Source: Azolla caroliniana (lineage: Eukaryota; Plantae; Polypodiophyta). From it: 64,000 nucleotides of DNA. The stretch spans positions 11,718,001 to 11,782,000 of the forward strand of contig JBHGNT010000021.1 in the NCBI GenBank assembly GCA_043228905.1, in the 5' to 3' direction. The position numbers and the translations under genes were made by a program. This document shows, piece after piece, positions 1 to 64,000 of the stretch (position 1 is the stretch's first letter; every line of letters starts with the position of its first letter). The notes under the pieces were generated by a model, which worked only from the letters and a program-made list of their open reading frames with translations, ran no database searches and had not been told where the DNA came from.

Positions 1-781
1 AAAGAAGAGTTGTTTGATAAAGAGATTCTACTTCAGAATGAATTGATTCATATGTATATCAAATGTAGTGCACTTTTAAGAGCAAGAAAGGTGGTTGAAG
101 AAGTTAAGATTGGGGACACTGTATTTTGAACTGCATTCATTTCCAGTTATGCCCAAGAGAAACTTGTTGACGAAGCATTCAACTGCTTGAAACAAATGCA
201 ACATGAAGGCCAATCGCCCAATGAGGTGACTATCATTTATTTGCATCTTGAAAGCCTATAGCAGCACATGAGCACTAGACAGTGGTATCGAAATACATGA
301 ATTTGTATTAGTAGAGAGAGGATATCAGAACAAAATACTCAAGTTTGCAATGCATTGGTGGATATGTAAAATAAATGTAATATATGCTCACAAAAGCACA
401 AGAAGTGTTTGATGAGCTTTTTGGTTCGAAATATTGTCACTTGGACAACACTTCTTTTAGGATATGCACAACGAGGGCATGGAGAAGAGGTAGGTGCTTC
501 TATGCTTTCAAAGAATTGCACTGTGAGACTGCTATGCCAAACGTAGTTACTCTCTTGCTTGTTTTGTATGTTGAAAGCATGTGGTAGCGTAGCGTTGGAG
601 CAAGTAATAGAAAAAAAGGGGCAGAGAAAAACATTCCTTAAGATAATAAATGGGCAACTACAAGAAGATGTCTTGGTGGACGTGTATGCAAAATGCGGCA
701 TAATTGAAAAAGCTCAAACTGAATTTAATGGGATTCAGTGCCAAAATGTGGTATCTTGGACTGCCCTGATATCTGGATATG
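1..781 (+). pseudogene. PLS-class pentatricopeptide repeat (PPR) pseudogene, 5' part
   Basis: Degenerate PPR motifs in shifting frames (LIHMYIKC..., FISSYAQE..DEAFNCLKQMQHEG.SPNEVT, LVDVYAKCGIIEKAQTEF, NVVSWTALISGY) with stops and frameshifts; interrupted at 781 by a copia element. Confidence 0.85.
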
Positions 782-1745
782 TGTTAGGAATATGGAGCGG
801 AATCGGGATGATAAAAATTTCAAACACAATTAACACTTGATAAACAATAGATGAAACCACAAGAAAAAAATGAGAGAGTAGATCGAGATTTAACGTGGAA
901 AACCCAAAATTGGGAAAAACCACGGGAACCTTAGGTTCCGAAACAAATTCACTATTTTCTGAGTATACAAAGGTGTTGACAGCCTCTAGAGTTTACTCTA
1001 GAGATATGCACATATATTTCAAGGCTACCGCCTTGGATGCAATATTCACCCTACCAGATAGGATAAACAACAGAACAAAAACCAAAAACATAGAACAAAT
1101 AAACCTATAACAAGTGGACAGAAGAGTTGTTGTGACTCTTTTGGGTAGTCTAGACAACACCTTACTAGATCTCCGTCTTTACACTTGCAACGAGTTCTCA
1201 CTCTCGATCACCCTGTTCTCGAGCTCTCACACTTGTTTCTGTTTTCTTGCAGAGGCTTTGTTATGTTTTTCTCACACACCTCTTCTTCTCGAATCTCTAT
1301 TTTTCCAGCCTTAGTTCTATTCACTCATGTGCAGTTTTTCTCTGTAACGCGCTCTATTTTCTTTGGCTTTCTCTCAGTTTTTCCCTCTGTGCGTTTTTTT
1401 GTCTATGCCTTCTTTTTATCAGCCTTTTTGGAGTAATGTCTCCTCTTTTCGTATTATCTGCATTCACACATAGACATACAAAACACACACACACACACAC
1501 ACACACACAAGAAAAAAAAGGACACATAAAAAACGTATATATATATATTAATAAACATATAACTTTTTCTTTCTTTAGCTCTAAGTCGATTCGGCGTCGA
1601 GCCGAATCAACTCTCAACCTGAATCAACGCCCAACCGATTCAACACTCAGCCCGAATCAGTATCCAGCTGATTCAACACTGAGTTGGTAGTTGGCTCTCA
1701 ACCAACTCCATGTCATGGTCTCCACTTGAGTGGATAGACCCAACA
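782..1745 (-). repeat. 3' LTR of copia element
   Basis: tgttagg...cccaaca, adjacent to PPT; homologous to 5769-6865. Confidence 0.95.
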
Positions 1746-1769
1746 ATTCACCCCCTCCATCTCAAGTGG

Positions 1770-4700
1770 GGGGCACAACTAGGTTTGCCTTTTGTTTGCA
1801 AACATCAAGCTTCTCCCTTGACAAACATTTTGTCATCATGTCGGAGCCATTCTCATTTGTGTGAATCTTTTCAATTTGCATTTGCTTTTATTCAAGCACA
1901 TCTCTAATCGAATGGTATCTAACATCTATGTGTTTTGATTTAGAATGAAAGGAAGAATTCTTACTTAAATGCATAACTCTTTGGCTGTCACAATACAGAA
2001 TGAATCTTTCTTGAATCAGCCCCAACTCTTGTAGGAATTTCTTTAGCCATAGCAATTCCTTACTGGCTTCTGTGACAGCAATATATTCAGCCTCCGTTGT
2101 GGATAATGCCACGCATTTTTGCAGTCTCAATTGCCAAGAGACCGCTCCCCCTACAAAGATCATTAGATAACCAAGTGTAGACTTTCTAGAGTCAACATCA
2201 CCAGTCATATCAACATCTGTATATCCATCTAATATAGTTTGGTTCTCACCAAATTTTAGACAGACTCTTGAGGTACCCCTCAGATATCGCATGATCCATT
2301 TCACTGCTTCCCAATGATCTTTTCCAGGGTTCGAGAGAAAACGTCTCACTACACCAACTACATGAGCAATGTCCGGCCTCGTGCATACCATAGAATACAT
2401 TAAACTACCGACGTGAGAGGCATATGGTATTTGTTTCATTCCTTCTTGCTCTTCATCACTCGCAGGGCATTGAGCTGAGCTAAGTTTAAAGTGGCCCGCC
2501 CGCGAGTGGAGTGTTGACCGGCTTACTCTTAGCCATGTTGAATCTCTCAAGTACATTCTCAATGTACTTTTCTTGAGACAACCAAAGTCTTTTGCTTGCC
2601 CTGTCCCTGGTTATCTTCATACCAAGGATTTGCTTGGCTGGTCCCAAGTCTTTCATGGAAAAAGATTTGTTGAGTTCCTTTTTCAACTTCTCAATCTTGT
2701 TGGTGTCTTGACCAATGATCAACATATCATCAACATACAAGAGCAAAATGACAAAATCCCCATATGGGAATTTCTTAACAAACACACAATGGTCTGTGTT
2801 TGTTCTATTATACCCATGGTTCAACATAAAGGAGTCAAACTTTTTGTACCAAAGTCTAGGAAATTGTTTTAGGCCGTACAAGCTATTCTTTAACTTGCAT
2901 ACCAGGTTTTCCTTACCTTTGACTCCAAACCCTTCAGGTTGATCCATGTAAATCTCTTCTTCCAAATCGCCATGGAGGAAGGTGGTTTTTACATCGAGTT
3001 GCTCAATTTCTAGATCGAGACTAGCTGCAATCCCAAGTACAACTCTGATCGAGGACATCTTCACCACTGGTGAGAAAATCTCCTTGAAATCAATTCCCTT
3101 TTTCTGGTTGAACCCCTTCACATCCAATCTTGCCTTGTATCTTGGCTGTGAGCAATGTTCCTCAGTCTTGAGCCTGTAAACCCATTTGTTTTTCAGCACT
3201 CTTTTGCCCTTAGGCAACTTTACAAGATCATAAGTGTGATTGTCTTGCAAAGACTTCATCTCATCATTCATGGTGTCAAGCCATTCCTCCTTATGATCAT
3301 TTGCCATAGCTTCTCTAAAGCTTTCTGGCTCTCCTCCATCTAAAAGCATGACATATTCATGTGGGTTGTATCTAGTAGAAGGTCTTCTTTGTCTCATAGA
3401 CCTTCTAACCTCTTCCTCTTCTGGAGGAGTTGCTGAAATGTCACCTAGAGTATGATGGTCATGATTCTGCCCATCATCATCGTCCGTTGCATCATCAGCC
3501 ATATCATCATACTCCTCAGTATCTCCCCCATGACCTTGTGTGTCTTGAGTAGGCATTGGGTGTTCGGTAACTGAAAAATCAAGGGTGAGATCCGGCATTT
3601 CATTCGGCTCCGAATCTTGTAAGGTCTGATCCTCAAGGAATACCACATCCCTGCTTCTAATGACCTTCTTCTCTACTGGGTCATAAAGTCTATAGCCGAA
3701 TTCCTCATGGCTGTATCCCCAAAATATGCATGGTTTGCATTTGTCGTCAAGCTTGAATCTTTCATCTTTTGGGATGTGGACATAAGCCTTGCAACTGAAC
3801 ACTCTTAAGTGTTTGTATGACACCTCCTTACCTGTCCAAACCCTCTCGAGTACATCACCATCCAAAGGGATTGATGGGGACAGATTTATGAGGTCAACGA
3901 CAGTCCTCATTGCTTCACCCCAAAAAAAAATTGGTAATTTTGAGTCGGATAGCATGCATCTTATCCGCTCACAAATTGTCCTATTCATCCTTTCAGCCAC
4001 GCCATTGTGTTGGGGTGTTTTTGGGACACTTCTCTCTAGTCTAATACCATGCTCATGACAATATTCCTCAAATCATCCTTGATATTCACCGTCGTTATCG
4101 GAACAGATACATTTCAGCTTTCTTCATGTTTCTCTTTCCACGCTTACATGAAAGTTCCTAAAGATTTCAGACACTTGATCTTTAGTCTTTAATGCAAAGC
4201 ACCACAACTTCCTTGAGAAGTCATCGATAAACGTGGCAAAGTACAATGCTCCCCCAAGAGTTCTATCTTTCATATAACACAAGTCCGTGTGCACCAATTC
4301 CAATGGCTGAAATTTTCTTTTGGGGGGCAGGTGTTGAAAGGCAACTCTGTGTTGTTTGCCGGCCAAGCAATCAACACAAGTTTCTAAGTGCATACCTCTT
4401 ATCTCAAGTAAGATGTTCTTTCTAGCTAGCACCTTGAGTCCTTTCTTACTCATGTGCCCAAATCTCTTGTGCCACAAATCAATAGGGACTTTCTTATCGG
4501 CTACATTCACCTCTCCACTGGACACCATAGCACGCATTACATAGAGGGAATTCTCTTTTAGGCATCTTGCTAATACTAGCGAGCCTTTGATGAGCTTCCA
4601 TTTTCCTTCACCGGCTGAAATAATATTCAGCCGAATGTCCGGTACATGCCTAACATAATTTAATACTAGTTTGCAACCCATGTTCGTGGTTAGAATTATA

Positions 4701-5724
4701 TTTCGTATGCCAACAACCTCTATTATGCCGTGGTTAGCCATTTTGACTTTGCCAAAGTCACCACCGGCATATGACGAGAACATCTCTTGGTATGGAGTAA
4801 TGTGATATGAGGCTCCCGAGTCAATAATCCAATCAGTTTGTTGGCATGCTAAGCTAACACACACGTCATCACAAGCAATGACAATGACGCCATCACAAGT
4901 GGTTGTAGTGGGGTCATTGCTCTTATTATCGGTGGTTCCTTTCTTTTGGTCTTTCTTTTTCTTCCAATAGTCTCTCTCATAATGGTTTGGACCACCACAA
5001 TAACTACATGAAAAAACTTTCTTGAAGTCTTTTCTACTTCTAGACTTTGACCTCCCCTTAGAATTATTTCTATCATTTTGTGGACCCCTAGCATGGTTTC
5101 TTCCTCTAGAGGAGTTGTTTTCTATGACTAAGGCTTTATGGTCAAAGTTGGACTCATGCTCCTTTCATCGTGCTTCTTCATGTAGAAGATTTGACTTAAG
5201 CATGTCCAATGTTAGGTCCTTTTGTTGCGTTGCAGTCCCAAGCGTCACAACAAGGGTTTCCCAACTATCTGGGAGAGAGCCTAACAATAACAAGGTCAAC
5301 ACCTCATTTACTAGAGGTATATCTAGAGAGACAATTTGACTTATAAGTCCTTGAAACGTATTAAGATGCTCTGCCATACTAGAGCCATCTTGATACCTAA
5401 GTCTTACAAGTTTCCTAAACACATAGACTCTATTCAAAGCATTTTTGGTCTGAAACATACTCTCGATTTTTCTCCAAACTCGTTTGCTTTGGTTTCATCA
5501 CAAAAATTGTTATATAGACTCAGGTCTATGAAACATCGGATGTATGAATATGCCTTTAGATGTATGGCATCCCAGGTTAATGTATCTATGTTCTCGGGTT
5601 TGCTCGTACCATGTAGTACAGGCAACCACATGTCCTTACATACCAACATGTCCCTCATTTTGGACTTCCAAATGGGGTAGTTGGATCCCGTCAGTTTAAT
5701 CATCCCGCCTAATGATTCCTCCAT
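1770..5724 (-). pseudogene. Copia gag-pol polyprotein (disrupted)
   Basis: Gag (MIKLTGSNYPIWKSKM), protease WIIDSGASYH, integrase HKRFGH/C..C/VHTD, RT LYVDDML, RNase H GYTD.D and HIDVRYH across ORFs 5434-5910, 5165-5458, 4124-4864, 2486-4000, 1888-2562. Confidence 0.95.
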
Positions 5725-5768
5725 ATTCCAAGTCTTTGCGGAGGTATGAACTTCGCTCTGATACCACT

Positions 5769-6636
5769 TGTTGGGAATATGGAGTAGAATCGGGATGGTT
5801 AAAATTTCAAACACAATTAACACTTGATAAACAATAGATGAAACCACAAGACGAAAACGAAAGAGTACACCGAGATTTAACGTGGAAAACCCAAAATTAA
5901 GAAAAACCACGAGAACCTTAGGTTCCGAAACAAATTCACTATTTTCTGAGTATACAAAGGTGTTGATAGCCTCTAGAGCTTACTCTAGAGATATGCACAT
6001 ATATTTCAAGGCTACCGCCTTGGATACAATATTCACCCTACCAGATAGGATAAACAACAGAAAAAAAACCAAAAACACAGAACAAATAAACCTATTACAA
6101 GTGGACAGAAGAGTTGTTGTGACCCTTTTGGGTAGTCCAGACAGCACCTCGCTAGATCTCCATCTTTACACTTGCAACGAGTTCTCGTTCTCGATCACCC
6201 TGTTCTCGAGCTCTCACGCTTGTTTCTGTTTTCTTGCAGAAGCTTTATTGTGTTTTTCCAGACAACACCTCACTAGATCTCCATCTTTACACTTGCAACG
6301 AGTTCTCGCTCTCGATCACCCTGTTCTCGAGCTCTCACGCTTGTTTCTGTTTTCTTGCAGAAGCTTTGTTGTATTTTTCTCACACACCTCTTCTTCTCGA
6401 ATCTCTATTTTTCCAGCCTTAGTTCTGTTCACTCATGTGCAGTTTTTCTTTGTAACACGCTCTGTTTTCTTTGTCTTTCTCTCAGTTTTTCCCTCTATGC
6501 GTTTTTCTGTCTATGCCTTCTTTTTATCAACCTTTTTGGAGTAACGTCTCCTCTTTTCGTATCTGCATTCACACATAGACATACAAAAAGCGCGCGCACA
6601 CACACACACAAGAAGAAAAAAGGACACATAAAAAAC

Positions 6637-6671
<35 letters not shown>

Positions 6672-6865
6672 TAAACATATAACTTTTTCTTTCTTTAGCT
6701 CTAAGTCGATTCGGCATCCAGCCGAATCAACGCTCAGCCTGAATCGACGCCCAGCTGATTCAACACTCAACCTGAATCAATATCCAGCCGATTTGACACT
6801 GAGTTGGCAGTTGGCTCTGAGCCAACTCCATTTCATGGGCTCCACTTGAGTGGATAGACCCAACA
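5769..6865 (-). repeat. 5' LTR of copia element with internal ~121-bp tandem duplication
   Basis: tgttggg...cccaaca next to PBS; duplicated block starting ~6137 and ~6258 is single-copy in the 3' LTR. Confidence 0.95.
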
Positions 6866-6945
6866 ATATGGCCATCTAGGCTATATGAGGAGGTAGTTAT
6901 TTGAGTTATTCAACAAAAATGATGAGAAGGTATATGTACATAGAT
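6866..6945 (+). pseudogene. Continuation of the PPR pseudogene after the copia insertion
   Basis: Removing the element and one TSD copy restores ...ALISGY-GHLG(L)YEEVV..., a PPR helix continuation. Confidence 0.65.
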
Positions 6946-7163
6946 AGAGCCAAACTCCTCTCAATCCTAGAAGGAACTCTTTTCCTCCACCAACACATAT
7001 ACATATATGTATGTATATTAGGGACAAACCAATTGTACTAAGGCATATCTTCATTGAGGAATTGATTGGTTATATCCCACCCATGCTCGTTCCTGAACCC
7101 TAAACCCTAAACCATCATCCTGGTTCTTCTCATAGTGGTCACTATTGTTGGAGGAACGTAATC

Positions 7164-7268
7164 CCGGATGAGATCGTTCTCGAAGCGCCGAGGATGATTT
7201 TGGAAGTGGTATATGAACCGACATTCAGCAAAATGTCGCACGGGTTTTAATCGGGTTGGAGCCATTGA
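7164..7268 (+). pseudogene. Group II intron reverse transcriptase/maturase fragment (RT2 region)
   Basis: Manual translation PDEIVLEAPRMILEVVYEPTFSKMSHGF*SGWSH resembles the D.IVQ.A.RMILE..YEP.FS..SHGFR.G.S motif of group II intron RTs and nuclear maturases. Confidence 0.7.
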
Positions 7269-8332
7269 CGTGACAAAAGGAATAGAGAGCTTGTATTTCT
7301 GTTTAAAAAAAATTGACTTATGTAGTTACAAACTATTAGCCTTTTATAGACTTTCAACCTATATATTCATTATACGAATCATGATGACATGAAGATATTA
7401 GGTTGTTTCATTCGTTGCAAAATCCTAGAGTGGCATGCCAATTACAAAGTCATGGACCCATAATGTTCTAAAACTATGTGCTAGATAGAGCCAAAGTCCT
7501 TGTGTAACTAGTGGGAAATTTGGCTTGATTGAACGAATTACAAACACTTATTGACATATATAATTCATGATGAATATAAATATCTTTTGATAATTTAGGT
7601 TTATATTCTTCATGGTTATTTTGTGAGGGTTTGATGTTTAAGGTGGGATTGCGGCATGCTGTTTTATAACAATTCTTTTAGCCTATCCACATGCAACCAT
7701 AAAGTTCAATGTTATTATTTTTGCTAGAAAAAAGTGTTATGGATCCTTATCAGTGTGTTAAAGTTGACCACTATGGATGCATTGTTATAGGTCATATATA
7801 TGGGCTATCAAATGATGCCTTTAGAAGATTTTGAAACTTCATGTTCCATTCATGACCAACGATGTTGGCACTCATGATAACTATCATGATCATTGAATGA
7901 GTTGACTTAAACCTCTTGATAATAAAGGCATTAACAAGAGACTTAAACCTCACTCTCATGCCAACCATCTAGGAAAGTGATAGTGAGTTTAATACAGAAT
8001 GTTGTCATAGGTGTGCAACATATGTTTGTGCACCAAAAAACATCACTAACATAGCTAATGCACACATTGGCACTCAATATGCGAAATCCACAACCCAAGA
8101 TGGTCAACACAACGCAACACGAGATGCATTATTTTTCTAAGTAGAAAAGCCATTGTAACTATGAGTACAATTTCTCTAATTCACACACAAAAACATGTCA
8201 CCAACAACATCACAAATGCATACACTTTTCTAGATAGAAATGTTGTTGTAATGTGGCATGGGCAAAGGCCGAATGTAGGGAAATAAGAGTGAACATAACT
8301 ATAGTAAATAATTTTTGAAGTAATAAAAAATG

Positions 8333-8395
8333 AATGGCCTCCTAGCTAATGCTTTGGCTTGTGCAACATAAGGTCTTGGGTTTGAACCTTGTTAC
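8333..8395 (+). other. Degenerate tRNA-like/SINE-head sequence
   Basis: A-box-like TGGCCTCCTAGC and B-box-like GGGTTTGAACC at tRNA-like spacing. Confidence 0.35.
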
Positions 8396-11066
8396 ATGTG
8401 CGTGTGTTAACTACCTCTCCTTTATCTTTTTTGATGGAGGGTTTTGGGTACTCGAAGGTTTTAGCGGTATTTTATTTTCTGATTTTTAGGGTTTGTGAGG
8501 TATTTTTTTCTTCATTTTCTTGAGTTTAGTGTTCTTGTGTGTGTTGTGAGGGTGGCTATTGTGCAACTTTCATTCTAATTTATTTCGGCCGTTTATTGGG
8601 AACCTTTTGCTTGAAGGAAAGGGAGAGAAACATAGAAAAAGGAGGATCTTCAAGAGAAAGGCACGACCACCGTTTTTTGTGAGCTCATGTCACCAAAACT
8701 CAAGAGTTGTTCCTCCTAGTTTATTCCCTTCCTTTGGAACTATATTCGTAAGTGTCAACATCTAAAGTTTGTATTCCCCATTTGAACCATTTCTTGTATA
8801 CCTTATTTTGGAAAGGAGAATATATTTGTGTGAGCAAATTAGTGGATGTTGGCTCAATCTATGTTTGTCGTATTAAACAAGTGTACTTTTCAAGTCTAAG
8901 ATTTCTCGACCTAAGCCTAGCTTTCCTTGACTCGGCCCTAAGCTTTCATCATCTTAACCTTGGTTTTTCTCAATTCAAGCCTACACTATCAACTTGAGCT
9001 TACCCCAACTTGAATCAAACCTTCGATCTTGACAATGCTATTTCACAAAAAAGGAAATTTAGTCGAGGCAACCCACGAAAGGGCTTTAAATGTCTTCTCC
9101 CACAAAATCACAACCTCCTTGGTTCAAGTTCCTGAAGTCAAGTTAAAGTAGCACACACGCCAACACAACCTCACTCTTTATATAATGAACGTAATTTCTT
9201 GGGGAGTCCCATCTTAGAGATGAACAATCTTATTTTTTCTAGGAGGTAATTTTGGGCATTGCTCGGCGTTCACCCTAGTAGTACATGCTTAATTGGTTGA
9301 CATAGAAAAACATATCAAAAGAGGGAGATTTGGTAACCATGCACAAAATTCTATAATTCTTTAAAGCATTCATTGGGGAGCATCAAGGAAAATTGCACCC
9401 ATGTAAAGAGTATTTCCTAAATAATAATCAAAGATTTTGTATAAACTTCTCCCTAATATATCCAAAGTTATGTCTAATGCAAATAAGAGACAAGGCAATG
9501 CACATGGCTATTATTTGTATTCCCCAGATTGATTAATGATGATGTTTCTTATAATTTGCCGATTCTGGATTGATCCTGGCAATTTTCAATTCACAAAGGG
9601 TTCAAATCTATTATATATCGCCATTCACTAATGGTGTCTTATTACTGCATTCCAGGAGATGTGGACATTCAACATGTTCTTTTGAAGAGGAACCTATTTC
9701 CATAATATAATGCAGAAGTAGACAAAAACCAAACATACAAAAATGAGCAAAAGTGACTGTGAGCTGCAGCCTAACCCACTTTTCATCAAGAATGCATAAT
9801 TCTTAAATTTCATGGCAAGATGTTTTAACAGATTTGAAGCAAGAACCTCAAATGCATGGCTTGTCTTTGGGGTCTTTGCATGGTCTTATTATCAAGAAAA
9901 ATATAGTCAACGGTTCAAGGGATTATGGCTGTATTTGAGGGTAATAATGTACTATCCAAGGGTTATGACGATATTCCAAATTACAGATGTGAAGAAATCA
10001 TAATATTATATTAAGATATAGATATCTGCCAGTGATGCTGAACAATATTCATAATGTAGTGGATAAACATTGGCCTTCTCATGGTTCGATATAAATATGC
10101 ATCACCATAGTTGGGCAGCACAGCTCGCATCACTAACCTCTTGATGTTTAATTCGTTACATGACCATATCATTTTGATCAATACATGCGGCAAGTTGATG
10201 ACATCTGCTCGTATACAGTACAGTACAATACAATACAATAATCATCATTACATCTGAGCATTTTATCGTTAAATGTAATTGTGCGTGAGTATATTTTTTT
10301 TAAACTTTTATCCACATACAAATTGCTTTATTTGTGACGTTCCCTGTCAGCTCTGTATAATTAATTAGGACAAATAATTTGAAACCTTCACTTGGAGGGA
10401 GGGCCATGTAAGGTAGTCATTTTTTAAATGCCCGTCTCTGCGTATAATAGAAGAACTATGATATGAGGTTCTCTCAAGTCAATTATTACACACACCATCT
10501 TCTGAAACCCTCCCTCATTGATTGATGTTCTCGGATTAGGAGCTCATTTTCCTCTAACATCTCTCATCTTCATACCCACGTCCTCTTATTGGTGAAATAC
10601 ACAGCCCCACCAATTTCATTTCTACTCCCGGACTTTGGACCGTCAGCTTCCATGGGCAGTCTAATGATTGCCCATGGCTGCACATAAGAGTAGTATATCG
10701 GTGGTTGTCTGGTAAGTTTCCTCGCCAAAACCCTAAGTTAGACCTAAAGATCCCAATTCCTGCCTTTCCTTCCCTCATTCACTACAATGACCGGAGACAC
10801 TGAAGTAATGGAAACTGGGTCAGGTGAAGGTTCTTGACCACACGGATGACGGTACACTTGCAGAAATGCAGCAAATTACAAAAGAATTGACGATGCTGCA
10901 GATCCAAGTGACATTTTACAGAGGGGAAATGTAAAAAAGGGTTTGGAAGTGCCGGTTTGCTACTAATCAACTTTTCTACTATGAATATTGGCAGCAGGAG
11001 AAGATATTGAACATTCCCACAATAATCAAATCTGATAGGAAGCAAGAAGCTGCTGCATTCAGATGG

Positions 11067-12365
11067 GCAGCTGCTCAACATATAGAAATGTAATTTGTGT
11101 CTAGGCTTCCTAATACGTTGGGAATAATCCCATCAAAGGATAATAATGCCATCAAAGTCCAAGACTGTTAGGTTTTCTGTTTTAGTGTGTAAAATGAGCC
11201 TTGGACACCCAAAACTTATATTTTAAAATACTATGTGAAAAGGGTCACACTTAGATGGAGTTAAATACAGTGTGAAAAGGGTTACACATGCATCCTCATC
11301 TTTTTAGAGTGAGTCAAAAGAAGAAAAAAAAAGGGGCATTTTTTAGTGTGAAAGAAAAAAAACAGATTTCGAGAGCTTGCGCTCCCTTTCTTGGGCTACT
11401 CCTTCAGTGCTCTTGAGTACACTCTTAAACGCCAACATCTCAAACATCACTGCCATGTGCTGTGAGTTTTTGGTAGTTGTTTTTGTGTCTTTTAGTTGGG
11501 TTTAGTTGTTGAGGAAATTTTATATTCCTTTCTTTCTCATAGTACTCTTAACTTGTTTAGAGTAGAACTTTGGTGTATAAGATTTACATTGACAGTGAAT
11601 TATTTCTGGACTAGGTCTCGTGGTTTTTATCTCTTTGAGGGTTTTCCACGTTAAAAATGTGTGATGTATTGTGCATATCTTTTGTTGTGTGATTTCTTGT
11701 TTCCTTTGAATAATCTTGCACAATATAATCTCTGTCTCACATAAGTGATTAAAAGATACACAACAAAAACAATGCACAATACACCACAAATTTTTAACGT
11801 GGAAAACCCTCAGAGATGTAAAAACCACGGGACCTAGTCCAGAAATAATTAACTATCAATGTAAATCTTTATACACCAAAGTTCTACTCTAAACAAGTTA
11901 AGAGTATTATGAGAAAGAAAGGAATATAAAATTTCCTCAACAACTAAACCCAACAAAAAGACACAAAAACAACCACCAAAATCTCACAACACGTGGCAGT
12001 GATGGTTGAGACGTTGGCGTTTAACGGTGTACTCAAGAGCACTGAAGGAGCAAGCCAAGAAAGGTAGTGTGAGCTCTTGAAATCTATTGTTTTCTTTCAC
12101 ACAAAAAATGCCCGTTTTTTTTCTTTTAACTCACTCTCAAAAATGAGTATACATGTGTAAATCCATCTAAGTGTTTCCCCTTTTCACATTGTATTTAAAA
12201 ATATAAGTTTTGGGCATCCAAGGTCCATTTACACGCTAAAAAATGTGGACAGAAAACCTAATAGTAAGGACTTTGATGGCATCCTGGTTTATTATCCTTT
12301 GATGGGATTCCAAACGTATTAGGAAGCCTAGACACAAATTGCATTTCTATATGTTGAGCAGTTGC
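11067..12365. repeat. Large imperfect inverted repeat (copia-type LTR plus ~100 bp flank, duplicated head-to-head)
   Basis: 11067-~11690 is the reverse complement of ~11756-12365; left arm contains LTR-like tgttagg...tctcaca (11166-11741) with GGTTTTCCACGTTAAA motif. Confidence 0.93.
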
Positions 12366-12471
12366 ATGTACACATTCATACACAGTTATCGTCTCATGTG
12401 TATGTGTAGGTAGGTGTAGGAAGGTGAGGTGCGATTAGACAAGAGCAGCATACAATACAATACATACATAC

Positions 12472-13287
12472 CTTGACTCGGGGCGGAATGAGGATAGTGT
12501 CGATACCATGTACGGAGAGAGTGCCGTAGGAGATGAGATCAGGCGCAATGACCCATGACCGATTGTTGATGGATATAAGCGTGGCATCATTCTCGAAAAA
12601 CACGTTCAACTTGAAGCCATCAAAGAATGTACGCGGTATCCAAGGGTTCCTCATCGTTGCTAGATTAATGATTGATGCAAAATCATGGGGATAATTTATC
12701 AGATGATACTTAATAATAGCTGCCGTCAATGTCTTATTCAATGTGGGATCATCAAAACATCCCAACCGCTGCACGCAAGCAAGTACAATAAATGGATTAT
12801 CACAATATTTCACATCTCCATTAAAATTTTAATAACTATCGAGTCCGTCTAGGTTACATGCTATGCCCTCTTGAAGTTCCGATGAACTGAGAAAACATAA
12901 ATGCTCAATTTATCATAAACAGGGTTAACTTCTTAAACACGATGCATATAATAATTCAATTTAGTTTCACAACTTACTACTTACTTCGAATGCTGAGTTG
13001 ATAGGTGCAAAAAGGGTGAAGATAGGTGGCAGAGTGTAAGGTGTGATGTTAACAGCGTTGGCAGCAGCTATAAAGTGAGAATAGGTGGATGGAAGAATTA
13101 AGCTGAGGTCGTATGTCGTACATTCTGAAGGAACTATACTAATAATGGTCGTCAGCATCAGGCAATAAGAGATTGCAATCAAACATGTAGTAGTAGTAGT
13201 TGTTGTTGTTGTCGTACTCCTGGTAGTGGAAGACACCATCATCCCTCTGGTTGCCATCACCATCACCATACCCATCGATACAGGCAA
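12472..13287 (-). CDS. Fasciclin (FAS1) domain protein, FLA-like; possibly a pseudogene
   Basis: Exon ~13287-12985: hydrophobic signal segment and FAS1 H1 motif FTLFAPINSAF, then GTAAGT donor. Exon ~12886-12472: YH and H2 motif LSVHGIDTILIP, then GTATGT donor. In-frame TAA at ~12829-12831; splice phase unresolved. Confidence 0.7.
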
Positions 13288-13808
13288 TCGATTCCAAATG
13301 TTGTAAAAAACTAATTAGTTAGAATAAAAAAATAGAAAATATAATACGAAAAGGTGCACCTATAACCACCATTATCTATTACAAGTGGTTGGTTGGTCGT
13401 AAAGCAGTGAAGGAGCCCAACCCCACCAAGAAGCTTATCACGGTGTCAAAAACGAACATGATAAATAAAGAAACAATATTCGACCATGTCAAACGTTGGA
13501 GCAATAACGAATATGGCGGCAAATGCCGCCCAGGTATCATCTTGCACTTATCACATTGAAAAATTTAATGGAAAAAATTATGAACCATGGTATGACCATG
13601 GAAATAATATTAGAACACTATAGTTTGTTAAATATCGTCGATGGAACCGACAGGTGCCCCAACATTCATGACCCCACAAAGCAATTGATTTAAACGCTCG
13701 CTTGGAAGTCCTCCTTCATATGGAGGACGCACTTAAGCAAAGTGTGAGAACCTTGGCTACCTCCAAACAAATATGGGATAGATTAGAGGCTGATTACCTC
13801 CATATTGG

Positions 13809-14670
13809 TGTACCAAAGATGTCACAAAGATTCGCATGTGTATTGTCCGCGCGGGACCACAAGGGTCTTAGACTAGGGAGTTGGAGTAAGAGGGCTTGCA
13901 CCTTGTTTGGCCTTTCGAGTTAAGGGCCCATGCGAAGGTGCTCACGAATGTGAAGCGGAGACTTTATTTTGGTCAAGAGATTTAAATGCGGCATTAAGAT
14001 AAACAGAACAGAACAAGAACAACACCAAGGTTTACAAAATAGATGTCTATAATGCTCACTAGTAAGAAGATTTTTCTTTTACAATGAAGGTCACGTGGAC
14101 CAGAGCTCAAACCCGAGCTAAAAAGGGAGAACAAACAAGAGGGTTATAAGAAGGGAGGGAGGTGGAGATCCATGATGACAACGACCACCATGCACAAGCA
14201 CTGCAAGTGAACACTCCAGCACAATGGGAGTATGAGCACACCATCGCACACCACACAAACTATGAGCCACGTACCATGAAAGCCGACCTCACCAACACCA
14301 CGAACCGCACAAACGGCGAGCACACAGGCCCGTGACGACGAACGCGAGAACAAACCGAGCGCTCCCAACACCAACACACGCTCAAGAACACAATCACTTC
14401 CCAAGAGAAGAGGGTGAGAGAGACTGAGGAACCATAAGAACCACAAATCCTAGAAAAGAGAAAAACAGTAGAAACCCTAAAGCCAAAACCCTAATGGTGC
14501 TCTCCAAAATGGGCAACCCTCGAACCCTAAAACAAAATGAAGTAGAAGATGAATCCTCAAAACCCTAATCTTCTACCTCCAAATACCAAAATGGGCTACC
14601 CGAAATAAGCCCTCTTCTCCCCCTTTTATAGTGGAAAATATGATTATGAATGAAAATGATGACGTTGACA
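13809..14670 (-). mobile_element. Gypsy-type LTR fragment inserted in copia gag
   Basis: Left end tgtcacaaag...gcgggaccacaagggtcttagactaggga matches the LTR terminus at 52595/54857; boundaries uncertain. Confidence 0.6.
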
Positions 14671-17450
14671 TGTTTGTCAAAAGCCAGAGACTTCGCCTTG
14701 ATGATTTGATCCTTTCAAGACTTAGTTTGCCAAGTTCCATTCAATCCGCCCTCTTGGTAGCTGCCCTACCCCCATCATAGCAAACATTTATAAGCACAAA
14801 ATTCACATAAGCAAACATTAGCGTCCCAACATTAGTGGCATCAATCTCACAAGAAAATGTCATACTTCATTGGGCAATAAATCAACCCTCATCTCACACC
14901 GCACTTTATAGCAAACATTCAAAATACAATAAGAAATCTTACATCAACATACCAATCTACTAACTCCAAATTTTATTCAAGGACCTCTAAATTTAATGAT
15001 TCAAGAGATTATAACAAATCTAGGTTCCTTAAATCGTTTTGCAAAAATTGTCTAAGGAGTGGACATGAAACAAAATATTGTTATAGGAATTCTAATAACC
15101 AAGGGGAAAGAGCATATAAACAAGACCCCTCTTACAATGCATCACATGATGATTATGATCAAAATAATGACATATGTCATAGTGACCAAAATTCCGATGA
15201 GGACAATAAAGATTCTTTCATAACCTTCATGGCCCTCACTTCATTTAACCACTCTCCCACTTCAATGTGGATTGTTGATACAAGTGCCGCATATCACCTC
15301 ACCTCAAGGGTTGAATGGCTTAAAGAATATAAGCCCTTAAGCATCCCTTCCAAGAAAGATTTTGGAATAATAGGGATGAATAAGCCCTTGGACATGGGAC
15401 TGCCCATCTTGAACTTTTTGATGGGTACTTTGTTGAAGTCAATGAAGTTTATTATATACCTAACATAGTAAAAAACTTGATATCTGTCAATAAACTCACA
15501 AATGATAATACATTTGTCGAGTTATACCATAAAAATTGTATCATTCGTCATAAGACAACCTCTGGTCGAGTTTATGTTGTTAATTGTCCAAGACAACGAT
15601 GTCTTTACCTATTAGGCCGCTCTATGGTGCCTACTAAAGATGCACACCACATAGATGATTGAGACAGATCAAACTATGTGACCGTACTATGGCACTATCA
15701 ATTAGGTCACCGAAACCATCAAACAATGGTTCACAAGGCTCGACAACGTATAGCAAGTAATACCCTTCCTCGGAAATCAACATTATCCCTTTGCGAAGGG
15801 TATATCTTTGGAAAGCTCTCTAACTCGCCATTACCTTCACATTTTACAACGACTACTAAACCCCTCCATTAGTACACAGATATATATATGTGGTCCTCTT
15901 ATCTACTCCATCCCTATCTGGAATGTATATTTCTTAACATTTATCGATGACTTTACTCATTTCACAATGGTCACTTTTCTAAAGACAAAATTTAGTGATC
16001 AAGTCCATGAAAATTCAAAACCTATCAAAAACTTGTAACAAATCAACAAGATATAGCTCTTAAAGCACTTCAATCAAATAATGGTGGAGAATTGAATTCC
16101 CAAAACTTCCAAATTTAGTGCCAAATCCCTTATTCATCTCAACACAATTCAAGGGTTGAACGACAAAAATGGTTGTATATGGATGTAACTCGTTGCATGC
16201 TCGCCATTGCAAACCTTCGCTGAACATATTGGGAAGAGGTTGTTTCAACTGTTTGTTATATATTCAATAGAACATATAGAATTGGGACAACTCCATTTCC
16301 TTTGTGGTTTGGGAAAAGTCCAAATCCAAGAATCTTTGGATGTCTAGCATATGCACTCGTACCCTTAGATGCTTGATAAAAGTTACTAGATAATCACACA
16401 GTTAGCGCAATGCAATATTCGTTGGGTATGAAGAATCTCATGGCTATAAGGGTTATCGATTATATGACAGAAAATCCAAAAGATTTATATTCAGTCGATG
16501 GGTGATATTTGATGAAGATAACCTAATATCTAATCCTCACCCACATCATTGACCTGAAAAGATACAAGACATAACTACCATATCAAACAGGTCCAACACC
16601 AAATCCAACAAAGAAGTAATATCATCACCTAGTAATTCTTGGCGGGCTCCGCCAACTTCCTCAAAAATCTAACAAGACACAATTGACCACATGCCAATTA
16701 ACCGACTTCCATTAACATCCTCATCTCTACAGGCCCACCGACAAGTTTCACCTTTAACCAATGACTCTACTTATCGCCTCTAGTAACCAAACAATCACAA
16801 CAAACTGATGTACATGCCCCAATTTTAAACACTAATCCTACCCAAACTAGGAAGAGCCTTAGTCATCACCTAAATATTCATAAGGAGAAACCTTTAGGCA
16901 AAACACAACCAACTCACATTAATTTGATTATTCATGTTCCCATCCTTGCAAAAAATCCATTATTCCATTACAAAGATCCTCATGTTGTAATGGCAAAGAA
17001 AAAGCCATTGGTCACAAGGACGCAAAAGTAATTAAAATAGGATTTGTGCTATTGCGAAATCACCTAGTTCACTTTGTCCTACATCCACTCCAAGGAAAGT
17101 GTGTGCTATTCAAGATATCTACGATCATGTCACCAAGAAAATAGATGTTCTTATTGCGGACCATAAATTTGAAACTGGGTTTGCATTCTCAACACTTGGT
17201 TCCCCCTCGATCACATCAAATGTTTCTGATGATCCGTTAAACTATCAATGAGGCCTTGCAAAGTCCAGATCGTGTTGAATGGCAAGCTACCATGAAGAAA
17301 GAACTTGAATCTCTTGATGCCAACAAAACATGGACTCTAGTACCACTCCCAACAGGACGCTCACTTATCTCATGCAAATGGGGGTTGAAGAGAGAACTAA
17401 ACCCTGATGGTACCGTTGCATGTTACAAAGCTCGACTTGTGGCTCGTGCT

Positions 17451-17750
17451 TTCTCTCAAGTCGAAGGACTCGACTATTCTAAGACATTCTCACCCATTCT
17501 CCGTATGGCATCGTTTCGACTCCTAATGGCTCTAGCCACCATTCTTGACCTCGGGGTACATTCTCTCAAGTCAAAGGACTTTGACTATTCTGAGACATTC
17601 TCACCCATTCTCCGCATGGCATCGTTTCGACTCCTAATGGCTCTGAAGTCCTGACTTGACTATTCTAAGACATTCTCACCCATTCTCCACATGGCATTGT
17701 TTCTACTCCTAATGGCTCTTGCCATCATTCTTGACCCCGAGGTACATCAT
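17451..17750 (+). repeat. Tandem triplication within copia RT
   Basis: Three copies of gactattct(a/g)agacattctcacccattctcc..atggcat.gttt..actcctaatggctct. Confidence 0.9.
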
Positions 17751-19693
17751 TTCGATGTACAAACAACATTTCTACATAGTGATTTAATAGAAGAAATCTA
17801 CATGTCACAACCTCTTGGGTTTGAGCCACGCTCCCAACCAAGTTCTATGTTTGTCGGCTACATCGATCTCTTTATGGACTCGAACAATCTCTAGGATTAT
17901 GGTTTCAAAACTTTTAACAATTTCATGCTCTCACATAGCTATTCTAGACTATTATCGGAACCAAATATATACATTAGACACTATCATACATCTAATCAAT
18001 TGTTAATGGTAGCACTATATCTGGATGATATTCCTATAGTTGAAACACCATCTGAAATTACTCAAGTGAAGCCAAAACGTTCAAAGCACTCTCAAAAACA
18101 GATTTAGGTTCCTTATCTTATTTCCTAGGCATGCAAGTTACTCATAATCATAGCATCGGCACTTTGATTATTCATCAAAATAAATTCATTAATGAAATTT
18201 TGATATCCTTTTGTATGCTAAACATTAAACCTTGTACTACTCCCTAGTCATTGACATGTAACTTGAGTGTATCAGATGGCCCCACCACAAAAAGAGATAT
18301 TGTTTTTATGAAGCAATTTCTTTTTAAACAATTAATAAGAAAGCTTCGATATTTAGTTACAGGAACTCATCCTGACCTTTGTTTAACAATTAATTATCTT
18401 TCACGTTTTATGCATAACCCCAAACTTATGCACTGGAAATCACTTCAGCGAGTTATGCGATATCTAAAACACACATCTAACTATGGATTAACATATAAAC
18501 GATCCCAATTCAAAAGAACAATCAAATCACTAGTTGGTTGGTCTTGATTCGGATTGGGGGGGATGTTGATTCTCAAAGATCTCATGTTGGTAGGAGCAGT
18601 AATGACATGGCAATAAAAAAAAGGGATATGTGACACTCTCATTTGCTGAAGCTGAATTTGTAGCAGTGGTGTTGGCCGCTAAAGACGGACTATGGTTGCA
18701 AATAGTGCTAAAGGAACAATTGAAAATCTTCTGCAACAATATATCATGTATCTACTTGATGAAGAATTTAAAGCACTCAAAGAAAACAAAGCATGTGGAT
18801 TCAATATTTCTACACCAAATATCAAATTATTTACATGATCGATGCATGCAAATGATTGGTTGAACAGAAGAATGCCTCAAGTCGTGTGGCCATGAAAAGA
18901 TTAACCTAACCTACACACACAGTAATTGCCTAAGGAGAACACAGGAGAAATTGCCATGCATATATATATATATATATATATATATTACATGAAGCTATGG
19001 AGATTCTGGAAGTTTTTAATCCTATAGCAAAACACACATCATCAGGGCACAGACAGTTAGGTTCGAGTTTGTGGAGCTCTCCCTGTGACCGGATTTTCTT
19101 AAGGCACGTGACTTGTCCCAGAAAGCCTCTCTCGTGTTTGTTTCACATTGTGAAACGCCAGCGCTACCCTACGGATGTGTCTTAAGGACTTATTGGCCCC
19201 CTGTGCTCTCGACAAAGATCTCTCTCTCTCTCTCTCTCTCTCGGTTGGGTGACCTGCCTCAATATACATACCTACAGACCCTCCTGCATATGCATGACGA
19301 CCATCAATTCTCGGTTCCCAGGAGCAAATTAACTTTTAGTCTAGGAGGGTGAACATCCATCTAAGAGGAGAGAAGAGACAATTATATAAGAATAGTAATA
19401 GTAGTAGTAGTAATAGTAGTCCCTGCACCAATTTGTTACGACTGCAGCAAAACCACCTACCACCCACCACTACCCTGCATAGAAGAACATATATATATAT
19501 ATATATATATATATGCATGTACATACATCGTGACCACCGCCGGCAGAGCAACACATGATTGATATTACACAGCTCAAATTAACAATATCTAAATTTCATT
19601 TCATGTCCGGATGTTAACGAACCAAAAGAAAACGGCGCCCACTCCACTCCATGATGATGCGGAACACAGATGATTAATGAGCGAATGTATTAC

Positions 19694-19729
<36 letters not shown>

Positions 19730-20112
19730 GTTGTTACCAGAAAGAAAGATGCTTCCTTCCGATTGGGCAGCAGGCGACGGGGGAATGGGAAGGGGGAAGG
19801 GGAAGGGGAAGGGGAAGGGATTACATTAGAAGTGGAATGAAACCGATGGATGGGCGGGAAGGAAGGAAGTTTTATTTTCTTATTTTCTTTATTAATTATT
19901 TATGGAATAATATAATAATATGTATATATATATAGTACGTAAAAGGAAGGCTAAGGAGGAGGAGGATTTTTCATTCATTTCTATGTCATCATCATTCATA
20001 TTTATGAATAGTGAATAGAACGGAATGGGATAGAAAGGAAGGGAGGGAGGGATAATGTATGTTCTTTTTGTTTGTTTGTTTTGTTTTCTTCTTCCCGAGA
20101 AACAAGTGAGTC

Positions 20113-20301
20113 AACAGGCATCCAAATCCTTTGGTTTGGACTACTCACCAACGGAGTCTCACCCCACCCATGCATGCATTAGACAATGAGGAGTTTGGAG
20201 TTTGAACAACTGGCATCCAAATCCTTTGGTTTGGCCTACTCACCAACGGAGTCTCACCCCACCCATGCATGCATGCATGCATTAGACGATGAGGAGTTTG
20301 A
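20113..20301 (+). repeat. ~96-bp tandem duplication
   Basis: ggcatccaaatcctttggtttgg..tactcaccaacggagtctcaccccacccatgcatgc...gaggagtttg present twice. Confidence 0.9.
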
Positions 20302-21976
20302 CTTCCTTACAAAATGATATATATTGTATGCTTATTCAAAGCTACAAGGCTTTGGCCTCTAATATTTACTCCATTTGTCATTATCCAAGCCTTACATACC
20401 TTGCAATTAACCTCAAGTATCTTTATAAGTTCTTATTGTATAATCTCTCTAGCTTTTTGAATTAGCTATTAGTTTCTAATGTCCGCATCGAGTGGCAATT
20501 AACGATCCATCAAAAGAAGTACTTGCACATGGCAAAAGACCAGAAGTTGGCAACAAGATAGCATTGGGATAAGTCATAATGGTCCAATATAATTCTATGT
20601 GACAAGCATCAATTTAGCTCTCATATTATCATATGATGAGTGTGCCCCTCTAGTAGCACAATTATATCGTCTTGTGCGGAAAGCTTGTGAGGTCACATAT
20701 CATATTTAGCATTTGAGCCATTATGCTAAGCTTGTGTGGAAAGTCTTTGGCTCAAATTCGGAGTCATTCGATCGCCATCACTTCAAAAGTCGGAGTCAAC
20801 CTCACGCCACGAAAATAAGTAGAGATGGATACCCAAAACTGCATCGACATGAGAGACAGTGACACCCCCAATGGCTCCTAAACCCATAAAATCACAAGTA
20901 TGGTATGGGTCACACTATCCATGGGTATATGATAATGGAAACCATAAAAATCAAGTCGCTTGGTGGTGTGTTCGCAAAACATTAACCAAAGGGCAAGGTT
21001 GGGACAATAGAGCCACATAATTTTTGCTACCTATACAAAGTTGGATATAAAACACAACATCCGACCACCAAGCTAGGCCCAAAACATAGCCCCCCCCCCC
21101 CCCCCCCCCCCTCCCAAACCATTGGCACGTAAACCAATGACATGTCCCTACCCAAAAAGATGGGTTGAGAAAACCAAAGTGCATATGGTGGCAAAATCCA
21201 ACCCCAGTAATACAAGACGGATATGTCCCAACCCACTTGACAAATTTGGATTCTTCGAATGCAAATAATCAATACCCAAATAACGGCGAAAACCCAGTTC
21301 TATGCTATAGAGAAGATCTAAGGATCCCCGCACAATTGCACCTAATGAAGAAATGGGATGACATCCAACAACGATATGACATAAACCGCACGCTGGATGG
21401 GTACCCAAAGCCCAACTTGAAGGTCCTCAAACAATGAACAAGGATATGGGCCCCATTAAACAAGCTTCCTCAAACAGGTGGCTAGATTTAAGTCATCTAT
21501 GTGAGCCCAAAAGCTCATTGGTACAAGCACCCTTTGCCAGGTTTATGAAGGGGAATGCAGAGGAATCAACACACAAGTAATGTCTTTGCGGCATACTCAA
21601 CTAGATGGACAGACTTCTTAAGAAGTGAGAAATGACAAAAACATGAGGACATAAGGAAGGTGTTTCATGGACATAGATAGTTGATGAGAGAGGTTGAAGA
21701 ATGTCATGCATTTAGATATAACTTAGAAGGGGAGGGGAGGGGAGGGAAGGGGAGGGGAGGGGAGTGTTGAGGGGTCAAGAAATGCAGAGCCATCCATATA
21801 TGTATAACAGTACATGTAAAGGAACGAATGAAAGAAGAAGATGTGGTACCAGCAAGCGCAGATACCACCACTCTACTCAAAGGCTCACACAATTCAATTG
21901 ATTGAAGATTCTAGCGGAGAAGAGTCTACCTACCTACTATGCATGTACATAACTAAAACAGAATATGTATGTACAT

Positions 21977-22034
<58 letters not shown>

Positions 22035-22257
22035 TGATTCAGTTGTAAGGGGAGGGGGGGCAGCAGAGAAGAAGAGTCTAAGGCAGAAGAAATATATAGT
22101 GCGCGACACGAAAAGAATCAGAAGCAGAAGCAGAAACAGAAACAGGGTTAGCAGACAGAAACTGAAATAGGCGACATCTACGTCCCTCTTCCCGCAGGCA
22201 CGCAGGCACGCAGGCAGGCAGGCGCACACACACAGACACACAGACACACAGACACAC

Positions 22258-22297
<40 letters not shown>

Positions 22298-22301
<4 letters not shown>

Positions 22302-22877
22302 GGGATGCATTCATGGACAAGTTCAACATGTTAGGGGAGCGCATCAAGGAGGGCGGTGTGGATCTGGGTCGCAAAATGAGCGCGGGAATGAGCTCCGTGA
22401 GTGGTCGCGTGAAAGAGTTATTCCAGGCACCCACGGCTGCGGATCGCATGGTGGAGGAGGCTTCGTCCGAGACTCTTACTGAGGGCCCGGATTGGGAGAA
22501 GTGCATGCAGATCTGTGATGTGGTGAACCAGGACCCTGTGATGGGGGTTGAGGTTGTTCGGGCCATCAAGAAACGCCTGGCCCTCCATTCCCGCAACCCT
22601 ACGGTTCAGATGCTCACTCTCTCCCTTCTCGAGACGTGTGCGAAGAATTGTGAGAAGATGTTCTCTGAAGTAGCGTCAGAACGTGTTCTTGATGAGATAG
22701 TGAAGGCTGTGGATGACCCCCTCACGTCACCTGCTGTTCGCCATAAAGCCCTCACACTCATTGAATCGTGGGGTGAGGCCACTGATGAGCTCCGCTACCT
22801 CCCTATTTTTGAAGAAACCTATAAGGTAACAATTTCCGTTACCCTAACTCTCCTACACTTCCAAGGATATATGTTTA

Positions 22878-22914
<37 letters not shown>

Positions 22915-25011
22915 TTATTTGTATTTATGCTATGAGAGCTTGTATTACTAGAAAACGAGGTGGCATCTCAAAAGAATCGGTGGTCCCTTTAGATGAATCA
23001 AAAGTTTGTAGCAAGCATGCACATCAAAATGATACTAATACCTTTTAACTTTACCTCTCTAAAGAGGCCCTTCTATTGTTTTGTGAGGCAATGCTAAGAG
23101 GTGATGGTAAAGTCTATATTTTTTTTAACTATCGGAAAGTAGGTATTTATTTCTTGTAATAAATGCAGAGTGAGTGATCTTGATAAATTTTTGCAATATT
23201 ATTGTTAATCTCTCCAAATTTGTTGGTCTCTAAAGATTGTTTCACCATTGCTTACAAATGCAAACAAGAGGCAATGTGTCCTATCATGGTTTGCATGACA
23301 TATATAGTTTAATCAAATCAAGTCACATGCTCTGTGATATTGGTGGAAAGCTATTGGCATTTGGTTTGAAAAGTTTGTGTTATAAGGCTTTGAAAGATAG
23401 GTTTAGGTTGAAAACGAAAATTGAAAACTAATTAGAAGTCCATAATGACATCTTCTTTCACTTAATCAAAGGAGGGGGGAGGGAGTTCAGTTGACATTTG
23501 TCCCAAGAAGTTCAACTCAACTCCTGACCACCAACTATGGCTTACAGGGATCATGCTGACTGAGCTTGATCTTTTGAAACAGAGTTTAAAATTGAGGGGT
23601 GTGCAATTTCCTGGACGAGATTCAGAGAGCTTGGTGCCAATATTTACACCACCCAGAACCTTCTCTTTAGAGCCCGAACTTGATGCTGGAGTGGTGATGG
23701 AGCCTTCTATTATTGGTCAATATACACTGGAGCAATCCAAGGAGATTTTAGATGTTGCAAGAAATGCTGTGGAGCTTCTCTCAACTGTACTCACGTCATC
23801 TCCCCCGCAGGACGTTCTTAAGGTGCACCATTTTTTGTTGTCCAATGTATTCTTTATTATGCTTTTTTATGAATGAACACATATGTACTACTTTAATCCA
23901 CTTTTTTTTCTGCACAAATAGATATACAAATCTGAATTCTCATGAACCAATTTAATCTACTTATTTTGTGATATGGAAGCATAAAAATCATGCTCCCGAA
24001 AAAGTTGTGATGGCAATACAAAAGCAAAATGCATTTTCTTAAATACCATAAATATATGATAAAATAGTGGAAAATGGGTTAAAGTAGAAACTTCCAGTTC
24101 TACTTATCAGTCGAGAAAATCATCATTGATTAGATGCTCTTAAAACCCTTGATACTCACGGAAATTGAAGTTTCGAGAAATTTAGGTCAAGTTAAAACAA
24201 TGGTATCGTTGACAATTGATGGAAAGTCAAGTGGTTATGTAAATTTTTTTTTACAATGATTGATGATAATAGGTTCCAAGCCCAAAGTTTGGTATATATT
24301 ACATCAGAATCACAAGCCACCACCCTATTATTTTGCTAGCAATGAACTGCTGTGTTGCTTTTCTTCTGTGGCATTCTTCCACCCTCTCTTAATCAGCTCA
24401 TTGCTCTTGACAAAACACGTTGCTATATTTAATAATACATGAAATACTGTGAGACAATGGGTTTACTAGATTGATAATTTAACCTGTCTACTAATATGTC
24501 TTCTAGTGTTTCTCTCAGAAATTCAGTATAACAATGTTTCATAATTCCAACTAAAATCCCGAATTTCCTCTATGTTTGGCAGGAAGAGCTTACGGGTACC
24601 TTGGTTGGGCAATGTCGCCAGTCACAGTTGAGCATACAGAGGTTTATTGAAAGAGGCACGAACGATGAACAACTACTTTTTGAAGCACTGAATGTGAATG
24701 ATGAGCTCCAGCGTGTGCTAGGCAGGTTCCAACAGATGTGTGAGACTCCTATGTTAGTTTCCAATCAGTCATCAGGACCAGCTCTAATACCTGTTGGAGT
24801 CGTCGATGACGAAGAGGCTTTAGTCAGTAGAAGTGAAAACTCGTTAGTGAGAAAAGTGTCTGCCAAGACTTTGAATCAAAAGGATGAAGAGGCAACTATT
24901 GCAGATTTAGATGAGATGATATTTGGTCGGCCAGGGCCAGAGGCGAATTCACATAAGGACAATTATCAAGGTACAAGGAAAAAGAACAGTGATGATCTTA
25001 TTGATCTCTAA
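22298..25011 (+). CDS. TOL1: TOM1-like protein (VHS + GAT domains), TOL1/TOL2-like ubiquitin-cargo adaptor; join(22298..22825,23583..23822,24583..25011), 398 aa
   Basis: N-terminus MGDAFMDKFNMLGERIK resembles plant TOL1; VHS (ASSETLTEGPDW...LETCAKNC...SWGE) and GAT (LLFEALNVNDELQ) motifs; GT-AG introns, both phase 0; ends DDLIDL*. Confidence 0.93.
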
Positions 25012-25129
25012 TTTTGATGATGATGAAAAACTTAATGCTGTACCCATGAACCCCATTTATATATAATGGCTGCGAGTCCTCTTGTCACTATCCAGGTGAT
25101 TTCTCTTAGAGTACGCACAACTTGGATAA

Positions 25130-25645
25130 TATTGAGGTTATAGCAGTCTGTACATATCTGCAATTGGCAACTTCATCGTGTAAGCCCAAATAAATTAATA
25201 AACATGGTCATAGTTCACTGTTAAGTATTAAGTGTAAGAACAAGAAATGTAATATTGTGTCAAAGCATTTGAAGGGCCCATCGAGTTTCTAGATCAACAA
25301 AATTGAGGTTATAGCAGTCTGTACATATCTGCAATTGGCAACTTCATCGTGTAAGCCCAAATAAATTAATAAACATGGTCATAGTTCACTGTTAAGTATT
25401 AAGTGTAAGAACAAGAAATGTAATATTGTGTCAAAGCATTTGAAGGGCCCATCGAGTTTCTAGATCAACAAAATTGAGGTTATAGCAGTCTGTACATATC
25501 TGCAATTGGCAACTTCATCGTGTAAGCCCAAATAAATTAATAAACATGGTCATAGTTCACTGTTAAGTATTAAGTGTAAGAACAAGAAATGTAATATTGT
25601 GTCAAAGCATTTGAAGGGCCCATCGAGTTTCTAGATCAACAAAAT
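25130..25645 (+). repeat. Three essentially identical 171-bp tandem repeats in the TOL 3' region
   Basis: Unit starts attgaggttatagc at 25131, 25302 and 25473. Confidence 0.97.
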
Positions 25646-26507
25646 TTCAAATTTCTCTCCATAGCCATGAAGTCCTGGGTTTTGGTAGATAGAAGGTTTT
25701 TGTTAGGTTCCAAGTTATCTCTTAATCATGAAAATTCTTAGTGCTTGGGACAATTTATAATTAGTGTAGAATGTTGACCACGATTTTGAGCGCCTATTAT
25801 AGTGATAATATGATAATTAGACACAAAACGACTAAGAAAAGATTTGGTCCGATGCAATTTAAGGATAAGGTAATAAAACATGAAAAACCTGAGTTGCAGC
25901 TAAAACAAGTCAACAAGACACATGAAGATTAAATAACTTGACAAAAAACGTTTGTTGGAGCTATACATGATGGAATAGTGAACTCAATTTTGACCCAAAG
26001 AGCTAATAACTTGCACAATTCTCATAATGAAGTTGGCAAGATTTTGAGGTTTGTTCAATCTAAAAACTAGGTCATTCTTGATGTCAATAAAAGCAAGGGT
26101 ATCAACCATCACATGAGTGATGGCATATGCATGTAGGAAATGCCATTCTCAATCTTTTTCTCACAACTTTCTTGTTGAGTGGTGGATTTATGTGAGGTTA
26201 GAAGTAGGTTCCTTTTATAGAAGGGATGTCAAGGCATTTGTAGGGAGCAACAAATTTCAACTTCAAATGTATTTATGGTAAACCTAAAACTAGAGTAGGA
26301 AGATGGAAGAGTATATGGCAATATTATGTATTCAAAAGTAGGTTTTATATAAGGGAGAACTTTTGGGAGCTGATTTTTAAATGTTTTAAATACCAAATTT
26401 TTATTATATTAAGTTTACTTAGTGTTATTTGTTTGAAAGGCTTTTATGATAATCAAACAAAACTTTTAAAATTGGAGTCATAAGTTAACTCTATCAAAAG
26501 ACGAGAC

Positions 26508-26903
26508 TGTTGAATATATGATATGATATGATATGCGGAAGAATATGTGAGGACCTGCAAGAAGATGTGTACAACAAACAACATAGACAGAGTAGAGATA
26601 TGCAAAAAGGTAGAAGGTAAGATAGACACAATTAAGCTCTAATGGAAGCTCTGTTATTCACTTATGTAAAAACTCTTTCTCTTACAATGTTTCAGTTGGG
26701 CTTATATACTCAAGCCCTAACTTCGGAATGTGTTCACACTAAGGATAAAAAGTGGAAGGAGTCGGCTTTTTATGCCAACAAACACTTAGGGGATTCAATG
26801 ATTCTATCCATTAGATGTAACTCAAATCATGAACACTATCTCAACTCAATTTGAGTGATGATCTTGGCATTGGATGATTACACTGTGATGCTAGGGATCA
26901 ACA
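26508..26903 (-). mobile_element. Probable copia solo LTR or LTR remnant
   Basis: tgttga...tcaaca termini; gcggaag near the left end as in related LTR ends; no TSD found. Confidence 0.45.
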
Positions 26904-26939
26904 TGTAAGGCCTTCTATACATTGTTTGTTGCCATAGTG

Positions 26940-29900
26940 TGTTGAGATATCCAGCTCAACTACACACTAGATGTCGAATACGGGTACATAATAGACGTAT
27001 TCACATTGTCCCATTGGACTAGGCCACATTTATAAATATTGAAAGGGTAGTTGCCCTAGTTCAAATTGTATTTAAACTGAACTTTGTAACCTACTTGTGT
27101 TGTTGTTGCCATTATAACTTCTTGATAATAATACAACTACACAGTTTGTGCCCATTGGTCTCTCGCTCACTCTCTGCACTTGAATCTTGATCTTGTTTGC
27201 TAATACAATTGCCTTTGCTTCTCTTGTCAATCAGTTCCTCTTGACCTTGTTCAACATCAACAAGAAGATCTTCATCATATAGAGTGCTGGGTTTGTTCCG
27301 CATCTGACAATCACTTCCAACATATGGTATCGGAGCTTGGTTCTGTATTCTAGTGGTGATCGTCTTCTGTCTTCAACAATACTCTTGCATTCACCCCCTT
27401 GAAGATCTCCTAGTTGATTTTACTTGATAGAACAAAATCTAAGATTTCAGCTGAATTGAAATCTCTCAGCCGGAAACTGCCACAAGATCACACTCTGTGA
27501 GAAGAAATACTTGAAAAATTGCACTCCAATAAGCTAGATCACCCTTGAAGTAGGCCAACCGGTTGTACTTTGTCTTCGTGATTGTAGCTGCTTGGAGTGA
27601 GATTTTTCATCGAAACAGTCTCAATCGTGCTTCATCAGGTTAGGCGGCAATCAGACAGGTCATTCGACGTTGTTCACTTGCTCATTGTAACCACCCAAAG
27701 CAGATCAGGACTAAAGCACAACCTCGTCTGCGTTCCATTAAGCTAGGTGGCATTCGGACAGGCCAGTCAATGTTGTCCATCCACACGTTGTAGCCACTTG
27801 GTGCAGGATCGATGTCCGAAAAGGCACAAACGGCATATAATCTGCTATCAGCTTTGAAATTGGCATAAGGAATCGGATCACCAATAACCGTGCCCAATCC
27901 GGCTAGGCATTATTTGGGAAGAACAATCGATTCTATCTCTCCAACTGCCATAGTCACTCCGGATAGGTTTAGTTCAGCATCATTCGAAACCTAATCGGCT
28001 AAATAAGCAAATTCAGGTCCAATTCGGTTAGGCACGAATTGGCTGTAGCCACTCTGAATCGAACACATCGACAGTTGAAATAAATTTGGCTCGTGTCCAA
28101 TCTGTCTAGAACAAATTCAGGTGAGCCAACAAGCTGCACACCCTACCACCATTTGTAGCCGACTCCAAACAAAGCTTACCAAGCCGAAATAGAAGGGCAT
28201 CAACATTTGGCTCATTCGAGATGAGTCTAAGGAAGTTCAATGGATCGAACTTCAACTTCTGGAAAGGACAAGTGCAGGACTATCTGATTGTCAAAGGTCC
28301 GATAGATCTGATTGAGTTCGAAAATCCCCCAGAAGAGTACAAGCCGAATAAGTGGACAAAATTAGATCGGATTTTTCGGGTCACCATTTGGATGCACTTG
28401 TTGGAGTCAGTGTACTTCACAATGCAATCATGTTCAATGGCCTTCCAACTCTGGAAGACATTATCGGACACCTGTAAAAAGAAGGTCGTTGCAACAAAGA
28501 TATATCTGATCTGGTGCCTCTACAACCTTCGGATGAAAGAATCCAATTCGCTCCAAGCACACATAAACAAATATGAGAATTTGAGTTCCCAATTGTCGGC
28601 TCAGGGAGTCACTATAGAAGATGAGCTAAAAGCTTTTGTATTGATGAGCACCCTGCCTCCGACTTGGGAAAACTATGTCACCATTGTATGCAATGCATCC
28701 AGAACGACCGTAAGCTACTCCGAATTGAAGAGCTCAAATTTGACGGAAGATGCTTTGAGGAGATCATTCGTTCACAATTCGGCCAATGATGCTTTTGTAG
28801 TACAGAGTTCGGATGACTGACTGAACAACAAGAGAAGAAGTTCTTCTCGATCGCCGAGTAATCCGCTGTTGTGAAGATTTCTGGCCATAAGAGAAAGAGT
28901 GCAAGGATGCACACGAACTAGGGCTTATGTACATAAAACATATATGTAAATACCGAGGTCTAATAAGTACTAGACAAAGATAGTTTATTCGGTATTTTAA
29001 GGATCCCATAAAAAGAGGGCAATAATAGGATATGATGGGAGTAAATCGTGTGAGGGATTGCTGATAGGAGTGGCTATCATCAATGCTGATGTATCCAACC
29101 TCCCCTTTGTGCTACAAAAGGGGAGGAACGGATCTAAATCGGGGAGTCGTGTTTTGGGGAGAACGAAGTATTGCTGGATTTCGGAGTGGTTAGCTCACTT
29201 CATTTTCTTGGGTTTCTTGTTGTCGTGCTGTGAGGCCTCTGTTTTGGAAGCTCGTGTACTCTTGATCAGAGGCTTCCTGGATTCGCTGCGTGTGTGTAGA
29301 GCTCGAAGCTCTGTTACCGACCGAGCCCGGTTATACTTCTCTTATTATAAGTTAATCAACTATTTTGTTGCTTTCGGATTTTCCTGTGTCTTTCAGTTTT
29401 TGCTTGTATTCTCGTCTTTTCCCTCTCATCTGTGTGTGCATACCCGAGTCTGCTAGCCCGTGGGGTCATTGCTTGCTACCGGGCGGCAGTTCCGGAACAG
29501 AGTACGCATCCGAGCCCGTGTGCTCATCATCCGGCATCCGGAGACTGTATGGATTGGATATGTGTCCGTGCCGCGCCCCGACGAAGTTACCCAGAAACGA
29601 TTTGGATAATCCCCCTTTCGCTTCCCTTACCAGCTCCTTAGTTCGAGACCCCAGTGGTCTTGGCCATTTCGACACATACTTGCGGACTTTCGCGACACCG
29701 CGAAGTCGGAGCAAGTCTAAAGGAAGCCGAATATTCAACTATTGCAAAAAGCCTGGACATGTCAAGGCCGACTGCCGCGCCCTTAAAGCAAAGAATGATA
29801 AGGCTCAACGAGCTGATCTAAATTGTAGGCGACAAGAGGAGGTCAACTATGTCAGCTCATTAGTCGAAGTATTGATGGACAATCCGAACATACTATTCAT

Positions 29901-31134
29901 TGAGAACTCCGTCAAATTAGAAGTTTTGCTTACGACTAAGGAATCGAGCACAACACTCCTGAATTTGGGTACTTCCAATCATGTGACCCCTCATAGATCA
30001 CAATTCCGACAATATTTGGCCCCGCATTCCGACTCAGTCCGAGTCAGAAATTCACAACATTGCACTATAATCGGAATCAACACAATATTGGCACTACATA
30101 ATGTCTGACACGTACATGAGCTCTCAAGTCAGCTGATCTCAGTCAGACAACTTGACGAAGACGACATCCGTGCTGGCTTCTCATCAGGAGGGTGCACACT
30201 CCACAGGGGGGAACCTCTTGCTTACTTGAGGTTCAAAAGTACCATCTCTGTACCCATTACACGTCACACGTAGAGAGAGTGGGTTGTTTCCAGTTGATAT
30301 CCTTGTGTCATCACTATGGCACATACGACTCAGACACTTAGCAAGATCAACATAACACATTCATCTAGAGCAAGATACATCCCCAAACTCTCCTTTTCGA
30401 ACCACCAATTCTGCAAGCACTGCCAATACAGCAAACAAGCCACAACCTCACACTCGACGGAAGCACCAAGTGAATCGAGTCTGCTTGATTTGGTCCATTT
30501 GGACATCTGTGAGCCGATGGCACATTAGCCTCTTGGTGGTGTCTCCTACTTTGTTAGCTTCATCGACAATTCAACTCGTAAGGTGTGGGCATACCTGGCT
30601 CGAACCAAAGATCATGTGTTGTCGATCTTCTAGGAATGGCTTGCCATGGTGGAGAACTAGTCCGGACGAAAGCTAAAATGCTTATGGTTCGACAATGGAG
30701 GAGAGTTCAAATCAAAGGAATTTGTCAGATTTTGCCAGCAACATGACATTCGACGTGAATATACAATAGCTCCAACACTCTGGACTGTCGGATGGCTTCT
30801 AGGCAGAAGCCCTACTTATGACAATACGCATAATCAATATGTTGCCAAGTAGCCTCTAGAACCTCAAATACCTCAAGATTTATGGACCGACAAGATGCCG
30901 AATTACAATAAGCTGAGGATTTTCGGAAGATGATCGCTGGAAGCTCGAACAGAGGTCCAGGAAATGCATTCTCCTTGACTATGGACCAGACGGTGAAATC
31001 AAATACTGACTCTATAGATAGATCACATGAAGTTCGAACGTTGTCTTCAATGAGTCGGTCGTTCATAAAACGGACGAAAGGCCTATTGAAGTCCGAAGGG
31101 TCACTTTCTTGGAACTGTTGACCCTTCATGACGG
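26940..31134 (+). mobile_element. Ty1/copia element, 5' portion (5' LTR 26940-27322, PBS, gag, protease, integrase)
   Basis: LTR tgttgagatatccagctcaac...ccaaca; PBS TGGTATCGGAGC 27325-27336; gag LRKFNGSNFNFWK; knuckle NYCKKPGHVKADC; integrase LVHLDIC; ends at LTR insertion at 31135. Confidence 0.9.
28867..29697 (+). mobile_element. Gypsy-family solo LTR with 4-bp TSD CCGC
   Basis: tgttgtgaaga...tcgcgaca; CCGC at 28863-28866 and 29698-29701; interrupts copia gag. Confidence 0.9.
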
Positions 31135-31770
31135 TGTCCCAAAAATTTGTGTACGTGCGTGCTTTGCACAAGCGGGACCACTGGGGTCTTGGAATGGGGA
31201 GGATGTTTTCGAACTTGTCGAAAAGAGGACGATGTTAATGTAAGAGACGGGGAAACCAATGCCACACTTGAAAAGATCAAAGGTTGTACACTTGAGAAGT
31301 AGATAAATAAGAAGAAGATAAAGAGGAATATTATATAATTGATGATGATGTTGATGATCTCCCAAAGAGGCCCTACTAGGGTTTTTATAGGTCTGTCTAT
31401 CCATGCTTCTAACATGCACAAAACCATGGGCTTGGTTGAACCCATGGTTTTTGCGCACATGGATTTTCTTGTGGCATGCATAAAACCATGGGTTTGAAAC
31501 CATGGTTTTGTGCACACGGTTTGTACGATTGTTTTTTATGCAATTTGAATATGAAAAGGAAAGCATTTAAACTATTTAGTAGTAGCCCTAGTGGTAAGGT
31601 AAATGTCTTCTATTTTGGAGGTGCAAGGTTCAAAACCTACTTGCACCCCTCTATATGCATTCAAATGCCTCTAAGCCCTAGGTTTATTTTCATATGTACA
31701 AGTGTTTGTGTAGTGTGCATGGAACTACACTTTTTCTCCCACTAGACACACCACATCATGGCATCCACCC
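31135..31770 (-). mobile_element. Gypsy-family LTR fragment carrying a tRNA-like cassette
   Basis: Terminus tgtcccaaaaatttgtg...gcgggaccactggggtcttgg homologous to the other family termini; rc TATAAAA 31383-31389; right boundary uncertain. Confidence 0.7.
31577..31650 (+). other. tRNA-like Pol III (A/B box) sequence inside LTR
   Basis: TAGCCCTAGTGGTAAGG ... GGAGGTGCAAGGTTCAAAACC; aligns with rc of 42658-42728. Confidence 0.65.
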
Positions 31771-31789
31771 CCACCAAACTGTACATCCT

Positions 31790-32043
31790 CCGGCTGGATA
31801 AAATTGTCAAACTTCTTATACCACTACTAGGGTGCCTGCTTTAGCCTATAAAGACTCTTCCCGAGTCGACAGACTAGATGCTCTTGGCCAGCTGCGACGA
31901 AACCTTTCGGTTGCTCCATGTAAATTTCCTCCTCTAGGTCGCCATGGAGGAAGGACGTCTTCACATCTAACTGTATAAGCTCCAGGTCCTCGACTGTCAG
32001 TATTCTGAGTAGGAATTGAAGGGTGGTCATTTTCACCAATGGT
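31790..32043 (-). pseudogene. Inverted copia RT fragment
   Basis: VKMTTLQFLL...QLDVKTSFLHGDLEEEIYMEQPKGF...LKQAP, same family as 37960-38190. Confidence 0.9.
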
Positions 32044-33299
32044 TTGAGATCCCGAGCTCTATCATTCTCTCTGTTTCTCTCTATACTGATTTGAGAGGAA
32101 GGTGAGGCCTTTGCTCGCGTAGGAAGCCCTTGTGCTCCCAACCAGAGGCTCATCGTTCTGTGTGTGTGTGCAGAGCTAGAAGCTCTGTTACCGGCCGAGT
32201 CTAGTTGTATTTTTCTCTATTTTAAGATTAATCGATTATATCTGTTGCCTTTCGGAGTTTACTGTGTCTTTCGGTTTCTACCTATATTCTCGTTTTTGCT
32301 CCCTCGTATTTGTGTGTGCATACCTAAGTGCGCCAACCCGTGGGCTCGTTGCTCGTTATCTGACGGTTGTTCTGGAACAATGTACGCGTCTGAGCCCGTG
32401 TGCTCATCATCCGACATCCAGAGACTGGTTCGGATCAAATACATGTCCGGACTACACTCCGACGAAGTTATCCGGAAACGATCTAGATAATCTCTCTCAC
32501 GCTTCTGGTGTGAATAGTTAAACCCACAAGGACATGGATTTATAGTGCAGGGTGGTAGCGTGTTCCAATGTGATGGGGTGAGTCAGGGCACAAATTCTGA
32601 ATTTTTTGAGGAGATTTGGCTTATGGTGGCGTGTTTAACGGTCCGACACATTTGGATTAGGCGTTGTAAGTTTGTTTTTCAGCAACAAAAGCTCTCGTGT
32701 GGGGAGGTGATGTTAAATATTTGGTTTGAGGTTGTGGCTTGGTTGCGGGGTCGATATGATTCGATTAAGGGGGAATTGGAAGAAACAGAAAGGGCAAGGT
32801 CAAAGTTCTTGTTGAAATGGAATGATTCTCCCATGATAGTCAAATCTTCGGCGAGGCCTAAGTGGAATTACTTGGCGCTTAGGTGGCTGTTTCCACCGAT
32901 GGCTCCCAATATTGTACATGGGTTGTAATTATGTATGTATAATTGAAGCAAAAGTGGGTTAATATAGTCATGTTGCCTGGATAATGTTGCTAGAAAAGAG
33001 TTAGTTGGGAGATGTAGAGTCGGGGTAAAAAAGGGGTTTATTTCAGTTTTGTTGGAGTTAAGGGTCGGGTAAGTTTTGGCTCTTTTTATTTGATAGTTTT
33101 GTAGTTGTTCCTCCAAGTTGTATATGTTGATCCCATTGTGGATTCGAGTAAAATCTGTTGTAATCTATTTGCTAACTAATGCGAGGTAGTGTGTTTTTGC
33201 TGAAAAAAAAATCTCTCTCATGCTTCTCTTATCGGCTCCTTAGTCCGAGATCCAGGTGGTCTCGCTCGTTTCTATACATACCCACAGATTTCTGCGACA
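32044..33299 (+). mobile_element. Gypsy-family LTR 3' part, interrupted by a LINE
   Basis: Homologous to 29300-29697; ends ...tctgcgaca at 33299. Confidence 0.8.
32507..33210 (+). mobile_element. 5'-truncated L1-like LINE with poly(A) and ~17-bp TSD
   Basis: ORF2 C-terminal-like VRHIWIRRCKFVF; A-tail 33203-33210; TSD atctctctca(c/t)gcttct at 32490-32506 and 33211-33227. Confidence 0.88.
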
Positions 33300-33720
33300 C
33301 TGTACCTGAGCAACACCCCTGAGGTGCCTTTCAAGTGCCTTAGTATCCACTTGATTGCTGTTAGAGACATTAGTTCCCTTAGGTCTATACACATCATTAA
33401 AGTAATTGTCAATGTTCTTTCCCTCACTATGTATTGGGTCCCAATGATTTACTACGTGCAAATGGGTATATCAATGGATCTCCCGTACAATTTTTGTTTG
33501 ATTCAGGAAGCTCACACAACTTTGTGAATGATCGTTTGGTTCAGATATGGGGAATCCAACCCATTGTAAGTGATCACACCTATACGGTGCACTTGGCTGA
33601 TGGAAGAGTACAATACATCAACGGGGCGATTCATTCATTAGGAATTTCTATTGATGCTTATATAGAGGAAGTATACTTCCATGTACTGAATCTTTGTACC
33701 GTTGATGTAATACTTAGAAT
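33300..33720 (+). pseudogene. Gypsy aspartic protease fragment
   Basis: LRANGYINGSPVQFLFDSGSSHNFVN...VHLADG...VDVIL. Confidence 0.8.
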
Positions 33721-33725
33721 CCAAT

Positions 33726-34045
33726 CTATATTTAGGTGGGCTAGAACAAGCATAATACAAATTTAGGAGACCTTTTGGTGTACAGTTGGTGTAGTACTAG
33801 TCACGATCCTATATTTAGGTGATCTAGTACTAACATAGTACACGTTTAATTCAGGATTTAGTTGTATTGTTGGTTTAGTACTAGTATCAATTCTATATTT
33901 AGGTGAGCTAGTACTAGAGCATAGTACTAGGTGTAAAGTTGGCGTAGTACTAGAATCCATCCTATATTTAGGGGAGCTAGTACTAACATAGTACACACTT
34001 CATTCTGGAATTAGTTGTACAGTTGGTTTAGTACGAATACCCGAT
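33726..34045 (+). repeat. Degenerate minisatellite (ctatatttaggtgagctagtact... units, ~70-85 bp)
   Basis: ctatatttagg recurs at ~33726, 33809, 33893 and 33962 with alternating unit types. Confidence 0.8.
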
Positions 34046-37000
34046 TCCGGAGGATGAGGCTCGTGAACCCTGAGAGGTTCAAGAAGAAGATGAAGGATTT
34101 GGTACTCTAGATGAGAGTCCGATCTCATTCCGGCTCAGTGGACCGAATGAGCGACTCAGTCGGGATGACCAGTCGGATGAAGAACCTACGACTAGTGGAC
34201 ACTCTGCCGTGCTCTCTCCGTGCAAGGAACTGAGGAGACGGTTCATGTGCAAAGAGAAGGGGAAGAAGAAGATGCCAGATTACGATACCGGTAGTGAAGG
34301 GTCGGATCGGAACGAATCTGACCCCGGAAAGGAAGAAGGCGGATCTTTGTAAAGGAAGTCTAAACCGGCCAAGAAGGGCCTCAACCTAGATAACGAAAAG
34401 TTACGCTGGTCAACCCGTCAAAAGAAAACCGTCATGAGGTACGGATACAATGAGTACATGGCGCATCATTATGCGTCCATGACGAAGGTGGCGGAAGTGC
34501 GTGAGCCGGAGGGCTATGCAAAAGCAACAAAAGATGCAAATTGGCGTGTTTCTATGGAGGAAGAAATGCGGGCACTAGATGCCAAGGACACATGGGACCT
34601 GGTTGACCCACCCCGACAATGCAAACCGATCGGTCGCAAGTGGGTGTACATGGTAAAGTACAACGCCGACGGTTCAGTCAACAGGTACAAAGCCCGGTTA
34701 GTGGCGAAGGGATATGCATAGACCCACGAAATCGACTATGATGAGACCTTCGCTCTGGTAGCGAAGATGACGACGGTTCGTGTGGTACTAGCTATTGTTG
34801 CGGCAAGGAGATGACATCTTCACCAAATGGACATGAAGAATGCATTTCTTCAAGGTGATCTTGAAGAATGGGTCTATATGATCCAACCTCCTGGTTTCCA
34901 ATCGGAGATGAACAAGTTGGCAGTGTGCCAACTCAAGAAGTCACTTTACGATTTGAAGGAAGCCCCCCAAGCTTGGAATGCGAAGTTCACGCATCGGTTG
35001 CATAAGATGGGGTTGGCGGCCTCAAAGTCCGACTCGTCACTGTTCATCTGGAACGGTCTGGTTTGTATCCTGCTATATGTTGATGATTTAGTCATCACTG
35101 AACTCGGACTGGATGAAATCGGCAAAGTGAAGTCCCAACTATCAAACGCATTTGAAATTAAGGACCTGGGGGACCTTCATTATTTTCTTGGGATCAAGGT
35201 GATCCGGACCCTTGATGGCATATTGCTCTCAAAAAGACACTACGTGTTGAATATGATGTACAAGTTCGGCATGACGGAATGTCGACCAATCTCCACACTC
35301 CTGAACCAGAACCTGAAGCTACGTCCCGACTCTAGACCGGCCTGCGATGAGAAACGGTTCCGAAAAATTGTCGAAGCCTTATATACTTGACGATCACCCA
35401 ACCCGACATCAGTTATCCAGTCGAGATGATCAACCAGTTCGTACAGAAGCCGACCGTCGAGCATGTTCAGTGCGTACACCGGATACTCCGGTATGTTAGT
35501 GGCACGAAGGACCGGGGACTGTTATACCGACATGGTATAGCTAGGAAGCTACTCCGATATACCGATGCCGACTGGGTTGGTGATGCACCAAATCGCTGAT
35601 CCACCTCCGGTTACATGTTTTCTCTTGGTAGCGCGGTTGTTGCGTGGAGCAACAAAAAGCAGCCAACAGTGGCTTTGTCGAGCATTGAGGCTGAATACCG
35701 AGGCGCTACCATTGCCACCTTTGAAGCCATCTAGCTTTGATGATTGCGGCGTGACCTCTGGATTGGTGTACCGATCCTGATCCCGATCTACTGCGACAAC
35801 ATGAGCATCATACAACTCGCCAAGAACCCAATGTTCCATGCTCGGACGAAGCACATAGAAGTGCACTATCACTTTGTGCGTGAGAGGGTTTTGAGCGGTG
35901 AAATTGAACTTCGATATGTTCACACATGTCGGTAGGTTGCCGACATCTTCACCAAGATGCCTGAATCGGAGAAGTTGCCACATTTTTCGTAGATGCTCAG
36001 CATTCAACGTCTTGATGTGCCGCACTTGAGGGGGAGAACAGGAACGGGAACGGATGGCACCAGACAAGGAGCCGGAGAGGAAGAAAGAACCAAAGGGGGA
36101 GATAGGCAAATAAAGAAAGCCAAGCCGATCGAAGGAGTCAGCACATCCGAACAAGTCGGAGCAAGCGGTAGTGGTAGAGTCAAGAAGGACAAAGCCGACC
36201 GGGAGAAGGCCAAGACACAGACGTGGTTCGATGTGGTGAAGGGCCTAAAAACGAAAGACAAGTTGGAGACGACCAACTCAGACAAGAGCTGGAACGAATC
36301 GGAGGAAGCGAAGCCAATTCAGTTCAAGATTCGGAGGACCCGGATCAACTAATGGCCAAGCGGATGAGAAGGCAACGGAAGTCGACACCGAAACGGAGGA
36401 TACAATGGGTTGACACGCGCCGAAGTCGTAGTAGTGAAGGATCTGAGATGAGTTTGCTAAGACGACAAGCCGACCGAGGAGGTCGAGGTGCGCGGAACCG
36501 GAAGGGTTGCGGGAAACGGGACTGGACCAGACAAGGAGCGCGAGCAAGGCGGAGGAAAGGACCGGCTACTGCGGACATTGACACCATGATCCGACCTCAA
36601 GTTGAGCTTGAGGGGGAGTGTTGAGCGAGCAAGCTCAACTGGATCTGGATCGGCTGAATAAGCCAGAGTCGAATCGGTATTTGGAACGGAGAACCGGATC
36701 GGTGTCCGGATGATATTCAGAGCCAGGAGCCGGATCGGAATGAAACCGGTAGGCCGTTAGAGGCCTACGGATCCAGCCTAGTACGTAGGCATATTTCTTG
36801 GGAGTCAGTGACAGTCTCTCGTATGAGCATTGAAGTACCTGTCAGTACTTCTGTTAGTCCTTTTATGGACATGTATAAAAGTGCTCTCTGAGTAGATTCT
36901 ATGGACACAGAGTTTTAGAGTGTTATTTTTTAATAGAGTTTATGTTCTACTCTCTCTCTCTCTCTACTGGGTACGCGTACTGTGTGTGTGTTAAGTTTTC

Positions 37001-37065
37001 TTTTCATCTTTTGTTGCTACCGGCTGAGCCGGTTTGTCAAACGCTTCCGCACGTTTACTTTGACA
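34045..37065 (+). mobile_element. Ty1/copia 3' portion (RT-RH, extended 3' region, 3' LTR 36619-37065)
   Basis: YKARLVAKGY, LYVDDLV, YTDADW, FHARTKHIEVHYHFVRE; PPT gagggggag 36610-36618; LTR tgttgagcg...ttgaca. Confidence 0.93.
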
Positions 37066-39655
37066 GTTTCCATGCTCCAACACTCTGGACTATCAGATGG
37101 CTTCTGGGCAGAGGCCCTACTTACGGTAGTACACATAATCAATATGTCGCTGAGTAAGCCTCTAGGACTTTGGATACCTCAGGAACTATGGACCAGTAGC
37201 AAGCCGAATTACGACAAGCTAAGGATTTTCGGGTGCGAGGCATACACCGTCATATAGAAAGACAATCACCGCAAACTTGCACCAAGGTCCAGGAAATGCA
37301 TTTTCCTCGGTTATGGACCATATGACAAAATCGGCTACCGACTCAGGGACCCCGAACACAGACAGATCATCCGAAGTTCGGATATAGTGTTCAATGAGTC
37401 GGCCATCCATCAATTTGCCGAAAAGCCGACCGAAGTTCGAAGGGTAATTTTTTTGGGTGTGCCAACCCTTCATGAAGGCACAACACACAACACGAGGTCG
37501 GCTTCATGGGTAGCCAAAACCTCTAGCACTGACTCGACTCTGCACGACTTGGCACAACCGAACGATTTGGATCTTGACCATCCGATTGAGACACCCGATG
37601 CGACTAGTTCAGTCATACCTCAAAGATCCAAGAGTCTCTCACAACCCCTAGAGAGATACTGTCCTGGTATCATCTTTACGGACGCCGGAGATCTGACGTC
37701 ATATGAAGAAGCATCATCGGCATCTGCCGATTCGGCCACCTGGCATCTGGCAATGGAGTCCGAGATGAACTCCATTCGAGCAAACCAAACTTGGGACTTG
37801 GTCAAGCTCCCGAAGAATCGATATGCTCTTTCGTGGAAGTGGGTTTATCGAGTCAAATAGACGTTTGATTCGACCACCCCAAAATTCAAGGCCAGAATAG
37901 TAGCTAAGGGTTTTCGACAAGAATATGGCGTTGATTTCGATGAAATATTTTCACCAGTGGTGAAAATGACAGCGCTTAGACTCTTGCTCGGCATCGTGGC
38001 AGCCGAGGACTTATAGTTGATTCAGCTAGGTATCAAAACAACATTACTCCATGGGGATCTAGAGGAGGAAATTTATATGGAGCACCCGAAAGGCTTCGTG
38101 GCACCCGACCAAGAACATCTAGTTTGCCGACTCAGGAAGAGTCTTTACAGCCTCAAACAAGCACCACGATAGTGGTACAAGAAGTTCAACGACTTCATCC
38201 AGTCGATCGGCTTCTCAAAGAGCAATGAGGACCACTACCTCTTCACCAAAACAACTCGAGATGGATCTCCCATCTTCCTCATCATCTACGTGAACTCGTT
38301 CGGCAATTGCAGTTGAAGTTTGCCATGAAGGACCTCGGTCCAACAAGACACATTCTCGGCATGAAGATTAGTCAGAATCGAAATCGAAGAAAATTGTTTC
38401 TGTCCCAATCTATCTATATTAGACGTGTCCTCGAACACTTCAACATGCAATTAGGAAAATCTGCTTCGACCCCGCTCCCCATTAGCCTTCGGTGTCTTAG
38501 CGAGACTGTCCGACATCCGGCTCGGAGGGGGAAATTATGAAGTTGGTACCATATGCACCAACAGCTGGCTCCCTGATGTATGCGATGGTCGCGATGCGGC
38601 CTGACATTGCTCACGTCGTAGGAGTCATCAGTAGATTCATGCACAATCATGGTTGATCGCATTGGAACATAGTAAAGCATGTGTTCAGATATCTGGTGGG
38701 CACAAAAGACCATGGCATCCTATTCGGTTCGAATGACACATCTGGCGTAGTCGGATACATCGACTCGGACTTTGCCGGATGTGTGGATAGTTGAAAATCG
38801 ACAACCAGATATTGCTTCAAACTTGGCAATGGAGCGAGCTCGTGGAAATCGAAACTCCAGGAGTGCACTGCTACATCAAAAACCAAGGCCGTATACGTAG
38901 CCACGTCAGACACGGCGAAAGAAGCTTTATGGCTCCGTCGGCTCGCATTCACATTTCGACAAGTCAAATCCAACTCGGCTCCAGTTGTCTATAGCGACAG
39001 TCAAGGTGTTCTTGCTCTATCGAAAAATCCGGTTCATCACAATGCCTCTAAGCATATCGACGTTCGATATCACTTTGTTCGGGATTGCGTCATGTCAGGG
39101 AAAATCGACCTTGAGAAGATACCTATAGCCGATAATGTCGTAGATGGGATGACCAAGTGTCTTTCGGCGGATCGATTATGATCCCTTTGGCACCAGATGG
39201 GCGTAATGAAGAATTAGTATGATTAAGTCGGACACTTATGATGTTTTCGAACAATCGACTTTGACACTTCGAAGTTCGGCTTTACTTTCCCCAACTCGGC
39301 CACTTCGGCCTCTTGTTTTTTGAAGTTCACCGACTTGAACGAAATTTCAATTTGCTCAAAAACTTTGCATCAAACTGTATTATACATTTATTTCGATTTA
39401 CAGATTTTCGATGTATACGCCCATTACGGGGGAGTGTTGAATGCGGGTCTCTAATGGACGTATATATAAACTGACTTTGTAATCTAGTTTTGGAGATGTT
39501 GAAAATATAGTACATCTTGTGCCTAACGTCTCTCTCATGCATTGCGGTTTCTGTTGATATTGTTGTTGCTATCAATCCACCTTGCTTGTATCTATTTATG
39601 ATCTTCTCTCTAGAAGAGTGTGATTTGTTCCGCACTAGCGGCCGCGTTTCCAACA
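37066..39655 (+). mobile_element. Ty1/copia 3' portion (INT-RT-RH, PPT, 3' LTR 39435-39655), host of the preceding element
   Basis: MLQHSGLSDGFWAEAL, AMESEMNSI, KHIDVRYHFVR; PPT acgggggag; LTR tgttgaatg...ccaaca. Confidence 0.9.
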
Positions 39656-39990
39656 CGGGGTCTTGGACTAAAGGAGCTAGTGAGAGAAGGAAGGTTGTTC
39701 GGATCCTTTCCGGATAACTTGCCTAGATCGATTTCTGAACATGTATCCGATCCAGATTGATCCCTAGGTGCCGAACGGTGAGTGCACGGGCTCGGAGGCG
39801 TATATTGTTCTGGAATGGTTGCCGAATAGCAAGGATGAGCTCACGGGCTCACTCACTCAGATACGCAAACTCAACAGGAATAGATCAGAGACAAGGACAC
39901 GGGAAAGCCCATAGACACGAAGAAACTTAGCGAATTAATGATTAATAGGAAAACAGAAAAGATTACAACTGGACGCGGCCGGCAGAAGAG
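39656..39990 (-). repeat. Gypsy-family LTR fragment
   Basis: Reverse complement similar to 29300-29660 and 32165-32500. Confidence 0.75.
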
Positions 39991-41514
39991 CTTTGAGTGG
40001 GGTGAAGAGGGGACGAGATCCCATGTCTTATTCTTGTAGAGTTCTTGCATCTCCTCATCCATTGCTTCGACCCATCGCAGGTCCTTCATGGCTTCGGAAA
40101 ATGTTTCCGACTCTCAGACTGTCACCACCTTCATCATGAATACATAATGATATGCCATGTAGTCATTGTAGCGAAATCGGTTGACTACATTCTTCTCTCG
40201 GGTGGAGCGCTTTCATTTGTCCTGCTTCGGACTCGGCCTTGACGTGCTTTGGTCGTTCTGAGCTCCTGTGGTCCACTCAACCTGGTTGAGATTGGAATTT
40301 CCTCTATTGTGAGCCTCAATCGATCACCCTCCTCGAGTCTATATCAAAGTTGGTTTAGATCGGATCGGATGGAGTTGAGTTAGTTGTGTACCAAGACACT
40401 GATTTGTCAAATACGACATCCCTACTCACTCATACCTTCTTGGTAGAGGGGTTGAAGCACTTATACCCTTTTTGTTCGAGTGAGTACCCCAGAAGAATAC
40501 ATTTCTCTGACTTAGGATCAAGCTTCTACCACTTCTCATAGGGAATATGTACAAATGTGATAGAGTCGAATATCCTTACGTGGGATAGATCTGTCTTCTT
40601 TCAATAGAATTTCTCGTAGGGGGTGACATTGTGCACTTCGGATGTTGTGCATCGATTCATGAGATAGACAGTCGTGTTCGCTACTTCAGCCCAGTATGAT
40701 TTCAGCAATGTTTCTCATTCATTAGTCATGTTCACTACTTCAGCCTGTCGAATTCCTTCTTGTCGAAGGTATGTTATGAATGCATCAGAGAAATACTCAT
40801 TGCCGCCATCCGATCGAAGGCATCGAACATGCCGACCGGTTGCCTTTTCGACTTTGTGTTTGAATTTTTGGAAGTGCGAGAACACCAATCTTTTGCCGCA
40901 TTGGGAATATCTAGGTGTGACTAGAGAAGTCATCGATGAACGCCACATAGTACCGACAACCTCCGAATGTTGTCGTTTGGGTTATTCCCCATAGATTTGA
41001 ATGTACTACATCCAGGATCCCTTGGCTTACGTTTATCTCTTTTGAGAACAGTTGTCACTGTTGTTTACTTAATGGGCAGGCTTCGCATACGCCTGCAATC
41101 TCCGTCTCGGTAAAGATTTGGAGTTCGATGATGACTCCTTTCGACTTCATTCCTTTGAGCTTCTGGAGATTAATGTGGGCAATCCTTTTGTGCCTTAACT
41201 CTATGTCGATGTCGGCGTTATGGCCCTTGGAAAACATTGCCGATTTCATGTCGTGAGAGTCGAGGATGAACATTCGGCCTTCTCTCCATCCACGAGTGAT
41301 TGTTCAGCCTTCCTTTTCGATGAAGCATCCTCCGTCATTGAACTGAACTTGCATGCCTTGTTCCACAATTTGGCCAACCGAGACCAGGTTCTTCGTTATT
41401 GTTGGAACATGCAGGACGTTGCCCTCTTCGCCGAATGGGACATTACCAACATGTAGAATGGGGTGAATTGTGTCATCGCTAGTTTCCACATAGCCGAGTC
41501 ATTCAAGCTTTCAT

Positions 41515-41811
41515 CGGGGACGCACAAGCGCCCCTATTATAAGTCGGGTAACAACCAGGGAGGTAGAGAGCACCGCGTCTAGCATGGATTCTGACTTAGA
41601 GGCGTTCAGTCATAATCCTACACATGGTAGCTTCGTGCCATTGGCTTTTCAACCAACCGCAATGACCAATTATGTGAATCAATGGTTCCTGTTGTACTAA
41701 GTTGAATTAATATTGCGGCACCACTCGTCAGTAGGGTAAAACTAACCTGTCTCACGATGGTCTAAACCTAGCTCACGTTCCCTATTGGTGGGTGAAAAAT
41801 CCAGCACTTGG
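41515..41811 (-). rRNA. Degenerate 25S/26S rRNA 3'-region fragment (not a functional gene) inserted in copia protease region
   Basis: rc reads CCAAGTGCTGGATTTTTCACCCACCAATAGGGAACGTGAGCTAGGTTTAGACC..GTGAGACAGGTTAGTTTTACCCTACTGA...GGATTATGACTGAACGCCTCTAAGTCAGAATCC, conserved eukaryotic LSU sequence. Confidence 0.95.
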
Positions 41812-42185
41812 AACCAATACTTATGAGACGTGATGTGATTGGATGCCTCTAAGTCGACAAACTATACATTTTCCAAATTTGAGGTGCTTGTTTGGCATGA
41901 TGCCGTCATTGAATTCATCGAATTCACTCTATGCCACATCATGAACATTCTGCTACGATCGTCGTAGTCGGAGTTTGAGGCATAGTTGGTGAGTTGTCGG
42001 CTTGTGAAGGTCGGCTCACTCTTCTTCTTCCGACACTTTGCCTCGTAATGGCCGAATTTGCATAGTATTTGCACTAGACAGAGTTGTTTTGCTGGTTGGG
42101 TCCGACATGATTCCTCCCCCATCTTCCAGACACTCCCCATCATACGTTTGAAACGTCTTGCTAGTAGTAGAAGTTCTGTTCGCGT

Positions 42186-43217
42186 TGTCGTGAAGATTTT
42201 CAGCAATGGTGTGAAAATCGCATAAAACATACGAAATCTAGTATGAATAATATAAAACAATAATAGTGAAAATACTATTTTACATAAGTTTAATATCTTA
42301 GTACAAAAAGATGGAGGTCTTCAAGAGCTTTCGAATGCACTTTACTACATAAGAAACGGAAATCTAAGTCTCAAGTTATTTGGGTAGGAAGTTTGCAAAG
42401 GAAAAGAGAAAGATAAAACTATGAGATATCCCACATAGACAGGGCAAATACGAATCTCACCATATATAAGGTAGAGCAAAAGCTGTTATCTTTGTGTCTA
42501 TGTGTGGAGCATAGAGAGTTCAAGGGGACTTGAACTAACCTACTTGGATGAGTTGGTGTGGCCTAGCTACTTGTAAAAGTTTTTGGCCAACCAAAACTGG
42601 CGGTGGAGCCGGTGAGCCGGTGGTAACTAGCGGCGGCAACTGTGCATAAAAGAAAAAGATGTAAGCAAGACTTGAACTTTGCACCTCCAAGATAAGAAGC
42701 AATAGGCTTACCATTAAGCCAAATCATTTCTTTAGGGATTATATTTTTATCATTACAACTTTACATGTAAATTGTCATATTAGAGCTTGATTGAGTGACA
42801 TGTGATGCATGAGTGCTAAATGGCAAACATGCATCACATGCATTCCATGCATTCCATGCATTCCATGCATTGTATGCATGTCTTGTACCCTCACATGCAT
42901 CATATGCATGGGAGCATCTATAAAAGGGTGGATGAAAAAGATCAGAGGGGAGCGATGTATTAATCAAGAAATTAAAAGTAAGAAATTCGTTATCTAATTG
43001 ATGTATCAATCTTGTTCTTCAAATCTAAAGTCAAGAGTTCAATATTAATCTCTCTCAATCTAAAGTCAAGCGTTCTATCTTATCTCAAGCTCTCTCTCTC
43101 TTTCAATCTATCTGAAATACTTTCTCGCTAAAGCTTGTGCAAACTTCGAATCCTTCCGGTCCAGAACCCCGGCGGTTCCGCCTCATGATCCACACGTAGT
43201 GACGGATCTTCACGACA
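42186..43217 (+). mobile_element. Gypsy-family solo LTR (1032 bp)
   Basis: 12-bp terminal inverted repeat TGTCGTGAAGAT...ATCTTCACGACA; imperfect 4-bp TSD GCGT/ACGG; TATAAAA 42919-42925; interrupts copia gag. Confidence 0.88.
42658..42728 (-). other. tRNA-like Pol III (A/B box) sequence inside LTR
   Basis: rc TGGCTTAATGGTAAGCC...TTGGAGGTGCAAAGTTCAAGTC; aligns with 31577-31650. Confidence 0.65.
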
Positions 43218-44377
43218 ACGGGGTTGCTCTTGGTTGTGGTGACCTTGACCGAATCAGCCTCTTCTTCCACGATGTTGCCCTCTTCCTCCATGAAAATTGG
43301 AATAGAGCATGTGTCCTTCTTGCACATTGCTTCTTGTCCGAACATGATTTTCTTCGACCAGTAGCATCAACTAGAGATCGAAGAAGGAGGGAGGATTCTC
43401 CCTCGCAAGGACGGCTAACCTTATTGCATCGAACCGAGGCACTAAGCTGCCAAGGCATATCTCCACCATTTCATCGTCGTCAATGTTGACATTGATCGAC
43501 CCGAGGACATTTCATAGCTCCTTGATCTTCAAGGTGTAGCTGCCGATTGATATGTCCCTCTGTTGAATATTGTTCCACTCTTGATGGAGTTGAAGCTTTC
43601 GTACGATCGTGTTGGCCATGAATATCTTTTTGAGATTCCCCCACACGTCTTTTGGCGTTTTGGCTTCTCGAATATAGCCAAGCATATGACCATGAAGGCA
43701 TGATGCAAGGCAATACAACACACGACTCGTTGCTTACTCCCAAGTTGGATGGTTGACATGTGTGGGCTTGGGTTGATTTTCTTGTGCTCCTTTAATATAA
43801 CCCCAATAACCTTGGTCGACAAGGTATTGCCGCATCTTATACTCTCAAAATGCAAAGTTGTTTCTGTCGAGTTTCTCAGTAGGAAGAGCGCTTCCCATCT
43901 GAGTATTCATGTTGACTAATTGTATTCAGTGAGTTTTGTTCTTCATCATCTCTTGATACGAGTTGTGTAGGTTGCTGCAATAGTGATCGACTGGTTCTTC
44001 GTGAACATAGGCTTACACACAACACACATGGATGGGCTTGGATTAGGCTTCCAATTGCTCTGATACCATGTAAAGAATCAGATATGATTTTGTGCAGCGG
44101 AAGGGATATGTGTGTGTGTGTGAGAGAGAGACAGACAAATAGACAAATAGACAGACTATATAGAAAACAAGAAAACTGTATTAACAAGAACAAGATAGAC
44201 ATACTTTATAGAAAACAAGAAAAACTGTATTAACAAGAACAAGAATGAACCAGTCGTTACAAAGAGAAGGAGAAGGTGCTTATGTAGTCACCTTCTCTCT
44301 ATGTTCTCTCACTACAACATCTCTTACAAAACGGTGGCGACTTAACTAACTACCTACTAGATATGTGTCATAGAACA

Positions 44378-46267
44378 CATTTGCACTCAATCGTCTCGAA
44401 TTTAGAATGTAGTGTTGTTGGGAGATGATGATGCCATTCGGGGTCCAAATTACTTCAATGCCAAGGAAGTAATGGAGCTCCTTCATGTCTTTCAGTTGGA
44501 ATTGGATGAAGAGGAGCTTCCTGATGTTATTGATATTGGTAACATGCTCTCCTCCAATGACCAAATCGTCAGCCTATATGATAATGAATAAGTGTCCTCT
44601 AGAGTCGCTCTGGGTGGACAGGGAATTGTCAGTCTTGGACATTTTGAAGTTGATTGATGAACATGTTGCATTATCATCGAGTGTTATGCTCTGGGCACCT
44701 ACCCAAGGTTGTAGAGAGGCTTTTTCAGTTGGCAGTTAGATGTGTACTTGACTTGAAGTCGGGTGGTCGTACCATGTCTCATTCGCCTTGAAGAAAGGCG
44801 TTCTTTACATCCATTTGATGGAGGTGCCACCTTTTTGTTGCTGCAATTGCAATCACAGTCTAAATGGTAGTAATCTTTGCCTCCAGGGAAAAGATCTCTT
44901 CATAATCGACCCCATGAATTTGTGCATGTAGCCTTTTGCAATAAGGCGGGCTTTATATCGATCGATCTAGCAACAACCGATTTCTTTTGGTGAGGTGACG
45001 GAGGGACAAGGTTCCAAGTTTCATTCTTGTCGAGAGCTTGCATTTCCTCATTCATCTCTTCGACCCATCGTGGATCCTGAGCGGCTTCGGCAAAACATTT
45101 AGGCTCATGGACAGTCGTCACCTTTATCATAAATGCATAGTGATATGCCATATAATCGTTATGTCAGAGTTTCTCATTGGTTCTTGCAAGTACTTTCTTC
45201 ACTCTGGATGTCCTTGTAATGGGCACGTCAAACTCAGCATACTCACTGTCTAGTGAGTGAGCCAACTCATTTTCATAGGATTCATATTCTGGCATTTTGT
45301 TCTTCCCTTTGTCCAATTTCGAACTTGGTCATGACATGGTTTGATCGCTTGGAGGCTCTTGAGGTCCACTCAAATTGGTTGAGATTGGACTTTCTTTAGG
45401 TGTAGGCCTCAACTAATCATCCTCCAAGTCTATGTCTAGATTAGCTTCAATCGGTTCGGGTGGAGTCAGCTTAGGTTCGTACCATGATGTCGATTCGTCA
45501 AAGATCACATACCCACTCACATGAACTTTTTGGGTAGATGGGTTAAAGCATTTGTACTCCTTTTGCTCAAGTGAGTACCCCACGAGGATCCATATTTTTG
45601 ATTTTGGATCAAGCATTTGCCGCTTCTCATCAGGGATGTGCACAAATGCAATCAAGCCAAATATCTTGACATGTGATAAGTCCGTCTTTTTCCCAAAGTA
45701 TTTTTAATGGAGGATAATGTCATGCTCGCCAAATGTTGTGCACTAGGTCATGAGGTAGACAACATAGCATGCTGCTTCGGCCCAGTAATATTTCGGCCGG
45801 TTCTTCTCATTCATCATGGCCCGTGCTACCTCGAGGATGTGCCGATTCTTCCGTTTAGCTACTCCATTTGGTTGAACTGTGTGCCAGCAAGTAAACTCCT
45901 GCAGAATTCCTTCTTGTCGAAGGTATGCCGTGAAGGCAGTATTCTTTACCTCTGTCCAATAGAAGATATCGTACATGCCGGCCGGTTGCCTTTCCGACTC
46001 CGCTTTTAAATATTTGGATTTGTAAGAACATTTCACTAGGTGTCTCTAGAAAAATCATTGATGAATGTGAGGTAATATGGGCATCTTCTGAATGTTGTTG
46101 TATGAGTTGGACCCCACATATCTGAGTAGATTACGTCCAGGAGGCCTTTGGTTACATTTCTTTCTTTCGGAAACAGTTGCTAATGTTGTTTGTTGAATTG
46201 ATAGATTGCATATACACCTTCAATCTCGTTATTCTTGAACGTGAAGAGTTTGATGATGACTCCTTTT
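44378..46267 (-). mobile_element. Ty1/copia internal fragment (INT-RT)
   Basis: QPNGVAKRKNRHILEVARAMM, EEMNEEMQALDKNETWNLVP, LKDMKELHYFLGIEV. Confidence 0.9.
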
Positions 46268-46925
46268 TGTCAAAGTTAATACGCGGAAGCTTTGACAAAC
46301 CAGTTTATCCGGATAGCAATAGAAACATAGAATGATGGTTTAATAGACGCTTAAAAATAGAGAATACATAGGAGAGACAAAGAGAGCAGCAAGCATGAAC
46401 TCAATTCAAAATAATAACATTATGTACATACTGTGTCCTATATAACACCTTTTATACAAGTCCTTAAAAGGACTGACAAAAGTACTGACAGGTACTTCAA
46501 TGCTCATACGAGCGACTGACACTGACTCCCAAAAATATGCCTACTTACTAGGCTAGATTCATAGGCCTCTAACGGCCTACCGATTACAATCCGATCCGGC
46601 TCCTAATTCCGGATACCATTTGCACACCGATCTGGTTCTCCGTTTCAGATACCGATCTGGCTATGGATTATTCAGCCGATCTGGATCCGGGGGAGCTTGT
46701 TCGCTCAACACTCCCCCTCAAGCTCAATTTGAGGTCGGATCATTGTGTCGGTGTCAGTGTCTACCGGTCTTTCCCTCCGGCTCCTCCTGGCATCTTCCCG
46801 CCTGGCTCGCGCTCCTTGTCCGGTGTTGTTCGTCTTCCCGCGACCCATCCGGTTCCGTGCATATCGAACCTTCTCAGTCAGCTTGTTTTCTCCTTCAGCC
46901 CTTATCAGCTCCCTTGTTGTCATGT
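46268..46925 (-). mobile_element. Copia 3' LTR (46268-46710), PPT and 3' internal region
   Basis: rc homologous to 36420-37065; PPT rc ctccccctc 46711-46719. Confidence 0.9.
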
Positions 46926-49240
46926 TTTCGTGAAGATTTCAGGCCATAAGGGGAAACATAGCCAAATGTGTGTGAATGCAGGCGTGGCACAAGTGCACCC
47001 CCCTTTTGTACTAAGATGTGTAAATACTAAGTAATGATAGGGTTTTGGTGATTACTAGGAAGTTAGGCTTTAATAGATGCTTTAATATCACGTAGGTGGA
47101 GAAGAATAAAGGGGGGATAATGGGAGAAAATCAAGAAGAGAATCTTGGGGGGATAACGAAAGGTCATTAAACCTAATGTAACGGTCATCCCTTACGCTAT
47201 AAAAGGGGCGGCCCAGACTGTTTTAGGGGATGTTGGAGGAGAAGATAACTTTGTCATTCAGAGTACCAAAGCTCTCTCTCTTTATCTCTCTCTGATTACG
47301 ATCGACGACTGAAACTCAGGAAGGTGCATCCTCTGCTCGCGTCAGACGCCCGCGTGCTCCCGACAAGAGAATCATCACTCTGTGTGTGTTTACTATAGAG
47401 CTCAAAGCTCTGTTCTCAGCTCAGACCGGTTGTACCGCCCACATGGACACAAAGTACAAGATTGTGAACCGGAAGGTGAGGACAATCACGACTCCCTTGC
47501 CGAAGGGCAGTTGGGAATGAATAAAGGGGGTCGCTACCAACTTGAGCTTGCGAGATCTGGTCGGCATAGGACACCGATTCACCGACAAGATGCTACGAGA
47601 ATTGAAGATCGGTGGGGGTGGCTTCCTACTGCCGGCGGAAGAGGACCAATTCAGAAGAATGCTTGAGAGGCATGGAAAAGCCTTCACATTCTCGCACGGA
47701 GAGATCAGGTGCATTGACCCGACCATTGTCAAACCGATGGTAATATTCATGGTACCGCACATGTCATGGAGTCTCAAGCTGATTCAGGTACCGAGAGTTC
47801 ACATCCCGAAGTTGATGGAGCTATTGAAGCAGAAGGTTGAGATGGGTATGCTCGAGCCGTTGAGTGCCTCTTAGTCAAATCGGTGGGTTACAATACCAAA
47901 GACGAACGGCTCACTGCACTTCATTTAGGACTTGCAACCGGTCAATAAAGTGACCATTCGCAATACGAGAGTCGGGCCGTCAATCGACGAATTCACGGAA
48001 GCCTTTTCCAGAATATCCATATACTCGGAGTACAACCAATTCCAACTAGTTGTCGAAAGCAAGGACATTACGATGATGCGAACTCCTCTTAGCCTAGTTC
48101 GGGTGTGTACCCTACCGCAAGGAGGGACCAATTTGGTGGTGCACATGGTGAATGCGATGAACAAAGTATTGAGGGACTGCATCCCGGACATCACCATACC
48201 ATTCCTGGGCAACATTCCTATCAAGGGGTGTCTGGAGGACACAAAGGACGAGTTGATCGGGGCAAACGGATGCCGAAGGTTTGTCGCGGACCATATTTCC
48301 GTCTGCCAGAAGATATTGTAGAGGCTTGAGGGTGCTCAACTTACCTTATCCAGGGAGAAGTCAACTTTCGGGCAATCGGAGATCTTAGTGGTCGAAAACC
48401 GTCCCCATCAAAGGTAGAGGCCATCTCGGCCATGAAAGAAGAGTGCGGATCCGTCACGGAGGTCCGATGGTTCTTGGGAGCATGCGCATTCTACCATATC
48501 TGGATTCCGCACTATGCGCATATCACCGAGCCACTCTACGGCTTGCTAAAGAAAGGCAAGAAATACGAATGGGGCGAAGAACACGCGGAGGCAGTGCAGA
48601 CACTAAAGGAAATGTTGATGGCTGCACCGCCTCTACGGAAAGCCATATACAAATTGGACACTCCGGTTTACATCACAGTGGATACCAGCCTGATTGGAAT
48701 CAGATGGGTCATAAATCAGGAAGATGAGAACGACGCGCGTTTTCCCATCCGGTTCTGTGCGAAGGTGCTGAACGAGCAGCAACGAGGATACACCCAAGTC
48801 AAGCGCGAACTATGGGGCATCCTTTCGGTGGTTATGGTCGACAAGGACTACTCAATCAGGACAGAAGTGATTATAGAAACGGACTGCCTAGCGATTCTCG
48901 GTATGGTTTTCGAATGCGCAATTCCAGATTTGGCGATGCTTAGATGGATTGCGTACATCAAGTTCCTGAACCCGGAAATACCATAAATTTCCAAAAAGGA
49001 CAATGCCATGGCCAAAATGCTTTCAAGAGAGAGGTTCGAGAATGAGGACGACATGATTTCGGAAAACGAAGAAGTCGGTGCGGACTTCTTCAAATCGGCC
49101 TGGATGAAGGGAAACAGGCGATGCACTCCGCCCCTGAACGAGTTCGACGAGAACGACTACGATGGGGAGTGGCTTCTAATCAGAAGATTCCTAAGCACGA
49201 TGACAGTGGACGGGTCATGGACAAGGGAGGAAGCGAGTCG
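46926..49240 (+). mobile_element. Internally deleted Ty3/gypsy element (partial LTR fused to RT-RNase H)
   Basis: LTR start t(t)tcgtgaagatttcaggcc; RT DLQPVNKVTIRN/LPQGGTN, RH ITVDTS/ELWGI/IETDC; same family as 61481-64000. Confidence 0.88.
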
Positions 49241-52200
49241 TGTTTGCCGGCAAGGCCAAAGGGCAGGTTAGAGTCTAGAGTGTGAAAGGGGTATTTAATT
49301 AGGGATAGGGTGTTATAATTAATAAGTATTATGTTATTTTGAGAAGCGGGCGGACGGACCCAGAATGGGTATGCCGATTCGGATCCAGACTGGATCGTTG
49401 CCGGTTGCCGGTTGACACCGGTTTGTAACTTAGCCGGAGACCTATAAAAGAACCTAGCAAGAATGTAATCAGGGATGGATAATTAATAGAAGCGTTATTG
49501 TTTTACGTATTGTTTAGTGTCTATTTGGTTACCATCTTGTGCTTGATATAATTAATCTAACGCTGTGTTACGATCATTAATAATGCCGGTTAGTAACCAG
49601 TTAAGACCCATTTGAGACCACGGTCCATCCATATCTCACCGTACCACCCTTTGGTGAAGTATTCCATAGGGACACCCTATGTTAGGCCTTGTCCAGCCTA
49701 AAGGATAACACAGTTTTTGGCGACCACGACTGCTGTAGTGAGCAAAGAACACCGGGGGATGTATGTCTCGACCGACTAACGACCAAGTCACCAAACGAGG
49801 AAGAAGACTAGCTGGGAGACATCAAAGGCCGGAAACCTTCCAACAAGTAGCCGAGGAGATCCGACAGGATCGGTCTTTTCCCAGAGTGCTTCGGAGGTTC
49901 GTGGAAGAAGCACTTCGGTTCCAAAAACAACAACTTTCTGACGAGGGCAGTGGTCTAACGAGCCTACAAGAGGCATAATCGCAATTGTAGACGCTTGCCG
50001 AAGACAACGAAGACTCGGATCGGATGGCTCACTAACACCACCCGCAGAGAAAGCGGAAAACCGCACACAAGAACTAGACCACACATCTCCGGTACAACCT
50101 TCCGAAGACTACACCATGCCGTACCTGTATCCGAAGTACCTGATGACCTTGACGCCGAGGCACACGTCTATGCATTCCTACAAACATGGGAAGCGAATCA
50201 TGTGTCCCAAACGCTGACCGAACCAGAAGCCGAACGATCAAAAATTGCCGAATTCGGCATGATATTAGAGTGACCGGCGGCCCACTAGCACACAAAGCAC
50301 CTACCCGAAAACTTTGCCACATTTGAGGCCTTGAAAACAAAATTCCTCCGACTATTCCATAGGCAAGTGGAACAACGCAAACTGGTCGGTCAGTTTTACA
50401 CAACCCACCAAGAGGAGCAGGAGATGGTGCCCCAAATTATCATCCGGTTTCAAACACTACACAACCAGTTAGCAAGGGCACCTCCAGAGGAGGAGGTGAA
50501 AGCAGTGTTTCTGGCCGCTCTACGGGAACCCCTCCAAACGATGTGAGGGGTACTAGATTTCCAGGCCAACATAATGGATCAACTCATCGATCGGGTGCTG
50601 GAAATGGATAAACATAGCTCCCTGATGACGATGGGAGCCCTGCAAAGGGCCCTTCCAAATAAGGAGGATCTCAGGTTTCGCCAAGTGTTGCAATGCACAA
50701 CGTGTCTAAACCCGGGCCATTCGACGGTAGACCGCACAATAAGGACATAGTGTATGATTTGCCACTCACGAGCACACACAACGGACCGATGCGAGTACAA
50801 TCTGATCAACTGACAAGCAGCAGTGGTGCGGATCATTGAACCAGGTAGCAGTCACGAACCGGATGACGAACGGTTCCGGAGGGAGGAATGATACCGACCA
50901 GAATGTGGGGATCAGTACAATGATAGAAGACATGACGACTATGGGCGCGATCGCGATGACCGACGCAGGAAAGGCTACAACCGAGATCGGTATGAACAAG
51001 ACTACTCCCCGGATTACGACAGGAGAAGAGATGCTTATAACCGGGACCCGTATGATAGGAACCAAAATTATAACGGTAACTGGTATGGTCGCGATTACTC
51101 TCCAAGCTACAACCAGAGGTGGGATGACCAACGAGGAGACTACGAAGACCGGTACCGGTAGTGTTACAAGAACAACAGACGCTTTATTAAGAAACGGAAC
51201 TTTCGGAAAGAGGGTCGTCGGGAGCCGGCAAAGGAGTACCAACGAGAACCAGATAGAGGCATAAGTAGCGCCCAACCGGAACAAAGAAGAACAAAAGAAC
51301 CTAACCGAGCGGTAACGGGATTTCAACCGGGTACCGGGCCAAAAGTTGAATCTAGCCATACCTAGAAGGCGTATTGTTACTATTGCCTCCAAGAAGGCCA
51401 TTACAGCAACCAATGTCCAGTTAAAAGTAACGAAAAACGATCGGTAGTCAATATTGTGGTAGCAGAAGTAGCGGATATACAACAAGTCACCACCAGATCA
51501 AAAGGAAAGACGATGGAGTGGGAAGCACAGGAGGGCATACGAAAACAGACCATCGAATGGATTGAAAAGGCGAACGAACGCAACATCACCAAAATGAAAG
51601 AGCACATGAATGCAATGGAGGAACTCCCCGTAAAGGCACAACCGGAGAACCCCACATGGAAAGCACTTCAGGAATGCCAAATCACGTTACCATTGGGCCG
51701 GTTACTACAACTAGTGCCCCAGTTCACCGATGGGTTGAAATTGGCATTGGTTGTGTTAAGTCCTGCACTAGCTCCGGCTTTCTTTTCAAATCCGGAGGAA
51801 GGACCGGCAGTGGTGGACACCAAGAGTCCGGCAATCATTGTGATTATTAAAGGACGGGAGCTACCGGGTACGATAGTCGATGGCGGATCAAGAGTAAACG
51901 TGATAAGCCTCAAGACATGTGACACTTTGGGAATTCCGGAGTGGGAACCATGCCCATTCTGGCTCTGGATGGCGGACACCAGCTCAGTCTGACCGGCCGG
52001 CTTGATCCGAGACTTGGAGGTGACGATCGGAGGCCATGCTTTCCAAATTTCTATGATAGTCCTCCAACTGAACACTCAAGGGGCATACCCGCTACTACTG
52101 GGATGACCATGGCTGAGGACTACCCGTATCAAACAGAACTAGCAGAAGAACAATATTACGTTTCGAAGAGGGAAAACGAAAGTAAGGGTACCCACGCAAT

Positions 52201-52727
52201 CGCAAGTAGGCCCCTACAAAGACGTAACCCCACTATATGCCGAAAGCGTGAACATGCGGGCAGGACTGCCCGACGAGGAGGTGGATTGCTACCTTGAAAA
52301 GAAACCAAGGATAGTCCCTCTGTTTGAAGTGGACATGAAAGAAGTGGTATCTCCATACATCGTGCAGACGGAAGAGGTCGGCGGGGAACCGGATAAGGAT
52401 GCAATCCGGGAACTACGGCAAGCATAGGAAGCCTTGGAATGGGAAATGCCGGTATCCTAACGAGTAAAGGCGTCCCTACTAGAAGAAGTAAATTTGGGCA
52501 CCGGAGAGGAAGCACGTCCGGTACACGTGGCCAAGGAGATGTCACCGGAAGACAAATCAGCAATGATAACATTATTAAAAGAATTCCGAGACGTTGTCGT
52601 GTTGTTACGTGCGTGTGTGGAGAAAGGCGGGACCACGGGGGTCTTGGACTAGGGAGTGACGGAGCGTAGGAAGTCGTACTTCACCGTTTCCGGGGCATCC
52701 CAGAAGCACACCGGAAGCAACCGAAGG

Positions 52728-52762
<35 letters not shown>

Positions 52763-53862
52763 ACGAAGCGAGTGTGGAGGATCCTCCTCTGATCCTGAGT
52801 CTTTCGTTTGCCGTCGTCCCCTCGCCCCCACCAGCTTGTCATCCCGGCTTGCCGTGTCAGTCTTCGCTACTTTGACGGAGCTACCGAGATCTACAAAGCG
52901 AGTGTGGAGGATCCTCCTCCGGCCTCTCTTGCCATCCCCTGACTCCGACCCTGTGCAGTCCACTAGGCACTTGTCACCTCGTTCCCGGCACCTCCCTTGT
53001 GCCGTCTTTCGCTTCCTTCGTTCGGCACCGCCCGTGCCGAACACTGTCCCGTAGTCACGCTTTGATCCGGCCCGCGATGGCCACTTACGAGACTCTTATT
53101 CCGTCCCAGGTGTGCCTTTCCGGCCTGACACACCTCCCCGTGTTTGCCCCTACCGGCTCCTTCCGAAACCTCGTGTTATCGGGTCCCGTTCCCTGCCGCC
53201 ACCGTCCTTCTCCCTAGGTCTCACGTTGCCACGTTGGCCGAACTGCCGGAGTCTCCGGATCGGTGTGAGGGTCCTATAGGACCGGACTCCGTTTCCATGC
53301 TTGCCGAGATCCGGGTGTCTTTTGTTTGAGTCCCTCCCGGACTCTCCTCGTGTCTTCCGCGTAGTAGGGTCCCGTTTCCCGCCGCCACCTTCCTTCTCCC
53401 TCGGTCTTATGTTGCCACGTTGGCCAAACAGCCAGAGTCTCTGGAACCGGTGTGGGGATCCCGTAGGACCAAACTTCCTTATGCTCACTGACCTTGCCGG
53501 AAGCTCCGATTTGGTTTGTGGCCGCCTCGCCGGCCTGATACCTCCTTGCCGTTCGTCGCCTCTATCGTCCGATCACGTTCTCCTGCCGCCACCGATCCTC
53601 CCTATAGGACTCACGTCGACTCACGCCGGATCGGTGTGAGGATCTCCGTAGACTGCCCATCCGTAGCCCTTTTGCCTTCGTCACCTCGCCGCCACCGTCA
53701 GTATCTTGGTCTTACGTCGACCGCGTTGCCGACAGCCGAAGTCTCTAGAACCGGTGTGAAGGATCCTCCTTGGGCCTCTGATTTGTCTTCCTGACCCTGT
53801 CCCGGGTCGTCCCTTTCCGCATGCCGAGAGTGCGGTTTACTCTGCACCTTCTCCCGTGGTAC

Positions 53863-54819
53863 CTACGTACCGTCTCCTCGGCCTCTTCGTAGGCCGGCTC
53901 TTTTCCTCCCTCCCGGAATGGTCATCCGGGAGTCCGCTCTGCCCGGTTCTCGTCTGGGCCACCGCCCCTTTTTGTGGTGTCGGTGGATAGCATCCGCTCT
54001 GTGATCAATCAAGCCCCGCTTGAGCTTGATTCTCCAATGTCCGGAGTTTCGGCTCCGATGCTGACCTTGCCAGACTCGTTCCGAACCTTTAATCACCTTC
54101 CTTCGAATTCGGGCCTCAACGCCGACCCTTGCCAACTCCCTTTGTCGCTCGGCCTCTTCCTGCTGTGATGGCACGCCGTCACGCCCCTTCCTCTTAGCCT
54201 TCTTGGCTCGCTCATCGTCTAGCCGTTGGCACACCCTTCCAACCTTCGACCAGTCCTCCGTAAGCCCATTCGCTCCGTCATCGTCTTCGAGCTCAATCCC
54301 GATGGCATCCCGTTCCGCTCGGTCGATCGACCTGACGAACAATAGGACCTTGTTCGCCCCCACCAAACCTTGTTCCCGCTCCGGCAGCCGAGCAAGCCGT
54401 CGCTCGAACTCTCGGAGCGCCTTGGTCGCACCCCGGTGGGGCTTTGCTGATGCTACCCACTGGTCGAAGTCATGTCGACCCCGGCTCTTCTGCCGTCCTC
54501 CGTATGCCTTCAGGAGCGCCTCTTCGAAGGCCTCCCATGAACTATGAGCCTCATGGAGCTCCTTTACTTCCGCATGCATCCGGACAGCTACGACTCGATA
54601 GAAGAACCCCAGCCTCAACGCCTCGTCTACGCCACGCTCCTCCATTTCCGCGTTGTAGGCTTCCAAGTAAGATGGGACTTTGTCCCCGTTGAAACGACCA
54701 ACTCTTTCGACCACTTGCTCAACCGCTTGTTGCGCTGCTTCTCGCCTCATCACCACTCATGCCGACTCCAACACCACTTCGGCCACCATCGCCGCGAGGT
54801 CGTCGTCTTCCGACTCCAT
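53863..54819 (-). pseudogene. Gag-like ORF of the gypsy element
   Basis: VGRFNGDKVPSYLEAYNAEM...SWEAFEEALLKAY; upstream ATG at 54819 separated by one in-frame TGA. Confidence 0.8.
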
Positions 54820-54834
54820 CCTCCCTTGCCGCCT

Positions 54835-54852
54835 TTCACGTCGGGTTCACCA
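54835..54852 (-). promoter_or_regulatory. Primer-binding site complementary to the tRNA-Trp 3' end
   Basis: TTCACGTCGGGTTCACCA matches the recalled plant tRNA-Trp(CCA) 3' 18 nt; lies 4 nt from the LTR. Confidence 0.85.
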
Positions 54853-54988
54853 AATATGTCGTGTTGTTATGCGCGTGCGTGGAGAAAGGCGGGACCACGG
54901 GGGTCTTGGACTAGGGAGTGACGGAGCGTAGGAAGTCGTACTTCACCATTTCCGGGGCATCCCAGAAGCACACCGGAAGCAACCGAAG

Positions 54989-55028
<40 letters not shown>

Positions 55029-55745
55029 TTAACACCGACTCACGCACACACACACACATGCCGACCCGACTCACGCCCTTATGTACAGGAACCGTAGGAA
55101 AGGGGAAGCACCTGACACCTACAAAGACGCGAATATACACAGACAAACGTAAATGTATATATATAAAGGAAGAATACATTCCCGGCTTCGAGCCGGACCA
55201 AGGTAGGTTACAACAGTCGTCTGTTGTCAAGTCGCCGTCGGGGAGCTCTCGGCTCGTCGCACCCAGCGGGGTCTGGCACAGGAGGTCGAGCCAAAGCAAA
55301 CCCTAAGCAAAACACGAAGGGGGAAGAAGAAGAAGAAGAAGAAGAACTAACCCTAAATCTAACGGTATACCCTCTAACGCAAAAATGGGCAACCCTTTCA
55401 CAAAGGGCGCTCCCTTCCTTTTATAGAACAAGGAGAGGGATGCGTTACAATGTGGGATAAATCCCGACTTAACTACTCTTCGGCGCCATAAAGGCGCCCT
55501 CGTTATTCACACTAAATGTACATGGGTGCGTACACACGCTGCACCCCGCCGATGTAGCCAATGTTTCCTGGTTTCCGCCTCTGGCCGAAATTCTTCACGA
55601 CAACGTATTCGCCCGATCCTATGAAGATATGCGGGGACTTCACCCCCAACTCTATCAAGACCAGATTCACCTCAGCAAGGATGCTAAGTCAGTGGCACAA
55701 TGACACTATCAGATGAACCCAAACTACGCGGCAAGAGTAAAGGAG

Positions 55746-56132
55746 TGTTGAGAGACAAGCTCAACATTGGCCGGATCGGCTGAAGAAGCTGAGGACCGGA
55801 TCGGTTGGGACCGATCGGTTAGGCCGAGTACATAAACCGGGAGATCGTTAGGAAAGATATTCCGTGAGGAATATATTTGGGAGTTAGTGTAGGGGCTCTT
55901 GATGAGCATTGAAGTACTGTCAGTACTTCGGTCAGTCCTTCTAGGACTTGTATAAAAGTGCTCACTGAGCACGTCTTATGTACAGAGATTGAGTATTATT
56001 GTTGAATATAGTTTTTTGTGTTTCTCTCTCTGTCTCTCCCGTGTATACCGTGTAAGCCTAAGCTCTCCATTGAACCTGAGTTTCCTTCCTCTGTTCTGTC
56101 TTCATACTTGCTTCCGCACGCTACTTTCTACA
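55746..56132 (+). mobile_element. Copia solo LTR, TSD AGGAG
   Basis: tgttgagagac...ctaca; AGGAG at 55741-55745 and 56133-56137; removal restores RVKEEIDKLL; related to LTR 36619-37065. Confidence 0.93.
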
Positions 56133-57922
56133 AGGAGGAAATTGACAAGCTACTCTGGGTCGGCTTTATCCGACCGGTGAAGAAAGTCACTTGGCTAAGT
56201 CCAAATGTTGTAGTGCCGAAGAAGAATAGCAAGATCTGTGTCTACGTGGATTACCGGAAATTGAATGCGGCAACGGTTACCGACGCATTTCCGCTTCCGT
56301 TTACGGATGGAGTTTTAGATGCGGTAGCTGGGCACGAGGTTTATAGCTTCCTCGATGGTTTCAACAGATATAACCAAATAAGGATGCACCCGGACGATCA
56401 AGAAAAGACAACGTTCGTGACACAATGGGGAGTCTTTGTAGCAGTTGTAGTGACGTTCGGACTCAAGACGGCGCCGGCAACCTTTCAGAGGATTATTATG
56501 GAAGTATTTGGAGAATTCATACCGGCATTTATGCAAGTATTATTGGATGACTTCGTGGTATATAGCCAGAAATGGGAACATCTCGACCATCTCAAGTTAT
56601 GCTTGGAAAAGTGCAGAGGATACCGGTTAAGCTTAAACCCGACAAAATGCGTCTTCGGTGTGACCAGCGGCACATTGCTGGGTCATATTGTTAGCAAGGA
56701 AGGGATTGCCGTGGAACCGGATAAGGTCAAGGCTATTTTGCAAGCACCGACACTGACGACCACCAAGGCTTTAAGCCGGTTTTTAGGACAGATCCGGTGG
56801 CATAGCCGGATGCTCCGGTACTTGGCAGACCTCGCCACGCTACTATACGTAGTTGTACACCGGACACCATTTAAATGGACGGATGAAGAGGACAAGGCTT
56901 ACCGCGCACTCAAGGTAATGTAGTCACAAGCACCAATGGTACAACCCTTGGACTGGTCAAAAGAGTTCCATGTCTTCGTGGACACGTCGGATATCGCAAT
57001 CAACAACGTACTCATGCAACTTACCGAACCTAAGTGGTACCGACCGGCATACTACGCTAGCTGAAAGCTGTCAAAGGTAGAGTGATATTATTCCACTACT
57101 AAAAGAAAAGCCCTAGGAATGATATACAATGTCACCAAATACCGTCCTTATTTGTTGGGCCGCAAGTTTTCATTCTATGTAGACCATTCAACGCTTTTAT
57201 ACTTGGTCTCAAAGGCATCACTCATCGGCAAGTTGGCCCGGTGGACATGATTATTACAAGAATTTGAATTTGAGATCTATCACCGGCCAGGTATACAACA
57301 TGCGGTTGTCGATTACTTGAGCCGGTTAGAATCCAGAGAGATCGGTGACGGTGTTCAAGATGAATTTCTGGATGCCGCATTGTTTAAAATTATAGCAAAA
57401 ACCACAATAGATGGGACAGTCGCGAGCGAGGACAAATGGCTAACGAATATGCACCAATTCTTAAGCACCGGACTACCCCTAGACGGGATGAACCGGGATG
57501 AACGTAAACAGTTGGTGGTGCAAAGCCGGCACTTTTGTCTAGTGCAGGATACACTGTATCATAAAGGGGTGGACGACATATGGCGGTGAACGTTCTGGAG
57601 TGATGAAAAAGACACCATTTTATGGGAGGCGCATTGTGGGGTCGCCGAAGGACATTATGTCGGAGAAGCTACGACAAGGAAAATATGGCGTAGCGGCTTA
57701 TGGTGACCAACGACACTAAAGGACTCGGTCTGATATACGAAGGAATGTGATATGTGTCAAAGAATGGGCCAGCCAACGGAACAATCATGCATGCCGCACT
57801 AGCCGATACTACCTCTAGAGCCATTCCAGAAATGGGGGCTGGACTTCGTTGGACCATTCAAGCCACCGACAATGCGAACCGGCAATAGGTACATAATTGT
57901 CACCATAGATTACTGTACATAA

Positions 57923-58669
57923 TGACGGGAACTCAACGCTCCTTATACGCAAGGCTCGGCCACAACCGAGCTTAGAATCCTACACAGAAAATGGGAAATA
58001 AAGCACGACACGAAGAAGAGAAGAGTACGCAGGATGTTTACGTGGAAAACCCAAACTAAGGGAAAAACCACGGCAGCCCACAGGCTGCAAACTATCATTA
58101 TGTTAGAATGTACAATAGTGAGTTCACCGAGTCAACGACCTCGTGCTCACAATCTTTGCCACATGCGGCGGTTACAACAGAGGCAACGACCTCTTTCTCT
58201 CTCTCTCTCTCTCTCTTTGTACACAGTTACACGCTCTAATCTCGTGCAAAACAGGAATGACAACGACAGTTACTAAAAGTTTGCCCTAAGTCATATTTAT
58301 ACTAATATGACTTTTCAGCTATTTACAAATATAGCCTCGATGGGCTCTCAGAAACATATTTACGAATATGTCTCTTCGTCCGGTTCTCACCGGGCCTGTA
58401 CCATCCGGTTCTCCGTAGCCGGGTACTCCTCATCCGGTCTTCACCGGGTCTGTATCATCCGGCTCTCCGTAGCCGGGTACTCCTCATCCGGTTCATACCG
58501 AGTCTGCACCATCCAGCTCTCCGTAGCCAGGTACTCCTCATCCGGTTCATACCGGGTCTGCACCATCCGGCTCTCCGTAGCCGGGTACTCCTCATCCGGT
58601 TCATACCGGGTCTGCACCATCCGGCTCTGTTCTTCTCTCTTCCCATCTGGAGGGACCTGTCTCCCAACA
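57923..58669 (-). mobile_element. Copia-type solo LTR, TSD CA(T/A)AA, with 54-bp tandem array
   Basis: tgacggg...cccaaca; removal restores integrase DYCTKWVEAKAL; TTTACGTGGAAAACCC motif. Confidence 0.9.
58373..58628. repeat. 54-bp tandem repeat, ~4.7 copies
   Basis: tcctcatccggttcataccgggtctgcaccatccggctctccgtagccgggtac repeated. Confidence 0.92.
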
Positions 58670-59868
58670 CAAAATGGGTGGAAGCCAAGGCACTACGTGA
58701 CAATACCACGACATCGACGACAAAGTTCCTGTACAAGTACATCTGGTGTCGGTATGGATGTCCAATCGAATTAATCAACGACCAAGGTGGACACTTCCTC
58801 AACCAAGTGGTGGAAAGCCTAACAACATTTTATGCGATCGTACACAAGCGAAACACCCCTTATTACCCACATGCCAATGGATTGGCCGAATCCACTAATA
58901 AAACTCTGTAGAACATTCTCTGGAAGATTGTCAATGAGAACCGAACCGATTGGGATACAAAGTTGCACAACGCGTTAAGGGTTTACCAGACGACATACAA
59001 AACAAGTATTTGGACAACACCATTCCGGTTAGTGTTTGGTCTCGAAGCGGTGATGCCAATAGAATTCCAAATTCCAAGCTTACGAATACAGGTTCGGGAG
59101 CGGCTAAGCGAGGAGGAGTCGGAAAAACTCCGGTTAGCAACATATGTGAGCTGGAGGAGCACCAAATAGCGAGCCTAATGTAGATGGAACTTGAGCAATG
59201 ACGAAGGAAAGCCTTCGTTGACCACCACCGGAAGGGTAATGAGAAGATGTTTGGAATCGGCAAGCCGGTACTAGTCTTCCACATCCGGATGGGCAAGATG
59301 CCGTGGAAGCTACGGTTCCGGTGGACCGGACCATATTGGATAACACGAGAGTTCAATGGCTCATATCAGCTCGGAACGTTAGCCGGTTAGGTGTTGGACA
59401 AGTGGGTAAATGGGTTCCGACTTAAACCATATTATGGACCCATGCCACAGAACCCATTTCATCAACTGGAGAACAATGCAAAAATAGGCAGTGGCAATCA
59501 GTTGGCCGACAACCATGAAGAAAAATAGACAAGGGAGCCTGGGTTACCAGAACTAGAAAAAAGAAAAAAAACATCATGCAAAGGCCAGGAACGAACGAAC
59601 ACCTCGATAAGGTGTGTAGCGGCTATTTAAAGCGTAGTTAAAGTGCACCACGTGTCACATAGTTGCTATTATAGTACATGACGTGCATGCGTGGGAATCA
59701 AGAAAGGCGCCAAGCATGGGAACACGAAACCTCCACCTCGTAGAGTCTCTCTCATTTCGCAAACACAGAGCACTTAGCACACAAAGGACAATACAATTGA
59801 GCAGACGAGCACAAGAAGCACACACAAGCACATCGACCCTACCCACCCCCGCAGAACTAGACGACGAG

Positions 59869-60712
59869 ATGGAACCTATGGCATTTTCCGAAACAACCAA
59901 GAAGTGGTTCAACCAACATGGGTTGGGAGGCTTCCTGAGGATAGCAGAGGCACCGCCGCACGACGAAGTAGAAGAAGTCATGCACAAAATCGACACGGAA
60001 GTCATAATGGAGGAAGTAATCCGCGCTCTAATCGGATTGCCGGAAGGGGGTATCTACTCCATCGAGAACCCTTCTCCTGAAACACTAAGCAAGTTTTTTG
60101 GCGAGTATTCCCTCGCCAGCAAGGCTCATCGGACACTGGGCGTCGAGGACCCCCTGTTCAGAGAAGTAGCTCGTGTCCTCCACGAGTATGGGTTCATGTA
60201 CCCCCGACCCCCGGCAATGCCAAAGAACAAAGCTAGTTTCATCATTGCTACATACACAGGGGTGCAAGTGGATTGGTCGGTAATCATCGCCGATTGCTTG
60301 CGGACGGCGATAGAATCAATGTAGAAAGACAAGAAATTATGGACGTCCGTGGCTCAATGGCTGACTCTCTTGGCGCCCCCGGTGGAGTTGGTAAAGACTA
60401 AGAAGCGGGTTCGAGTAATGGAGACCACACCCAACAAACCTTCAAAACGACAACAACTCTTGGCCAAGCACACGCCCGGATGGAAAGAGGGCAGTACCTC
60501 GCAGAAAGGGAAAGAACCACCTAGCCAAAAGAGGCAAGCTGAGATAGAGACACCGGTGGAGCCATTAGTAAGGCCTCTTAAAATCAAGTTGCGCTGACAG
60601 GAACAAGAGTCGGACCTCTTGGCAACGAAGATCAATATCAAAACCCAAGAGGAGGAGACGGAGGAAGACCCTGCTGATAACCTCGTACATCGCCAGAAAC
60701 GTAGCGACGCGG
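59869..60712 (+). pseudogene. Extra 3' ORF of the gypsy element, function unknown
   Basis: MEPMAFSETTKKWFNQHGL...VDWSVIIADCL, reading on past one stop; downstream of integrase. Confidence 0.6.
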
Positions 60713-63700
60713 TGTCGTGTTGTTACGCGCGTGCTTGGAGAACGAGGCCGGACCACTAGGTTCTTGGACCAGGAAATAGCTGGGAAGGAGGAGAACGGAA
60801 AGGCAACGGACACACTTGCACACGCACAGACACGGGAGCACACAGGAATCACAGTCCAACAACACAGCAAAACGAGACGACTAGAAGTCCGAGTATATGA
60901 ACACGTATGTATATAAATATATATATATTTATCAAGACAATTACAACTAACAGGACAGCAAGGCGAACACCGCCGCCTGTTCACTCACACACAGAAGAGC
61001 GAGATGGAGACTCTGCCGGAAGCACACGTGCGTTCCACGGAGCAGAGTCAGCCTCCCGAAAACCTGCGCAAAAATGGCTATGGAGAGTGGCAGAGGAGAA
61101 GGGCTCGGTCCCAGTCCGGCAACACTTCGTCCTCTCTAACGCGCGATCCCTTTTTCATTCCTCTCCCTCTCTTTTATAGCCCATGGAGGGAGGCCGTTGT
61201 CATTTGTTACATCATATTAATTCTCTGTCCTTTTGGACAGAGATACACCTCGATTCTCTCCCTATTGAATGTGTGCTACCTAGGATTTCACCTCAGCCGA
61301 CTTGTACCTACCTACTTACCATACAACGAAAAGTGTGCTCGCGTGTAAGGGCCGGTTTACACACGCTAAACTCGGTTTCCGCCTCGGGACGGTTTTCTTC
61401 ACGACATCCGCCCCCACCTAACCACGCATCCACCAGTATGCGCCAAATTGGGCTCTTGCTGGAGAAAACCGGTCCATGCTTTACTCATCTTCCAGATCAT
61501 CATCCGCCTCGGACCGCCCGTCGTCGCTGTCCATGCTGTCCAGATCCAGCTCACACTCATGTCGTTTCTTAAACGCTTTGACCCTCTTCCCCGCTACCGG
61601 TATTGCCATCCTCGTACCGTCGAGTTCCACAAGATGGTAGGTCTCGTTATCGTTGCCGCCTGTCACCACGTAAGGCCCAAACCACCTCCTTCCAAACTTC
61701 CGCGTTGCCCTGTCGTGGTTGTCGAGGCTGCTGTCATACACTAGGACCCAGTCGCCTTCCTCGATTTTCTTCGGTCGCAGTTGGTGAGTCTGGTCAAATC
61801 GCCCTTTGTTCTTCAACCTTGCCAACCGAAGCTGCTTCGCGGCTCGTTCCACGTCCTCCGGCCTTCGCTTGAGCACTCGAATCCGTGCCGCTAGCAGCTC
61901 CTTCCGACTCATCTCATCTCTCCAGTCCACCGTGGCCCATGAGGAGATGGTTCGCTCTATTGGCATGATCGGCCTCTGTCCGTACATAAGCTCTGCCGGC
62001 ATGAACCCGGTTACCGAACTGTGCGTAGTTCGATCCGCCCACAAGGCATAAGGTAGCAGTCGCGGCCAGTTCCCGACTTGGTCTTCACACGCCCGTACTA
62101 GCGCTTTGACGATCGGCCCGTGTCCGCGCTCCACCTACCCGTTAGCCTCCGGATTGTATGCTGTGGTGAGCGAGAGTTTGACCCCTAGTCGGTCAAACAG
62201 CTCTTTAACCTCTTGTGCGTCCAACTCTCCACGGTCAGCCACGATCTTTCCTACACTCCCATACCGACATATCACGTCCTCGATCAGAAACCAACACACA
62301 GACGTGGTTGTTTTGTTCTGCAGTGCTCGGCCTTCAACCTGGTTCATCCGATCCTCCCGAGCTAGCACCAGATACCGCATCTATCCTACCCCCATCGACA
62401 TCGTTACCAAATCCACCATCCATTTGAAGTGGACGGTCGGAGGGTAGGTCGGGTGAAGCTCGTCCCGGTGTCAGACTATGGAGTGCATCTGACAGCTTTC
62501 GCAAGTCGTCACGAACCGATGCACGTCCCGGTACAGTCCCGGCCACCAGTACTTCTCCTTTAGCTTCTCGAACGTGGCCCACGTTCCGCGGTGTCTGGCC
62601 CAGGGACTCTCGTGGTAGGCCTCCAACAACTCCTCCTGTTCCTCCTTCTTCGCCACCACTCGGAGCGGGATGCCGTCCCTCTTCTCGGGTGCTTCCATAT
62701 GTACCTGTCCCAAAGGAAGAATCAATACGCTTTCTTCCGGATCCGGGTGGCGTCTTCCTTTGTCCACGCTGCGTCCGGTGTGATTGTTTTCAGGACCCCG
62801 CCGATCTGGAGCCACTCCCCGTCATACTTGCTCTCATCGAATTCGTTAAGCGCTGGAGTGCTCCCCTTTCTGGTTGTCACGTATGCCGCCTTGAAGAAAT
62901 CTACGCCGACTTCCTCGTCCTCCGAAACCATGCCGTCCTCGTTTTCGAACCTCGCCCTTGAGAGCATGTCGGCCATGGCATTGTCTTTTCCAGAAATGTG
63001 TCGTATCTCCGGATTCAGGGACTTGATGTACGCTATCCACTTGAGCATTGCCAGGTCCGGCGTCGCGCATTCGGAAACCATGCCGAGAATCGGTAGGCAG
63101 TCCGTCTCGATTATTACCTTTGTCCCGATCAGATAGTCTTTATCGGCCTTCACTGCCGAAATGATACCCCAGAGTTCGCGTTTAACCTGGGCGTATCCTC
63201 GCTGTTGCTCACTGAGGACCTTCGCACCGAACCGGATGGGGAACCTCGTGCCAACTTCATCCTCTTGGTTGATCACCCATCCGATCCCGGTCGGACTCGT
63301 GTCTACGGTTACGTAAATTGGAGTGTTTTTGCCGTAGACAGCCATTTGGAGCGCCGGTGTCGTGGCAAATGCTTCCTTCATCTTTCAGACTGACTTTGTA
63401 TGCTCGTCTCCCCACTCGAATTTACGCCCTTTATTCAACAACCCATACAGCGGCTCCACGACGTGGGCGTAATGCGGGATCCAGATATGGTAGAACGCGT
63501 ATGCTCCCAAGAATCTTCAAACCTCCATAACCGAATTGCAATCATGCTTCATCGCGGAGATGGCTTCCACCTTGGCCGGAGACGGTTTCCGACCGTATGG
63601 TCCGCGTAGGTGCCCGACGACCATGATCTCTGATTGCCCGAAGGCCGATTTTTCCTCGGAGAAGGTGAGCCTCGCGCCTTCTAGTCTCTGCAGCTCCTTC

Positions 63701-64000
63701 TCGTAGTCATCGATGTGAGTTGCCACGAAATTCTGACATCCGTCCGGTCTGATTGTCTCGTCCTTTTCCTCCACCGGGCATCCCCTGATCGGGATGTCGT
63801 CTAAGAATGGCATGGTGATGTCCGGGATACAATCCCTGAGCACTTTGTTTATTGTGTTCACCATGTGAGCCGCCGAGTTCGTCCCTCCTTGTGGTAGGGT
63901 ACACATCCGCACTAGGCCGAGAGGAGTCCGCATCGTCGTAATGTCTCTGCTCTCCACGACTAGTTGGAACTGATCGTACCCCGAGTACAGATCACCGACA
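60713..64000 (-). mobile_element. Ty3/gypsy element 3' portion (RT-RH-INT, PPT, 3' LTR 60713-61406), continues beyond the window
   Basis: LTR tgtcgtg...cacgaca; PPT rc tccgccccc; FLDDIPI, VTVDTS, H..PWARHRG...C..C, VADRGE, WFGPYVV. Confidence 0.95.

What the first reader, a model, noticed from the sequence alone, without database searches (positions are those of the whole stretch)
28863..60712. A gypsy superfamily that appears to integrate at CpG dinucleotides (4-bp N-CG-N target sites)
Seen: seven independent insertions of related LTRs (termini TGTCG.../...CGACA) have these 4-bp flanks: CCGC/CCGC (28863, 29698), ACGG (31131), CTGT (33300), GCGT/ACGG (42182, 43218), ATGT (46922), ACGT/ACGT (52591, 55603) and GCGG (60709). 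Each has CG, or TG, at the central two positions. The copia insertions here show no such pattern (ATATG, AGGAG, CAAAA). Established: TG is the deamination product of methyl-CG. Inference: the integrase may centre on CpG, possibly methylated CpG, steering elements into old TEs; all seven sit in other TEs. Only two sites have a perfect two-sided TSD.
Basis: partly seen in the sequence, partly recalled or inferred. Interest (0 to 1): 0.85.

Follow-up and report, generated by a model that had tools for sequence, protein, structure and literature searches.

The report
Fern retrotransposons that insert at CG
A family of jumping genes in what is likely a fern genome sits mostly at CG dinucleotides, a habit already published for the moss Phygy lineage to which these elements likely belong; whether they sense DNA methylation is untested.

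Summary
The CG targeting is real but already known. All ten stated flanks are in the window. Removing 4 bp restores the host reading frame at the three two-sided sites. In 121 metagenome loci of the same LTR family, 70 of 83 unique flanks have a central CG against 3.75% background, and 9 more have CA or TG. The host is likely a fern. The elements have a Trp-type primer site, RT-RH-INT order, no chromodomain and no extra RNase H. This matches Phygy, for which Neumann 2019 reports 4-bp NCGN targets; a phylogenetic test against moss Phygy was not possible. What this adds is a likely fern occurrence and a finer, palindromic target (V-CG-B, mostly ACGT, T rare before CG). Methyl-CpG reading and steering into old TEs are unsupported. 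The integrase shows no reader domain, and flank CpG content equals the window average. CA/TG sites look like decay after insertion. The scan noted NCGN targets before in a fungal genome (e1-10582392).

The parts
28863..29701 (+). Solo LTR 28867-29697 with TSD CCGC/CCGC, inside a copia gag
31131..31779 (-). 3' LTR 31135-31763 with polypurine tract 31764-31779; genomic flank ACGG at 31131-31134, in a copia integrase region; rest of element lost
   Evidence: (71-72% to L064/L065/L077 LTRs)
32096..33303 (+). U5 half of an LTR ending at 33299; flank CTGT; one-sided; start approximate
42182..43221 (+). Solo LTR 42186-43217, flanks GCGT/ACGG (2 of 4 differ, CG kept on both), inside a minus-strand copia gag
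46922..49240 (+). 5' LTR start at 46926 (end decayed to TT), flank ATGT; broken RT-RH remnant from about 47430; right end lost
   Evidence: un-inserted host homolog in L033 reads GCGG at this site
52591..55606 (-). Non-autonomous element 52595-55602: 5' LTR 54857-55602, truncated 3' LTR from 52595 (97% alike over 166 bp), likely gag remnant (no Pfam hit); TSD ACGT/ACGT inside the pol of another gypsy element
54836..54852 (-). Primer-binding site of tRNA-Trp type, 4 nt from the LTR
   Evidence: one mismatch to the RSV PBS core of RF00467, E 0.044, below gathering score; same motif, within 3 mismatches, behind 32 of 123 family ends
60709..64000 (-). 3' LTR 60713-61406, polypurine tract from 61407, integrase (61487-62692) and RT-RH running off the window; flank GCGG
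13816..14630 (-).
   Evidence: (E 7e-9)
39649..39873 (-). Family LTR fragment cut by a copia LTR end; no terminus to score

Best explanation
These are Ty3/gypsy LTR retrotransposons, likely fern members of the Phygy lineage, that sit at 4-bp duplications centred on CG, likely because their integrase reads the CG bases directly and likely without needing methylation. Shown: 4-bp duplication, host-derived CG, a palindromic preference (A>G>C>>T before CG; C enriched one base outside), Trp-type primer site, and no chromodomain or other Pfam reader domain after the integrase GPY/F-like tail. Inferred from the foamy-virus intasome (PMC4005685): a 4-bp staggered cut kinks the target at its central pyrimidine-purine step, and this integrase would add base-specific contacts that accept CG and reject TA. 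The duplicated CGs would later be methylated with the surrounding repeat and sometimes decay to TG or CA. Any bias towards TEs would be a passive result of where CGs are dense.
For: U5-side flanks: 70 of 83 CG, 7 CA, 2 TG, 4 other (1 TA); background CG 3.75%, CA 6.8%, TG 6.9%; binomial p about 1e-85. U3-side genomic flanks: 12 of 15 CG, 2 TG, 1 CA (rows, with two degenerate-end rows counted by hand and one truncated PPT row dropped). Base 5' of CG over both strands: A74 G31 C28 T7 of 140, against 34% T in background CG sites (p 7e-20); C one base outside in 29 of 70 against 20% (p 3e-5). In four sequencing runs, listed loose ends pile at the LTR end or after ACG/ACGT; only 1 listed contig stops after the A alone (32 rows not shown). 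Ends next to the PBS or PPT do not show NCGN, so the CG is not part of the LTR. CA/TG sites have fewer CpGs in their own U5 (mean 4.0 vs 5.1, p 0.028) and lower flank CpG o/e (0.49 vs 0.78, p 0.04; both one-sided, n 9 and 8). Two un-inserted homologs read CG at decayed sites (window 46922; L106). Phygy: 186 elements, TSD 4 bp 100% (NCGN), tRNA-Trp 81%, no extra domain.
Against: No P. patens Phygy sequence was available, so membership rests on structural traits. Of 6 metagenome contigs with genomic DNA on both sides of an LTR, only 1 has a matching TSD; chimeric assembly through collapsed LTRs is my inference, not shown. The window end at 13820 has flank AAGA. The nearest-neighbour age proxy did not separate CA/TG from CG sites (p 0.14). 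Nothing here can tell a methylated from an unmethylated target.
Confidence: 0.78

Rival explanations
1. The integrase needs or strongly prefers methylated CpG, which steers the family into silenced repeats.
For: CG is the main methylated context, and CG methylation covers most genomic features in the fern Ceratopteris (PMC9477723 passages). All seven window sites are in TE remnants. At least 31 of 83 outside flanks match TE types of the window or close relatives (a lower bound). Some targets lie in CpG-poor DNA, o/e down to 0.12.
Against: No chromo, MBD or PHD domain in the window's integrase or five close relatives scanned; the C-terminus is a short acidic tail. TG, which mimics methyl-CG on one strand (recalled), is rare: 2 of 83. 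Ceratopteris is 85.2% repeats, so TE hosts are expected. Ginger1 transposons take CCGG/CCGT targets, with no mention of methylation in that paper.
Confidence: 0.13
2. The pattern reflects only DNA bendability: any central pyrimidine-purine step will do.
For: The foamy-virus intasome bends its 4-bp target at a flexible central YR step (PMC4005685). CG, CA and TG are all YR steps.
Against: CA and TG are each nearly twice as common as CG in the flanks, yet they make up 9 of 83 targets; TA makes up 1 of 83.
Confidence: 0.03
3. A separate fern lineage that shares the 4-bp NCGN target and Trp primer with Phygy but is not nested in it, for example from the wider fungal Ylt1-like group.
For: Named relatives are from Riccia and Adiantum; more distant hits include the fungus Smittium at 40%. 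No Physcomitrium name appeared in the 120 rows listed for either search.
Against: All testable Phygy traits match. Phygy has been annotated in a liverwort (PMC12885004), and the fern element groups with liverwort sequences (SH-aLRT 90-92).
Confidence: 0.1
4. Artefact: misplaced boundaries, or a CG that belongs to the element's own end.
For: Four of seven window sites are one-sided, and three termini are degenerate.
Against: Host frames are restored by removing 4 bp. PBS-side and PPT-side ends lack the motif. Un-inserted homologs carry the CG in L034, L080, L082 and L117 (other aligned homologs there differ at the site).
Confidence: 0.01

Closest known systems
Phygy lineage of non-chromovirus Ty3/gypsy elements (Neumann et al. 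2019, PMC6317226: passages, section 9 and supplementary file 5 read; Jedlicka et al. 2019, PMC6911290: passages)
   Same: 4-bp TSD with NCGN preference, tRNA-Trp primer, no chromodomain, no extra RNase H; nesting in other elements also reported
   Different: Defined in the moss P. patens and later annotated in a liverwort; here the host is likely a fern. The finer V-CG-B preference was not in the passages read. Phylogenetic identity is untested.
Ginger1 DNA transposons (Bao et al. 2010, PMC2836005, passages)
   Same: Gypsy-like integrase with GPY/F motif; 4-bp TSD centred on CG (CCGG 75%, CCGT/ACGG 24%)
   Different: Ginger1 is a DNA transposon with terminal inverted repeats and prefers CCGG; this family has LTRs, PBS, PPT and RT, and prefers ACGT
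TatI lineage (PMC6317226 supplementary file 5)
   Same: 4-bp TSD, tRNA-Trp primer
   Different: TatI has an archaeal-type RNase H (100%) and no NCGN note; none was found here
Prototype foamy virus and Ty3 integrases (PDB hits; PMC4005685 passages)
   Same: Same integrase family by sequence (E 3e-17 and 4e-14); the PFV target bends at a central YR step
   Different: PFV favours YR steps in general rather than CG; the position aligned to PFV Ala188 is Glu in 43 of 43 closest relatives here

Membership tests
Phygy | Ty3/gypsy domain order RT-RH-INT | tested here: met
Phygy | No chromodomain | tested here: met
   no chromo hit at E 0.1 in P0004 or relatives; short acidic C-terminus
Phygy | No archaeal RNase H (extra domain) | tested here: met
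   single RH; RVT_3 hits in two relatives overlap that same RH
Phygy | 4-bp TSD with NCGN motif | tested here: met
Phygy | tRNA-Trp primer-binding site | tested here: met
   one search match to the RSV PBS core; that RSV primes with tRNA-Trp is recalled; no plant tRNA-Trp sequence was retrieved
Phygy | RT/RH/INT group with P. patens Phygy in a tree | not testable with these tools
   reference FASTA and element table too large to read; tree has no moss reference
Phygy | Length 7.7-10 kb, polyprotein filling the interior, no extra ORF | tested here: inconclusive
   no complete autonomous copy in the window or loci
TatI | Archaeal RNase H present | tested here: not met
   RT-RH only 23% identical to the window's other gypsy RT, whose Tat/Athila label is recalled
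Ginger1 | DNA transposon with terminal inverted repeats | tested here: not met
   LTRs, PBS, PPT and RT present
Methyl-CpG-reading retroelement (as copia-MBD, PMC6673714, search listing only) | Encoded methyl-CpG-binding domain | tested here: not met
Fungal Ylt1-like lineage (PMC2864245 passages) | RT/INT clade membership | not tested
   resemblance of RT motifs recalled; only a Smittium hit at 40% seen

The most novel reading that the evidence does not exclude
The Phygy-type integrase reads 5-methylcytosine in its own target (symmetric mCpG), with no reader domain. It would be a DDE integrase that selects methylated DNA through its catalytic complex, shared by a moss-liverwort-fern clade and perhaps by fungal relatives and Ginger1.
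Probability: 0.13. Interest if true: 0.8.

Novelty: new member of a known kind. Interest (0 to 1): 0.3.

Why it matters
As it stands this extends a briefly reported moss trait to a high-copy family in a likely fern and sharpens the target motif. Plant LTR integrases with real sequence specificity are rare: Neumann 2019 names Phygy as the one exception in its survey. The invariant Glu at a known target-contact position gives a residue to mutate. Whether methylation matters can be tested, because a P. patens line without most CG methylation has been described. If methylation were read, the element would home to silenced DNA without a chromodomain, which would be new.

Tried and rejected
No whole genome is held for this window, so no genome-wide two-sided TSD census could be made. 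The protein Atlas gave no result. Viral contigs held no relative. Searches for a real tRNA-Trp gene found nothing. Paper searches on the PBS sequence gave only a gypsy-PBS/miR894 table with no amino acid named. GingerRoot was checked and dropped: 6-bp GC-rich TSD, not CG-specific (PMC6839031 passages). The truffle paper (PMC12581995) and Vendrell-Mir 2020 (PMC7466625) passages had nothing on target sites. Read laying on the whole LTR was swamped by internal variants; depths there are not copy numbers. The excess of CA over TG (7 vs 2) reverses on the other LTR end (1 vs 2), so it was not pursued. A CG bump at offset -15 (10 of 83) is one of 28 offsets tested and was not pursued. The careful tree did not finish; the quick tree is cited. 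No structure prediction was run, since it could not decide the methylation question.

Full report
Setting. The window is plant DNA. A VHS-GAT (TOL) gene at about 22.2-25 kb has its best named matches in Adiantum ferns at 74-76% identity, against about 57-64% for named seed plants, lycophytes and liverworts. The host is therefore likely a fern. From 27 kb on, my calls found only a stack of nested copia and gypsy remnants. No whole genome is held.

Observation. The seven insertions share U3 and U5 ends. There are two solo LTRs (28867-29697, 42186-43217), one non-autonomous element with both LTRs (52595-55602, minus strand), two 3' LTRs next to a polypurine tract (31135-31763; 60713-61406 with pol running off the window), one 5' LTR start (46926) and one U5 half (ending 33299). 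An earlier count gave 31769 for the end of the 31135 LTR; one search corrects this to 31763. At the three two-sided sites only removal of 4 bp restores the host frame, so the duplication is 4 bp and the CG is host sequence. A profile scan found two more pieces. The end at 13820 has flank AAGA, which breaks the rule unless it is the primer-site side; its last eight bases equal a common PBS-side spacer. The fragment at 39649 has no end to score. Copia TSDs ATATG and AGGAG are confirmed as 5 bp.

Outside test. Of 123 ends, 32 were followed by the primer site, 1 was too short, and 90 had genomic flanks; 7 duplicates were dropped, leaving 83. Where two starts overlapped (L107, L114), the inner one was kept. 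Central dinucleotides: CG 70, CA 7, TG 2, and one each of CT, TT, TC and TA. Background in the same flanks was CG 3.75%, CA 6.8%, TG 6.9% (p about 1e-85). On the U3 side, 15 genomic flanks gave 12 CG, 2 TG and 1 CA. The target is palindromic. The base 5' of CG was A 74, G 31, C 28, T 7 of 140, though T precedes 34% of background CGs, and C is enriched one base outside. ACGT is the commonest 4-mer (21 of 83). Contigs of four public runs laid on the window's LTR end stop either at the end or after ACG/ACGT in nearly all listed rows (32 rows not shown; alignment may extend over mismatches). Caveats: 119 of 121 loci come from one block of assembly ids, and top LTR hits are 70-86% identical to the window's, so this may be a related species. 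Only 1 of 6 contigs with genomic DNA on both sides shows a matching TSD; I attribute this to chimeric joins across collapsed LTRs, which would not alter the immediate junction, but I did not show it.

What the elements are. The pol at 61487-64000 has RT, RNase H, an H2C2 zinc finger and an integrase core, with no chromodomain, MBD or second RNase H. Named relatives are from Riccia and Adiantum, with a fungal hit at 40%; in a quick tree the window's RT-RH sits among unnamed metagenome proteins within a fern-liverwort group. The primer site matches the Rous sarcoma virus PBS core with one mismatch (weak E-value; the tRNA-Trp identity of that primer is recalled). Neumann et al. [quoted passage not shown] Their table gives 186 elements, TSD 4 bp (100%) NCGN, tRNA-Trp 81%, no extra domain. 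Jedlicka et al. 2019 report mostly 4-bp TSDs for Phygy and Phygy nested in Tcn1, and a liverwort genome paper lists Phygy. Every Phygy trait I could test is met. The defining phylogenetic test could not be run because the reference files were too large to read; those files may also hold finer target data that I did not see.

Mechanism. In the foamy-virus intasome the target is bent at a central flexible YR step, and Ala188 and Arg329 contact target bases (PMC4005685). CG is a YR step, but bendability alone fails: CA and TG are commoner than CG in the flanks yet rare as targets, and TA was used once. The integrase therefore likely reads the bases. The residue aligned with PFV Ala188 is Glu in 43 of 43 close relatives; a role for it is inference. 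CA/TG sites look like later decay. Their LTRs have fewer CpGs and their flanks lower CpG o/e (p 0.028 and 0.04, one-sided, small n), though a nearest-neighbour age proxy was not significant (p 0.14). Un-inserted homologs read CG at the window's ATGT site and at L106. This suggests the sites were methylated at some time, not that methylation was needed.

Methylation and steering. Nothing here separates methylated from unmethylated targets. Flank CpG o/e has median 0.76, range 0.12-1.63, n 77, like the window's 0.77. At least 31 of 83 flanks match known TE types, but Ceratopteris is 85% repeats with CG methylation across most features, so this is expected. CG density is 2.7-fold higher in the TE block than in the gene-side 27 kb. 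That gives a passive pull towards CG-rich repeats, not specifically old ones.

Novelty. The trait is in print for Phygy and, among DNA transposons, for Ginger1 (lead from e1-10582392, whose fungal claim I did not check). My searches listed no paper whose title or abstract start describes it in ferns or tests methylation; of the 18 papers containing 'Phygy' I read parts of three, and subscription journals are mostly missing. Verdict: new member of a known kind, interest 0.3.

Noticed in passing
Read laying on window 54780-55680 (table 5c): A head-to-tail junction LTR end - ACGG - LTR end appears in runs X1, X2 and X3. This fits a second element re-using the CG of an existing target duplication.
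   Followed up: no
L107, L114, L117, L034, L037: Family members sit inside the LTRs of their own family, including at the CG within the terminal 8 bp. The CG-rich LTR ends supply their own targets.
   Followed up: partly
L064 1-3707: Tandem array PPT-LTR-PBS-interior-PPT-LTR-PBS of a 2.35-kb unit of this family with no obvious coding region.
   Followed up: no
window 31135-33299: A minus-strand 3' LTR, an inverted copia RT fragment (31791-32043) and a plus-strand U5 half lie side by side, which suggests a local rearrangement.
   Followed up: partly
window 22166-25011: VHS-GAT (TOM1-like) host gene with AG/AC microsatellites upstream, followed by three 171-bp tandem repeats at 25128-25646.
   Followed up: partly
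window 782-6867: Near-complete copia element with about 90-93% alike LTRs and TSD ATATG.
   Followed up: partly
window 11356-12093: Long inverted repeat with about 340-bp arms at 90% complementarity, MITE-like or hairpin.
   Followed up: no
window 57926-58650: An insertion with 54-bp tandem repeats interrupts the integrase of the host gypsy element; ends and TSD not examined.
   Followed up: no
proteins P0345, P0356: Distant relatives of this integrase carry a PHD finger (PF00628) or a chromodomain (PF00385) by precomputed Pfam.
   Followed up: no
window 54836-54852: The primer-site complement matches abundant conifer small RNAs annotated as miR894 and mapped to gypsy PBS (PMC5846777 passage).
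   Followed up: no

What the first reader, a model, noticed from the sequence alone, without database searches (positions are those of the whole stretch)
31383..42925. LTRs carrying a divergently oriented tRNA-like Pol III cassette at a fixed distance from the TATA box
Seen: two diverged LTRs of the CpG-flanked family (31135-~31770 and 42186-43217) each contain an alignable ~70-nt tRNA-like unit (A box TAGCCCTAGTGG / TGGCTTAATGG; GGAGGTGCAA.GTTCAA B box). Both are antisense to the LTR and start ~195 bp from TATAAAA, separated from it by CATG-rich repeats. Established: Cassandra TRIMs carry 5S Pol III promoters in their LTRs, and TFIIIC-bound B boxes can act as insulators. Inference: this could be a captured tRNA/SINE head retained as an insulator, anti-silencing module or small-RNA source.
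Basis: partly seen in the sequence, partly recalled or inferred. Interest (0 to 1): 0.7.

Follow-up and report, generated by a model that had tools for sequence, protein, structure and literature searches.

The report
Backward tRNA promoter in retrotransposon ends
Several families of a plant jumping gene carry, in their end repeats, a backward-facing relic of a tRNA gene that has lost its tRNA shape but kept its two promoter signals about 195 bases from the element's own promoter, where it likely docks a host factor that would shield that promoter from silencing.

Summary
Both units lie antisense in the U3 of Phygy-type Ty3/gypsy LTRs (4-bp NCGN targets, tRNA-Trp primer site), 194 and 198 bp from the TATA box. 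A motif scan gave 33 more copies from a related plant host. All 33 lie antisense in such LTRs, in four LTR types whose U3 regions barely align outside the unit; one is attached to an uninterrupted RT-RNaseH-integrase frame. No SINE tails or own target duplications. A-box and B-box positions are kept at tRNA spacing, while the cloverleaf (48% paired), the CAA start motif (0 of 29) and a fixed terminator are not. The TATA distance is typical (median 195.5, range 119-255), not fixed, and 4 of 6 complete-U3 family LTRs in the window lack the unit. Best reading: one old capture of a tRNA/SINE head, kept as a TFIIIC docking site bordering the enhancer; binding, transcription and barrier function are untested. 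It is not Helenus or Cassandra (sense, miniature, non-coding). The scan has notes on antisense tRNA-like units in fungal and protist retrotransposons, but I found none on this family.

The parts
31135..31763 (-). LTR A (629 bp), 3' LTR of a Phygy-type element, LTR type A
   Evidence: 71-78% identity over about 660-720 nt to LTRs in L009, L031, L064; termini, U5 motif and PPT
31764..31778 (-). Polypurine tract next to LTR A; the internal region breaks off near 31793, fused to an inverted copia RT piece
   Evidence: same tract precedes LTRs in L009, L064, L101, L120; RT match 31791-32043 inverted
31576..31650 (+). tRNA-derived unit A, antisense to the LTR
   Evidence: profile E=1e-19; aligns column for column with a real tRNA-Ile
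31583..31594 (+). A box of unit A (one base longer than the canonical 11)
   Evidence: 31592-31598 show no variant at 12% or more among laid contigs
31628..31636 (+). B box of unit A (tRNA positions 53-61)
   Evidence: only position 60 varies at 12% or more
31620..31647 (.). 8-bp inverted repeat enclosing the B box (non-tRNA hairpin)
   Evidence: 85.8% of cells paired, no compensatory change among LTR copies; z<-2 in 20 of 31
31415..31514 (.). CATG-centred palindromic repeats between unit A and TATA (likely enhancer)
   Evidence: self-inverted match; CATG 189 seen vs 16.7 expected over 31 copies
31383..31389 (-). TATA box of LTR A
42186..43217 (+). LTR B (1032 bp), solo LTR of type B inside a copia gag region; flanks GCGT / ACGG
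   Evidence: 12-bp terminal inverted repeat; contigs of host-element relatives skip 1036 bases = LTR + 4
42657..42728 (-). tRNA-derived unit B, antisense to the LTR
   Evidence: profile E=5e-18; Rfam tRNA 13.2 bits, below threshold
42711..42721 (-). A box of unit B
42669..42677 (-). B box of unit B
   Evidence: the majority of laid contigs differ at 42678 and so match unit A there
42806..42911 (.). CATGCA-rich repeats between unit B and TATA (likely enhancer)
42919..42925 (+). TATA box of LTR B
28867..29697 (+). Solo LTR of the same clade without the unit; target duplication CCGC/CCGC
52595..55602 (-). gag-bearing element of the same clade, Trp primer site at 54852, ACGT/ACGT duplication; 5' LTR 54857-55602 has no unit
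60713..61406 (-). 3' LTR of a pol-bearing element of the same clade, no unit
46926..47420 (+). LTR of the same clade with complete U3 and no unit (3' end approximate)

Best explanation
The unit is a tRNA-derived head built antisense into the U3 of several Phygy-type Ty3/gypsy LTR families, where it has kept its A and B boxes but lost the tRNA fold, and it likely works as a docking site for TFIIIC that would form a chromatin border on the outer side of the LTR's enhancer and TATA box. Shown: location, orientation, tRNA-like spacing, conservation of boxes over flanks, loss of the cloverleaf, absence of SINE insertion marks, presence in gag- and pol-bearing elements. Inferred: a single old capture, copied into both LTRs by normal reverse transcription and then carried through LTR diversification; TFIIIC binding, with little or no productive Pol III transcription; protection of the Pol II promoter when the element lands at CpG sites inside other repeats, as both window copies did (they sit in copia sequence).
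For: 33 of 33 plant-host hits carry LTR hallmarks on the opposite strand (27 a 5' terminus, 29 a TATA, 15 a U5 motif or PBS), 0 of 33 a U5/PBS in the sense arrangement. The A-box core, not part of the search pattern, lies within 45 nt before the core in 30 of 31 distinct copies, 28 of them at 28-29 nt; control 61 of 7790 windows. Between LTR types the A-box 3' part is 80-92% identical (5 of its 10 positions were the anchor), the anticodon arm between the boxes 35-43% against types D and E, flanks 18-44%. Contigs laid without motif selection show no variant at 12% or more at 31592-31598, 31618-31634 or C61; variable places were 4 of 36 in the box regions, 5 of 18 in the anticodon arm, 10 of 30 in the 3' flank. 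T8-G53 spacing is 44-46 in 28 of 35 rows, 44 in a real tRNA-Ile that the unit profile hits at 22.8 bits (shuffles at most 4.3). Cloverleaf 47.6% paired, no better than slid controls. CAA at -10..-1 in 0 of 29; first T4 run 1-143 nt past the core. Distance to TATA varies less (CV 0.16) than distance to the LTR 5' end (CV 0.86). Precedent: TFIIIC sites without Pol III insulate chromatin in yeasts, flies and mammals (PMC6950938 abstract); a mouse B2 copy 200 bp upstream of a start site bounds methylation (PMC8136502 passages).
Against: No binding, chromatin or transcript data. 4 of 6 complete-U3 LTRs of the clade in the window lack the unit, so it is dispensable. Conservation extends beyond the B box: 11 bases 5' of it and the 3' arm of a hairpin are also invariant, which TFIIIC binding alone does not explain. 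A review states that no homologue of animal or yeast barrier elements has been shown to act so in plants (PMC9540200 passages). In the mouse B2 case the boundary lowered expression of the neighbouring gene, so the sign of the effect is open. C61 is present in only 25 of 31 and type A has a one-base-longer A box. The 17-nt core was my search pattern, so its identity in L007 and L037 is by construction; types D and E rest on 2 and 1 distinct copies. The upstream region is 77-85% AT, with TATA at -38..-20 in 9 of 29, so Pol III initiation is not excluded.
Confidence: 0.42

Rival explanations
1. The unit is an active Pol III gene that makes a short antisense RNA (roughly 75-130 nt, with a 3' hairpin) complementary to the U3 in the element's own genomic RNA, used for self-regulation or as a small-RNA source or decoy, as foamy-virus LTRs make Pol III pri-miRNAs.
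For: Both boxes kept at tRNA spacing; AT-rich upstream; 3' hairpin z<-2 in 20 of 31 and slightly more stable on the unit strand in 27 of 31; tRNA position U33 invariant in 28 of 28 aligned copies; precedent PMC3993851 (passages).
Against: No CAA motif (0 of 29); terminator position not conserved; no compensatory changes in the hairpin; the strand asymmetry in energy is mostly 1-3 kcal and expected from G-U pairs; 5' half unstructured (0 of 31 with z<-2).
Confidence: 0.24
2. The tRNA origin is incidental; what is selected now is the 17-28 bp palindromic core as a binding site for a Pol II regulator, or as a stem in the genomic RNA or cDNA used in replication.
For: The invariant stretch 31618-31634 and the 3' arm 31640-31650 exceed the B box; far more contig depth lies on this half than on the A-box half (a weak measure); types D and E form a long stem with different 3' arms.
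Against: It does not explain the A-box core at fixed tRNA spacing across four LTR types with a diverged arm between them; inside the B box only the free position 60 varies; L101 and L104 have lost or broken the 3' arm.
Confidence: 0.19
3. A SINE head inserted once and hitch-hikes neutrally; similarity between LTR types reflects recent module swapping by recombination rather than selection.
For: LTR types do recombine: several copies have a B-like 5' end and an A-like body (L025, L058, L076, L117, L118), and type A LTRs precede two different gag types (L071, L074). Many clade LTRs lack the unit. A very similar head occurs in a non-LTR repeat in other samples (L008).
Against: Recent transfer predicts even identity along the unit; instead the anticodon arm is at background level against types D and E while the boxes on both sides are kept.
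Confidence: 0.12
4. The units are independent insertions of a free SINE into LTRs.
For: Plant genomes hold tRNA-derived SINEs (recalled); a similar head exists outside LTRs in other samples.
Against: 0 of 33 plant-host copies outside these LTRs, one orientation, one position; only 4 of 31 have any flanking repeat of 8 nt or an A8 run, each different and AT-rich; flanks are family-specific LTR sequence.
Confidence: 0.03

Closest known systems
Helenus / TRIMp3 (Kojima 2024, PMC10886601; parts 1-4 of 6, passages and one supplementary passage read)
   Same: [quoted passage not shown]
   Different: Helenus are non-coding TRIMs of 311-1263 bp; in the LTR sequences I saw (Helenus-1_SMo, three ToGe families) the tRNA is sense and is proposed to make the template RNA; plant Helenus has a 120-bp LTR and 5-bp duplication. 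Here: antisense, 630-1150-bp LTRs with their own TATA box, gag- or pol-bearing elements, 4-bp NCGN target. The paper notes that 'not a few' Repbase LTRs contain tRNA-like parts but followed up only TRIMs.
Cassandra (as described in PMC10886601)
   Same: Plant LTR element, including ferns, with a Pol III promoter in its LTR.
   Different: 5S-derived, sense, drives the element's transcript, TRIM of 565-860 bp.
Phygy clade of plant non-chromovirus Ty3/gypsy (Neumann et al. 2019, PMC6317226; passages and supplementary table row)
   Same: 4-bp NCGN duplication (100%), tRNA-Trp primer site (81%), no chromodomain, non-seed plant host.
   Different: Described there as specific to Physcomitrella; no tRNA-like LTR unit in the passages seen; here also short gag-only derivatives.
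Foamy virus LTR Pol III miRNA cassettes (PMC3993851; passages)
   Same: A/B-box Pol III units inside the LTR of a coding retroelement that also has a Pol II promoter.
   Different: There transcription, terminators and miRNA products are shown; here no fixed terminator, no pre-miRNA-length stem, a clear tRNA ancestry and antisense orientation.
Extra-TFIIIC sites, tDNA barriers and B2 SINE boundaries (PMC6950938 abstract; PMC8136502 and PMC9540200 passages)
   Same: Box A/B motifs acting as chromatin borders with or without Pol III transcription.
   Different: Shown in yeasts and animals, not in plants, and not as a built-in part of an LTR.

Membership tests
Phygy (non-chromovirus Ty3/gypsy) | 4-bp target duplication with NCGN preference | tested here: met
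   CCGC/CCGC at 28863 and 29698, ACGT/ACGT at 52591 and 55603, ACGG/ACGG in L031; LTR B has GCGT/ACGG, two mismatches, with empty sites skipping LTR+4
Phygy (non-chromovirus Ty3/gypsy) | tRNA-Trp primer-binding site | tested here: inconclusive
   One conserved PBS follows unit-bearing LTRs in L036, L071, L074, a variant in L007, and the window LTR at 54852; its assignment to tRNA-Trp is recalled, not matched to a fetched tRNA
Phygy (non-chromovirus Ty3/gypsy) | RT-RH-INT order without chromodomain, non-seed plant relatives | tested here: met
   L007 frame of 1060 aa; 120 listed relatives show RT, RNase H and integrase families and no chromodomain family; the species named are Riccia and Adiantum
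Phygy (non-chromovirus Ty3/gypsy) | Placement in the Phygy branch of the REXdb RT/RH/INT tree | not testable with these tools
Helenus / TRIMp3 | tRNA-like sequence with boxes A and B in the LTR | tested here: met
Helenus / TRIMp3 | Short non-coding TRIM (311-1263 bp) | tested here: not met
   L064 element about 3.4 kb with gag; L007 with gag and pol; single LTRs 629-1149 bp
Helenus / TRIMp3 | Pol III promoter oriented to make the element's template RNA | tested here: not met
   antisense in 33 of 33 loci and both window copies
Free tRNA-derived SINE | Own target duplication, body and A-rich or simple tail, dispersed copies | tested here: not met
Functional tRNA gene | Cloverleaf with paired acceptor, D, anticodon and T stems | tested here: not met
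   acceptor 30%, D 63.5%, anticodon 46.5%, T 60.8% paired; ARAGORN default 0 of 31
Plant type-2 Pol III gene | A and B boxes at tRNA spacing | tested here: met
   44-46 nt in 28 of 35 rows; C61 in 25 of 31
Plant type-2 Pol III gene | Upstream TATA near -35, CAA at -7..-3, T-run terminator (PMC3082873) | tested here: inconclusive
   TATA 9 of 29, CAA 0 of 29; T4 position variable; position 1 is an estimate
Extra-TFIIIC site / chromatin barrier | TFIIIC bound without Pol III; blocks spread of silent chromatin | not testable with these tools
   no ChIP, methylome or reporter data available

The most novel reading that the evidence does not exclude
A branch of CpG-targeting plant retrotransposons has domesticated a tRNA-type promoter as a portable chromatin barrier: each new insertion brings its own TFIIIC site, placed about one nucleosome repeat outside the TATA box, CpG-poor, and pointing away from the enhancer, so the LTR stays expressible inside methylated repeat stacks. 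That would be a transposon-encoded anti-silencing cis-element and a natural TFIIIC barrier in plants.
Probability: 0.3. Interest if true: 0.85.

Novelty: new variant of a known kind. Interest (0 to 1): 0.58.

Why it matters
Pol III promoters in LTRs were known as the sense promoters of miniature non-coding elements (Cassandra, Helenus, Ajax) and as miRNA cassettes of foamy viruses. Here one is conserved in an orientation that cannot make the element's RNA, in coding elements that have a Pol II promoter, so it is kept for some other reason. The same clade has LTRs with and without it in one genome, probably in large numbers, which makes a natural control for asking whether TFIIIC sites act as chromatin barriers in plants, a point a 2022 review lists as unshown. 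If instead it is a small-RNA gene, it would be a retrotransposon-encoded antisense regulator. Either way these copies are decoy tRNA-like loci for annotation of large fern-type genomes.

Tried and rejected
No whole genome is held for this window, so no genome-wide count or tree was possible. ARAGORN default: 0 in the window and 0 of 31 copies. Rfam: no tRNA hit in 20 loci searched whole at E up to 10. Parent tRNA not identified: blastn of units against phage records gave only T-arm matches at E 0.7-9 (tRNA-Pro, tRNA-Phe) for L007 and no tRNA for unit B; only 1 of 9 real tRNAs in the loci scored against the unit profile; anticodon positions vary. Expression: no RNA holder listed; one run guessed to be RNA gave 3 contigs of 162-955 nt that cover the unit and run on beyond it, another gave none; these contigs say nothing on a discrete RNA or its strand. 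Contig depth peaks on the unit are not copy numbers and were used only as a weak hint. Viral contigs held neither the motif nor pol relatives. The metagenome records behind the short loci could not be extended, so no pol gene is linked directly to a type A or B LTR. RNAalifold found only a 4-bp consensus helix without covariation. Considered and rejected: link to the PPT-replacing tRNA-Arg lineage noted by the scan in this genome (these elements have a PPT); use of the unit as a self-primer (no match to the PBS seen by eye; not formally tested); chance origin of the match.
Full report
Setting. The window is a stack of nested copia and gypsy fragments with one host gene. No whole genome is held. 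The host is a non-seed plant, likely a fern: the species named among the listed pol relatives are Riccia and Adiantum, and other notes of the scan call it a likely fern (unchecked).

Observation. Unit A is 31576-31650 (+) in a minus-strand LTR; unit B is 42657-42728 (-) in a plus-strand LTR; T8 lies 194 and 198 bp from TATAAAA. The unit is the only significant blastn match between the two LTRs (37/46, E=1e-5). Neither passes as a tRNA. LTR A is 31135-31763, a 3' LTR preceded by a PPT; its internal side is fused near 31793 to an inverted copia RT piece. LTR B is a solo LTR in a copia gag region; contigs of host-element relatives skip exactly LTR plus 4 bases.

Family. The 'CpG-flanked family' matches Phygy: Neumann et al. 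give 4-bp NCGN duplications (100%) and a tRNA-Trp PBS (81%). Perfect NCGN duplications are at 28863/29698 and 52591/55603 and in L031. The PBS is conserved; naming it Trp is from recall. No tree against reference Phygy proteins was possible.

More copies. 33 of the 120 come from one set of plant-host assemblies; 5 (L008, L050, L082, L091, L097) hold a similar head in another repeat; the other 82 look like chance matches or unrelated sequence and were dropped. All 33 show an LTR hallmark on the strand opposite the unit (27 a 5' terminus, 29 a TATA, 15 a U5 motif or PBS); none has a U5/PBS in the sense arrangement. After merging identical copies and adding the two window units there are 31: type A 18, B 10, D 2, E 1. 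In seven copies compared pairwise, the types align in U3 almost only across the unit: A with B over 46-72 nt, D and E with A or B over 17-70 nt. Unit-bearing LTRs border gag (L064, an element of about 3.4 kb; L071, L074) and, in L007, an uninterrupted 1060-aa frame with RT, RNase H and integrase (its start looks mis-assembled). No pol is linked directly to a type A or B LTR. Related contigs occur in runs labelled as other organisms (C, F). Of six clade LTRs in the window with a complete U3, two have the unit.

Own duplications or tails: 4 of 31 have any flanking 8-mer repeat or A8 run, all different and AT-rich. Boxes versus flanks: the A-box core TA.TGGT, not in my pattern, occurs within 45 nt of the core in 30 of 31, at 28-29 nt in 28; control 61 of 7790 windows. 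Between types, the A-box 3' part is 80-92% identical (half of it was the anchor), the anticodon arm 66% for A-B and 35-43% against D and E, flanks 18-44%. Because the B-box core was my search pattern, I laid unselected contigs on unit A: 221 from run X1 show no variant at 12% or more at 31592-31598, 31618-31634, C61 or 31640-31650, while position 60 and anticodon positions 34-35 vary. Counts of variable places: 4 of 36 in box regions, 5 of 18 in the anticodon arm, 2 of 14 in the 3' arm, 10 of 30 in the 3' flank, 3 of 18 in the thinly covered 5' flank. Only contigs at least 80% alike are counted, which flattens all of these.

tRNA ancestry. T8-G53 spacing is 44-46 in 28 of 35 rows. A profile made only from LTR units hits a real tRNA-Ile over its length at 22.8 bits; 8 other tRNAs score 2 bits or less; 450 shuffles reach at most 4.3. 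That tRNA aligns column for column, with A14, G18, G19, U33, G53-A58 invariant. Relaxed ARAGORN (80%) of 31 on the unit strand, 0 of 31 on the other, 14 of 620 shuffles and 68 of 620 core-fixed shuffles. The parent tRNA is not identified.

What is not kept. The cloverleaf is 47.6% paired, within the range of slid controls. CAA is absent at -10..-1 in 29 of 29; TATA at -38..-20 is in 9 of 29, against 6 of 141 in a GC-richer control (motifs from PMC3082873). The first T4 run lies 1-143 nt past the core. What is kept besides the boxes is an 8-bp inverted repeat around the B box: 85.8% paired without compensatory change among LTR copies, z<-2 in 20 of 31. Units hold 6 CpG in 2047 nt, against 70 in 5327 nt on the enhancer side.

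Geometry. T13 to TATA: median 195.5, range 119-255, CV 0.16, n=26; 16 of 26 lie at 180-208. Core to LTR 5' end: 97-1116, CV 0.86, n=26, including one doubtful end (L038) and one nested insertion (L075). Types A and B hold the same spacing with unalignable CATG repeats in between (189 CATG vs 16.7 expected; 79 CATGCA/TGCATG). CATGCA is the RY element bound by B3-domain factors (recalled).

Mechanism. An antisense unit cannot make the genomic RNA, and the LTR has its own TATA box, so the Cassandra/Helenus role is excluded. Selection appears to act on the boxes and on the position relative to the Pol II promoter, not on a tRNA fold or a defined transcript end. That pattern fits TFIIIC binding best. 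A border on the outer side of the enhancer would be useful to an element that inserts at CpG and nests in other repeats. This step is inference from yeast and animal precedent; a review says such barriers are unshown in plants, and the B2 example lowers rather than protects expression. I give 0.42 to this reading, 0.24 to an antisense Pol III RNA, 0.19 to a palindromic site with another use, 0.12 to hitch-hiking, 0.03 to independent SINEs. That the unit is a tRNA-derived, LTR-integral module is much more secure (about 0.9).

Novelty. Searches returned no paper on a tRNA-like unit in Phygy or fern LTRs, or on an antisense one in coding LTR elements; I judged most listings by title and abstract start, and the library lacks most subscription journals and Repbase Reports. 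Kojima notes that other Repbase LTRs contain tRNA-like parts, so the broad phenomenon is known. What I saw of each paper: PMC10886601 parts 1-4 of 6, passages, one supplementary passage; PMC6317226 passages and one supplementary row; PMC6911290, PMC3993851, PMC8136502, PMC9540200, PMC3082873 passages; PMC6950938 abstract. Verdict: new variant of a known kind, interest 0.58.

Noticed in passing
window 41569-41722 and 41744-41833 (-): Two adjacent fragments of eukaryotic large-subunit rRNA (125.7 and 46.6 bits) embedded in the minus-strand copia element, just left of the gag region that holds LTR B.
   Followed up: no
L008:2165-2240, L050, L082, L091, L097: A tRNA-like head much like the L007 unit sits in an AT-rich repeat with no Phygy LTR hallmarks, in assemblies from other samples; a candidate for the parent SINE or a parallel capture.
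   Followed up: partly
window 31790-31793: The internal end of the LTR A element is fused to an inverted copia RT fragment at a shared CCGG; integrase on the left and RT on the right face opposite ways.
   Followed up: partly
window 11067-12365: A 1.3-kb inverted repeat, arms about 82-95% complementary; weak match to a miRNA family far below threshold.
   Followed up: no
window 22166-25011 (+): Host gene with a VHS domain (E=1e-25) and further exons; TOM1-like by recall.
   Followed up: no
window 59638-60324 (+); L071 first 1.4 kb: An unassigned 228-aa frame (no Pfam hit) in a gypsy-like element resembles by eye a frame in the sequence into which the L071 element inserted; possible extra ORF.
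   Followed up: no
L009, L037, L064, L075, L101, L120; window 31779-31793 and 61421-61446: A conserved block of about 25 bases lies just upstream of the PPT across unit-bearing and unit-less elements of the clade; a likely cis-signal.
   Followed up: no
window 25128-25646, 33694-34034, 58372-58628: Tandem arrays with periods of about 171, 84 and 54 bases.
   Followed up: no
L075: A unit-less clade LTR is followed directly by the GC-rich repeat region of a type B LTR, so the clade appears to nest in its own LTRs at CpG sites.
   Followed up: partly
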